Shown: in pieces, positions 1-64,000 of the stretch | Position numbering within the stretch: the stretch's first letter is position 1 | How the letters are laid out: each line of letters opens with the position of its first letter | NCBI GenBank assembly: GCA_010909165.1 | Contig: MU008197.1 | Span: 310,001 to 374,000 of the forward strand | Source: Anthoceros angustus | Taxonomy: Eukaryota; Plantae; Anthocerotophyta | DNA: 64,000 bases | Direction: 5' to 3' | The notes under the pieces: generated by a model | The model's database searches: none | The model's input: the letters and a program-made list of their open reading frames with translations, nothing else | Told to the model about the DNA's origin: nothing | Program-made: the position numbers and the translations under genes

Positions 1-1661
1 CTGGATGGGAACGCTGAGCAACCTGACGGTCCAAAGGTATGAAGCCTTCTCCAAGTTGGTGTGGGGAGATGGAAACTTTCGTTCAGTCTTGTTCCTCTAA
101 TATTATGTCATGCTCGCTGGCAGGGTCTCGGATGTACGGCACACCCTGGCTGCAACATATCGGTCATTCAATGGGAACCTGGATGACCTGCAGGAGATGG
201 AAAGCTTGGTGGACCCTTGATGGATGCAGTCACATGGATTGCTGATTTCTCAGCTTTCAGGCGCTGATGCGTGAAAGCAAGGGATTGGCTGAAAGAGAAG
301 CCAGTGAAAGAGCCCACCTTGCTGCTGATGTCGCCAGGGCGTGCGCAAGTCAGCTATTCTGAACAAGATGTGTCAGCTCACAAGATCGGGGTTTCCAGGT
401 ACTGTTTGCTGCTATCGCTGTGTTGCACATGAGAGTCATATAGCATCAGGAGAGTCATTGGAGCCTTTGGAGGCCAAGCCTTGCCTATCTGAGATCGTAG
501 CTTTTGTCTACCGCAGGAGCACTTGAAAAAAGCAAACTTGGACCTCTGCCTGGAGTCACCCGAAACAGATCAGGCTCCCAGGTCTGGGATATGTCCTTAC
601 CAGCACTTGATATATGTCATCATCTTCCAGCCTGAGGCGAGTGGTGATAGCCTTTGCCTGCTGGCAATTGACATAGGTGGGTAACATGCGTCGTGCCAAG
701 TTGGTAGACATCCAAGCATCTATGCGCTTGACACACCTGGATTGCTGGTACAAAAGATCCGTGATGTTGAGACAAGGTTGAAGCTGTCATTGACTGGTAC
801 AGTCTCCCCACCACCTACAGGCCAGGTGCTATTGTTAGAAACACTTGAAACTCTGTTGGCTGATGTTGCTGCCTGCTCTTCAGGAGCCACAAAAGAGTCC
901 GTGGTAGGAGATGAGCGGATTGCAAGGTACTTGCTCTCGTTACTGAATAATGCGCGTGATGTCTACTCGAGCTGGAAGCTGCATGGTAATGCTGAGCAAC
1001 CTAATGGTCCAGAGGTATGAGGTGTGGGGAGATGGAAACTTTTGTGCATTCCCCTATTATAACATTGTGTCATATATACTCGCAGGCTGTGCCTGACAGG
1101 GTATCAGATGTCCGGCACATCCTGGCTGCCACCTATCGGTCATTCAACGGGAACCTCAAAGATATGCAGGAGATGGAAGGCTTGGTGGACGACCAAATGA
1201 AGGCCTGTTGAAAACGCTCGCTGCGCTGGTAGATGGTGGCTCGCCACGTGTGGCGCAGGAGCTTGTGCAGGTGTACAGAGCAGGTACCTTGGGACGCTAC
1301 ACATGGGATATGGTTCCCGACTGCAGATAAACTTTTGTGCATTCCCCTAATATAACATTGTGACATATATGACTCGCAGGCTGTGCCTGACAGGGTACCA
1401 GATGTCCGGCACACCCTGGCTGCAACATATCGGTCATTCAAAGGGAACCTCTATGATATGCAGGAGATGGAAGGCTTAGTGGACGACCAAATGCAGGCCT
1501 TGTCAGGCCTGTTGAAAATCCTTGCTGAGTTGGTACATGGTGGCTCGCCACGTGTGGCGGAGGAGTTTGTGCAGGTGTACAGGGCAGGTAGCGTGGGACG
1601 CTACACATGGAATATGGTTCCCGTCTGCAGAAAAAGAGGTTTGCACGCACACACTTGCTGA
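1..1661 (+). other. 3' part of an unidentified spliced gene or pseudogene with tandemly repeated exons
   Basis: An intron+exon unit encoding roughly (AVPDR)VxDVRHxLAATYRSFxGNLxDMQEMEGLVD occurs three times (about 60-215, 1030-1325, 1330-1630), each exon preceded by CAG. The upstream exon end GNAEQPxGPx|GTATGA occurs twice (about 1-42 and 980-1020). No family recognised. Confidence 0.35.
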
Positions 1662-1765
1662 ACTGTGAGAATAGGCAGAAGCTTACAAAATGTACACAGG
1701 TTTCTTAGGTTACTACTTGTGGTAACGACTTCTGCAGGGAAGTCGATAGAGGTGGCTGAAGTACA

Positions 1766-4700
1766 TCAAATCACACGGTTGAAGAGAAGCTGGTCAAAGT
1801 GGTGCTGCATCTTGGCTGAGGGGGAGGTCCAGCCGTCGTTGTCTGCGTAGAGGTAATATGCGACAATGGCATTGTGCAAAAAGACGAGTTTGCAGGGTGT
1901 GGGCACAGCCGATGGAGTGAAGACATGTTGCACCAGCTGTTTCATGTTGGATTCCACTATAGCTCGGATGTCGTGGTCCGCTTCCTCCTCGCTCTTCTCC
2001 GGGTACTCTCTCATATGAACGACCATACTGTTCACTTCCGATATCCCCTTCTGTGGCAATTTCAGGATTGGACATGGGACGGGTCATGTATGCTGTGTGA
2101 TGTATCAGACATGTGCAACCTCACCTTGACTACATATTAGCGTACCTGGTACGATCTGAGGTCGTTCAAGAGGCGCGCTACAATTGAGACCTTCATGTGG
2201 AGGTCGTAGTATTCCGAGTTGATGGCCTCCTCGCTCACCCCACACCGGGTATCAAGCCAGGTCCCAAACTGCAGAGCTCCGCGCTGATGCAGATTGCGCC
2301 GACTGGGATGAATTGGTTCCAGGTGGGAATGATGTCTTCCGCTTCCACTTGGCTCGGATGCTCACGCATTCGGCGTAGCGTTGCCACTGCGCGTGGGGGT
2401 AGGTGAGCCAATGCTTGCACAAGCAAGTGAGGATGCACTAGGCTGTTAGGAATGCGGAGAGTAGAGCCTTAAAGTGAAGTCACTCACCGATGCGATCACA
2501 TGCCTACTAACATCGCGGCCCTGCTCCTTGGATGCTTTGTCGGCTATCTCGACGATGGTGTCGAAGATGCCCATGAAAACGATGCGCTGCCTGTGGTTGG
2601 TGTGGTCGATCATGGACGGGTCCCAGCTGCAAAAGGACATAGGTGAGTTGAAGCAAGCAATTGCAGGCAGTGAGAAGGGACAGCTGGTCCGGTCGGCGGG
2701 TGACAGTGGAATTGCTACGAGTGGATGACCGGCTAGCAACGGTACCTTTTCGTGGCAGCCTGGAAACGGTCGAGCTCGTCCTGGGGAACTCCTGACAGGG
2801 TGGTGTAATCGTCGAGTATGGTGGCCAGGAGCATGAGTTGGGTCCTGGCTCTGCGCACCGCAGCCATCTCCGGTTCGAAGGAGGTGGCAGCCGCGCACGG
2901 GAAGCCTGGAATCACCCTGTCGTGGCGAGCAAATGGGAGACGGTCGAAGCGACATTCTGATACCCATCTACGGGTGCACAGAGCGAATTGGAAGCGAAGT
3001 TAAGGCAAGCTTAAGACTTTCCTCTTCAGGCATTGTGGCTATTAGTGAGGATCGGTTGATGGGAAGCTTGAAATGCACGTACTCCTTCAATGATTCCAGC
3101 TCCGCGCGGTACATGGTTTGCAATTTGTTGAAGTCTGCTTTTGCAAGGGTTAGGAATGTTGAATTGCAGACGCCATACATCCTGTACAATTCGGAAAGAG
3201 ATGGATGCAGTTACATGGATGCCCAATTGATTTCTCAGCTGTCAGGAGCTCATCATTGCGTGAAAGCGATGTGAGACGGAAGGTACTCACCTGTAGAGGC
3301 TCTTGGCGATCCACACGTCGCCAGGGCCGTAGTGGTCGATATAAGCCCTGGTCTCAAAGCGAGGCATACTGGCGTACCAGGGCAGCTCAAAGCGTACTCC
3401 AGCTCTCCTCGGAGATCTTTGGACACAACCCACCTGTCCGATAGCTGCGGCTGTCGCTGTTTCTCCCAGATGAAAGCGCGTGTACTCCCAGGCCTTGTCC
3501 AGCAAGTCCTCGTGTGGGAAGCGCATCTCGGACGCGCGGTGCAGATTGAACATGGGGTGACATCGGTGTCCAGGTCGCACCCGTGGTCGACCCAGCACGA
3601 GAAGTGGTCTCCTTGCAGAATGCCTTGAACACATCTGCATCACATGAGTAGTAGGCATACAGTGTCACCACAAGTGCGATAAGCGGGAACAAGCCCAAGG
3701 ATGCAAGTCAAGATACATGCGTGAATGTACAGAGGGCACCTGCAGAGACAGGATAGCCGTGCTGGCGCAGCAAGCGAAATCCCATGCTGGTGTCGTCCAG
3801 GTCGGTGACATTGCAATCGGTGGCCCAGCTCAGGCCCCGTTCCGTCCACCGCTGGAAGGCGAAGTCCAGGATGTCCTTGATCTCGGGCTTGAAGTAGCGC
3901 GCGATTCCCAGTCGCTGCAGCCTGTCCACGATCCACAGCCGCTCGAAGATGTCGACAGGCGAGTGGTTGGGGATAACACCCCCCGTCGTCTCCACCAGCA
4001 GGGTGAGGTACTGCAGCGCCTTGCTGTCGCCGGTGTGCATGTACAAGCAGGCGGTGGAGGCCGGAGAGGTGAGCATGTGGCCCGCCGGCGACTGCAGCCT
4101 CCGGATCTTGTCCCAGTCGATGCCCTCCAGGGCGTCCATCCCTTCCAGCGACGCCAGCAGCGTCGTGGGCTGCGACTCCACCAACTCCACCGGAATCTGC
4201 TTCAGCTTGCGCTCCCGCTCCCGCAGAAGGGTGCTGGTGGCGGGCGCGTCGTACGGCAGATCCAGCCCCAGCGCGCTCGCCCGCTCCAGCATGGCCGGGA
4301 ACACCATCTCGAACCCCGCGGTTCTGTGGATGTGGTTCTCGGAATCCACCTGGTGCATATGCTGCCGGATGAAGGCGCACCCTTTCCGCACGGCATCGGG
4401 ATGCACGCTCCATGTTCGCAGCGCTACCACGCACGCCAGAGTCGCCACCAGGCGATCGTAGACGTTGAAGAGGTACGCGTCGCCCGCCCAGCATCCTTCC
4501 GGCAGCTGCGAACGCACCACCCACTCCAGCGCCTCGGGGAAGTGCGGCCCCGGGACGCCGCCCACCGCCGGCACCATGGCCACCCAGGCCGCGTCGTAGG
4601 GGCTCCCGGAGATGGCCCCGTCCCCGAGTGACCGCAGCATGCTCTGGATGCTTCGGATCGACTCCTGGATCTCCGCATCTTTACCCGGATCATATCGATC

Positions 4701-4994
4701 ATCCGGAAGTGGCACAGCCCGCTCCAGAACCTCCACCCCGGGCACTGCAGCTTGTAAATCCGTGGCCTGAGCTTGCAGCGGCCCGAGTCCATGCGCAGCG
4801 GACGCCTGCACGTGCCAGGCCTCGACATGTGCCGCCGTGGAAGCCTTGCATCCTCTCCTTCTCTTGATCGACTGGACGATATCGATGCTCCCCCCAAGTA
4901 TTTTGGCCACTCCGCGTCGGCGTTGCGGACACCACGTCGAGCTGGTCGGAGAAGCAACTGTAGCTGCTGCTCTTGTGACAGTCGCTGCAGCCAT
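1766..4994 (-). CDS. Tri-domain (gamma-beta-alpha) plant diterpene synthase, CPS/KS-like, with N-terminal plastid transit peptide; several indels in exons 2 and 6
   Basis: GT-AG exons: 4994-3740, 3634-3291, 3181-3083, 2967-2746, 2626-2488, 2386-2146, 2050-1766 (TGA). Motifs: SPYDAAWVA, QLPEGCW, LLASLEG, DIFERLWIVDRLQRLGIARYF, DLDD (DxDD, 3792-3803), LPWYASMPRFETRAYI, VWIAKSLYR, LAKADFN, FEPE, DDYTT, WDPS, QGRDV, RLLNDLRSYQ. The N-terminus from ATG 4994 is Ala/Ser/Thr/Arg-rich. Confidence 0.93.
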
Positions 4995-5101
4995 TTCTGC
5001 CACGTTCAGAGATCTGATGACCTCACTTGAGCAACACAACCGAGTTCACCGAAATGCTTAAAGGACGGGCATTATAGCCTAAAGGACGGGGCATTCTAGG
5101 A

Positions 5102-5122
5102 CTTATATAACATTATATATAG
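5102..5122 (-). promoter_or_regulatory. Probable TATA box of the diterpene synthase gene
   Basis: Minus strand reads CTATATATAATGTTATATAAG about 110-130 bp upstream of ATG 4994. Confidence 0.4.
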
Positions 5123-5430
5123 GTAGCTGATGCCAATCCTGGCCCTGTCTAGACATGTCTACCCAGTCTGCAGCTGAGGCCAACCCTGGCCTGGCCTGGC
5201 TACCTAGTCAAGAGCTAAAGCCGATCCGATCCCCAGATAGTGTGTGTGGATGCTTTGTGCCCCAAAGTCTAGAGGGCACGCAAGGTGCACTTGTACGGTA
5301 CCCTCGCAGATAGAATATTAAATTATTTCTTTAATGCGTAATAGACGCTTTTACGTCCTTGTGGTGTCATGAAACGCTTTTTTTTATTGTGAACGCTTTT
5401 TCGTACCACAAGTCAAGTCACTTTCGCGAA

Positions 5431-5528
5431 TCGTGGTTGGACAATATTAGGTTGTGTCACATTCGACCACTGGTCTGTGTCGTGGTTGGACAATATTAGG
5501 TTGTGTCACATTTGACCACTGGTCTGTG
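5431..5528. repeat. 49-bp tandem duplication
   Basis: tcgtggttggacaatattaggttgtgtcacatt(c/t)gaccactggtctgtg occurs twice in tandem. Confidence 0.85.
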
Positions 5529-6269
5529 CCGGGGTGATGGGCATTGGACAGACTCCTATTTTGGTTTTACATCCACTGCGGGTCGCAAAAACGTGTGGTC
5601 CCAGTGGCATTGCCAGGCATGTCAGAGCGTCGAGAGGCTGGCGACGCCTGACAAGCTCAAGACTGACATGCCTCACCACTCAAAACATGCCATGTTCGCC
5701 GGGGCTAGCGAGTCGCGACGCGAGGCAGCGGGCAAGCAGGCTGGTGAATTTCATGTCTACAGCGCCATCATGGCACTGCAACCGCCGGTCAGTGAAAAGC
5801 GGGCGTCAGATTTGCGGGCCTTAGATTTGTACGAGCATCTGCAGGCACCGTGCGGGTTTAAATAATGAGGGGCCCGGCCCACGCGGCCGGACCTCCGCAC
5901 ATATGTCACATATGTACGTTGGCACGCGGCTGGAGCTCGGCACATAATTTCAGAGAGGCTCGAGCTCCGCATACAGTCCGCCCCCGTTAATTGGGAACTC
6001 TGGGATTCTCTTTAAATGGCTATAAATGGGATTCCTCTCTAAATGGGACCTCCGACCCTACTCCCTTTAGTTTATAGTATAAAAAATGGGACTTTTTCCT
6101 AAATGAATAATTCAAACCTTTTGAAACATACAGTCATGTTAGTTTCACCTCCCTAAATAGGATTTTCGATTTTTTTAATAAAAAAGGAAAAAAGAATCGA
6201 ATAGGCATGAAATAGGTATGAATAGACTTCGTATTCTATCAATATAATATAAGCACATGACGATAGAGA

Positions 6270-6760
6270 ATAAGTTTCACCAAAGCCATCCAATCCATCT
6301 AAGACCTCCCACGCCGGTGTGTCAGCCATTATGCCCATGGACTCATCGCTTCACCGATCCATGTACATAATCGTCTAAGCCTCTAAACATGCGGGCCAGC
6401 CTATCCTTCAGCGGAAAGTGCCACAAAACTGTCCTGGGAGCTCTCCTAGCGCCGTTTGGCAATCCACTGCCCTCGACATATCTGTCTGCAGAACATTTCA
6501 TGCATTCCACATGGTCCGCATATGGGCCCCGAAACAGCATGCAGTCATTTACACAGGCATGAATTTTCTTGAAGTGCGGCCCAAAGGATTACAATGTCTT
6601 TCTAGCCTCTGTTATCGACCTGGGCAGCGAATTGCTCTCAGGTAACAAATGCAGCCAACAACCTGCAATAAATCTGTCATGGCCACGTCAGATATGCCAT
6701 AACATGATTGAATGGAAAGCAAGAGCAGGGTCGCAGTTAAGCGGGACTCTTTTGAGGTGC
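6270..6760 (-). mobile_element. CACTA (En/Spm) transposase fragment
   Basis: Peptides LLLLSIQSCYGISDVAMTDLL, LPESNSLP, CMLFRGPYADHVECMKCSADRY, PRTVLWHFPLKDRLARMF and MADTPAW match the TnpD/Transposase_21 N-terminal region. Frameshifted and truncated. Confidence 0.8.
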
Positions 6761-7984
6761 AAGGTTCTGCGATGGTGAGCAAGGGCATTTCCGCAGCAGC
6801 CCGGGCATATGCCACTACGGCAAGGCGGGTAGGTTTGTAACGCCCACAATCACATTCCGTGTAACGGCTGCGGATGCGTTATTAATTGACTGGTGTGGCG
6901 CCCATTCGGTAGATTAACAACTTACGGTGGTATGGGTTAGGACCATGCGTCCATTGGAAGCAAGCCTACTTGACCCGGATGCGGTATGGGTCGTAACCGG
7001 TTCTTGATATGCAAACGTTTGCGGTATGGTTTTACGACATAATGAGAGAGTTGAGGCAACGCGCTCGGCAATGACGTGCACGGAATCTTTGGGGCTCCGA
7101 GCGCCCGATGAACCCAGTCTAACCCCTCTTCCAGATAGGCAGACTAGGGTCGGAGGAATGGGACACGTGGCAAGGAAGTGTGGGCGTGTCAGTTTGACCG
7201 CACATTCCAAGCACTATCATCGGCCAGTTACATGGGTTTCGAGAAAGGGTTTCGACCTCTCGACCACATCATACCGAGTGCACCGGCCCAACCATAAGGC
7301 CACGCCGGCACGTGGATAACCGAAATGTATGTGCTTCGGATTATGTGCACTGGTACGCTCACGCACAAATCATGGGTTTCGAGACCTGGTCCCCAAAGCT
7401 AGAGTGCACCGGTTTAATCGTAATGGGCACTCCACCAAGACCATATCTCGGAGCGACCTATTTTTCTACCAGCGTGCTTGGACATCGTGAATTCTTGTAG
7501 AAAATTACAAGTGTGGAATGCCCAAGAAGGTCTTTGTTTTCCTGCCAACATTTCCGCACCTCAAATGACCAGCGCGCACCCGTCTGTTGATGAAAATGTT
7601 CTCGAAACAAAGTTGCCGATGCCTAAACTATCTGTATGCATCCAAATGGAATCCACGGCATTTCGAGCCCACACCGACATGCACCAGCCTGAGCCTAGTG
7701 GGTTTTCAAGCATCGCACTCCCACCTGCACCTCCCTTGCCCCCCTCTCTCCCTCACCATCTCGCCTCCCCACCAACCATCCTAATCGCCAAATCAAGCAT
7801 ACCAGATGCCAGGGTTACCATGCGTCGCAACCTTGACTTACAATAAAGTTCTTGGTGACATACGTCTTAGGACAAACTGTCAACCAACAAAGATCTGGGG
7901 CAATTCATCCCATTTAGTTGGACCTGAACTCCGAATCACCAACTGTCACTACTTGCTGTTGTTTGCTGCATATGTCATTCCAAG

Positions 7985-8950
7985 CTACCATCGCGGCCTC
8001 CACATCGATTCCAGGCTAGTACCATGACTTCCTCTGTTTATGCGCCTAATAATTGCCGACAGGACTTCACGCCGTTGCGACCCCGGGTTCTTATTGTGCT
8101 TGTTGCCTGCCCTTTTGGAATAAACAACATTCAAAGTTACACAGCGATGTTTCATTGCACATAACAACACGTTGCAGAAGGAACTTGCCTCAGTCACCCA
8201 CCTTTCTGATCGCCGGCTAATGCTATTCATTAAACAGTCCATATTGACAAGAACGCCCTCCACGTAATTCCTGTCTTGGGCCGCCAAGGAAGAGCCCTTG
8301 ATGTTGAGCCTCCCTTCCAGCCACACTCGAGCATTTCGGAACGCCGCATATGCTCGACAAAGCTGGGTTCGGTCCTATTCAACTTGCTCACCCAAGATCG
8401 AAAGTCATTGACACTCAATGAATCCAATGCCTCGAGAAGCCGGAGCTCGTGCACCCGCTTGTCCAGCTCCATTCTGATTTCCTTTTGAGTAGGTGTCATC
8501 ATCCTAGGCGACACTCGCATTATGGCTTCGTGCAAATGAAGCTTATAGTCCACCGCCGCCCGTATGACACCTTTCACCGCCCACCGCAGTGTGCTATCCC
8601 AAGGCGTTGCATCATGCTCCACTGCTAAGTTCACCAGACGCCGCTCGTTTGACACCCAGCAAACCACCAACCGATTGAGATCCTTCAAGTCTTCTTTACT
8701 TTGTGCAGAGGTGATGCCCTCCAACACCCTGTCTGTTGCCCACGTTCTAGGAATTTGCAAACGCAACCAATTACCAGCCGGTTTTGGTATCGCTACGTGC
8801 GTAACCACGCCTACTGTGTAAACTTCCACCTGCTCACGATCAAACAATCTGTTCAAGCGAGCACTCATGATCAGCGGACAAGGTGGAAGTGGCGCGCACC
8901 GACCAACCGAACTTGGGGGCGTAGGAACGGCCATCGCCTTGTTTGGGGTA
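7985..8950 (-). pseudogene. Unknown protein-coding remnant, truncated at the LTR border; homologous to 41668-41952
   Basis: About 240 open codons (8950-8230) continue in another frame to 7985. They align residue by residue with ORF 41668-41952 (MxARL..F[DE]RE..EV...G...H[VI]AIP.....WL....PRT...DR[VL]L.G). Confidence 0.5.
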
Positions 8951-11900
8951 TGTGGCGCGACTTTCACTGATGGCCAGCCGGGCGCGCACAATCCCGTGTC
9001 GTTGTAGGAAGAAGTCCGTTCCCAAGGGAATGATAGGCTCCGCCACTGCTTCGTGTGATTCCTACGCACTTAGCGCCTGCCCCTCAACACACATACTCCT
9101 AACTACTCACAACGCTCACCGACAGTCTTGTGATGGCTAAACGTTTAGGGACCTGTCACAGTATCGCTCACATCCCACTCACACATCCATTCTTTCCTCT
9201 CTCTCACGCTACACTCCTCATTTTAGAAAAGACGCTGGTTACACCGACCTCCTCCGCTGCTCGCTGGCCTCTCCGTCCGGCTCAGACGCCTCCCGAGTTC
9301 CTCCGGCTCACACGCTGGCCGGGCCGTGCCCGCACGGGTCACCGCCACCCTTCCCGCACACACCACAACACGCTTAGGTCCGTCACTGTGACCCGATCAA
9401 TCTCCCCGAGCTGGCTCGCCTGACTCAGACTCACGTTAGCAAGAAGACACACAAAGGTCTGCAAGAACGCATCAACACCAAGAGAAAGATGATTTATTCT
9501 GTGGCGGCCTTAGCCCTCTTATACTACGCCAAGGTCGGCGCCTTTATTACACCTCTATTCTCGAAATGAGGGCCAGCCGGTGGTACCCCTAACCACCACT
9601 ACCCCCGCCTATTCCACCTATCTGGCGGGCTGGGATGGCCTCATTCCTTCTCAAGTACAAAGCCGACCTCCTCCCGAGGGTCTGCGGCGCACCAACGGAT
9701 CCCCACTCCCGAGTTTGGACCTCGTGGACCGTTCTTGACTCGAGTCCGGACCTCTAGGTCCGTCCCCTCCGGGTCCGGCCTCCGCCCCGGCCTGAGTCCG
9801 GCCTCTGGGACCGGATTGCCTCCGGGTCCGGCCTGACCCAACCTTCCTCGGGTCCGGTCCGACTGTGCCACTAGAGTCCGATCCCTAAGTCCAGATTTCC
9901 TCTGGGGCCGGACTGATCCGCCTTTCTGGAGTCCGGACAAAGTCCGACCTCGCTCCCTCGGGCATGCCTCGCCGGCTAGCCACGGGTTCATCCACGAGCC
10001 TCCCTTGGTTCCCGAATGCCCTTGCCCCTTTCCCTTCCAAGATCCTCCCTCGCCCCTTCCATGCGAGGGTGCCGGGGCTTACCTCCTGTGGCGCCCCTTC
10101 CTCCTCTGCCTCCCGCCGCCTCCTTCGCCGCTGGGCCCTAGGACTTGTGCTGCCCCGGTCCGCCCTCCTCGCCTCCTTCCGTCCCTTCTCGAAGTCCACC
10201 TCCGCCTAGGGTGGCGCAGACCTCCAGAGCCTTGAGGAGCTCAAGGTAGTAGTAAGTCGGAATCGACTTGTGAATCGCCTCCACATGAGCCCGAGCACCC
10301 GACTCTCCTCCAGGTGCTCCGAGCAGATCGCTCGCCCGCCGGCCTGCCTCCGTGGCTGCGCACCGTAGGCGGGCGGACTTGAGGCCGCCAAGGCCGCCTC
10401 ACCTCTTGCAACCTTCGCCGCACGCTCTCCTCCTCCTCTGTTGTTCAGCCCGCCATTATGGCCATGGAGCCGAGCTCCTTCGCTTCTCGCAACCGGACGA
10501 GCAATTGCATTTTCCTCCAAAGTTTCCTCCCTTCTTCTATTCTTCCTGAGGTCCTCCACTTCCTTCTCCAGCGGCCGGTATCCCCGTCCGACTCCTCGGC
10601 TTCCGCCACGCCCCGCCGCAACCTGCGACCGAACTCCTTGCACCGTTATTCTCCTCCGCTTCAAGCGGAGCTGAGGCGCCACCTCTCGCCAAGTCTTGGA
10701 TTCTCGCTGAGAACCCCCGCCTCCGATGCATCTTGAGTTGCAACCCAAGGTGTCCTTGTTGTCCTCCAGCCTCCGCCTCCGCCTCTTCTACCTCCGCACT
10801 GCACTCGAGGTCCCCAATCTCCCGGTGCCGGCCTCCGCCTCACGGCCGACCGCAGCTTGTTCCGGCCTCGGCCTCGATTGGCCGCGCCTCGGCCGCCTCC
10901 ACCGGCCCGATCACGATAGTGATCGCGATCGGCCTCGCCGTGGCCTCCGCCTCCACCTTCACCGAGCCTCTTGGCTCGTCCGCCGGCCGCCTCCGAGATC
11001 CTGCCTCCGCTGCCCAAGGCCCTTCGCTCGCCGCCTCCGCAGAGGTCCTCCGCCTGCTTGGGCCTCTGGCTCTCACTGCTCCTCCACTGAAGGAATTTGG
11101 TCCGTCCTGGATGGACCAGACCTCCTCTCGCCTCCGGCTTCCTCAATCCGCCGAGCTGGGCCTTCCTTCGCCTCCTGGCCTCCAACCGCCTCCCGGAGGA
11201 GCACCATGCGCCCGGTGGCTTCCACCTCCGGCCTTCTCGCCATCCCGCATGACAGCATACCGGCCCATGACGGTAGCTGGACCGCCGTGTTTCCTCCACG
11301 GCCGCCGAGGCTCCCACAAAGTCCGAGGAGCCGCATCTCACGGTCCGTCAAGGACCTCCATACAGCCCGAGTAAGTCCGGACCGGGTTCTCGGACCCAAT
11401 CAGACCCTTAGGTCCCGAGAGCCCCGAGCTTCCTCCTTGGCCCTTTTGGCCGCGAGCTCCGCCGCCTTTTCTCCCTGGGCCCATGAGGTGATGGAGTCCG
11501 GAGCACGCCTTTGCCTTCCCCGCGGCGACAGACGCTCGATGCGCTGCCGCTGTCCTCCGCCCGGGCTGGCCCTTCGCCTCCCATCGCTTCCTCCGCTTGC
11601 CACCCGGCAGGGAAGAGGTACTGCACCGACCGGTGCCGCTGGTAGCCGTGGTCTTGCGCTCGCCTCTCCGGTCCGGCCTCACCGAGTGATGGCCGGCGGG
11701 GCCGGGGCCGGCTGCCGCCGGCTGCTCGGGTTGGGGCACCAAGGAGGAGGCGGGGAATTGCTTCCCATACTTCCGGTGGTGAGGGGTCCGCCCACGTATG
11801 GAGTCCGAATCCCTCCGCCTCCTCCCGAGTCCGCTTTGGTTTTCGACTGCCTCCTCCTCCGGCGCCTTGCCCGCCTCCACTTCCGGAGGCCTCGGGCCCT

Positions 11901-13144
11901 TCCCGAGCGCCGCCAAGCCTCCTTCCCGAGGAGTTCAAATGCCCCATACATGGATCGTATGGGGACACCCTGAGATGGCGGCTTCGCCTCCGAGCTTGAG
12001 CCTCGCTAAACCGGGCGAAGATAATCCTCCTCACGCCTTCTTCCTCCGCGGCAGAACACTATTAGATTATCACCAAGGTGATCCACCTTGGTGAGTAGGT
12101 TCCAGGATATGATCCGCCACCGCCTCGACTCGACCGGCCCAACAGTTCTGGATATCGCCCAACCAGGGTCCGCTGCCCCTCCTTAGCATCGCTGGGTGGC
12201 TGGACCTATCTTCTCGCCTTGAGGCCCGCACCACTCCCTCTTCCTCCTTGGGGCGGTTGTAGGCCGTGACCTCCAAGGTCCATCGCCTTGGGTCCTCCCG
12301 AGGTTCTTGGACCGCACCTCCTTATTGACCGCCGCCAAAGATCTTCCGCAAACTCCCGGACCAGTGACACAATGTCCGCACCATTTGGAACACATCCAAA
12401 TGCCACTCCCGCACCAATTCCCCGCCTCGAGCCGAGCCCAAAGTCCGGATAGCGCCGGTCACAATGTTGCCTCCACAAGGTTCCATGGCTCCCAAACTTC
12501 CGCTGGCTTTTGGGTGCCATCGCCTTCTCTCCCTTGCCGCTTGTCAAGACCGCACGCTGAGCCTCTTCGCCGCTCGCCTCCGACCTCAACGGTGAGCCGA
12601 CGAAGACGCCCGAGTGTCCCACGAGATACCGCCAGAGAGCCGGGATCGGAGCGCAAGAGATCGCGAGAATTGTCTCGAGGTCAGCATAAATGACCTTCTT
12701 CCGCCACCACGCCGGAGTAACTGGGCGGAGGGCGCCTTCCCCGTCAGAATCGCCGAGGTCTCATGGCTTACTCGCCACGCTGACTGCCTTACCGCCTGCA
12801 CGCCCCACGCTGCCTGGGCGTGAATACCGCTATAACGGCCTCGCAAGGTTACGGCCCGACCTCACATGCCCGCTGCCTCCACCTGTGGTCGCCCACGTGG
12901 CGCCGCCTCACCCCACGCCCAACTTCTAAGTTACCGGCGATTTATCCCGCCTCGGTCCCGGAGTGGGTCCGCCCACCTGCCCGCCATCGAGGTCTAAGCA
13001 CGCTCCTCACTCGAGTCAGAGTATACTCCGAGTGCCCCGAGTGCTAACCGCTTATTTCCTCCTTTTCGCCTCATTTTATCCTTCGCCCACACAAAAAACA
13101 AAACCTACCTAATTTCTAACCCCTGTGGAAGTCCGTAGTCCACA
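8951..13144 (-). repeat. 3' LTR (about 4.2 kb)
   Basis: Plus strand runs TGTGGCGCGA...GTAGTCCACA. Colinear over its length with 19516-23569 and directly adjacent to the PPT. Confidence 0.8.
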
Positions 13145-15131
13145 TACTCCTTCTCACCGCTACGCCTCCGCCAACACTAAGCGTGGTACTTTTCACCCGC
13201 CACCCGCTCACCCGAGTGGGCGTAGCCACCATCCAACCGCCGTCGAACGGACCCATTGGGGTATACTCAGACTTGGTAAGGCCCCATCCATCGAGGTGGA
13301 GTTTACCCGGAAGTGCATATGTCGGCCGCCGTAAAGGAGAGCGATCTCCTCCTTCACATACTCCGATTCCTAAGGCGCCTATCATGCCACCATGCTGATT
13401 CTCACTTGCATCCTGCTGCGCCTCTTCCGGCCTCCTCAGAGTCAGATAAACCCTAGCAACCGCCTCCGCTCTCTTCATCCGCGCCTTTCCATCATGACCC
13501 GAGTGTTGGCACCTCAAACTCCACCGATAACGGGTGAGTGCCCATAGGTCGAGCACGGAGTTCGTTGGGTTACCTTTTCTCACGCCTCATACCGATGGCT
13601 GTATCCCAGGCATAGTTAACCGTCACCTTATTGAGGATGCCATAAGTTGGTCTTTCTTCCACACCATCTTTGGATTGTAGGGGCCGTTACGACGTGTGAT
13701 GCCGAAATAGTCCGTCATTGTCTATCACATCATTGAGGAAATGGGTTCTATCGCTACCGCCACGGACACCCATACCTTGTGATGATGTTTTCAGAGGAAT
13801 TTGGCCACCGTGCTCGCAGAGTCCGCCTCGGTAGCGACCGCTTCAACCCACCGTGCAGAGTCCTGCCACCAAGATGTACCGCCTGTGCCCGGGTCGCTAT
13901 CGAGGTCCAACGGGTCGATGCCCATTTCTCAAAAGGCGCTGCTAGTATGGGCACTAACGGCCATTGAGTTGTGGCCGGCTTCCCGATCCACAAGCATCAC
14001 ACTTCTTCACAACCGGTGTGTTTCCCCACATGGTCCACCGCATCACCTCCAAGATTTTCTTGGTGGTGAGTGCTAATGCTTATTTCTCCTTTTTCCTCCT
14101 ATCCTTCGCATCACACAAAAAACAAAATCCTACCTAATTTCTAACCCCCTGTGGAAGTCCAGTCCACATACTCCTTCTCACTGCCTCCGCCAACACGGCG
14201 TGGTACTTTTCACCCGCCACCCGCTCACCCGAGGGCGCAACACCATCCAACCGCCGTCGAACGGACCCATTGGGGTATACTGCACGACTTGGTAAGGTCC
14301 CATCCATCGAGGTGGAGTTTACCCGGAAGTGCATATGTCGGCCGTCGAAAGGAGGGCCGATCTCCTCCTTCACATACTCCCGATTCCTAAGGCGCCTATC
14401 ATGCCACATGCTGATTCTGTACTCGCTTGCATCCGCTGCGCCTCTTCCGGTCCTCCGACAGACAAACCCTAGCAACCGCCTCCAGCTGGCTCTTCATCCG
14501 TTAAGCGCCCATCATGACCCGGAGTGTTGGCACCTCAAACTCGACCGCATAACGGGTGAGTGCCCATAGGTCGAATAATACGGAGTTCGTTGCGGTTACC
14601 TTCTCCGCCGCTCAACGCCCATAGCGCGATGGCTTTGTATCCCGGCATAGTTAACCCGCTTATTGAGGATGCGCAGATAAGTCCATTGGTCTTCCCACAC
14701 CGCTGGCCTTTGATAGGGGGCCGCTTTACGATGTGTGATGCCGAAATAGTCCGTATTGCGCTTATCACATCATTGAGGAAATGGGTTCCCCTATCGCTAC
14801 AACCGCAACGGACACCCATACCTTGTGATGATGTTTTCGAGAGGAATTTGGCCACCGTGCTCGCAGAGTCCGCTCTAGTAGCGACCGCCCAACCCACCGG
14901 TGCGTGAGTCCGCTGCCACCAAGATGTACCGCTGTGTGCCCGGTCGCTATCGATAGGTCCAACGGGTCGATGCCCCATTTCTCAAAAGGCGCTAGTGCTA
15001 GTATGGGCACTAACGGCCATTGAGTGTGTGGCGCCCTTCCCGATCCACCGACAAGCATCACACTTCACACTTGGTGTGTTTCCCCATACATGGTGGGCCA
15101 CCACTCACCTCCAAGATTTTCTTGGTGGTGA
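13041..15131. repeat. About 1.03-kb tandem duplication of the integrase 3' half, PPT and first ~100 bp of the LTR
   Basis: 13041-14068 is colinear with 14069-15131; for example ctaacccc..tgtggaagtcc..agtccacatactccttctc appears near 13120 and again near 14145. Confidence 0.8.
13145..13160 (-). other. Polypurine tract
   Basis: Minus strand GCGGTGAGAAGGAGTA lies immediately before the TGTGG start of the 3' LTR. Confidence 0.7.
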
Positions 15132-18100
15132 CTCACACGCAATGTCCACCACCTAGTCCTTCGTGCATCCCTTTATTACCACCTCCGCTCACTGCTGGAG
15201 GTACCTTCTGCTCCACACCCCGCCTACCTTAAAGATGCACCTTATACAAAGGGCGAAGTGCACAAAGGCTAACCCGGTTCACTGCAGTAGCTCCATCTCC
15301 CATAGGTACTGCTCCAACTCCGCTAAGAGGGCCGCCCGGCCCGCCTCCTTCTCCGCTTCGCTGGGTCCTGCTCACCAGGGGTTTGTCCTGTGCTCCTCTC
15401 CTCCTCCTCTATCGCCACCAATTCCTCATCCGGAAGGCGCCCTCTGATCCCCGCAGATGGCTCCGCTTTAACTGGACAAGAAGTCCTGTGTTGCCGCCCT
15501 TGCCTAGTCTCCACCTCAAATGTGAACTCCTAGCAACAGTAATCCACCTCGCCCCGACAAGTCCGCTTTGTTCACCAAATGCTTGAGCGAAGTGATCAAC
15601 ATAGAACACAAACTCAGGCGTAAGGTAGTCCGAATTTCTTAACCATACCATCCCAATGCCGCCTCGCCCGTAGTAGTGTACCTCGCGGCGTGAGCCGCCT
15701 TCCGTAGTAGATTGGGTGATCCCTCCGCTTATCATCTTTTGATCGAGCACACCCCGATGGCGGCGCCGACATCCACATACACATGGAATCGCTTCCCGGG
15801 CCCGGTCCTTTGAGTCGGGCACACTGAGTGGTCGGAGGTCTCGAATGCCGCCTCCTTCTCGCGCCCAGTCCCATTCCTCCTTCCCGAGTAGCTCATAGCT
15901 GGAGGCCCGCTTTGCAAAATCTTGTATGAAACGCCTATAGTAACCTACCATGCCTGTGAACTCGAACTCCTTCAAGTTCTGGAGGGCCGTAGGATGGATG
16001 ACTTTCACCTTGTCTTGGTCCACCTCTATCCCTCTCTTACACTCGGTGCCCCAACAAGATTCCCTCTCCATGCCAAGTAGCATTTCTCGGATGCGCATTG
16101 AGTCTCCTACATCGCTCCAAACACTTCCGAAATGTCCATGTTTGTCCTCCTCCGTGCATGTAAGTCGCCCAAGAACACCTCCATGAAGTCCTCAGAATTT
16201 TAAGACATTGGTCACCATCCGCATAAATGATCCGGTGCTGTCATCCCAAGGCGCCCGCTTTGTAGGCAAACGCCCCCACTCCGTGGTGAATGTTGTCTTA
16301 TCCCATCCGACTTAGGTGTAATCGGTTGTAGCCGGAGTAGCCGCCCAAGAAGGAGTAGGTACCGCCCGCCACCTTGTCCAAGATGTCGTCCACAAAGGGC
16401 ATGGGAAATGGTCCTTTCCGCGGGCGTTCAGCTTTCCACCCGACAGACCGAATCGCCGCTTTCTTGACGACCACAATGGGCGCCACCCACTCACTTTACA
16501 CGATTGGGAAGATGATGTCCGCTTCCGTGATACTTATCCAGACTTCCTTGACCTTGAGCGAGTGCTTGGGATTCGATACCGCCTAATCCGAACAGCACCG
16601 CCTCCGGCTTCAGATCTATCCGGTTCGCCTAATCGCTTCGGAATGCCTTCATATCCGTGACCTTGAAAGCAAACACCTACTGAATTCCCCAACAACGTGG
16701 TGAGGTCTTGTTTAACCCTCCGATGCTCATGGAATTTGAGGAATTCCGGGCGAACCTCCACGCCTTCCACATCGCCGGACTGCCTCCCTTTCTCTCGCCG
16801 CTCACACGTCCAAGCCGTCCCTCCATCCGGGTTCATCTTCACGCATTCCCCACTCCCGAAAGAGCTCGTCCAAGTGAAACGGGTTACTTCTCTACTTCCC
16901 GCCTCCGCTGGACCCTCCTCTTGATTGCCTTCCCCGCTCTTGTCCGCCGAGTCCACCCTAAAACAATCGATGACCTCCCCACCTCCGCCTCCAAAGTGTC
17001 CCTCCCAGAATCCATCTCCTCCTCGACCACGTGGGGAAAGGGTAGTCCTCATTCGTATCCTCGCTCATCGCCCCACTGCCGGGCGGAGGTGTACCCTCCG
17101 TGGTGCTTACGGTTTCACAAGACGTGTCCTTACCTGTAATCGCTACCTGCCCTTCCCTCACCTTCGGATCCCACCACCTTGAAGTGTATCTCCTTCCGTC
17201 CAAGTGTAGTTTTGTCTCGAGCGAGGCTGGGCCGCCCAACAGACCTCATACCCTGTGAGGTCCGGTCCGATGACGACAAAATCTAATGTATAGGGGCTCC
17301 GCTATGGTGGCTTGACTGGACAACTCGGCCGCGACATGTCCGCCATCCCGAGGGTTTTGGTGGATGGCTCAAGGTGAACCCCACTGCCTTGTGGCCTCGT
17401 GATGAGGTTCACTCCCCCGTATCTAGAGGCACGCTTTTAATTACACACCCGCACTTCCACCGCACCATCGGCGCCTGTGGTCCGTATATACTTACCTCCA
17501 CGTTTGCCTTCCCACCAAGGAGTTCCGGCGTGGTTGCGCTTCCCGATGGCCTTCCTGACTTCGCCGATACTGGTTGTCCTTTAACAATCGCCTAAGGGAC
17601 ACCAAGTGTTGTTGGTCCATCATCAAGTCGGCCACCTTGAAAGGGCCGGTGGTTCTCTGCCACACGCGTCGCCTTTGTCTCCTCCGGCTTCACCGTGGTG
17701 GCGGACCACTGGGTCCTCGGAGTTCTTCTTGAAGCATCTCGGCCACTTCAACCACATCCGGTGGAATCGCGGGCGCTGTGAGAGTCCGCTTCTCCCGAGA
17801 CTTTGGCTGGTTTCTTCCGTAGGCGGCTTTAACTCGCCTCTTGGCGGGTTCGGCTTCCTGGGTGTTCCGTCCTCCGTATCCGTGGACTATCCTCATTTTC
17901 TCTTCCTCTTACTGCCTCCGCTCCTCCTTTCGGCGACTCGGTTGACACTTCCAGACTCCAGTCCGCCTTCTTCTCCTTGGCCGAACTTGCTTCGCACCAC
18001 CTGCTTGTGCCCCTGGTGCCTCCTCCCACTCCGCCACAGGCCTTCAATTTGTAGCAGGCGCCTTAGGAGGGGGGGCGTGGTCTTGGCTCCCCACCGGGGT

Positions 18101-19450
18101 GGCGAGCGCACGTCCTCGAGCGAGGATTCGGACACAAGGTACCGCCCATGTGCCCCGCCGCTACAATCTCCACACGCTCAAAGTCCCGCTTGTCCGGTGG
18201 GGTATGGACAGTGCTGGAGTAGTGTCCGGGGGTTCCAGCACCCACCGCCCGAGAATTCGAGGGGCTCCCATGCGTGTCAGACGGAGGTCGGCGCATGACG
18301 GACCACCGCTGGGGTACATCGCCCGGATACCGTGGTCCCGGGTGCTTCTTGCACTTGGTATGCCTCCCACTGCTCTCGACTCTTCCCGTAGTCATACTCC
18401 ACCGGTTCACGGGTCCGAGGCGCTTGGCCTCGAATGCCCATGTTGGTGACACACCGCACACCATGATGAGTACGGACTGCGGTGGCACGCCGCTCTTTAT
18501 CCTTCACCGTTGATCGTCAACTCCTCCACCCTCTTCATTACCTGCTCTAGATCTTCCCCGCTACTTCCTTCAAAGGAGCTGGGGGACCTCTGCAGTGCTG
18601 CATCATGACCTCCTTCTTTTCCACCCTCCGCCGACCACGGGCTTCTTCTTCTTTATTTTCTACGGGGTTCTTCTTCTTCCATGGCCTCCTGGATTCTTCC
18701 TGAGTCCTCTTCCTCCTCCCACGCTCGGCCTCATCATCCTCCTCGTCCGAGGGTTCTTCATCTTCGAGTCCGACCCCGCTTTCTTCTTTTCTTCTTTCCT
18801 CCTGAGGAGTCCGCCGCCGTTGGTGCATCGATTCTTCATAGTTCTCCCGCCCGACCGCCTTGCTCACATCTTTCTTCGCCAACAAAGAAGACGTGCTTAG
18901 CCATTGGCTTGGATAAGCCACCGCGAACCAACGTACCGCGCATGGTAGTGTGAGGGTGCCGTCAGCGCGTAGAACCGCTCGATGTACGATCCCAACTTCT
19001 CCGCCTTTCCTCGCCTGATTCTCGAGTTTGACAAGACATAGCCTTCTTGATCGATTCCGGAATCTTTCTAAGAAGGCATCCTTCAATGCTCAAGGTTGCG
19101 GTGGGTGCGCTCGAGGTCGATTTCCTCCGATACCACCGAGCCGCTCGCAGGACCCCTTGAACAATTGAATGAGTCGCGCATCCGAACCTTCTCCGCTGAA
19201 GTTTGCCCGAGACACAAATCCTCCAAAGGTTTCGTCTCTCCTTCTTACCTCCAAAGAGAATACGCTTGCTTGGTCGACGTCGCCATCCGCTGATCGGTAA
19301 GGGATGAGGAACCACACCGCCCCACCGGCCGCGTCCTCCTCTCGATCCGGCAACCCACCACACCACCGCTCGGTGCCCTCGCCCGAGCTCGCCGGCCTCT
19401 CACGCGCGCCGAGCGCCGCCACAACGTCCGACTCTCGCAATCTTCCTTAA
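13200..19450 (-). pseudogene. Gag-Pol polyprotein, heavily frameshifted
   Basis: gag (KDAFLERF; GHYSST knuckle remnant near 18220); protease VPLDTG (about 17415-17435); RT APIVVVKK, PFPMPFVDDILDKVAG, YSFLGGYSGYN (about 16300-16490) and GMVGYYRRFIQDFAK; RNase H FHVYVD and HPIYY; integrase APFEKWGID and GTHFLNDVI; C-terminal FPGKLHL. Confidence 0.88.
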
Positions 19451-19497
19451 CTACCTCACGCCCTCCACGCATCCACGCTGCTACGGAACGATTTCAT

Positions 19498-19512
19498 TCC
19501 CCGCAACCGCCA
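19498..19512 (-). other. Primer binding site (tRNA-Asp type, Athila-like)
   Basis: Minus strand TGGCGGTTGCGGGGA lies 3 nt inside the 5' LTR. It resembles the Athila PBS TGGCGCCGTTGCCGGGGA with small deletions. Confidence 0.65.
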
Positions 19513-19515
19513 AAA

Positions 19516-22500
19516 TGTGGCGCGATTTTCACGATGGCCATACGCACATATTGTCGTTGTAGGAAGAAGTCCGCTCAAGGGAATGATAGGCTTACTTGTG
19601 TGATTCCTACTCACTTAGCGCTGCTCCTCACACATACTCCTAACTACTCAACGTCTCACCGTGACAGCTGTATGGCTCTTAGGACCTGCTCAGATTGCTC
19701 ACATCCGCCACCACATCCCTTTCCTCTCTCCTCACGCTACACTCCTCCTTAGAAAGACGCTGGTTACATGCCCGACCTCCTCCGCTGCCCGCTGGCCTCC
19801 GTCCGGCTCAGACGCCTCCCGAGTTCCTCCGGCCACACGCCCACCCGGCCGGGTCGGGCCGGACGAGCACGGGTCCCCCACCCTTCCCCGCACACACCAC
19901 AACACGTTAGGTCCGCCACCGTGGACCTCGATCAATCCCCGAGTCGCGGCCCGCCGCTGACTCAGACTCACGTTAGCAAGAAGACACACAAAGGTCCGCA
20001 AGAACGCAGATCAACACCAAGAAAGATGAGATGGGCTGCCTTAGCTCTTATACTACGCCAAGGTCGCCTTTATTACACCTCTCGAGCCGAGGCCGCCTGG
20101 TGGTAACCCCAACCACCGCCTACTACCCTCCCCCACCTTCGTCATGGTGGGCCGGATGGCCTCCTCTTCCTTCTGCACGCGGCCCAAAGCCGAGCTCCTC
20201 AAGGCGCACCCAATCTCCCCACTCCCTCCTGGACCTCGACTGCCTGAGTCCCACTCCCCAGGTCCGGCCTTCCTCCGGGCTGGTCCGGCCTCCTGCCCCG
20301 GAGTCCGGCCCCTGGGACCGACTGCCCGGGTCCGGCCTCTGACCCAACCCTTCCTCGGGTCCGGACCGTGGCCCGGACTGCCACCAGAGTCCCAAGTCCA
20401 GATTCCACCCCTGGGTCCGCCTTTCTGAGTCCGGACAAAGTCCGACCTCGTGCCCCGGCATGCCTCACGGGCTAGCCACCGGTTCATCCACCGAGCCTCC
20501 CTTGGTTCCCGAATGCCCGGCTTTCCCTTCCCTTCAAGATCCTCCTCGTCCTTCCATGCGAGGGTGCCGAGGCTTACCTCCTGTGGCGCCTTCCTCCCTC
20601 CTCCCGCCGCTTCCTTCGCTACTGCCGCCGCCGTCAAACAGCCCCTAGGACTCCCGCGGCCAGCTGCCCCGGTCCGTCCTCCTCGCCTCCTTCCCGAAGT
20701 CCACCCTCCCGCCTAGGTGGCGCAGACCTCCAGCCTTGAGGAGCTCAAGGTGGTAGTAGGCAATCGGAATCGACTTGTCAATCGCCTCCTCCACATGAGC
20801 CCGAGCACCCAGATCTCCTCCAAAGGTGCTCCCGAAAGGATCGCCACCGCCGCCTGCCTCGTGGCCAAGCTCCACTGGCGGGCGGACTCTTGAGGCCGCC
20901 AAGGCGCCTCTCTTGCAACCTTCGCCGCCGCTCCTCCTCCGTTGCCAGCCAGCCGCCATTTTATGGGCCATGGAGCCGAGCTCCTTCGCTTCCCCGCAAC
21001 CGGACGAGCAAGTACTTCCTCCAAGCTCTTCCTCCTTCTTCTATTCTTTCCTGAGGTCCTCCACTTCCTTCTCCAGGGCCAGATCCCCGTCCGACTCGGC
21101 TTCCGCCACGCCCCGCCGCAACGCGACGCCGAACTCCTTGCACCGCCATTCTCCTCCGTTCAAGCGAGCCGGAGGCGCCCACCTCGTCAAGTCTTGGATT
21201 CTCTCTGAGAACCCCTCCGCCCGATGCATCTTGGAGTTGCAACCCAAGGTGTCCTTGTTGTCCTCCGCCTCCGCCCGCCTTCTACCTCCTGCACTGCACT
21301 CGAGGTCCCCAACCTCCCGTGCCGCCTGGCCTCACGGACCGCTTGCTCCGCTGCCACTCCGCCATTGGCTCGCTCTCGGCCGCCTCCACCGATCACGCCG
21401 ACAGTGATCGCGACGGCCTCCGCCTCCTGGCCACCTTCACCGAGCCTCCAGCCTTGGCTCGTCCACGGCCGCCTCCGCTGATCCCGCCTGCCTGCCGGCC
21501 GCGCCTCCTCGCTCGGGCCCGCCCGCAGAGGTCCTCCGCCTGCTTGGGCCTTGTTCGCTCACTGCCTCCACTGAAGGAATTTGGTCCGGCCTCGGATGGA
21601 CCAGACCTCCTCCCTCCGCTTTCAATCCGCCGAGAGCCTTCCTTCTCGCCTCGGCCTCCAACCGCCCCCCGGAGGAGCACCATGCGCCCGGTGGCTTCCA
21701 CCGGGTCTTCTCGCCATCCCACAGCATCCAGCATACCGCCCATGACGGTAGCTGACCCGCCGTGTTTCCACGGCCGCCGTGAGGCTCCCACAAAGTGGAG
21801 CGGGATCTCACGGTCCGCAAGGACCTCCATACTGCAGCCCGAGCAAGTCCGGACTGGGTTCTCCCGACCCACCCGACCCCCTGAGCCCGGAGTCTTTCTC
21901 CGCCTTTTTTCTCGGGCTCGGGGAGGTGATGGAGTCCGGAGCACGCCTTTGCCCCTTCCCGCCGGGCGACAGACCGCCCGATGCGCCGCTGTCCTCCGCC
22001 TCGGGCGCGCCCTTTTCTCGCCTCCCATCGCTTCCTCCGCTTCTTGCCACCCGGCAGGGAAGAGGTACTGCACCGACCGGTGCCGCAGCCGTGGTCTTGC
22101 GCCTTCGCCTCTCCGGTCCGCGGGCCTCACCGAGTGATGGCCGTGGGGGCCTGGGCCGGGCCGCCTCACTGGCTTGCCTGTTGGGGCACCGGAGGAGGCG
22201 GGGAATTGCTTCCCATACTGGTGGTGAGGGGTCCGCCCATGGAGTCCGGAATCCTCCCGCCATCCTCCTCCCGAGTCCGCTTGGTTTTGCGACTGCCTCC
22301 TCCCTGCCGCCCGCCTCCACTTCGGGAGGGCCTCAGCCCTTCCGAGCGCCCTGCTCCTTCCCCGAGGAGTTCAAATGCCCCCATACATGGACTGCAGATG
22401 CATGGCTTCGCCCGAGCGTAGCTTCCTCGCTAAACCGGCGAAGATAATCCTTCCCGCCTTCTTCTCCGCAACGCTGCAGTGAACACTATAGATTATCACC

Positions 22501-23569
22501 AAGGTGATCCACCTTGGTGAGTAGGTTCCTGGATGATCCGGCCACCGCCGACTCGCCCAACAGTGCCTGACATCGCCCAACCGCTGGTGGTCCGGGCCCT
22601 GTGCCTTAGCATGCCGCTGGTCACCTATCTTCCCCTTCGCCTTGAGGGGCCCGCACCACTCCCTCCTTGGGGCGGTTGTAGGCCGCCTCAGACCTCCAAG
22701 GTCCATCGCCTTGGGTCCTCGAGGTTCTTGGACCGCACCTCCTTGTTGACCGCCAAGATCTTCCTGCAAACTCCCGACTGTGAGTGACATCAAATGTCCG
22801 CACCATTTGGAACACATCCAAATGCCACTCCCGCACCACCTCGCCTCGGAGCCGTGAGCCCAAAGTCCGGAGTAGCGGTCACAATGTTGCGCCCACAAGG
22901 TTCCATGGCTCCCAAACTTCCGCTGGCTTTTTGCCACGCCTTCTCCTTGGTTGCCGCCGCCGCTTGTCGGGCCGCACGCTGAGCCTCGCCAAGGCTCGCT
23001 TCTCCGACCTCAACGGTGAGCCGCACAAGACGCCCGAGTGTCCCACGAGATACCGCCAGAGAGCCGGATCATGAGCGCAAGAGATCGCGAGAATTGTCTC
23101 GAGGTCAGCAGCAAAATGACCTTCTTCCGCGACCACGCCGGAGTAACTCGGGCTGAGGGCGCCTTCCCGTCCAGAATCGCCGAGGTCTCGCTTACTCGCG
23201 CTTACGCGCCGCTGCAGACTGCACTCCGCCGCAGACTGCACGCCGCCGCGCGTGAATACCGCTATAACGGCTCGCAAGGTTACGGCCCGACCACGCATGC
23301 CCGCCTCCACCTGTGGTCGCCCACGTGGCCGCCTCTTACGCCCAACTTCTAAGTTCCTCGCATTTATCCCGCCTGGGTCCCCGGAGGTCCGGCTCACCCC
23401 CTGCCGCCCGCCATCGTAGGTCTAGCACGCTCCTCACTCCGAGTCAGTATACTCCGAGTGCCGGAGTGCTAACTGCTTATTTCCTCCTTTTCGCCCATTT
23501 TATCCTTCGCCTCCCACACAAAAAACAAAATCCTACCTAATTCTAACCCCTGTGGAAGTCTCAGAACCA
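19516..23569 (-). repeat. 5' LTR (about 4.05 kb)
   Basis: Colinear with 8951-13144. The outer end is degenerate. Confidence 0.78.
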
Positions 23570-26284
23570 TGTGGCACGACATGCCCTCCTCGGCTCCTAA
23601 GCGATATTGTCTTCTGGCGCGTAGCTCACATCCACCAGGATGGTGGTAAATCGGCCTCTTACGCCCCTCTCCAGTCAAAGTAGTCAACCCTTTCCCCTTC
23701 CCCTTGGGGCGTATGTCCTTTACTATTTTGTAACAAACGCCAGAGTAATCTGACCGGCATCAAAATTTTCCGCAAAGATTGCCATGCCTCTATCCCGCAC
23801 AAGCACCATACGACGTGATGTCGCAAACACGCCCCACGCCAATCTCTCTACTCTAAGCGCCCAAAGCCGCAATGTCAAATGGATGGATTTCGGACCACGC
23901 CCATGCAGCTCAATCTCTACTCTAGCGCCCTGCCGCACGTGCCCAAATGGATGGATTGACGAGAGCCGTGCCTTGTTGCCACAAGCTTAGGTACGCCAGC
24001 GATCGTCAGCTAGTACGAAGTCAGACTAGACTTGTGTACTAGACTTGGCTCGTGGAGGCTTTGATGCAAAGATGAAGCATTCCACGTGGGTGGTGTGCTG
24101 CCCATGATTGTCATTGTAGACCCGCCCAAAGGTCCCAACAAGAACTTCTTTGACATGGATAAGGTGGATGGGGTGTACAAATTTTATGTATTGGGAGGAA
24201 TCATTCCTTCCAGCGATCTAGACTAGCCGACTTGTATCCATTGGTTCAAATGCAGGTGGATGGATGCATATGTTCTTCTTGGCCTCACAAATGAGGAGAT
24301 GAGGTTAGTTGCCAGATCACAACACCATTGCGGATGCGGAAGACTTTTACTTTCATCGACCGTGTGAGGTACGCCAGGCGAGATGAAGGCCGGGCTAGGA
24401 TGGGTGAAGTGTGACTTAGGCGAAGTTGGAGATATATGCCGGTGGGGGGTTCCTAAGTGGGATGCGGAGCATGGACCTAAGGTCATTATCACCTCGTGGA
24501 CAACCGGACCTTTGGATTATTGTGTTGCGAAGGTTGATGATGAGGTGTGGAAATGCGTGGATGAAATCTTTGAGAAGTGGGAGGCAAGCAGTTGCACGGT
24601 GGGCTCGGGCTCTCACAAAGCAGTCGAGGCCGCGGAATTCAAGGAAGACAACGGCCAGCGGTTAGAGCAAACTTGGTCATTGACACAAAGGAGCTTAGTA
24701 TACGGTGAGGGTATGGAAGTGTTTCGGGCATCGAGCGATGCGGTGGGAACAACAACTTGAAGAGGCATGCATGAAAGTCTGGTGGAGAATTGACATTGAA
24801 ACAAATGTTCGTGTGGGTGGACAAGGCCAAAAACTCAACCTCATCCATGTGACGGCCAAGCATTTGCACCGTGAGACATTTGAAGAGGTTCGAGAGCGAT
24901 ATCCCGATTCTTGCATGGTGAATCAAATTAGTAACTTCCTGCCTTCAAAAATCGTGGGTCCTCGATGAACACTTAGCTATACCCAAATCGAGTTTCTCTC
25001 TTGTCTTCTTGTCCTTATAAGTCATGGAAAGTGGAGGCATTAACACCGCATATCGAACAGAACGTCCCATGCATTTTGACCTGTGGGTGAGAACTTCAAG
25101 GAGCACATATTCAAGGCCGAGCCGGAAGCGTGGAGGAGTCGCAACGTGCCTTGAAATCGACCACATCCGAGGATAAGCCGATGACAATCGTGAACGACTC
25201 CAAGCCGTAAAAACCCAAGGTCGGATACCGTGTGGCAACATAGTGAACATGGCCCGGTTTGTAGAGCCCGACGTATGCTTTGTTGTTAGACCTCCCTGAG
25301 GCTTGGATCTAGATCCCCAATCACGAGAGTATGACACAAGATTTACCAAGGCGTAGTTTGAAGGGTCATCATGCGCTCAAAGGCATCACCACATCCTGTA
25401 TTGTTGTGGTCTTCCATTCTCCGGATGACACATCTATGGTGAGAGTCGATGGAAGCGCAGGTGGGTGCCGTGACGACATGTTCGGCATAAAACCAATGTG
25501 ACAAAGATTGTCGAGGACAGCCGTATGCGTGTGGACTTTTCACTTCAGGAGCTTGGATAAGGATTGTGTGCCTCAACCGCTTGTGCTCGAGAACCGACGC
25601 AACTTGGCGGTGGAGTGACAACTTTGTTTGCCGAGCGGTGGAACTAAAATTGTGTTACAACACCGCGGATGATCGGGTTGTTTCCCATCAAGCCCCTAAG
25701 ACTCTTGAAGAGGTTGATTCACCGATACGAGAGGGAGATTGGGTTTGGACGCGCAGCAGGATCGGATCTCGTATGATAGCAAATTGCCCGCTTATGCCGT
25801 ATGGCTATTAGGGAACGGACGCTGGAAGACGCCGAAATCTGCCGAGGCCGTTTGCAGACCGTCTAGGGCCGCGCCCGACGCGGCATCCGCTCGGGCGTAA
25901 GGGAGCGCCGAAAGGGCCGCACGCTCACACTCGACCGCATCGAGGCGGAGCCGAGGTCCTGCTCGAAAATTGAAGAGTTGTTGCTCAGAACAAAAGTTAT
26001 ACTTCTTCTCTCACTACGATGTAAGCACTTTCACATTTCTACAGTCTTGGTTTTACCATTCTTTAAGTGTTTTCTCAAAAGAGGTTCGCTGGCAATGTTA
26101 TCGTGTTGAACAGTTTGATAGTCGCTATCATGAAAGATGTTACGTTGGTTAGTAAACATAAAGAGTCAAAGAGGAAATGACTCACTTTGTTCCCTGTGGA
26201 AGCAGCGGACAGGGCTTTTGCTATTATCTGGGGCAATCTATATAAGGGGCGTAAATCTGTAACAAATTGCGAGAGAGAGACAAC

Positions 26285-26430
26285 ATGCAGTACCAGCTGG
26301 CTTGGTAGAGAAATGGGTGTCAAACTCAGCCGTGGCTTTAGAGATCCCAAAATCAGCAAGCTTGGCAATCATGTTATCATCCAACAAGATATTGCTGGGT
26401 TTCATGTCCCTGTGGATTACAGTGAGGATC
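26285..26430 (-). pseudogene. Isolated receptor-like protein kinase fragment (subdomains VIb-VIII)
   Basis: [44 protein letters not shown]. No other kinase subdomains were seen nearby. Confidence 0.85.
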
Positions 26431-29400
26431 TCCCCGCACACAAAAAGGACACATTCTTGGATAAGGCTTCGCATTTTCAAACTTTTATGCCGGCTCTGGC
26501 ATCCGAAACGACAAGTCACATGTACCGCAAAAGAATGGAGAGGTACTCTGGGCCTTGCGCGCCCAATCGGGCGCGATGGCCGATAAGTCCAACCTATTAT
26601 TGTACCAATGAGAGGGTGTCTTGATCGTGATCTTGCCTCAGATTACAATGACTTCGGAACAGACAGCATGGTATCTGGATTAAGCAATGCTGCCAATTAG
26701 CCCTAAACCTTGATCTACCGAGAAGATGGAATGCAATGCGCTTCTTCCTCATGAACTCATACATTCGAAGACATGCACCACGCAAGCTCAAGAATATCGT
26801 GAATTGTACATCATTTGCAAACTCTTGCAAACGGATTTATAGGCATATGCAAGAAGGAAGAAGGCTCACCAAGGTCCGCCTCTCTTCACACACAAGGCCT
26901 CCAATGGACACAAGGTGACTTATGGTGGTGCAACCTACTTAGCAATTGTAATTTGCCTCGACCCAGAGTTCTCGCAAGTCGCGAGAAGGGCCACACTTAA
27001 TTGCCACGAACACCAAAGAAGCTCACCCTTCGCCTGGGCTGATATGGTTGGATTAGCCTTGTCAGCGCGATCGCTGTCGCGCCGACGCCGACCCCGAAAT
27101 TTCTTCGCCACTCAGTGACTCGAGAATGTCGAGGGTATGAAGACCCGATGTTCACCACAGAGATGTTGCTCGTTATTAATCGAATCGCCATTAGATGTCG
27201 CGATACACGTACAGGATATGCTCCTTCTACCTCACAGCTGAACACAACAGGTTGGCAAAGAATGAACCCAACGAGAATGGTCCATCAAGAAACCCATCCC
27301 CATGGACCTCGCAGTTTTTCTCTGAGTGTGTTGTACTTTTCATCATGTTATAACCACGCTCATTTGGAAGCCCCCTAATTCGAGTAGTGATCCGTGATCC
27401 AACACGCCTACCGTCAAGACATACCATCGCAATACCCAAGGCACCAAACCATGCAAATCTAATCCTGTAACTCCAACGATATCTAATGCCATCCAAGCGG
27501 TGGACGCAAAACCGATGTCAACAGCCGCTATATAAAGCCCTCCATAGCGCCCTTCAACGCATTCGCGACCGAGGGAGGTCACCATGATATCATTCAAATT
27601 TGCGATAAGTGACGGGGCGATAAACGCGCTCTTCGCCGATGAAGTGCTGACCACATTCTCCTCCCAACTTAGGTTCGTCTCGCCGTAAGTGGAACGCGAA
27701 AGCGCCACAATTCTCCAACCCAGCCTGTGTCGGCTCATACCGCAACAAACCGTGCCGTAAAAATCAAAATACTCGTCCTCGGCAGCGGCCAGCGGCTACG
27801 AGCATGGTGGCGGAAAAACTCATCGTGCCCTCTGTGGGGCAACAATTGCAACAAGCCATTCTCGTTCTCGACCATGTCCAAGGCAATGCGTTGATATATC
27901 AAACTTCGGGATGCTCATCGATGACCGACTAAGCATTACCTTAACCCGCCTTGATTAGCGATGTCTCCTTTCTGCTGATTTGTTTGGCAGGCCTGGCAAG
28001 CGGACTTGGCGAATGACTTCGCAGAGGCAAACCCAAGGCCCCCTAGCTGCCGGACGATCGCCGTCTTGGTCTAGACATCCTTGTAAGCTGAGGAGTATCC
28101 GCGATGAGGATCGCCGACCCAGCTGCAACATAAGTACGCTGTTTCCATGTTGCTGTTCAGAATCGGACCAAGGCCTATGATCAGCGGAGTATGACACACA
28201 TGTACTGAACTCAAGCAATGTGAACCCACACCGCAGTGCAAAGAACGCGAGGAGGGCCACCCACGATAAGCCCTTTTCCGAGGTGTGTTGCAAGCGATCA
28301 CACAAAGACTACATGCATTTGCGGGAGCCGGTGGCATACCGGCAAGCCTCTCACACTGCGCTTGCACATCAACTATGTACATAAGCAATCGTGGAATCTG
28401 ACATGCAGAACGGCATAAAGCATAAAACATCTTGTCGCCGGACTCCGTGGAGTCCAGAGCACATCACATCGGACAAGCGGTGGAAACAGCGGCGGCCAAC
28501 CTCCTCCATGTGGCCTCCCAATGCCGTGAATGCGCAACAAACCTCGAACAAGCGGACGGAAGAGCTTTATCTAGGGGCGAAACCATCGTTCTGGCGGACC
28601 TGAAACTTCGGTTGGAAGCGGTCAAGCCAGCCGGGTGTGATCATCCTGCATCCTCGTCTCGGCCGTTCGATCTTGAAGACGAATCGCTTTGAGCAACATG
28701 AGGCATGCGACTTGGATCGAGCCTCTGCTTGTCGCAAGTGTAAATGAAGCGGCCGTTGGGACAAGACAGTTGTCGCAGCGGGTTCACCACCTGTAGATGC
28801 AAACAAACACCGAAAATCATCCACTCAACCCCGACACACCACCTCGCACCCAACACCCACACCATCGGGAGGATCCGACGCACCTACTGAACAGCAGCCG
28901 CCTGCCCCGCCCGACTCACATATTCCCGCACGGCCGAGCATCACCGGGTGTAGAAGAGCGGCATCAGCCACGCATGAGCTCCGTGGCGGGCGGGTGAAGA
29001 AGGCCATGACCCGCTTAGACACTTTTGAGGAATTTGATGTCCGTCCCCGCAGTTGGGCCGCTTCTTTTGAGCGTAGTCGAGGAGCTCCACGAGAGGTTCG
29101 AAAGCCAAATTGTCGTATCGCCAGAAAGGACCAGCAGCCACCTTCGAATGTGCCACCCACAAAGATCTGTTAGATGGTATGGGTGAATCAAGCATCCGAA
29201 TGCTGAATCAAGACCACATTACCGACAATGGTTAGTGCATTTGAGGTCTCGAAAAGGCAGTTGCTTCCATAGGGTGCTTTGGAGGCCCGCTGCTTTGTAA
29301 CAGGCTATGCCCCTCATCCGCCACCCCTGGAGTGGACAGAGTCGAAATGCGGAAGCAACGAGGCAATGCCCAATTGATTCTCGCCTCCACGTAATCACCG

Positions 29401-29892
29401 CAAACTCTCTTGACGAGCAGCAAGAGCAGCGCAACCTAGAGCAGCAGTAACCTAGAGCAGCCCCCAAAGCAAAGAGGTAAGAGCTGTACCATCATGAAGC
29501 CGCCAGCAGAAGTACGCTAAACATGTTGGGCACTAGACGTGAGCACAAAAGTGATGCGGATGAAATGACGTGGCGCGGGAGGGTGAGGGAAGTGAGCGAC
29601 CGCTCTTGTTAAGTAAGAGGAGGTGGATGGTTCTAGTCAAGCTTCCGCTTGGATATCCAGTGTGAAGTGTCGATTCTCCTTAGCTTCGACTTACGCCCGC
29701 CGCTACTGGTTTGGAATGTTTAGGTTTGGTTAAAAGTGCAAGGGCCGTGGACGAATCATTTTGTAGTTAGGTTTGGTATCGGGCTTCGGAGTTAGGTCCG
29801 GATTTTAAACTTAGGTCCGTAGAGAGAGCTTTGCCGGCGATGAGAGAGAACCTAGGGTTTCTTTGTCTATATAAACCTCTTTCCGCACTCTC

Positions 29893-32800
29893 GTGTCGCT
29901 TGGAGGTATTCGGGTTATATTGTCGCCGCAAATGATTGCTGAAGTTTTGGCAAGCGCCCCACGCGCCGCTCTTTTACACCAAGGCCGCCTCATCGAGCAT
30001 GCCTTTTAATAGCTTTGTTTTTTTCCTGTTCAAAATGTTCTTGCTTCCAATGAAACAGTAATCGTAAGTGTAGGCGGCCTATGTAGTTTCTCTTTGGGAC
30101 TCGCTGAAATACGACGCTTTGCGTAATCAGACGGGAGAAACACGAAGATAAACGGGAAGTGAAACATTCACTTTGCGGGGTAATACTCTATCCTGTAAGA
30201 AAGTATCTATGTTTCTTTTCCTTTTGATTTGTAGTCAAGTCTTGACCTTTCTAGTTAGGTACCGTTGGTGTTGCTTATGTTCTAGGCTACTTGGCTGAAC
30301 GAACCATCCACAACTGATATCTATGTATGATTGTAGCTATCTGAAACGACATCTGATGGTACCGCTTATCGCCCTGGGATCATCTTCTACTTTGTTCTGT
30401 AAATAGTCGTTTTTTCCATTCTTTTTAAGAGTCAAGTTTTAGAATGCTTCATTTGGTACCTTAGCTTTTGTTGAACTTTTGAGCTCTCTGTTTGCGTGTG
30501 GCATGCGTTTGGTTTCTCTGTGCATAATTCCAGTTTCATGCTTTCCTATCTTCTGGTACTTTTTTCAATTGTTGTTTTTTTTCTCGCAGAATCAAGGAAA
30601 GTTTTCAACCCGTGGGTACTTTGATCGTTATGCCTTTTTCCTTCTTCCGTCAAGTTTCATGAAATTGCCGTGTTATCGGTTAGGAGTTTTGTGCTTAGAG
30701 TTCGCATGTTGTGTTCTTTAATGTTGCTTTTGTCTGTTTGCTGCTTGCAAACACGAGGTTTGGCTAAGCCAATTCTGGTTTCTTTTACGAGGTTGTGTTG
30801 GTCCTGATTCTCTGAGTAAACAATCTTTGGTAGTTGCGTCTGCTCTTAATGTGCGCCTTGTCTGCCTTTGCAGAAGTGTGTAGGCCGCGGAACAGTGCGG
30901 ACGCATCCTTGGATACATTTTGGTCACGACACGTGTACCATGTAGTGGTTGTGTCTCGAGTTAAGCTCGTGACTGTATTCACTGGTGTCTATTTTTCTAC
31001 CCACGCCTTGGTTTCAACTTTTATGGTGGATACATTTCACCAGACATGCCATGTTTTCTACTCTATTGTAATAGATTTTACTCTATAAAGTAAAAATAAT
31101 GACCAAATGGTCAATTCTCTCTCTAGAAATCTACCCTCTAGCCCCTGAAAAAAAATCGAGCTAGCGCGTCGAGGCCCCAGACGAGGCCGCGACTTTACGT
31201 CATTTCTGTTGATGTGGATCCTAGGTGCGCTCAATTCATGGATCTTCTAATCAATTCCATGGACAACCGGCTCACGAAGAGGGAGAGGTGGGCGAGGAGC
31301 CCGCTATGGAGGCGGCAAGACGCTCAATAAGGAGCCCATGGTGAACAACATGGCCGGTGCCCGGTTTCATATGTGTCGCTGAAGAGACCAACGAGGAAGC
31401 CCGAGACCAAGGGTCATATGGCATGTGGCCAGCGCGACAACTCAATGGTCCTTGGGGATGCGGAGCAAGTGAAGGATGCGAAGAGCCCTCCTCCGGTTTG
31501 CTTGATGCCCGATGGTGGGGATGTAGGATTGGAAAACTTTGCTTCACGATCGAGGTGTGTCGCATGGACAAAGGGATAGGCTACGTGTTTGTTTCGAGGA
31601 TTCTCGTAGGAGGAACCGTGTGGTCTTAAGCACCGGATGTGGTATCTCGCACCGTAGAACGTGCATGCAAGCAAAGCATGAACACAACAAACACATCAGC
31701 GGCAAGGTCCTCGGAGTGCACTAGACAACGAACACTGTGGAGCACGCTAGGAAGCATGGAGTGGTGACGATTCGAGAATGTGTTCAAGAAATTGACACGC
31801 CGGTATTTGATGAGCGAGATCATGGGCGTCAAGGTCGCATCGTGCAAGGTATGGATTTAAAACAACGGACCGATTTCAAAGAAGCGTGGCGCGCCCATTC
31901 GCATGCATAGAAAGTATCAATACAATCACCAAATCGTCTCCTAATTCTAGGGAAGACTATGTATGTTGTAAACCCACGAGATAAAAAACCGGTAATGAAG
32001 ATGACAATGGATGTCATGTGACAATCCAATCAAACACAACATGTTCAATTGCTTTCACGTATAGTCACTAACACCGCCTCGACACACATGTAGCATGACT
32101 TTCTCCAATTTTATCCTTGACCACCAAGTACACCGGGCGGTGTCTTGGAGGTATTCGAAGTTATATTGTCAGCGGCAGTGATTGCTGAAGTTTTGAACTG
32201 CAAGCGTCCTACGCGGCCGCTCTTTACACCAAGGCCAGTCTCTACTGAGCATGCCTTTTAATAGCTTTGTTTTTTTTCTGTGTTCTGAAACAGTTCTTGC
32301 TTCCAATGAAATAGCACTGTAAGTGTAGGCGGCCTATGTAGTTTCTCTTTTGGGACTCTGGCTGAAAATACGGCGTTTTCTTTGCAGAACTGTACGGGGA
32401 GAAACACGAAGATAAACGGGAAGTGAAACATTCACTTTGCGGGGTAATACTCTATCCTGTAAGAAAGTATCTATGTTTCTTTTCCTTTTGATTTGTAGTC
32501 AAGTCTTGACCTTTCTAGTTAGGTACCGTTGGTGTTGCTTATGTTCTAGGCTACTTGGTTTGAGCAGACCATCCTGGCCCGGATATCTATGTATGATTGT
32601 AGATCAAAACGACATCGGTACCTGCCGCGCCCTGGGATCATCTTCACTTTGTTCGTAATGCAGGTAGTCTTTCCATTCTTTTTTTAAGAGTCAATTAGCC
32701 TTACGACAGTTCATTTGGTACCTTAGCTTTTGTTGAACTTTTGAGCTCTCTTTGCGTGTGGCATGCGTTTGGTTTCCTCGTGCATAATTCCAGTTTCATG

Positions 32801-34385
32801 CTTTCCTATCTTCGTACTTTTTTCAATTGTTGTTTTTCTGTGAGCCGGAAAAAGACTTTCAACCGACACCCGTGCCAGGTACTTGATTATGCCTTTTTCC
32901 TTCTTACGCCGTTCAAGTTTCATGAAATCGCCGTTATCGGTTAGGAGTTTTGTGCTTAGAGTTCGCATGTTGTGTTCTTTAATGTTGCTTTTTATCATTT
33001 CTTGTGCAAACACGAGGGTTTGGCTAAGCCAATTCGGTTTCTTTTACGAGGTTGTTGGTCACATTCTCGGTAAACAATCTTTGGTAGTTAAACGTCGCTT
33101 CCTTAATGTGCGCCTTATGCGCCTTTGCGAGGAAGTGTAGGCCGTGGCAGTGCAGGCATCTTGATACATTTTGGTCAGCGACACGTGTGCACTACTGTGT
33201 AGCTGGTTGTGTCTCAGGTTGTAAGCTCGTACCTGGTATTCACTTGGTGTCTATTTTTTTCTACCCCGCTGCCCTGGTTTCAACTTTTATGGTGGATACA
33301 TTTCACCAGACATGCCATGTTTTCTACTCTATTGTAATAGATTTTACTCTATAAAGTAAAAATAATGACCAAATGGTCAATTCTCTCTCTAGAAATCTAC
33401 CCTCTAGCCCCATCGAAGGTGAGGCCCTGTGACGGTCAGCGACTTTTACGCTATTTCTGTTGATGTGGATCCAGAGTGCGCTCAATTCATGGATCTTGAA
33501 TCAATTCCATGGGCCAGAGAGAGGAGGAGGTGGGCGAGGGCCGGCTATGGAGGCGGAAGGCGTTCAATAAAAGGCCCATGGTGAACAACATGGTGGTGCC
33601 GGGGTTCATATGTGTCGTTGAAGCGAGACCAGCGAGAAGCAGACCAAGGGTCATATGGCATGTGGTGAAGCGCTGACGACAACTCAATGGTCCTTGGGGA
33701 TGCGGGCGGCAAGTGAAGGAGGCGAAGAGCACCCTCCTCGGGTGTGCTTGCGGCCGGATGGTGGGGATGTAGGATTGGAAAACTTTGCTTCCACGGATCG
33801 AGGTGTGTCGTGCGGACGGTGGATAGGCTACGTGTTTGTTTCGAGGATTACGGTAGGAGGAACCGTGTGGGTCTTAAGCCGGACGGTGGTATCGCACTTT
33901 GTGGTAGAGCGTGCATGCAAGCGGGCTATGAACACAACAAACACATCGTGCAAGGTCCTGGAGGAGACTAGACAACGAACAGTCTTTGGTGGAGCCAAGC
34001 TAGGAAGCATGGGAGTGGTGTGATTAAGAATGTGTTAGATTGAGGTGTGGGTATTTGATGGCGAGATCATGGGCGTCTGTTGCTGCAGTCAAGGTATGGA
34101 TTTCCGAAACAACGGACGATTTCAAAGAAGCGCGTCGGCGTCCATTCATAGAGAAGCGGATCAATACAATCACCAATGTTCCTAATCTCCTGCTAGGAAG
34201 ACTATGTATGTTGTAAACCCACGAGATAAAACGGGTGTACGAAGATGACAATGGATGTCATGTGACAATCCAACGAAACACGATGTTCAAGCACAGAGAT
34301 AAATGCACTAACACCCTCGGTACACACATGTAGCAATATGACTTTCTCCAATTTTATCCTTGACCACCGGTAAGTACACTGGACA
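29893..34385. repeat. About 2.25-kb tandem duplication
   Basis: 29893-32139 is colinear with 32140-34385. AT-rich tracts (about 31010-31143 vs 33277-33410) are identical. Confidence 0.88.
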
Positions 34386-35438
34386 TGTCGGTGCTCCTTT
34401 GCCCTCCACACCATTCACCGCTCCGTAGTGGAATCCGGTGTTGATCAACACGTTACCGATGTCACGAGTTTGCACCGCGCCTCACCAACCGTAAATTCCT
34501 TAAGGACCAAGCAATGAAGCGGGCGGGATCACTCCAGCGTGAAAGGAACACCCATGTTGTGATTGCCACCGGTGCGTCAACTTCCAATTTCCATCGCCCA
34601 TGTGGAATTCTCTCGTTTGATCGGTTCGGAGGTGAGGTCTCCATCGCATGCAATATTAGGCGGTGGCAAGCCACTTCCAAAGCGATTCGCATGGGGCGTC
34701 GCGGCTCGGTGTCTGGACATGGCGGTAGGCGTCAAATCTTCCTCCACTCCTGCCGACATTGGGCGGAGATGCAAGGTTTATATGCAGGCGTCCGGTGCCA
34801 CCACGGCCCTCCCACTAATGTAGAGGGTGACCATGACGTGGACACCGACTCAACACATGTGGATTTTCCATTCTTGGCGTTTGCATTTTGTTGTCCATAC
34901 AAAGTTGCCACGATTTTCAAATCTGCGTTTATAGGTAATGTACCCACTGGTTAGCCAAACTAATATGAGATGAGGACATACAAATCGGGAAAAGCAGATC
35001 CTCTATGATTTGCTCCTAGGTTTAGGGGTTTTTTAATGAAATCGGGAAAACATGGTTTTGGGTGGCTTTTGTATACCTTCGACCGGTGTACACCTTCCAA
35101 CTAGTGACTGTGGAGCCGTCACCACCCCAAGGAGACCTTGTTTAGTGGTATAGAGGCAATATCGAGGCGGCAAAATCGGTAGTGGACACAATGAGAAATT
35201 AAATCTAATAGCCACTTAACACAATCGAGAGGCAACAGATGCTATCCGGCCCGTACATCGGTTGAGCATCCGGTTTACAATCCGGGGCACAAGCACTTTG
35301 AGCATGTCTTGTGATCACCTCGGATTTCTCTCCACGTAAGGTCGGTCCTCTCGGACGCTGAGAATCCACTTCCATTAATTGTCTCGGGCGGCCCATCACC
35401 AATCTCGCCGCCACCACACGCCGAGTTTCTTGTCTTAA

Positions 35439-38400
35439 TGCCGGACTCGGACTTGGGGTTAGGAAATAAGTAGGGTTTTGTTTTTGTAGAGGAAGGATAA
35501 AATAAGGGGAAAAGAATAGCACGGATAGCACTCCGGTTGCACTCGGAATACTCGGACTCGGAGTGAGCGTACCGGACCTACTATGGCGGGCGCCGGGGTA
35601 GCAGGATAAGTCCGGACCCACTCCAGTCCAGAGGCGGGATAAATGCGCGAGAAAGTAACTTAGAAGTTGGTGAGGGACGCGGCCACGTGGGCGACCAGTG
35701 GAGGCGGGCATGCTGGCAGCCTTGCGAGGCCGTTATAGCGGTATTCGCGCCGCGGTGCCGGCGGCGGCGGCGGCGTAAAGGCGGCGGCGTAAGGCGAGTA
35801 AGCGGGCGTAAGGTCGAATAAGCCATGCGGACCTCTGGCGATTCTGACGAGGAAGAGCGCCTTCCGCCCGTGTTACTCCGTGGCGAAGGAAGGTCGATTG
35901 GCCACAACAATTCTCGATCTCTTGCGCTCGATCCGGCTCTCTGGCGCTATCTCGTTGGGTGAGCGTCTTCAGCTCACGTTGAGGTTGGGCGACGGCGAAG
36001 GCGCAGCGTGCCGGTCTCAAACTCGGCTCGTGAGGAGGAGAAGGCGATGGCACCCAAAAAGCTGCGGAAGTTTGGGAGCCATGGAACCTCGTGGGCGCAA
36101 CATTGTGACTCGGCGCTATCAGGACTTTGGGCCTGGTACGGGCAGGAGAATTAGTGCGAGAGTGGCACTTGGATGCGTTCGAATGTGCGGGCGTTCGGAT
36201 GTCACTCTGGTCGGGAGTTCGCCGAGGAAAATCTTGGCGGTCAATAAGGAGTGCGGTCCAAGAACCTCGGGAGGACTGGCGATGGACCTTGGAGGTCTGA
36301 GGCGGCCTACAACCGCCCAAAGGAGGAAGAAGGGGAGTGGTGCGGGGCCCCTCAAGGCGAAGGGAAGATAGGGCCAGCAGTGGCGATCTTTGAGGCACAG
36401 GGGCCGAGGACCCAACTGTGGATGGGTGATATCCGAGGCCTGTTGGGCCGGTCGAGTAAGAGGCGGTAGCGGATCATTATCCATTGGAACACACTCACAA
36501 GGTGGATCACCTTGGTGATAATCTGATAGTATTCTGCATGCGCGCAGGAAGAGGCGGGAAGGATTATCTTCGCCGGTTTAGTCGAGGCCCAAAGCTCGGG
36601 GCCAGAAGCCCTATATCTGTCCCCGATCCATGTATGGGGCATTTGAGCTCCTCAGGAGGAGAGCTTGCGGGCGCTCCGGAAAGATGGAGGCCCTGCGGAG
36701 TGGGAGCAAGGGCGCCTGAGGAGGCCGACCGCGAAGGCCAAGCGGACCGGGAGGAGGGCGGGAGGGTCCGGACTCCATCGTGCAGGCGGACCCCCTCACC
36801 AGGGAAGTATGGGAAGAAATTCCCGCTTCCTCCTCACAGTGCTGCAAGGCGGCCCGATCCAGGCGCAGCCCGGCTTACCCCGCCACGGCCCGCCCGGTGA
36901 GACCGGCGGCAAGACGCAAGACCACGGCTACACGCGGCACCTCTGGTGCGGTACCCACCTTGCGGGTAAGAAGCGGAGGAAGCGGTAAGGAGGCGAAGGG
37001 CCGCGCGGAGGCGAGGACAGCGGCACCCGAGCCGGTCTGTCGCCCGGCGAAGGGCAAAAGGGCTTGCTCCGGACTCCCTCACCTCCTCGAGCCCAGGAGA
37101 AAAGGCGGAGAAGGAGCTCGCGGCCAAAGGCCAAGGAGGTGAAGCTCGGGAGCTCGGCCTCGGGACCTAAGGGTCTGATTAGGTCAGGAGAACCCAGTCA
37201 GGACTTACTCGGACAGTATGGAGGTCCTTGGCGGACCGTGAAATCGGCTCCACTTACGGACTTTGTGGGAGCCTCACCGGTGACGTGGAAGAAACACGGC
37301 GGGTCCTGGCTCGTCATGGACGGTATGCTTTGGGGTCTCTGGGATGGCCGAGAGACCGGTAGAAGCCACCGGGCGCATGGTACTCCTCCGGGGAGGCAGT
37401 TGGAGGGGCCGGGAGGCAGAAGGAAGGCCAAGCTCGGCCGATTGAGGAAGGGAAACGCCGGAGGCCGAGAGGGAGGTCCGTCCATCCGCAAGGACCGACT
37501 AAATTCCTTCAGGAGGAGCAGGCAAAGTGAAGGAGGCCCAAGCTGGCCGAGGACCTCCGCAGTGAGGAGCGCAGCAGAAGCGAGGAGGCCCGCGCAAGTG
37601 AGGCGCGGACTCGGTGGAGGCATGAGACCAGGCCAGCCGAGAGGCTCGTGAAGGTAAGGAGAGGCCACGGCTGGCACGATCGCGATCACTATCGGCGTGA
37701 TCGAACCGTGGAGGGAGGCGGCGAGAGCCACGCCAATCAAGGCGAGAGGGTGGCTGGAGCAAGCGACGAGCTGCGGCAAACACCTGAGGCCAAAGACCCG
37801 GAAATCGGGGACCTCGTGCAAGCCTGCAGGAGGTAGAAGGAGGCAGGTGATGGAGGACAAGAAGGACACCTTGGAGTTACAACCCAAGACGCCGGAGCAA
37901 GGGGTTCTCAGAGAATCCAGACTTCGAGGAGATAGAGCGCCCATCAAGATGGAGCAGGAGGTGGTGGAGCAAGCGCTGACCAGCTGGCCCAAGAGTTCGC
38001 GAGAGGGAGATAAGTTACCCGTCCGTAATGCGGTCTTCCATCTGCCGCTGCCGTCCTGCACCCGAGCCGAGTCCGAGGGGAGGGAGTTGGAGCAGTGGAG
38101 CAACAATGACTACCGCGGAGGTGACCGAGGCAGGCACCATGAGAAGGCCCACCATCAAACCTCGGGGAGGTGGAGCAACAAGCCGGCAAAGACGCCTGCC
38201 CCCGAGCACCTATGGCTAAGGGAGTATCGGGTGCCGCACACGTGGAAGAGGCAATCCAACAAGTGGATTCGACTTTGCCTATTACCACCCGAGCTCCGGA
38301 GGCCTCACCACAGAAATAGACGGACCGGAAGGCTCGGGAGGGAAGAAGGGCACGGGATGACAGGGACCTAGCTTGGAGACGACGGCAACAGGAGAAGAGC

Positions 38401-41400
38401 CCCAAGAGGAGCGGGACGCAACGGACCCTGTGGTAAGTTCACCACCACCCGCCAGAAGGGAGGTGGGGCCCAAAGGGCAGGATGAGCCAACCACCCAAGA
38501 CAAGGGCCTGGTAGGGAGGAGGACCTAGCAAGACGAGGTCCATGCAAGGGTCCGGGGGACCGGACCCCGAGAATAAGCTCGGAGGTCCGAACCCCAGAGA
38601 CGAGGCCGGACCCACGGACTCAGGAAATAAGCCGGACCCCTGGAGTTCAGACTCCGGAGTCGAGACCGGACCTCGAGGTCAGGACTCCGGCAGTAAGGAG
38701 GAGCCCCCTTCGACTTACGCTAGGGGAGCGGATAGCCGGTGGCCCCACCGGAGGGGGACCCATGGGGAGGCCAGGGGAGGATGACGTTGTGGTAACGGCG
38801 GTCGTCAGACCGCCGCCGGTAGCCCAACCTGACAGGATTCCGGGAGAGGAGGGGTCCCGCCTCGCGGATCATCCGATTGGGTGCGCCGCAACTGTCAGGA
38901 CGGGAGATTGGACCACCAATCCCAAGGCGGAACTCGGGACCTTCCCAGCCCCACCGCCGGCGAAGGAGATAGGGGGAGGAATAGGATGGTAGGCGGCCGA
39001 TTAGGCATACCGAAATGGCCATCACCGTAATAGGTGTAATAAAGACGCCGACGTAGTATAAGAGGGTCGAATAAATCATCTTTCTTGGTGTTGATGCTGC
39101 TCTTGCACTTTTGTGTGTGTCTTGCTAACGTGAGTCTCGAGTCACCGAAAGGTGCACGGCGCTCCCGGAGAGATTGATCGTGGGTCCCGTGACGGACCTA
39201 ACGTGTTGTGGTGTGTGTGGGATGGCCGAGAGACCGGTAGAAGCCACCGGGCGCATGGTACTCCTCCGGGAGGCAGTTGGAGGGGCCGGGAGGCAGAAGG
39301 AAGGTAGGCTCTCATTGAGGAAGAGGAAGGGAGGCTGAGAGGAGGTCTGGTCCATCCGCAAGGGCCGGACTAAATTCCTTCGGTGGAGGAGCCGGTGAGC
39401 AGGCTAAGGAGGCCCAGGTGAGGACCTCTGAGCAGAGGGGTAGCCCAGGAAGCGGAGGCCGGGCGCAGGCGGGCGGGACTGGTGGAGGCCGACTAGACGA
39501 GCCAAGGGAGGCTCGGTGAAGGTGGCAGGCGGAAGCCTGAGCCGATCGCGATCACTATCGGCGTGATCGGGCAGGTGGAGGAGGCGGTGGGGTAGCCAGC
39601 CAATCCCAGGCCGGCGGCGGCGTGAGCAGCGCAGACGGCCGTGTGCTCGGGCAATCGGGACCTCGTAGCAGTGCAGGAGAGTAGAAGGGAGGCGGAGGCA
39701 AGGACACCTTGGAGTTACAACTCCAAGGCAGCGTCAGGCGGCAAGGGGTTCTCAAGAGAGAATCCAGACTTGACGGAGATAGGCGCCTCGGCTGCGAAGA
39801 TGGGCGGAGGGTGGTGGAGCAGCGCGGACCAGCCAGGCCCAAGTTCGCGACAAGGAGATGGGCGGACTCAGCTCCTTGCGGCTCATCTCAGCGGCTGCTT
39901 GCCCTACCGGGCGAGTGCGGAGCGGAGGAGTTGGAGCAGTGGAGCGGCGGCGGCGGGCGGGAGGTGGCAAGGCGACCCGACCTCGCGAGCGGCCGGCTCC
40001 GGCTATCAAACTGGCGAGGTGGACCAAGCAAGAGGCGGCTCGACTCGGGAGCACCTATGGCGAAGGAGTATCGGAATACTCGGGCACCGCGTGGAAGAGC
40101 AATCCAACAAGTGGATTCGGACTTTGCCTATTACCGAGCTCAGTGTAGGCCTCTCTCACCGCGCAAATAAACGGACCCCTGGAAATCGGAGGGAAGAAGG
40201 CAGGGCGGCAAGAGGGGACCTAGGGGCCTGTTTGGGAACACAGCGGCGAGAGAAGAGCCCAGAGGAGGCGGGGCCTGTGGACCCAGTAAGTTCACCACCA
40301 CCGCTCGGAGAAGGAGGTGTGGGCACGAAAGGAGTGCGAAGGAGGAACCAAGACAAGGGTCGGGGTAGGAGGAGGACCTAGCGATCGAGGTCCACGGGTA
40401 AGGGTCCGGAGCTTGGGGGCGGACCCCGGTGGTCGGACCACGAGGTCGAACCCGGAGGCGGACCCGGGGGGACTCGAAATAAGCGGACCCACAGGTTGGA
40501 CTCGAGTCGAGGCCGGACCTCGAGGTCGGGACTTGGCGATGAGGAGCCCCTGACTTCTGGAGGCGGAATGGCGGTGGCCCCAGGAGGACCATGGGAGGCA
40601 GGAGGATGACGTCGTGGTAGCGGTCGTCGCCGCCGCCGGTAACAACGGCGATTCGGGAGAGGAGGGTCCGCCTCGCGGATCATCCGATTAGATGCGCCCC
40701 ATCTGTCGGGGCGGAGATTGGACCACCAATCCCAAAGTGAACCGGGACCTTCAGCCACCGCCGTGAAGGAGATAGGGGAGGAATAGGATGGTAGGCGGCG
40801 ATTAGGGCATCTTGGTGCCATCGGCTCAGAATAGTGTAATAAAGGCCGACACAGGCGTAGTATAAGAGGGTGGGGTGCCACAGATAAATCATCTTTCTCT
40901 TGGTGTTGATCGCGTTCTTGCGGACCTTTGTGTGTCTTCTTGCTAACGTGAGTCTGAGTCCGGCGAGCCACGGCTCGGAGGGATTGATCGGGGTCACAGT
41001 GACGGACCCTAACGTGTTGTGGTGTGTGCGGGGGAAGGTGACTGGGGACCCGTGCTCGTCGAGCGGCCCGGTCGACGGAGCCGGAGCGTGTGGCCGGAGG
41101 ACTCGGGAGGCGTCTGAGCCGGACGGAGAGGCCCGAGAAGCGACGGAGGTCGGGTCATGTAACCGCACGTCTTTCCTTAAGGCGATAAGTGTAGTGTAGT
41201 GGAGAGGCAGACGAGATGTGAGTAATGACGTGAGCGAACAGACGCTTGACAGGTCCTTAAGCGTTTGGCCATACCGGGCTGTCTGCGGTGTTTGTCGTCG
41301 AGTAGTTAGACGTGAACGAGGAGTGTGTTGGGCGGACGCAAAGTGACGAGAATCGCTCGGCCGGAGCCCTATTCCTTGGGAACGAACTCCTTCCTACAAC

Positions 41401-41446
41401 ATGGATATGGATTATAGCGCGGCCGTCACAAGAAAGTCGCGCCACA
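35439..41446 (+). mobile_element. Solo LTR of the long-LTR family (opposite orientation) with an internal ~1.9-kb tandem duplication
   Basis: Reverse-complement match to the 4.2-kb LTR, starting TG..GGACT..GGGGTTAGGAAAT and ending AAAGTCGCGCCACA. The segment starting gggatggccgagagaccggtagaagcc occurs at 37341 and again at 39219. No TSD seen. Confidence 0.78.
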
Positions 41447-41667
41447 CCCGTCACCATGTCCGAGCTAGGTCTCCTTGCACAAGGCCGTCCCCTGATTTAG
41501 CGTCATCCTTTCCGGAGGGTTTCCAAGACCACATCAGAATGAGACCAGCAAAGTACCGCTTGCCTCCATCTTCAACCTTCATCGAATTGTCAAGGGCATT
41601 GGGGTGCTCGCCCATCAAGCTGTCCGTCAGCTTGACGTGGATATAGCAATCCTCTCTGCCTCCACAA

Positions 41668-41952
41668 TCACACTTTGTGTGGGCGGGATTTGTTTACATC
41701 TTGCGCTACCAAACCCACAATCCCGCTCTTCGCTTCCGCCAGGACTCCGATACGGCGATTGATGGCTCCCATGTCTCTAGTGGTGCCCGCGCACCTACGT
41801 CCTCGCAGTAGCCTATCGTGGTCTGCCGTTCTCGGAGCGTGAACCCACAACCACCGAGAGGAGCCAAGTGGAATAGCAATGTGGATGTGCGTACCGGCAA
41901 GCTCCACTTCCGTGGCTTCCCTCTCGAATACATCCAACAGACGTGCGCGCAA
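41668..41952 (-). pseudogene. Unknown protein-coding remnant, diverged homolog of 7985-8950
   Basis: Amino-acid level alignment to ORF 8230-9069 over about 85 residues. Confidence 0.5.
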
Positions 41953-42947
41953 GCTCCCATCGGAAGAACTCGCCGTTGCACATCAAGCCGAGTGCTTCGC
42001 GGGGTGGTTTACCCTCAATCGAAGACGCCATACTCACCGAGCGGCGCATGATCCATTGAAGGCCCCGCCCGGTAATTAGATCCAAGCTTGCTCCCAGAAA
42101 GTTTCCATGCCTTGGATGTCTGAAGATGACTAGCGTTGCTTATACCACGGTTAGATAGGAGAGCACTCGCATGATGCGCCATTGGTCCCGCATAACCCAT
42201 GTACTGAAATGATGGACGATTGTAGACAATAAGGCGTGAAAATGCCCTGCTCCAACACCACGCCATTCTCGCCTACTCTATAAGCTCCCTTGGGAGATAA
42301 GCAAGAGCTGCTTGCACATTGTCCCGACATTCTCGTGTCCGCGCTAGGCGCCACTGGTTTGCTGCCCGCCTCGCTCGCCGACCAGCGAAGTCCTCCTTCG
42401 CGCGATGCTATGCGTGGCGTGGACCGATCCTCTCCCACCCATGGCGCATGGCAGGATCACAGTATCGCCTGCGGTGTCCGAGAACATGCTTGCTATCGAT
42501 CGACGCGGCGTACTGTCATGGAGTGGCTGTGACACCGCATTTTCGTCGCCACCGTCATGGGTTCATAGAGCATCCTCTCCGGGACATTGCGCACGGCCAT
42601 TGGTATTCGGGCTTGGGTCCGGTTGATAGCTGTGATCATTCTTTCATGGCTGCCCGCTAGGTTGCAATGATGGGGAGTGCTCGCCATGTTGGGATGATTA
42701 TGCTCGAATGAAACTAACTGATACGCATTATTGCCATTTACCAGGATCATTATTCTGTCGGACTCGGAGGGTCGACCGTGAAACTACCTACCACTACGGA
42801 CACGATACAAACGTGGGTGCACGACTAGTCAGGGTGCAGAATGACTGCGGCCACTCCCGAGCGTGACTAATTAGTTGTGAACTCTGGTGGTGTCAACATC
42901 CGATTGACAACAAGGTTTACGCACAAGCTCTGCCGAAAGAGTCCGCG

Positions 42948-44410
42948 ATGGAAAAGTGCATCGTATGGCGCCCCTGCTGCAAATGTAAGAAGATGAAGCC
43001 TTTGCCTGGAGATGTTGCATGGCAGCACTGTTTCAGGCAATTCCGCCAAGGGATTGCACCCCGACAACCGGATCCACGAGAATTTATAATGCAGAATGTA
43101 GTTGATACGGCCGACCCGAATTCGGCTGGACCATTGGGGTCCGGGATACTGGCCCGTGGCCAACCTGCCACGCTCGAGGGGGGGCAAATGCAAGGCAATG
43201 ATAACTGTGAAGAGGATATGTGGCGCACCGATGCGTACATTATGGACCCGCTAGGAGAGGATGAAGATGGCACATCCGAGGGAAGTGCAGATGACATTGC
43301 CGAACGAGTGGACTCTAGTTTTTTTGATGGAGTGGGTGCGGATGGTGCTTTGATTTGGGCAAGTTTCATGGTGGCGTGACCTTTGCCCGGTGCCAAAGTG
43401 GATGTTCTCTCGGTCGTTATGATTGTCCTCGAAATACAATCAAAGTACGGAGTGAGCCACGCTGCTATGGATGCCCTTTTCCAAGCTTTGCATACGGCAA
43501 TCCGTGACCTTGAAAGCAAACACCTCGCTGAATTCCCCCAACAGCTGGGTGAGGTCTCGCTTCAACTCCTCTGGCATGCCTTTGCGGAATTTGAAGAATT
43601 TGCCCGGGCGGACCTCCACGTCTTCCACATCGTCAGGATTGACCGTCTCCCTTTCCGTCGCTGGCCACGCCTGCCGCCATCCTCCATCCGGGGTTCATCC
43701 TCACGCATCCCCCACTCTCGGAAAAGCTCGCCTGAGGTAAACCGGATCACTTCTTCGGGGTCCTCCCCCTCCTCGTTCGGTGGGTCTCCTTCCTTGCCTT
43801 TGTCTTCCTGGCTAGGCGCGGCCTCTACTCGGAAACAATTAACCACCTCCGCTCCAAAGGTGTCCCTCCGGTAGTACCAGAGGGGAATTGCCTTCCGGCG
43901 AGCCAAGCGGAAGCTTCGGGCATTATTTCATGTGTGTCGATGGGATGTGAGCGGATCCATGTATGTCCTAAAGGGTGCATGCTGTTTAGAGGGCAATATT
44001 CGAGGGAGAAGAATTGCTTGAAATGTGGCCTTCCTCTTCACGATCGTGAAGAGGGAACGACCGAGCAAAGTCATGTGGTACTTCCCTTTGAAGAGGTGCC
44101 GACGTATGTTCGTTATTCCACGGCCCTGGCCTTGGTGGCCCATCGGCGCAACTCCGGAGACCGGTGGAAATGGCACTAATGGCAGATACGCCCGCATGGG
44201 CTACACTGGATGCGATTGATGGTTTCGGGGAGGAAGACCGTAATCTCTGATTTGGCTTAAGCACTGATGGCATTAATCCTCTTGACAAGCATTCGACGTC
44301 TGATGTGGCAGTTCTGCCGAACTATAATTTGGCCCCTTGAAGACCATACGGAAGAATTATATTGGAGCATGTTGGTGCTCGTTCATTCTAAAGTATACAT
44401 TGAACCATTG
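42948..44410 (+). mobile_element. CACTA transposase 5' portion, degenerate and interrupted
   Basis: CCKCKK..QHC N-terminal region, VLEIQSKYGVSHAAMDALF, PEGNCLP, ERIHVCPKGCMLFRG..CLKCG, KVMWYFPL, MADTPAW, RNL*FGLSTDGINP, NYNLAP. Confidence 0.85.
43501..43870 (-). mobile_element. Internal gypsy pol fragment (PR-RT linker) inserted in the CACTA transposase
   Basis: Similar to about 16654-17005 (tccgtgaccttgaaagcaaacacc...aa(g)gtgtccctcc). TCCG occurs at both ends. Confidence 0.75.
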
Positions 44411-45007
44411 AGTACATGAAATTACTTGTTCCCTCACAAAATGGGGCATTTCGTCACAAGGCGTATACCCATTGATACAACATGGGATCCACCTCAAAGT
44501 GTTTATCCCGACTCACCGCATTTGTCCAAAAAAGGTCGTCACGTAGCCTCCGAACACTCTGTGCGCGACTTTCGATTGATGGCAGCAGCGCTACAATCCG
44601 TGTCGTGTAGTAAGGGGTTCGTTCCACAGGGAATGGACTCGTGCTTATTCTGCCTGAGCTATACAACCTATCGCCTGAACGGACTTCATCATGTTGGGTC
44701 CGGCGGCTCCACAACCCTAAGTGTGTGGCCCTCCACAACTCGTCGGACCCGACGCGCAGCCACCGGACCTTCCAACAAACCCCGCCCGGGTTTCTCCAGT
44801 ACCACCGGAACAGGTTTAGCGACGCGTTCCTCCGTCGATCGTACTCTGGCCCGGCGCTCCTCAACTCTGTCCGGCCACTCCACCTCAACACACACGCCAG
44901 CAACGCGACCCTCCTCCTTATCCATTCCAGCTAGTAGTCACACACCAACACGCCGATGTATTCACGAGCCGCCTTTTGTTGCTGCTACGTTCTGTGAGTA
45001 GCTTCAT

Positions 45008-45340
45008 GACCTACAACCCCACGCCTCGTTCCAGCTGACCTCCGGGATGGCTTCCGCCCAGTCACCCCAAGCGCCTCCTAATCCCCTCCTGCCGTTCGGA
45101 TAACCTTGACTGCAACCCCCTGACCTCCGTTCCACGGCCTCCGGGATGGCTTCCGCCCAGTCACCCCAAGTGCCTCCTAATCCCCTCCGCCTTCACGTTG
45201 TCTTGAGTAAGCTGACTGCAACCCCACGACCTCCGTTCAAGCCTCGAGGATGGCTTCCAAGAGTCACCCCAAGTGCCTCCTAATCCTCCCGCTTCACGTT
45301 ACATGCGGAGTAACCATGACTGCAACCCCACAGCCTCGTT
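45008..45340. repeat. About 105-bp tandem repeat (about 3 copies) inside the solo LTR
   Basis: Recurring gactgcaacccc...ggatggcttcc...agtcaccccaag(c/t)gcctcctaatcc. Confidence 0.8.
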
Positions 45341-45650
45341 CTGACCTCAAGGTTAGTCTGCGCTGAAATCACCCGCGAGCACCTCCTGAGCTCGTGTCCG
45401 ACCCCTGCACCCATCAAGCATGTTGGCGGAGCTCGTCACCAGAGCCCTAAACACATCCCTCTACCACCAATTAATCCTGCACGGTGACGCAGGAACTCAC
45501 TCCGTTCCTCGAGCACGGAAGGCAAGAGCCCACGGAGCGCGAAGATGGTACCCGGGATAGTCTACCCTCTTGGGCGCCGGGCCTCTCTTTATATCCCCAA
45601 CACCCTAATCTAACCCACCTATGTATGTACCTTAACCCTGGATCGTGGTA

Positions 45651-45891
45651 GCCGCTCGGCCGGACTTACTCCGTCGAACGCCGCTCGGCCGGACTTACTC
45701 CGTCGACGCCGCCGGCGGACTTACCGTCGCTGTGCGCCGGACTTACCGTCGAGCCGGACTTACTCGTCGAGCGCCGCCGGCGGACTTCTCCGTCGAGCGC
45801 CGCTCGGCGGACTTACTCGTCGACGCCGGCGGACTTACCCTATCTAACGCCGCTTGGTCGGACTTACTCCGTCGAACGCCGCTCGGCCGGA
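45651..45891. repeat. About 25-30-bp minisatellite inside the solo LTR
   Basis: About 9 copies of the cggacttact(c)cgtcga..cgccg core. Confidence 0.8.
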
Positions 45892-46276
45892 CCATATCTT
45901 CCCCTTCGCCAGATCACCCCATTCCGACGGACCAGTCCTGCACCCGTCGGACCTGTTCACGCCCTAACGGACCCAGGGTTTATGGATTGCACTCTAAGTG
46001 CAATCTGGCCAAAACGGCCTTATTGGCTAACTGCTCCCTATCCCTCTTGACAGTAACGACCCGAAAAAAAGCAAAATAAGCCTAAAACAAGCCGCCAGGA
46101 GTACGGACATCGGATTTGGCACTCCACACACTCACAACCACGTGCATGACAAATTGACAGAGACCCCTCACATGATCCACACGACAAACACATTCAATCG
46201 TCACATGATCTTCAACTTTTTCGCCTTCGCATGTTCGACCTTTACCAACCACTCTATGTACTTCCTCTCATGTCGG

Positions 46277-46832
46277 CACTACAAGGAGGGGCTACCTTTT
46301 ACAAATGGGTCTAAGTTTAGTTAGAGGAAACTACAACACTCTTACCTACTCAAAGCACATTGTAAGTTTTGAACATTTACAACAAGGGTTCTAACTAATA
46401 TGATGTGGCATGGATTTTACAACAGGGGTTTGTTGACATGGCATGTTGACACGAATTTTACAACGGGGATTTGTTGACATGGCATGTTGACACGAATTTT
46501 ACAATGGGGGTTTATTGACATGGCTTGCTCGTTGTACATGACGTTGTTAATTGTGCATAAACTCTTTTTGATTTAGAAAACTATGGGGGGGGTTATTTGT
46601 TAATAAAACTATATTTTGTTGAATATATAATGACGTGGCCTGTTTTTTGTAAAGGATGTTGTAAACGGTACTTGTAAAAGACGTTGTAAACCATGTTTGT
46701 TGTAGATGTGGTTGTAAATTGTGCAAGACTTGATTTTTTGGAATAATACCATTTATTGGAATATCTATGAATAGATTTATTATTTGCTGATGTGGCAAGT
46801 TCGTTGCAAATGAAGTTGTAAATATGTTTCTC
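46277..46832. mobile_element. Probable non-autonomous CACTA remnant
   Basis: Starts CACTACAAG, with TTTACAAC repeats on the left (including 42-bp tandem units at about 46415-46525) and inverted GTTGTAAA repeats on the right. The matching terminal TAGTG was not found. Confidence 0.55.
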
Positions 46833-48308
46833 TGGATTTATGTATTGGCTCCACCCGGGTGGAGCCAATACAGTTGTTCTACGTTTTCATTTTGCTTCTC
46901 CATTGGCCACATCAAAAACTTAGTCGCCAAAGACTGTGTCCTTCAGGATCATGGTCGCTTCGCCATTCACGCAAATGATGATCTGTCTGACACACCTCAT
47001 GCCCGCATTGAATTTTGCCCGTAGGCCGATGCCCATTCTAATGATGCTGGCAATGGCCACCCGCCTTTTGAATCTAGCCAGGGGCCGATATTCAGTGGTT
47101 CCTATCCACCATCTTCATGCCTCTCGTGTAAATGGGAATGTAGGGGAACCCGCTGACCACACGGCTCATACAGTCGAACCAATGCCAGATTTGTTCTATG
47201 GATGTGACAGAGAGGACATGCCTCGTGCATAGAATCATGATGCGCTTGCGGACCTTGATGCCGATGCGCCAGAATCTGTGGACTTGGATGACCTCTTGGC
47301 CGCTGCTGGTGTTCCAGACGTTCCTGGCAAGGAGAGAGCACACTACGGCATGCTGGGTTGGATTGTAACGCGATTTGTATAACGAAATTCCCGATTTTGT
47401 AACACCTTCTTGGTTTTGTAACGCGATCCGGCTCAACTAACTGGGCGAATTGCCGTGAAGGGCCCATTACTCACCGCGTTGTTTAATCAGCCGTTACTAA
47501 CAAGAATGTAACGCTTCATAACCGCGGCAAAGCCTTAACCCGTGGCCGGACATGTGCGAACGCCTCGGTCGTCGTCAAGCGGCTTTGCTGCTGCGTGCCA
47601 CACGAGGCAATTTTGGTTTAGGGAGCTGTCTGGAAATGACATATGCATGCCCCTTGCCCACATACGATGCGTGTCACTTTCCGAACCACGAGCCATTGCC
47701 CCACATGGTCGCCGCATGTCCTTGTTATTGGGTGTGGTCGGCGTACAAGCGTCCACAGTTGCTCATTCGGAAGTGTTAAAAACGGGCTCCACGCGGCAAA
47801 CTCGGGCGGCCGCCGACCATGTGCAGCCGTTTTAACATTCTCACCGGCCGGGACCGACGTAGGGCGCCACCGTCCACGTGAAGCTCAATGTCCGCAGCCG
47901 GGCCGATTTGACATTGCACAATGACCACCCATTTCACTGATTTTTGGGCCTGTAAACACGGTTACTGCCGTAATAATTGGTTTACTAAGTTCGTAAACAA
48001 AAAGCGGCACCTATTAGTGGGAGGAACCGCGACACTAATCCGCATGGTGTCTTTCAGTTTTAACTTTGCCCCTGGGTAAACACTTTCCCACCACCCTATG
48101 CACCAGTCGTGGAGCCAGTGACTACCCCTCCATCGGCCTTTCCAAAGTCATAAATAATGTAGACGTCACTCCTGGCCCGATCCTCCTACCCCAGCCGTTT
48201 TCCCTACAAACATGCAAAGTGCCTAAACCACACTGTGCTGGCGAAGTGGCTCTATGCCCATTACGCGGGTTCCTCAATGAATGCAGCCTAGACTTCACAT
48301 GTAGCCCT

Positions 48309-50176
48309 CTAGTATTCCGATGCGTATGGCATTGCAGACTTCAACTTCCCGCGTTTGGGCTTCTCGCTGTTCTTCCCGCCCTTCCCTTTGCACGTCTTCT
48401 TGCCAGCCCGACAGGCTGAGGAGGTACTCCTCTTTTTACCAGCGTGATTGGCCTTCCTAGCGACTGTGGGCAAAGCGGCCCATTGTATGCGCGAACCTGG
48501 TGCCACACTTGACTCATCTTCACCGTCGCTTCCACCCTCCTCCTGTACATGTGTCATCCCGAATCATGAACTGTAGCCGTGCATCGACATGCTATTGATG
48601 CCATAAACAACCAACACCACAACCAACCAAGCCCATAAACAATGCACATTCCAGCCAAGCATAAACAATGCACTCAAGGCAAGCAGAGGGTTGAAGGAGC
48701 CTTACCCCTAAGTCGAAAACCACAGGTTCCCTCCCATGTTCTTCAGCGTCCTTTGTTGGGCGCGGCATCTGGCAGGTCCATGCCTCCTCCCGCACGCCGC
48801 GCCTCACCTCTACACTATGGACTGAAGCCAGGATGCCCTGCTGGGCCCTGCTCGTGGATGGTTCATTGTGCCGCACTGGTTCCTCAATTCGGGCCGCGAC
48901 ATTCAGAATGGACGTCTCTTCAATCATCCCTGAAACCCTCAGTGCCTTGCTTGCCTCCAGGTCTACTTCATCAGTTCCTGCCCCCTCATCCACGGCGTCC
49001 TCCTTGCTCTCCTTCTCCACTGCATTCACTCAAACCCACGGCCCGGAGTTAGAGGATTATCGAAATCTGGGGGAAGAATGTCATTCAGCCATTGTGCTTA
49101 CCTCTATTCATGAAAGTTTCTGCCCAGTAGTCCTCCATGTCCTCCACGCTGTGTTCAAATGCCCAGCGCTCTTCGCTCCAAGTGGGATACCGCCCCCAGC
49201 TTGCGCGAAACCTCTTAGCAAAACCTTCCCGCCCTTCTCGCCCATACGGGTTCGGCCCTTTCGGCCCGTCCATCTGCTTCCGGCACGCAGCTGCCTTCGA
49301 TTGCTGAGAGAAGGCATCTTCCTCTCCAGCTCAAACTCGCGCCCAGCGTTCCTCCATTTCTCGAACGCATTTCTCCCAAACATCCCTCGCTACGTTGCTC
49401 GGCATCCGACCTTGCTTTCCAGAAAGCCTGAAGCTTGGTTGTCGTCTATGACGCACTAGTTCACTGGCCGCCTTCCTGCAACGACATATCCTGCTACGTT
49501 GACACTGGCTAAACTGTCGATTGAGAGTTGCTTTGCTGATGGTCGGGGCCACTACAACCACTTGCTGCCTGCACTCTTCCTTTACATCCTCGGTGTGGTC
49601 CTTCCAGTTGCAAAGGCCTCTCAATTCAGTTTGCACTAATTGTCGGATTAGCTTCAGCACGCCACACCACTCCAGGGGTGTGAGACCACCCCGACGAGAC
49701 ACCATCTGCACCGCCGCCGGCGGTGCCTTGCCAAGCTTCCCTGCTCCATATTCCGTAGCCGCGCCCACTTCATCCACCATCCGCCGCACACCGTCCACAC
49801 CCACGGCGTCCAAGACTTGCCTCAACATGTCGCTCACCTGGTCCTCACTCATTTTTTATGGCGGGCTCCGAACACCTGCCAGGGTTAGAGGTACCACCGG
49901 CCTCTCTTACACCTCTGCCTTGCTAGACATGATTCGATGTGCCCACGCCTCTGTCCATTCGGCCTCAATATCGTCCTGTGTATCAGTGGGTCGAAACTGA
50001 CCGCCTGCAGGCATGGACACATTCTGGTCATCGCCGACTCCCCGAAACGCCCACCCTGCACCTTCGTCGCAGGCAATTGCGACCTCAGGCTCCTCGAAAC
50101 CCGACGGCCCTTCATACCCGCTGCCTCCCGCGTGGGCCACACTCGTCGCCTTTGCCTGCCCTCGCGTTCTGGCCAT
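48309..50176 (-). pseudogene. Spliced TE-derived ORF resembling CACTA TnpA/ORF2
   Basis: Exon-like segments MARTRG..., WKDHTEDVKEEC, PSNVARDVWEKCV, YGREGREGFAKRFRASWGRYPT and a basic C-terminus. Similarity judged by motif pattern only. Confidence 0.45.
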
Positions 50177-50870
50177 TTTCGTCAAACGCGCCCCTGCCCC
50201 CCCATCTATTCTACCTACGACAATGAGGCAGGGAGGTGGAGGAGTCACGCCCCGCCATGTTTCAAAACAATGTCCTTTTGCGCGCCTTGCCGCCGAGCTT
50301 CCCGAATGTTCCCGTACCATCAGTTTGAAAAGCGCATCCATCTGGTGTGGCGTTTCCAGCGTAGCACTCGGAGCGTGACGACCTGATTTCGACTCTCGCG
50401 ATCTCCCACGATTACCGGCCGATGGTGTGCCAGGATTCTCCGTGAAAGCGGATTGCCCATTCCGAGGTTAGAGCTCATATTTGTGCCACAAATTCATTGT
50501 GAATCCGCTCTGTATCGACAGAAACGTGTGTCGTGTCCAACCTAGCCTTCAGCTGGCGCCTAGCGTTCCTGTCCATCTTGGTTGCACAGGAGGCGCTTGA
50601 CACACCACCGGAATTATCGGCAGCAGCTGCTCCTGCCACACGCTGCCGAGCCTTCACCCTACTCGTTGCTAGTGACATGGTGTCCTTCACCTCTGAAGCT
50701 GCTGGCTGCCTTGTCGCCTGCTGCACCCACCGGTTTGGCTGCAGCGCACCGCTCCCTGGGAAGGCGGGCGATGCGCAGCGACCCCAAAGGCCTTCCGCAC
50801 AAACCCACCCCTATTGCCTCGCACCACCGAGCTCCCAAATCCACCGAGCACCACAGGCCCACGCCCAGAA

Positions 50871-51235
50871 AAGCTCGCTGACGGCACCCGGTCCCAAACG
50901 CCTCCGCAAAAGCCACCGCCCACTACACCACCGAGCTACCAACCGCCAGAAGAACTCGGTTCGACCCCAAGCATTTTTTACAAGACAACACCGTCACACC
51001 ACCTATTGCCCGCGACAAAGCTCTAGCGGCCATATAGGGACTCACTGTGGAAAACTGGTCAGGGTCTTATCGCGCCGCGACTCCACCTCGCCGCATCTAC
51101 GCCTTCCACGCTCCTGTGAAAGCTCGCCGACGGCCGACGGTCCCAAACGCCCTCCGCAAAAGCCACCGCCCACCGCCGCACCACCGAGCTACCAACCGTA
51201 AGAACTCGGTTTCACCTCGCAGTTTTTACACGCTG
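50871..51235. repeat. About 110-bp direct repeat, two copies
   Basis: aagctcgc(t/c)gacggc..cggtcccaaacgcc..cgcaaaagccaccgcccac..ccaccgagctaccaaccg at about 50871 and 51120. Confidence 0.7.
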
Positions 51236-52079
51236 CGTCACCACTGCATTTTGACGCAGCTCTAGCGAAGCTGCGTCGGTCGCATGGTCGACAACCGCTC
51301 ATCGCCCGCTGCCCAAGGTTGAGCTCGCGATTGATGATGCATGCACAAATCCAATGCTTGTGAGTCTCAACATTAGGAGCACGGCTGATGGAAGTGGATA
51401 ACCTCATTATCACCCTTAAAAAGTCAACGACCATCCCGCCCGTTTCCGCCTCCTGCTTCCCGCCCGTCGGTCACTTACGAGTTTGTATAATAAATTGTCC
51501 CTAGCATATATAGCAAGACTTAATCTAATAATATATCAAATAAATTAATTTTCCAAATATAAAAATTTAAATATATCTATGAAGTTAAAAACGAATAGCC
51601 CTAAAAATATCGGTCAAAATGGGCATAATTTCAATTGTTAAGAAATCTCTGTGTCATGCAAAACACCACTTAGAGACGGTTTAGTTTAAACCGCACAAAC
51701 AAAACCGGCTGATTCCCTGCCAGCTCGAGGCTTGCATGTGGGGAGCCGCGTTACGCAGAAGGAAGGAGGGCTCCTATAAGAAGCACCACATAGCTCACAA
51801 TGCAGCACAAAGGGTTGATTACAATAACCAGAGCTCGAGCAGGCGATCTTCCGAGCCCGCGGAGTGTGTGCGACTCGGGTCTCAGTCTCGGGTCTCAACC
51901 TGTTCACCAAGCACTCGATCACGAACTCCCACTGTCCTGTTCATTTTGAACATACTGTAATAGATTATGTTTTCTCACCTGCAATAAAATCACCTACACG
52001 GTCAGAAGGAATGTAAGCGCGCTTCACATTCATGTGCATTTTGATCTTCCTCGATGATCGCCACGCCCCATGACAAATG

Positions 52080-52302
52080 CTCCTTGGTGAAGATGCCGGC
52101 CCTGTCCGTGACTTGAGTGTGAGGCTCCTTGGTGAAGATGCCGGGCCCTGTCCGACTTGAGTGTGAGGCCTTGGTGAAGATGCCGGCCCTGTGTCCGTCA
52201 GACTTGAGTGTGAGGCCTTGGTGAAGATGCCGGGCCTGTCTGCACTTGAGTGTGAGGCTCCTTGGTGAAGATGCTGGCCGGTGTCTGCACTTGAGTGTGA
52301 GG
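52080..52302. repeat. About 45-bp minisatellite, 5 copies
   Basis: ccttggtgaagatgcc..gccctgtc..acttgagtgtgaggc repeated head to tail. Confidence 0.9.
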
Positions 52303-52746
52303 CAAATGTTCCATTCCGCTGACATCACGATATTGAGAGACTACCGCCGCTTGCTCGATCGTACCGTCAAGCTTCCCTGAACTGAGCCGCATTAGAAGTG
52401 GGTTATGATACTTGAAACGTTCGTTTTGGAGCGCATTAGGAACGAGAATAGGGATGTGGGAACAAGTTGAGACCACATACGAGTGAGCAGGTGCGGAAGG
52501 ACAGCGTTGGACGGCGTTGAAAGGAGCGCGGACGGGAGCCGTTGAGAGGAGGGTGGAAGGAGCCGTTGAGAGGAGCGACGACGGACGCCCGTTGCCGGAA
52601 AGGGAGACGCCGGAAAGAAAGAGAGGCATGCCCGCATGCCGGCCTCATGCCTCGGCTTTGCATCGGTCCTATGGCATGAATATGTATATACCTCATATGC
52701 ATTCATATGTATATACCTCTGTATGCCACCGGCAACCCGGTCCTTA

Positions 52747-53014
52747 ACCCAACAAGGGCAACCCGGGTGACGCCAAACCCAACAAGGGTCCCAACAAGGG
52801 CCAGGGCAACCCGGGTGACGCCAAACCCAACAAGGGACCCAACAAGGGCAACAACCAACAAGGGACCCAACAAGGGCAACAACCAACAAGGGACCCAACA
52901 AGGGCAACCCGGGTGACGCCAAACTCAACAAGGGTTATCGCGTCCAGACATAGGGTGTCCGACACACAAAATGCAAACTAGACATAGGGTGTCCGACACA
53001 CAAAATGCAGACTA
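52747..53014. repeat. Low-complexity CCCAACAAGGG array followed by a 34-bp duplication
   Basis: About 10 CCAACAAGGG units interspersed with GGCAACCCGGGTGACGCCAAA, then agacatagggtgtccgacacacaaaatgca twice. Confidence 0.8.
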
Positions 53015-53524
53015 GACGGATTAAGACCGGGATCGCTTCGGTGCAGGGGGCTGATCCGACCACTAAAACCAAAGCATCTGCGATGACTTCATGCTAGACA
53101 AGTGTAATCATATACAAACCAAAAGACAAAATGCCTCGGACAGGACCCGGCCGGTGGCCGGTGAATTGCTGGACCGTATAGACGATCTCTACGTCATGGA
53201 TGTTAATGGCAATGTGCGAGACATGACCATGAAGTACACCAATGTCAGCGGGCCCCGCACCTGGCCACCTGATTTCTACGGCTAAGCGTAGCACGCGGCT
53301 GGATCTCTGCACGTATTTGAGATACATGGAGATATTTCAGATACATTAGCAAATTGGTCATCTCCTCGCCACGCAGGATTGATCATACGCGTGTTAGGCC
53401 CCTCGTCACGTCCATGGCTGCCCTGCGATTCTTTGAAGGACGGAATGCAATTTCAAGAATGCCATGCTGCAGCAATCCCTCCTGCTTTCGCACATTGCTG
53501 ACTCCAGTATGAAGTATGAACTTG

Positions 53525-56105
53525 TCAAGTCGCAAGCAGATGCTGCAGCTTTTTTCTCAAAGAATCTCCAACTTTTCTGAATACAGTGCCGTCGAAACGT
53601 GCGACAGCAATGGGACTGCCGGAGGGACGCAGACGTCCGTACCTCACCTTTTGCTAAAACTGGAATGGACTGTCAGAAAGATCCATAGTCCCAGACGTCC
53701 TACCTCACCTTTTACTAAAACCCACTGGATAAAATATTGAAGCACTACAGTTGGAGACCTTGTCGGACCCATAACCTTCGACGGCAGGATCACTTTATCC
53801 CAAGGTTTACGCCAAGCTCTGATGTATTACATAGCTCGGTTGGCAGACGAGTAGTCCTGGACAGCCTCGATGCGTATGGGGACACCGGTTTTGGGGTATG
53901 GCAGACCTGAAACGACTAGGCCAGTGTCTGGCTTGTCTACTGTCCACCTGTTTCAACACGGGTCGGCACCCATCGGTTAGCAAAGAAGTATACATGTAGA
54001 GAGGGCACTGTAAATGACTTGTGAGCTATTGCAGAAGAATTATGGGGACTCACCTGAATTTAAGCATCATGTGATGCAACATCACTTTCATGTTCATTAG
54101 TGCCAGCTCCTTCCCAAGGCACAATCTGCTTCCACCTCCCCACGGCAGCAGGGTGAAGGGCTTCGGTGGCACCTGCTGATAGCATCAGAACGCAGTGTGT
54201 CACAAGATAACTCCCAAAATGTTGTTCGTTGTCTATGATTCGGAGACGTCTGTAATGATTCTAGTGTTGAATTCAAGTATCAAGCTCTTACATCGAAGCG
54301 AGAGGGATTGAAGATCTCTGGGTCTTGGAAGATTTCGGGACTACGGTGCAAGTTTTGAGTGTCCAGCACAAAGTTCCAGCCTTTAGGAATGTGGTATCCT
54401 GCAGGTGGCACATAAGGGTCAGGTAGCGAGAAAGCTTCGGGAAAATCTTGGCAGTAATCAAGCACTGTGACCCATGTTAGGACTCCCCGCTTGGAGTAGG
54501 GAAGGAATATTTACGGTTGCCAATGCCAGGTGCAGCATACATACCGTTGAATGTAAAGTCCTCCTTGACCTGTCGATGCAACCAGAAAGCGATAGAAGAC
54601 ACTCAGGTGCCTCGTTGATCACCTGCATGCACACAGGAGACAAGACAGATGGATCTTAGCTTACGCCAGATTCCAGTGAGTATTGGGCCACTACTAGGTT
54701 GGAGGATGTTGAGGATCCGAGTCTCACTTTCAAGGTGTAGGCCATCGGTTGGCCGAGATCCGCCCATGTCAGTGGCTCTCCAGCTTGTTTGTTTCTTCTC
54801 AGAGCCAAATGCTCAGCCTACAGTTCACAAACACAAAACCAAACGCCAAGGTTGGGCTCGCTTGGATCCAAGCTGTTCCAAACCAATTTCGATTCCTATG
54901 GACGACGTCTGTGATATAGCCCCGGGGCCAGGCTCACCAGCAGCTTCTCCTTGACGCTGGGATTCTCATGTAGCAGCTTGGCAAGCCAGGTGAGTGTGCT
55001 GGCGGTGGTCTCAAAGCCAGCAACGACCATGGTGAGCAGATTGTCCCTCAGCTGCTCGTCGTCCAGGGCAGGCTTGTCGCTTGAAGAATCGGGGTCGACT
55101 GCCTTCATCATTTCGCTCAGCAGGTCGCTGCGAACAAATTTTCCGCTCCTTCTCAGCGCAAGTTCAGTGTCGAACATTTTACCCAGCTCCTTTCTTGCCT
55201 GCATGCCCAGTCCACTTGCACTGTTAGATTTATTGTGGCCCATTGCAAGCCCTGGGAGAAATTGGACACCTGTGCTCCAAATTGGGCCTGGAATGAATTC
55301 CCACCTGCATGGCCTTGTGAAAGGCGAATCCAGGAACATTGATGGGCACCGTGATCAAGCTGGTACTCACTGTTTCGGTGAGCTCCAAGCTCCTGTCACG
55401 CACTGAACCAGGACCCCAGCTCAGCACCAGTCCCGCGATCACATGATAAGCGAACTGCGCACCGTCAGCAACTACCAGTTAGCAAACATCACGAGCTCTG
55501 CACAAACATTGCAATTAGATTGCAGACAAACGGTAAGAGTGGCCCATTCCTTGGTCACCTTGGCCCATGTCGTGTCTCATGACGGGGACGTCGCCCAGTT
55601 TCCAGGAACTGAGGGTCTCTAGAGCCGATTGCTCCGACACCGGCAGATACTTCCTAATGCCTTCGCCCATGAAGGATTCGTTGAGAATTTTGCGATAGAA
55701 CTTGTGCGTGGGGCCGTGCACATTGAGGAGCGACTCCTTGCCCACCAACTGCCTCGCGGGGAGGAACTGGTGCGCCTGTACCAGCTTGTGCTCCATTGAG
55801 AGCAAGAGCTTGGCCGCCTCGGCGCCCGTGAAAACACATACGGACTCCTAACACATGCGACTTGAACACATCGCCATACTTGCGAAAGCGCTTGGCCGTG
55901 AATGTCTCCGGATCCCCAACCTTGAAGTAGCCCAGCAGCTCCATCGTCTCTCCCAGCAGGGGGAAGCCCATGGTCCCCGGCAGCTGCTTCGAGCCCTTGG
56001 GCGCCCACATCCCCTCCGCTCCCAGTACCTCCACACTGGCCAGGCCACAGCTAGCACCGCAATTGCAAGCGCCACTCCAATCTCCACACCCAATGTCACT
56101 TCCAT
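53525..56105 (-). CDS. Cytochrome P450, CYP85 clan; indels in exons 1 and 5
   Basis: Exons: 56105-55559, 55454-55305, 55198-54938, 54817-54728, 54622-54545, 54398-54292, 54172-54054, and an uncertain last exon at about 53724-53525. Motifs: N-terminal TM anchor, [29 protein letters not shown]-helix AGFETTA, VINEA (ExxR disrupted), [14 protein letters not shown], heme [11 protein letters not shown]. Confidence 0.92.
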
Positions 56106-56293
56106 GGCTGCCCTCCGATTATTTCAACAACGGCATTCAACTTGAAGAATGCAGAGGCAGAGGCAGCTGCACTCCCTCCCACTTCACACAATGCTCAGCT
56201 TCATGAGCTGTGGAGGTCACACAATGCTCAGCTTCAATGCTGTGAAGTGTGAAGGCGAATTAAGGCGTGCGACCGGCTCATCCTCTCGTAGCT

Positions 56294-56404
56294 GCAAGCG
56301 CCACTCCAATCCCCACAACCAATGCCACGTCCGTGGCTGCCCCTGCGATTCTTTCAGTGACTGGAATGCATTTCAAGCACGCAGAGGCAGGTGCAGTCCC
56401 TCCC
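56294..56404 (-). repeat. Diverged duplicate of the P450 5' UTR and first codons
   Basis: gcaagcgccactccaatccccacaaccaatgccacgtccgtggctgccc...gcagaggcagg..tgcagtccctccc matches 56065-56180. A third copy lies at about 53404-53483. Confidence 0.75.
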
Positions 56405-56864
56405 CCCAGTAGCAGCGCTGCAAGGAATTCTTTAAAAAAAGCAGATTGGCCCGACCATCCGGGCAGCCTCCTTTGGGCACCTCCATCCCGTATGCGGTCC
56501 GTATACGGTCATTGCCTCCATGTCCGTGCATGTAGCATGTACGATGAAGACTCGCCTCCATGTGAATACTGTACATACCTGTGTCGCGTGCGGTTTTAAA
56601 ACCAAAACGGTTTTCATTTATCCATGCTTCACTTTTGGTGTTCCCTGTTTCATAAATCATATTTAAATGCTCTACTTCCCGGGCCCGTGATAAGCCCGTT
56701 ATAAGTTTTGTGCGCGCCAATTCCTGCGTGGCTATACACTTTGAATGGAGATAACAACGCAAATGGATTGAGCTGGAGTTCTCAGCACTTTCAGCAGGTG
56801 CAAGTACAACAAGTCGTTGGTATAATTCCTTCATCCAGGTTGTGCTAAGTGTGCTGAGATTGTT

Positions 56865-56988
56865 GTGCCACGTTCAAGCATCCTAGCTTGTGCCACCAAT
56901 TTAACACAGAGTGCCACGTTCAAGCATCCTAGCTTGTGCCACCAATTTAACGCGGTGTGCACCGTGCCACGTTCAAGCATCCTAGCTT
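56865..56988. repeat. About 47-bp tandem repeat (about 2.5 copies)
   Basis: gtgccacgttcaagcatcctagcttg occurs three times. Confidence 0.85.
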
Positions 56989-57973
56989 GAATCTTCAGTC
57001 CTTTCTTTTGCAGTGGCATAGGGGATCTACGTGCCTTTACCCAACATCAATTTCAAATTGCACAGTCGCAAGACTTGAAAAAATGTAATATTTCTTCTAA
57101 CTTTAATGTTTCTTCAAGCAATTCTTTTATGGTTTTTGAAACACAATGCCTGTTTCCTCGAACACTACATATGTTTTTTACAACATAATGTATGTTTGTT
57201 CAAGTATGTCTTCAAGCTGTTTTTTTAAGTTTCATGAATCACAATCCATGTTTCTTCAAAAAATATGTGTGTTCGAAAACAAAATACATGTTTTTTCACA
57301 CCATATTATTTAGTTTCTTTGAGCATATTTTTTATTAAAAAGACCACACTGCATGTTTACTTCAACGATATTGTCTAGTTTTTTGAAACACCATTCACAA
57401 ATGTTTCTTCAACATAGCCTAAAGAGATAGAGCCTCTGGAGACAGAGCCTGAAGAAACTTGAAATTCAAGTTTATTCACAAACGACAGCGGTTCATTCAC
57501 TATGCTTAATTATGACCAGCAGGAAATATACTTAATCAGGAAGTAAGTGTGATCGTGAAGTGGTTTGCTTGTAATTGTGAAACTAATGGCCTGTTCACAT
57601 AGAATAACCAAGGTGCTGTTCGTTTTGCCCTTTTCACTGCGTAGATTCCGTGATGACTAGCCGTTGGTCTATAAAAAGACGTTGTGCCTTTATATAGCAC
57701 TCTTCACTGCGACTGCGGGCAGACCTCGTGGTCGAAGTGTCTACGGCATATATTGTCCTCACTCGTGCTTCATCCCAGGAGCATATTAGTCGCCCCAAGA
57801 TATTCTGTATTGTATTAAATAGTACATATTGAGATTCACACAGCCATACCAAGTCGCGTTGCGCCCTAGCTAGCTTTGAAAAGGAAGCCTTCGCGTCTTT
57901 TGCATTATGTAGCAGATTTTCCCTACGGTCATGTGGAATAATGCAGCCAGTAGGTTGGGTTGGAGAAGACAAC

Positions 57974-58300
57974 TTGAACAGATGAAAGCACCCAAAAACT
58001 AATTTCGATGTTGAAGAGAAATATTTTCAGGTGAACAAGGGCAACTTGGAGGTGAAGCATTTGCATGAAATTTGCAGCCTGTTTTCACCATATTATACTT
58101 GGACTGTACATTGGAAGCAGTACAAGCAGAAAGTAGAGGCGTTGAAGAAGAAATACCATCAAGAAGGAGAGAAGGTAAAGCATGTATCAAGGGGACACCA
58201 AGCTCTTGGCCCTTTTTTGAGCAGATGGACTCCTTCTTGGGCACAAACCAAAAATTTTGTGGCACTCCAGGGTCTATTGATGTTGGAGCTTCACAGTTGA
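57974..58300 (+). pseudogene. Degenerate Myb/SANT-like (trihelix or Harbinger ORF1-type) DNA-binding domain
   Basis: *TDESTQKLIS..EKYFQVNKGNLEVKH...WKQYKQKVEALKKKY..E...SSWPFFEQMDSFLG. The first Trp is a stop codon and frameshifts are present. Confidence 0.65.
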
Positions 58301-60107
58301 CACTGTGAATGAAGAGCCTATTACTGCAGATTTCTTCTACCTCAAAGATGAAGACCCAAACCAAGATATGGCAACCTCCCCAGCCAAGGGTGCAAGGACA
58401 CCACACCAACACCAGCTCCATCTACAATAACTACGAATTTTTGTCAAGAGGATGGGCAAATCACCCCAGATACCCCTTTATCCCAAATCAAAAAGCTTGC
58501 TAGGGCATTTGCACATTGTAGTCATTGGAAACGAAAGACTAGGATGTTATCTTCCGGTGGCGAGTCAGATTTTCGGGAAGGTATGCAAGCCTTTACACAG
58601 AGTTATGTTTAAATTGAGGAGGATAAGTTGCTTTACGCACAGGAGTTAGAGAAGTAACGACTTCAATTCATGTAGAGTGTAGTGATGCATGACTTACAAC
58701 ATCAGCAGATGCAAGCAAAAATCCAATTGAAAATAGCAGAGTTTTTTGCCAGTTCCCAAGTAGGAATAAAACGAAACAAACCAGCTTGTGATTATCATGA
58801 TGACAAGGGATGATTGAAAGCAAAGAGTGTTCCAAGTTGAATACTAAGGGCCCTTCCAATTTGGGTACTAAGATTCTCAAGTGGATACTAATGCGAGACT
58901 GCTAGATCATTCTTGAGTTTAGGAAACTTTTGTTTTATCAAACCTTCCATTTTAGGCATGAGTGTCTGAAGTGGATTTCTCTTTCAATTCGTCTTTCCAT
59001 GTTATTCTTTTATGTACCGCGAAATTGGGCATTCATGCACGTCAGTAATTAGGCATTTTCAAATTGCCAGCTTGGGTTCTTTGTCTACTTCTTTTGTTCA
59101 TATTTAGAGTCTCACAAACACCAAGTTGGCTCTTTGTCTACTTCTTTTGTTCACAATTAGAGTCTCACAAACACAAACACCATAAGTGCCCTCAAGCACC
59201 AATTTCTCTACTACATATCCATAATTTTTATTCACCCAAAACTAAAATAAATCCTGGCTTTGTTGGTTGCCCAATCGTTGAAGCTGCTCCTCCATGGCGT
59301 TCTCCAAAAAAAAATTATATAGCAATGTGCAAGCTACTATAGTCTGTCCCACATAAGGAAGAGCAACATTTATGTCCTCCAAAATATGCCACCTATTCTA
59401 CAAATTCCGAAATGCATTCTCAATTTTCACTTTTCTTTGCGCAACCATCTACTAAACCTTCCTTTGTCTAGTGAGCATAGTGTATCAAATGCCTTAATGA
59501 GAAAAGACATGATAGGATAAGCACTATCACCAACAATAGAAGGCCACACATTAGTTTTGCCCACTAATATCACTGACTCTGTTCATATATCATATCGACG
59601 TAATCTTGCCTACACGCTAGTCTTCCATAATACAATATAGTCATGAACACCACCTGGACCAATGCAACTTACGTGGCCAACATACGGTACACAGAAACTA
59701 TTTTTCTCTCATTTTTCTCTCTTCCTTGTCCTAGCCTGTACATTGCTAGATCTTATAAGAGCTGCCGACGTGTGCGTTTGTAATAATGACATTCCTTGCA
59801 TCACTGGTACTGCTCAGTTTGATGAGCGTGTGAAGGAGAAGTGCAAGAAGACAAGAAGTCAAGTTGCATCCAGATGCTGCAGCTTTTTCCCCTACCAATA
59901 TCTCCACCCGGACTATCAGGTCAGGAATCCAACTTGATTGGATACCTTGCTGTAAAACCCCGGCCACAGCAGTACCACCGACCAAGACGTCATAGCTCAC
60001 CTTGCGCCTGGTTTCCAGGCGCAAGGGAAACCAGGCGCAAGGTGAGCTATATCCCAGATGTCATAATAGCTCACCTCGCGCTGGCATCCTCCGGTTACAA
60101 TACTGAC

Positions 60108-62882
60108 GTACGACAGACGGTTCGACCATATGCTTTGGGAATCGTGCACGATTTCTATAGACTAACACATTCCCCGGCGGGCGACGGTCCTGGAGCGTGC
60201 ACGATTCGTGCTGGCCAAGCAATTCACGACTTTCCTGACTTTTCCAAGCTCTATCTTCCAGCTGGAGAGCTTGGTCCACAGGATTCCCAGCCATCGCCGG
60301 TGTGCGCGCGTCACTCAAGTGCGTGGACCCCCCTCCAGGAGCCTTGTTGCATGGTATAGACTTTAGTCTACCTGTTCACAGTCGGGTCACACTTCCTCAG
60401 GTATGACTCAGGGTTACTGAAGTACTTACTTTGTGACAAAAACGTGAGACTACTCCTCTCCTGTGACTTGTGATGAAGGATACTGCCAGTGAGAATCTCC
60501 CTTGTTCCTCCAGCACATATGGCCGTGATTTTTATTTCTTAATCCTGCATCTCAATCACAAGAGCAATGACACCTCAAGTTTTGGCAAGGTATGCAACAA
60601 CTACCCTCACATCAGCCACCTTTGTCGTCTGTTCATGACGCTGCCTCCCGATGGACACTGTAGAAAGGTTTTCGTCTGATCACGAGGACCTTGGGAGCGT
60701 CTGCACCTTGGACATAATCACCGAATTGCTGCCCCCAGGCTGAAGGGCTGGGTTTGGTAACTCCCCCTTGCAGGGTCTAAGTCCAACATGTCAAGCTTGA
60801 AAGTCACCTTTTCATCAGTGAGCGCTTATAGTCCAGATAATCCTCCAGGTGTTGAAATTTCTCGCAGTCTAAGTCTGCTATCCGCAACTCCACGGCATCT
60901 TTGGGACCCTGGTACCAACAACCATCTCTCAGAGTTCGTACTATGTACCTGCTAAAGCTTTTGAAGCTCTTTTCATCACCTCATGGACTAAACGTTCTGC
61001 TTTCTCACCCGCAACCCTAATCTCAAGATAATGACTTGTGGAGATGGCGCTTCCTGCACTGCCAAGTGCAAGCGCGTACCCCGGCTTTGTAAAAGCCGCT
61101 CCAGCAGGGCAGGTGTGTTACCGTACGCGTCTGCATCAAAGGACAGCCGTATCCAGACACAGAGCATCCAGACACAAATGCTCATTCGGATGATGCCGGG
61201 CATTTGCTGCCGCAATGGAGGATCGGGACGAGATGCAGCCCTGCGTGCGGCCGCATGGGGGACAAGTGGAGACGACACATTAAAAGATGGGAGAGGCAGA
61301 AGCTCTGTCGATGAAGGGGTTTGAATCATGGGGAGAGCGATTGCACAGACCCGGCACTATGGCAGAACGGGAGACGGCGACGCCGCCAACATGCTGGAGC
61401 TGGTGGAGAAGCAGAGGCCGCCGGCTGGCTCTACCCGCCTGGATCGCTGCTGGTGCGCATCACCATGCGCGCCATCAATCCCACCGATCTCATGACCGTC
61501 CGGTACGACAGACGGTTCGACCATATGCTTTGGGAATCGTGCACGATTTCTATAGACTAACACATTCCCCGGCGGGCGACGGTCCTGGAGCGTGCACGAT
61601 TCGTGCTGGCCAAGCAATTCACGACTTTCCTGACTTTTCCAAGCTCTATCTTCCAGCTGGAGCTTGGTCCACAGGATTCCCAGCCATCGCCGGTGTGCGC
61701 GTCACTCAAGTGCGTGGACCCTCCAGGAGCCTTGTTGCATGGTATAGACTTTAGTCTACCTGTTCACAGTCGGGTCACACTTCCTCAGGTATGACTCAGG
61801 GTTACTGAAGTACTTACTTTGTGACAAAAACGTGAGACTACTCCTCTCCTGTGACTTGTGATGAAGGATACTGCCAGTGAGAATCTCCCTTGTTCCTCCA
61901 GCACATATGGCCGTGATTTTTATTTCTTAATCCTGCATCTCAATCACAAGAGCAATGACACCTCAAGTTTTGGCAAGGTATGCAACAACTACCCTCACAT
62001 CAGCCACCTTTGTCGTCTGTTCATGACGCTGCCTCCCGATGGACACTGTAGAAAGGTTTTCGTCTGATCACGAGGACCTTGGGAGCGTCTGCACCTTGGA
62101 CATAATCACTGAATTGCTGCCCCAGGCTGAAGGGCTGGGTTTGGTAACTCCCTTGCAGGGGTCTAAGTCCAACATGTCAAGCTTGAAAGTCACCTTTCAT
62201 CAGTGAGCGCTTATAGTCCAGATAATCCTCCAGGTGTTGAAATTTCTCGCAGTCTAAGTCTGCTATCCGCAACTCCACGGCATCTTTGGGACCCTGGTAC
62301 CAACAACCATCTCTCAGAGTTCGTACTATGTACCTGCTAAAGCTTTTGAAGCTCTTTTCATCACCTCATGGACTAAACGTTCTGCTTTCTCACCCGCAAC
62401 CCTAATCTCAAGATAATGACTTGTGGAGATGGCGCTTCCTGCACTGCCAAGTGCAAGCGCGTACCCGGCTTTGTAAAAGCCGCTCCAGCAGGGCAGGTGT
62501 GTGTACGCGTCTGCATCAAAGGACAGCCGTATCCAGACACAGAGCATCCAGACACAAATGCTCATTCGGATGATGCCGGGCATTTGCTGCCGCAATGGAG
62601 GATCGGGACGAGATGCAGCCCTGCGTGCGGCCGCATGGGGGACAAGTGGAGACGACACATTAAAAGATGGGAGAGGCAGAAGCTCTGTCGATGAAGGGGT
62701 TTGAATCATGGGGAGAGCGATTGCACAGACCCGGCACTATGGCAGAACGGGAGACGGCGACGCCGCCAACATGCTGGAGCTGGTGGAGAAGCAGAGGCCG
62801 CCGGCTGGCTCTACCCCGCCTGGATCGCTGCTGGTGCGCATCACCATGCGCGCCATCAATCCCACCGATCTCATGACCGTCC
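60108..62882. repeat. About 1.39-kb near-identical tandem duplication of the MDR upstream region plus the first ~175 bp of exon 1
   Basis: 60108-61502 vs 61503-62882. A truncated exon-1 copy lies at 61328-61502. Confidence 0.92.
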
Positions 62883-64000
62883 GATACGATAGGTTCCGGG
62901 ACCTGGTGGACGCGGATCCCGCCACCCAGGTGATTGTGGGCAGCGATGGATGCGGCGGCGTCGATGAGGTCAGCTGAATTTATTGGATATAGACCTAGTG
63001 ATGTGAGAACGGTGGTATGTGCTGGTTGGTCGTGGCGACTGGCGACTGATCCGAGGGATTGTGGTGCATCCGGATCCGTGTGTGGTGATCGGAGACGGCG
63101 TGATCCAGTTCCGGGTCGGGCAGAGAGTGACGCCAATCATCTTCCCCAGATACTTGAAGGACGCGCAGGGGTCGTGGCAGGAGTACCTTGTGGTGGATGC
63201 TGCGCACGTGTTTCCGATCCCTGAGAGCGTGAGCGACGAGGCTGCCACGCAGTTCGTCGTGAATTCGTGCACCGCTGCTGGCTTGTTGAAGGAGGTTGGA
63301 GTCCCTGCGGGCGACTTCGTGCTGCAGACTGCTGATTCCTCTGTGATTGGAAGGTAACGGGCCCGATCGATTTGTCCTTTTCGATTCCAATGATGTTGTC
63401 TACGGGATGGGGACGAGGGATTGCCTTGTGTCATGGGCTCCCGAGTGTGAGACCACCACGTTAAATCTGAATGTGGGTGCTCAAAAAAATTCTGATCCAT
63501 GGGCTCAGTGCCTGATCATGAGGGGTGGATCGGAAGTGCACCCACAGGCAGGTGATTCAGCTGGCCAGGCACTGGGGGATCATGACTATCAACATTGTGG
63601 GGCGGGATACTGTAAAGGCGGAGTTGGACGCTCTCGGAGCCGACGTTGTCAACAATTCCTGCTGCAAAGGTTCATGAACTGAATTCATTCCAGACGCAGG
63701 ACCAGATCAAAAGCATGCATTTATGCAGCCTTGAAGTACTAGTTCCTCTGTCTCTGATTGTGGGCAACACGCCGCCGGTATCAGATGTGCTGCAGAAGGT
63801 CAAGGAAGTGACAGGAGGCAAGCTTGTGTACGCAGCGTTTGACGCAGTGGTTGGAAATATAACTCCGGTAACTTGTATATTCTATTTCGTTCTCTTTTCT
63901 CTTATGGTGGTTGCACAAAAATGACTTTAATTTATTGTAATTTGAATGCAGATGGTGGCATCGTGTGTGTGAGAGTTCGGGAGGCTGCTACTATCGGGGG
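62708..64000 (+). CDS. MDR-superfamily NAD(P)H oxidoreductase, enoyl-thioester-reductase-like (no Zn ligands evident); runs off the window; possibly pseudogenised
   Basis: Exons: 62708-62968, about 63088-63353, 63548-63669, 63785-63867, 63952 onward. Motifs: LLVRITMRAINPTDL, IVGSDGCG, GDGVIQFRVGQRV, GSWQEY, SDEAATQFVVN, GDFVLQTADSSVIGRQVIQLA, TINIV, VTGGKLVYAAFDAV. The exon 2 acceptor lacks AG and there is an in-frame TGA at 63970-63972. Confidence 0.85.

Follow-up and report, generated by a model that had tools for sequence, protein, structure and literature searches.

The window, the whole 64-kb stretch of Anthoceros angustus DNA analysed here, harbors genes for three classes of enzyme. A three-domain diterpene synthase of class II, similar to copalyl diphosphate synthase, is predicted at 1766–4994 on the minus strand, a cytochrome P450 of the CYP85 clan lies at 53827–56105 on the same strand, and the 5′ part of a quinone/enoyl-reductase type MDR oxidoreductase occupies 62708–64000 on the plus strand and continues past the window end. 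An initial annotation had named these genes as diterpene cyclase, CYP85-clan P450 and enoyl/quinone-reductase-like MDR, and these identities are upheld by Pfam, PDB and direct motif reading, with weak matches in the case of the MDR. Its description of the genes as near-complete can be retained in part: all three are found at the positions given for them, but the synthase contains six and the P450 three frame breaks, and the MDR gene runs off the window. Nor are they the only traces of host genes: a YlqF-type GTPase fragment is present at 685–1017, and an isolated exon of a kinase was seen at about 26.3–26.5 kb.

Diterpene synthase gene

The synthase gene comprises about 863 codons in seven exons (3740–4994, 3291–3634, 3083–3181, 2746–2967, 2488–2626, 2146–2386 and 1766–2050, layout read from the sequence) and terminates with a TGA codon at 1766–1768. 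Protein searches for all genes were run exon by exon. Pfam detected both the N-terminal Terpene_synth domain and Terpene_synth_C. Among PDB entries, exon 1 matched abietadiene synthase (3s9v, E 1.4e-101) and ent-CPS (3pya, E 5.8e-99) with an aligned span of residues 124–442, in agreement with the three-domain plant fold.

The class II DxDD motif was read directly as DLDD at 3785–3796 (minus strand) in the context VTDLDDTSMG. It aligns opposite DIDD of abietadiene synthase and is unchanged in L001, a contig from a relative that carries an intact copy of the gene. At the position of the class I motif DDxxD, the alignment places a degenerate DDYTT (2800–2814, minus strand) opposite the DDIYD and DDVYD that class I terpene synthases of known structure carry there, and DDYTT is also found in L001. 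The NSE/DTE position, read across the exon 6/7 junction without an alignment, is NDLRSYQKG, in which the final Glu is absent. The combination of DDxxD and NSE/DTE that marks class I and bifunctional synthases is not found in this protein. Due to the degeneration of both class I metal motifs, the reaction is expected to stop at a copalyl-type diphosphate. The enzyme should be class II only, and its predicted product is an intermediate that still bears the diphosphate, rather than a completed scaffold, which speaks against the label “scaffold-forming” used in the initial annotation.

In a Logan run, the synthase and its counterpart in the relative were 84% identical. Exons 2–5 agree in length with the exons in L001 if the 5-base deficit of exon 2 is taken into account.

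P450 gene, MDR gene and the DNA between them

The P450 gene was delineated by Pfam (p450) and by exon mapping with homologues. It consists of eight exons on the minus strand (55559–56105, 55305–55471, 54938–55198, 54728–54817, 54545–54622, 54292–54398, 54054–54172 and 53827–53947), two of which carry the p450 domain in Pfam. The I-helix motif AGFETT, the PSRF motif and the heme loop of 11 residues were read directly; in the heme loop, Trp takes the place of the usual Phe. The ExxR motif is read as E-A-P followed by a one-base gap, and becomes EAPR if the gap is filled.

The nearest relative of the P450 is a transcript of the hornwort Nothoceros. The nearest named matches from seed plants are annotated as ABA 8′-hydroxylase, as are most of the functionally named plant matches. 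Judged by its sequence, the P450 is a member of the CYP85 clan; its identity to seed-plant members of this clan is only 31–37%, a level at which the family within the clan is not assignable. An exhaustive search for a close orthologue gave matches of at most 56% identity, and a search with the I-helix exon for an ORF-sized orthologue gave no match. The hornwort homologue P0028 was of little help in naming the family, as it retrieved only four distant plant matches with at most 35% identity; the name beta-amyrin 11-oxidase-like is carried by one relative of the hornwort homologue. The P450 is best explained as a member of a hornwort-specific family within the CYP85 clan. Ent-kaurenoic acid oxidase (CYP88), situated beside an ent-CPS for gibberellin precursors, was considered and is regarded as less likely, because the nearest named matches are ABA 8′-hydroxylase-like. 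KAO has been reported from hornworts (PMC9285615).

Three-frame reading of the MDR gene gave exon 1 at 62708–62968, exon 2 ending at 63353, exon 3 at 63548–63669, exon 4 at 63743–63867 and exon 5 starting at about 63952. The Pfam matches are weak and remain under the cut-offs (ADH_N, E 4.5e-4 and 1.8e-3; ADH_zinc_N, E 7e-3), since only exon pieces were scored. The PDB matches include quinone reductase 3gms (E 4e-6) and NDUEG3, while the PDB searches with exons 1 and 3 yielded nothing significant. NCBIfam reported a weak match to PIG3-type quinone oxidoreductase, and an Atlas search returned generic ADH_N clusters only. Some motifs suggest a possible resemblance to mitochondrial enoyl reductase (MECR). 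With family matches of such a generic kind, the MDR gene is best explained as a bystander; due to the many genes for tailoring enzymes in the genome, one of them near the synthase and the P450 is expected by chance.

P450 and MDR are arranged head to head with their start codons 6,603 bases apart, which agrees with the distance of about 6.6 kb noted initially. A gap of 49 kb separates the synthase from the P450, which lies upstream of it in the same orientation; each of the two genes occurs once in the window. About half of this gap, at least 25 of 49 kb, was identified by self-BLAST as repeats. The largest structure is an LTR-retrotransposon-like element at 8997–23560, whose 4.1-kb direct repeats (8997–13133 and 19552–23560) are 80–83% identical. 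An inverted copy from the same giant-repeat family, which contains an internal duplication, is located at 35455–41206 (10691–13123 against 37924–35455, 77%; 37331–39221 against 39209–41032, 75%), and a tandem repeat extends over 29899–34379. However, Pfam found no transposon domain in about 20 ORFs tested from the repeat regions, and no pol or gag domain in the tested internal ORFs of the element at 8997–23560. The transposon label is drawn from the structure of the repeats. The earlier statement that the genes are separated by transposable elements and repeats therefore holds for the repeats, and for transposable elements in a structural sense only.

Within the 64-kb window, neither a class I terpene synthase nor any further pathway partner was recognised. 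Two contigs of the relative, L001 and L002 (3.9 and 4.4 kb), do not overlap each other, and their flanks gave no match to the window.

Frame breaks in the assembled genes

All nine frame breaks in the assembled genes are gaps of one or two bases. Base-by-base alignment to L001, in which the counterpart of exon 2 is open throughout, located four of them in exon 2 of the synthase: at about 3611 (AAA to AA), at 3557 (C5 to C4), at 3466 (loss of 2 bases from a GA repeat) and at 3385 (GG to G). The other two in this gene are one-base frame shifts in exon 6, placed by three-frame reading at about 2340 and about 2255 within 2250–2345, beyond the point where L001 ends; exon 6 measures 241 bases, and its frame is restored at 243. 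In the P450 gene, breaks occur at about 56011 (G run), at 55846 (GA repeat) and at 54604, inside ExxR. Eight of the nine breaks sit in short runs or GA repeats, and filling the gaps returns the exon lengths to multiples of three.

For a codon comparison of the synthase with the intact copy, the exons on the relative's contig were combined into one coding sequence. The dN/dS was 0.29 overall and likewise 0.29 in exon 2, and none of the 635 codons is an in-frame stop. The synthase is under purifying selection, its most broken exon included. A second line of evidence is provided by two tandem copies of 1.39 kb at the 5′ end of the MDR gene (60108–61508 and 61503–62889, plus strand), each of which ends with the promoter of the MDR gene and ~185 bases from the start of its coding sequence. 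They are 98.6% identical and differ by 2 substitutions as opposed to 10 indel events, most of which fall into homopolymer or dinucleotide runs. The A. angustus genome was assembled from Nanopore 1D reads and Illumina data (PMC7027989). The indel-dominated difference between the tandem copies, in combination with a dN/dS of 0.29 and no in-frame stop, suggests that most of the nine breaks are long-read assembly errors and that synthase and P450 are probably intact. The breaks are distributed unevenly, with none in the 1.25-kb exon 1 of the synthase and four in the 344 bases of exon 2, a pattern that neither errors nor decay explain in a simple manner. Without recourse to the reads, a broken frame in this assembly is no safe sign of a pseudogene.

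Interpretation and comparison with known systems

The reading that we favor, at a probability of roughly 45%, is that the window holds three real genes, of which the class II synthase and the upstream P450 form a gene pair separated by repeats, with the MDR as a bystander and the frame breaks mostly as artefacts. In such a pair, the DLDD aspartate would protonate geranylgeranyl diphosphate to give a bicyclic copalyl or labdadienyl diphosphate, and a further enzyme absent from the window, either a class I synthase or a phosphatase, would have to finish the scaffold. The two genes may represent a copy of a P450-then-synthase pair that was pushed apart by repeat insertions. Their common strand, the upstream position of the P450 and the at least 25 kb of repeats in the 49-kb gap point in this direction, as do the numerous CYP85 genes and the tandem arrays described for A. 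angustus (PMC7027989); the pair relationship is an inference, as is any shared pathway. On the other side, the synthase has a relative at 84% identity whereas the P450 has none above 56%, so that the histories of the two genes may differ, and the P450 would lack an obvious substrate unless a class I partner is present.

An unlikely but serious contender is that the breaks are real, and that synthase and P450 are recently dead pseudogenes of a former pair in a repeat-rich region. The number of breaks, one of them within the essential ExxR, would be in line with such a relic, as would the repeat-rich surroundings and the failure to find a close orthologue of the P450. However, the conserved exons contain neither nonsense substitutions nor long or three-base indels, every break being confined to 1–2 bases; even the most broken synthase exon retains a dN/dS of 0.29, and the near-identical copies within the window differ mainly by indels, which points to consensus errors. 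The initial suggestion that the locus may be decaying thus finds its counterpart in the nine breaks, though these are read mostly as assembly errors. It is also rather unlikely that the genes, intact or not, are real but unrelated neighbours, brought within 50–60 kb of each other by the size of expanded families. This would account for the 49-kb gap, for the generic MDR and for a window devoid of a class I partner, and the expansion reported for CYP85 and CYP71 genes (PMC7027989) raises the chance rate. Given 46 CYP85 genes spread over 119 Mb, only about 4% of genes are expected to have a CYP85 gene at a distance of up to 51 kb, which argues against mere coincidence; across a large synthase family, however, such a rate is not negligible.

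Very improbable, in our estimate, is a functional cluster of all three genes, with cyclisation by the synthase, oxidation by the P450 and reduction by the MDR leading to a new labdane-related diterpenoid. Three enzyme classes, and hence non-homologous biosynthetic genes, do lie together inside 62 kb despite the 49 kb between synthase and P450, the P450 and MDR genes face each other, and both rice and a moss are known to have diterpenoid clusters that combine a synthase with P450s and a dehydrogenase. However, a class II-only synthase by itself would supply no substrate to the P450; to our knowledge, copalyl-type diphosphates have not been described as P450 substrates. Moreover, a promoter shared by P450 and MDR is unlikely with starts 6.6 kb apart and repeats between them, and the MDR has no specific family assignment. 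The cyclise-oxidise-reduce pathway of the initial annotation is consequently disfavored by a predicted class II-only synthase, by a window in which no class I enzyme was recognised, by the 49-kb gap and by the generic nature of the MDR.

Returning to the favored gene pair, a more far-reaching version of it, which we regard as improbable, would be that hornworts evolved a recurrent module of their own, composed of a CYP85-clan P450 peculiar to the lineage and, after it, a synthase restricted to class II activity. The present locus would then be one old, repeat-expanded copy, which together with a class I partner elsewhere could lead to specialised labdane-type diterpenoids, and the MDR might represent a tailoring reductase of a new kind. 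If true, this would imply an independent origin of terpene synthase–P450 clustering in the earliest-branching bryophyte lineage. A literature search retrieved no paper on linkage of diterpene synthases and P450s in hornworts. The window alone adds little, as it represents the weakest kind of instance, with genes 49 kb apart, broken frames and no class I partner.

Comparison with plant class II synthases of the TPS-c type, such as Arabidopsis ent-CPS (3pya) and rice syn-CPS OsCPS4 (8i6p), revealed the same three domains, a DxDD motif and loss of DDxxD, and exon 1 matched these enzymes with E-values of 1e-90 to 1e-99. In contrast, the identity to named seed-plant enzymes is only 45–50%, and DLDD replaces the usual DIDD or DVDD. 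The gene structure differs as well: seed-plant genes of this type have about fourteen introns, whereas the hornwort gene has six short ones and accommodates its first 418 codons in a single exon.

For the P450, the closest parallel is found within A. angustus itself. The genome contains 46 CYP85 genes, homologues of ABA 8′-hydroxylase are unusually abundant, and many expanded families form tandem arrays (PMC7027989). Zhang et al. (2020, PMC7027989) relate the expanded ABA 8′-hydroxylase-like P450s to drought and to the breakdown of ABA, and the main text of that paper mentions neither diterpenes nor kaurene nor gibberellin. The P450 of the window resembles these proteins in its clan and in its nearest named matches, but 31–37% identity does not establish membership in CYP707.

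If the pairing of synthase and P450 is real and recurrent, it would offer a route to hornwort diterpenoid chemistry and indicate that terpene synthases and P450s readily become clustered even among the earliest-diverging bryophytes. Gene clusters for diterpenoids have been well documented from seed plants and from a single moss. The momilactone clusters known from rice and from the moss Calohypnum plumiforme bring together a diterpene synthase, P450s and a dehydrogenase in the genome; they include class I activity, contributed by KSL4 or by a bifunctional synthase, and a dehydrogenase of the SDR type, are co-expressed and have been proven biochemically. The hornwort locus differs from them in the lack of a class I enzyme, in a reductase of the MDR type and in the 49-kb gap. 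The moss momilactone cluster nevertheless demonstrates that bryophytes can have diterpenoid clusters.

Gene structure and predicted activity of the diterpene synthase

The diterpene synthase gene (1766–4994, − strand) is described by a seven-exon model derived from three-frame reading and compared with L001, a 3.9-kb Logan contig (SRR33208241) from a relative. Database searches were run exon by exon on the spliced gene models; joined proteins were not used as queries. Pfam places the N-terminal terpene synthase domain on exon 1, a single 1.25-kb stretch that matches the gamma and beta domains of solved structures with E-values of 1.4e-101 (abietadiene synthase) and 5.8e-99 (Arabidopsis ent-copalyl diphosphate synthase). 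The Pfam C-terminal metal-binding domain is located on the later exons. The L001 homologue is 84% identical over exon 1 and about 81% identical over all aligned codons, and its joined exons form a single open frame of 652 codons. On alignment, the exons of both genes are about 90% alike and the introns scarcely alignable; exons 3, 4 and 5 are equal in length.

Both genes encode DLDD as the class II acid motif (DxDD) and DDYTT at the DDxxD position, which aligns exactly on DDIYD and DDVYD of solved class I synthases. By direct reading of the sequence, the second class I motif, NDLRSYQKG at the exon 6/7 junction, lacks the final glutamate; a PDB search with this piece gave no terpene synthase alignment. 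Because DLDD is retained while the DDxxD site reads DDYTT and the second motif lacks its glutamate, the enzyme is predicted to be class II only. Its product would be a bicyclic prenyl diphosphate, and completion of the scaffold would require a class I synthase or a phosphatase, neither of which is recognisable within the 64-kb window.

Frame breaks in the assembled genes

The initial annotation described three near-complete genes, a synthase, a P450 and an MDR oxidoreductase, the latter two head to head. All three were found in this arrangement, but the synthase and the P450 (53827–56105, − strand, eight exons) are both frame-broken as assembled. Compared with the open exon of L001, synthase exon 2 contains four gaps of 1, 1, 2 and 1 bases, and in exon 6, which measures 241 bases where 243 would be in frame, the frame changes twice. 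The P450 reading frame shifts at three places, near 56011 (in a G run), 55846 (in a GA repeat) and 54604 (within ExxR). Taken at face value, the assembly thus presents two dead genes.

All nine breaks are gaps of 1–2 bases, and eight of them fall in short runs or dinucleotide repeats; neither nonsense substitutions nor longer indels were found in the conserved exons. Comparison with L001 gives a dN/dS of 0.29, both overall and for exon 2 with its four breaks; none of the 635 usable codons is an in-frame stop. Further evidence comes from the MDR gene, which starts at 62708 (+ strand) and runs past the window end. Its promoter and first ~185 coding bases are present in each of two 1.39-kb tandem copies (60108–61508 and 61503–62889), which are 98.6% identical. 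Between them are 2 substitutions and 10 indel events, the latter mostly in homopolymers (C, G or T) or GA/GC repeats. In natural divergence substitutions predominate; the indel-heavy differences carry the signature of long-read consensus error. The duplication is either very recent and seen through a noisy consensus, or itself an assembly artefact. The published A. angustus assembly was built from Nanopore 1D reads and Illumina data (PMC7027989). Given the type of gap, the tandem-copy indels, the dN/dS and the Nanopore-based assembly, most breaks are read as assembly errors, although their distribution is uneven: the 1.25-kb synthase exon 1 has none. Artefact is the probable explanation, and real decay the less likely one.

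Genomic neighbourhood and linkage

The plant nuclear DNA of the window has a high GC content (about 55%) and short introns of about 90–120 bases. Synthase and P450 are separated by 49 kb, of which about 25 kb are repeats. These comprise 4.1-kb direct repeats 10.5 kb apart, resembling a giant-LTR retrotransposon, together with a further copy from their family in inverted orientation and a 2.2-kb tandem repeat. No Pfam transposon domain was detected in about 20 ORFs tested. On either side of the giant direct repeats lie two similar, oppositely oriented ORFs with a PWERT.SYN motif (8233–9069, −; 41347–41643, +), neither with a Pfam match. The ORFs at 6346–6588 (−) and 43736–44176 (+), also lacking Pfam matches, share the Cys-rich motif H.C...CMLFRG....C..C, which is reminiscent of the transposase-associated domain of CACTA-type elements.

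Elsewhere, a YlqF/RbgA-type ribosome-biogenesis GTPase gene fragment (685–1017, +; DTPG motif, weak match to NCBIfam TIGR03596) precedes a ~300-base tandem repeat (1036–1635). A protein-kinase exon (26241–26642, −; [12 protein letters not shown]...DFG) stands isolated, with no further kinase exons found near it, and probably represents a fragment of a gene.

The MDR start lies 6,603 bases from that of the P450, an interval that includes the 1.39-kb tandem repeat. Matches of the MDR are weak and generic (ADH_N and ADH_zinc_N below Pfam cut-offs, a bacterial quinone reductase structure, the PIG3-type family), no in-phase acceptor for its intron 1 was found in the assembled sequence, and its phase at the exon 4/5 junction is ambiguous. 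The proposed three-gene pathway, cyclising, oxidising and reducing towards a labdane-related diterpenoid, is not supported: the route has no class I step, and the MDR has no specific terpenoid link.

The most likely reading, at roughly 45%, takes the locus as a copy of a hornwort P450–class II synthase pair, expanded by repeats, whose genes are probably intact and next to which the MDR is an unrelated neighbour. Real decay of the genes, which the frame breaks would indicate at face value, is one of the two main rivals, but a less likely one in view of the exclusively small gaps, the absence of nonsense substitutions and the dN/dS of the broken exon 2. Slightly less plausible still is chance adjacency. 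A. angustus has 46 CYP85 genes in 119 Mb (PMC7027989), so that any given point is expected to have a CYP85 gene within 51 kb in only about 4% of cases, a rate that is suggestive but not compelling. The relative's contigs, L001 and the P450-bearing L002, are short and do not overlap. The main support for a real link would be the layout itself, with the P450 upstream of the synthase on the same strand.

Comparison with known P450s and synthases

Assignment of the P450 to the CYP85 clan was borne out. The protein combines an N-terminal membrane anchor and a CYP85-clan-type start ([12 protein letters not shown]) with the I-helix motif AGFETT, PSRF and a heme loop ([11 protein letters not shown]), and most of its functionally named plant matches are annotated as abscisic acid 8'-hydroxylase. 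No family within the clan is supported: the protein shares 31–37% overall identity with CYP85-clan members of seed plants. With the I-helix exon as query, the exhaustive search returned no match above 56% identity. For the C-terminal two thirds, the best match is a Nothoceros aenigmaticus (hornwort) transcript, with 52–70% identity in most pieces.

In the heme loop (54120–54150), Trp occupies the usual Phe position, and in the Nothoceros homologue (PFGIGPKICLG) the usual Arg is replaced by Lys. To our knowledge, almost all P450s have Phe at the former position, and Arg is usual at the latter. The heme-binding signature of this hornwort group is unusual. The first 305 codons of the relative's nearest P450 (L002, a Logan contig likewise of SRR33208241, 972–1913) lie within one exon. 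Since the window P450 has two additional introns in this stretch (55472–55558 and 55199–55304), intron positions differ between the paralogues.

The named relatives of the synthase are all seed-plant CPS-type enzymes, with identities of 45–50%. About fourteen introns are usual in the corresponding seed-plant genes; here, the first 418 codons form one exon (3740–4994) and just six short introns interrupt the entire gene, a loss common to the relative, since the layout of L001 is identical.
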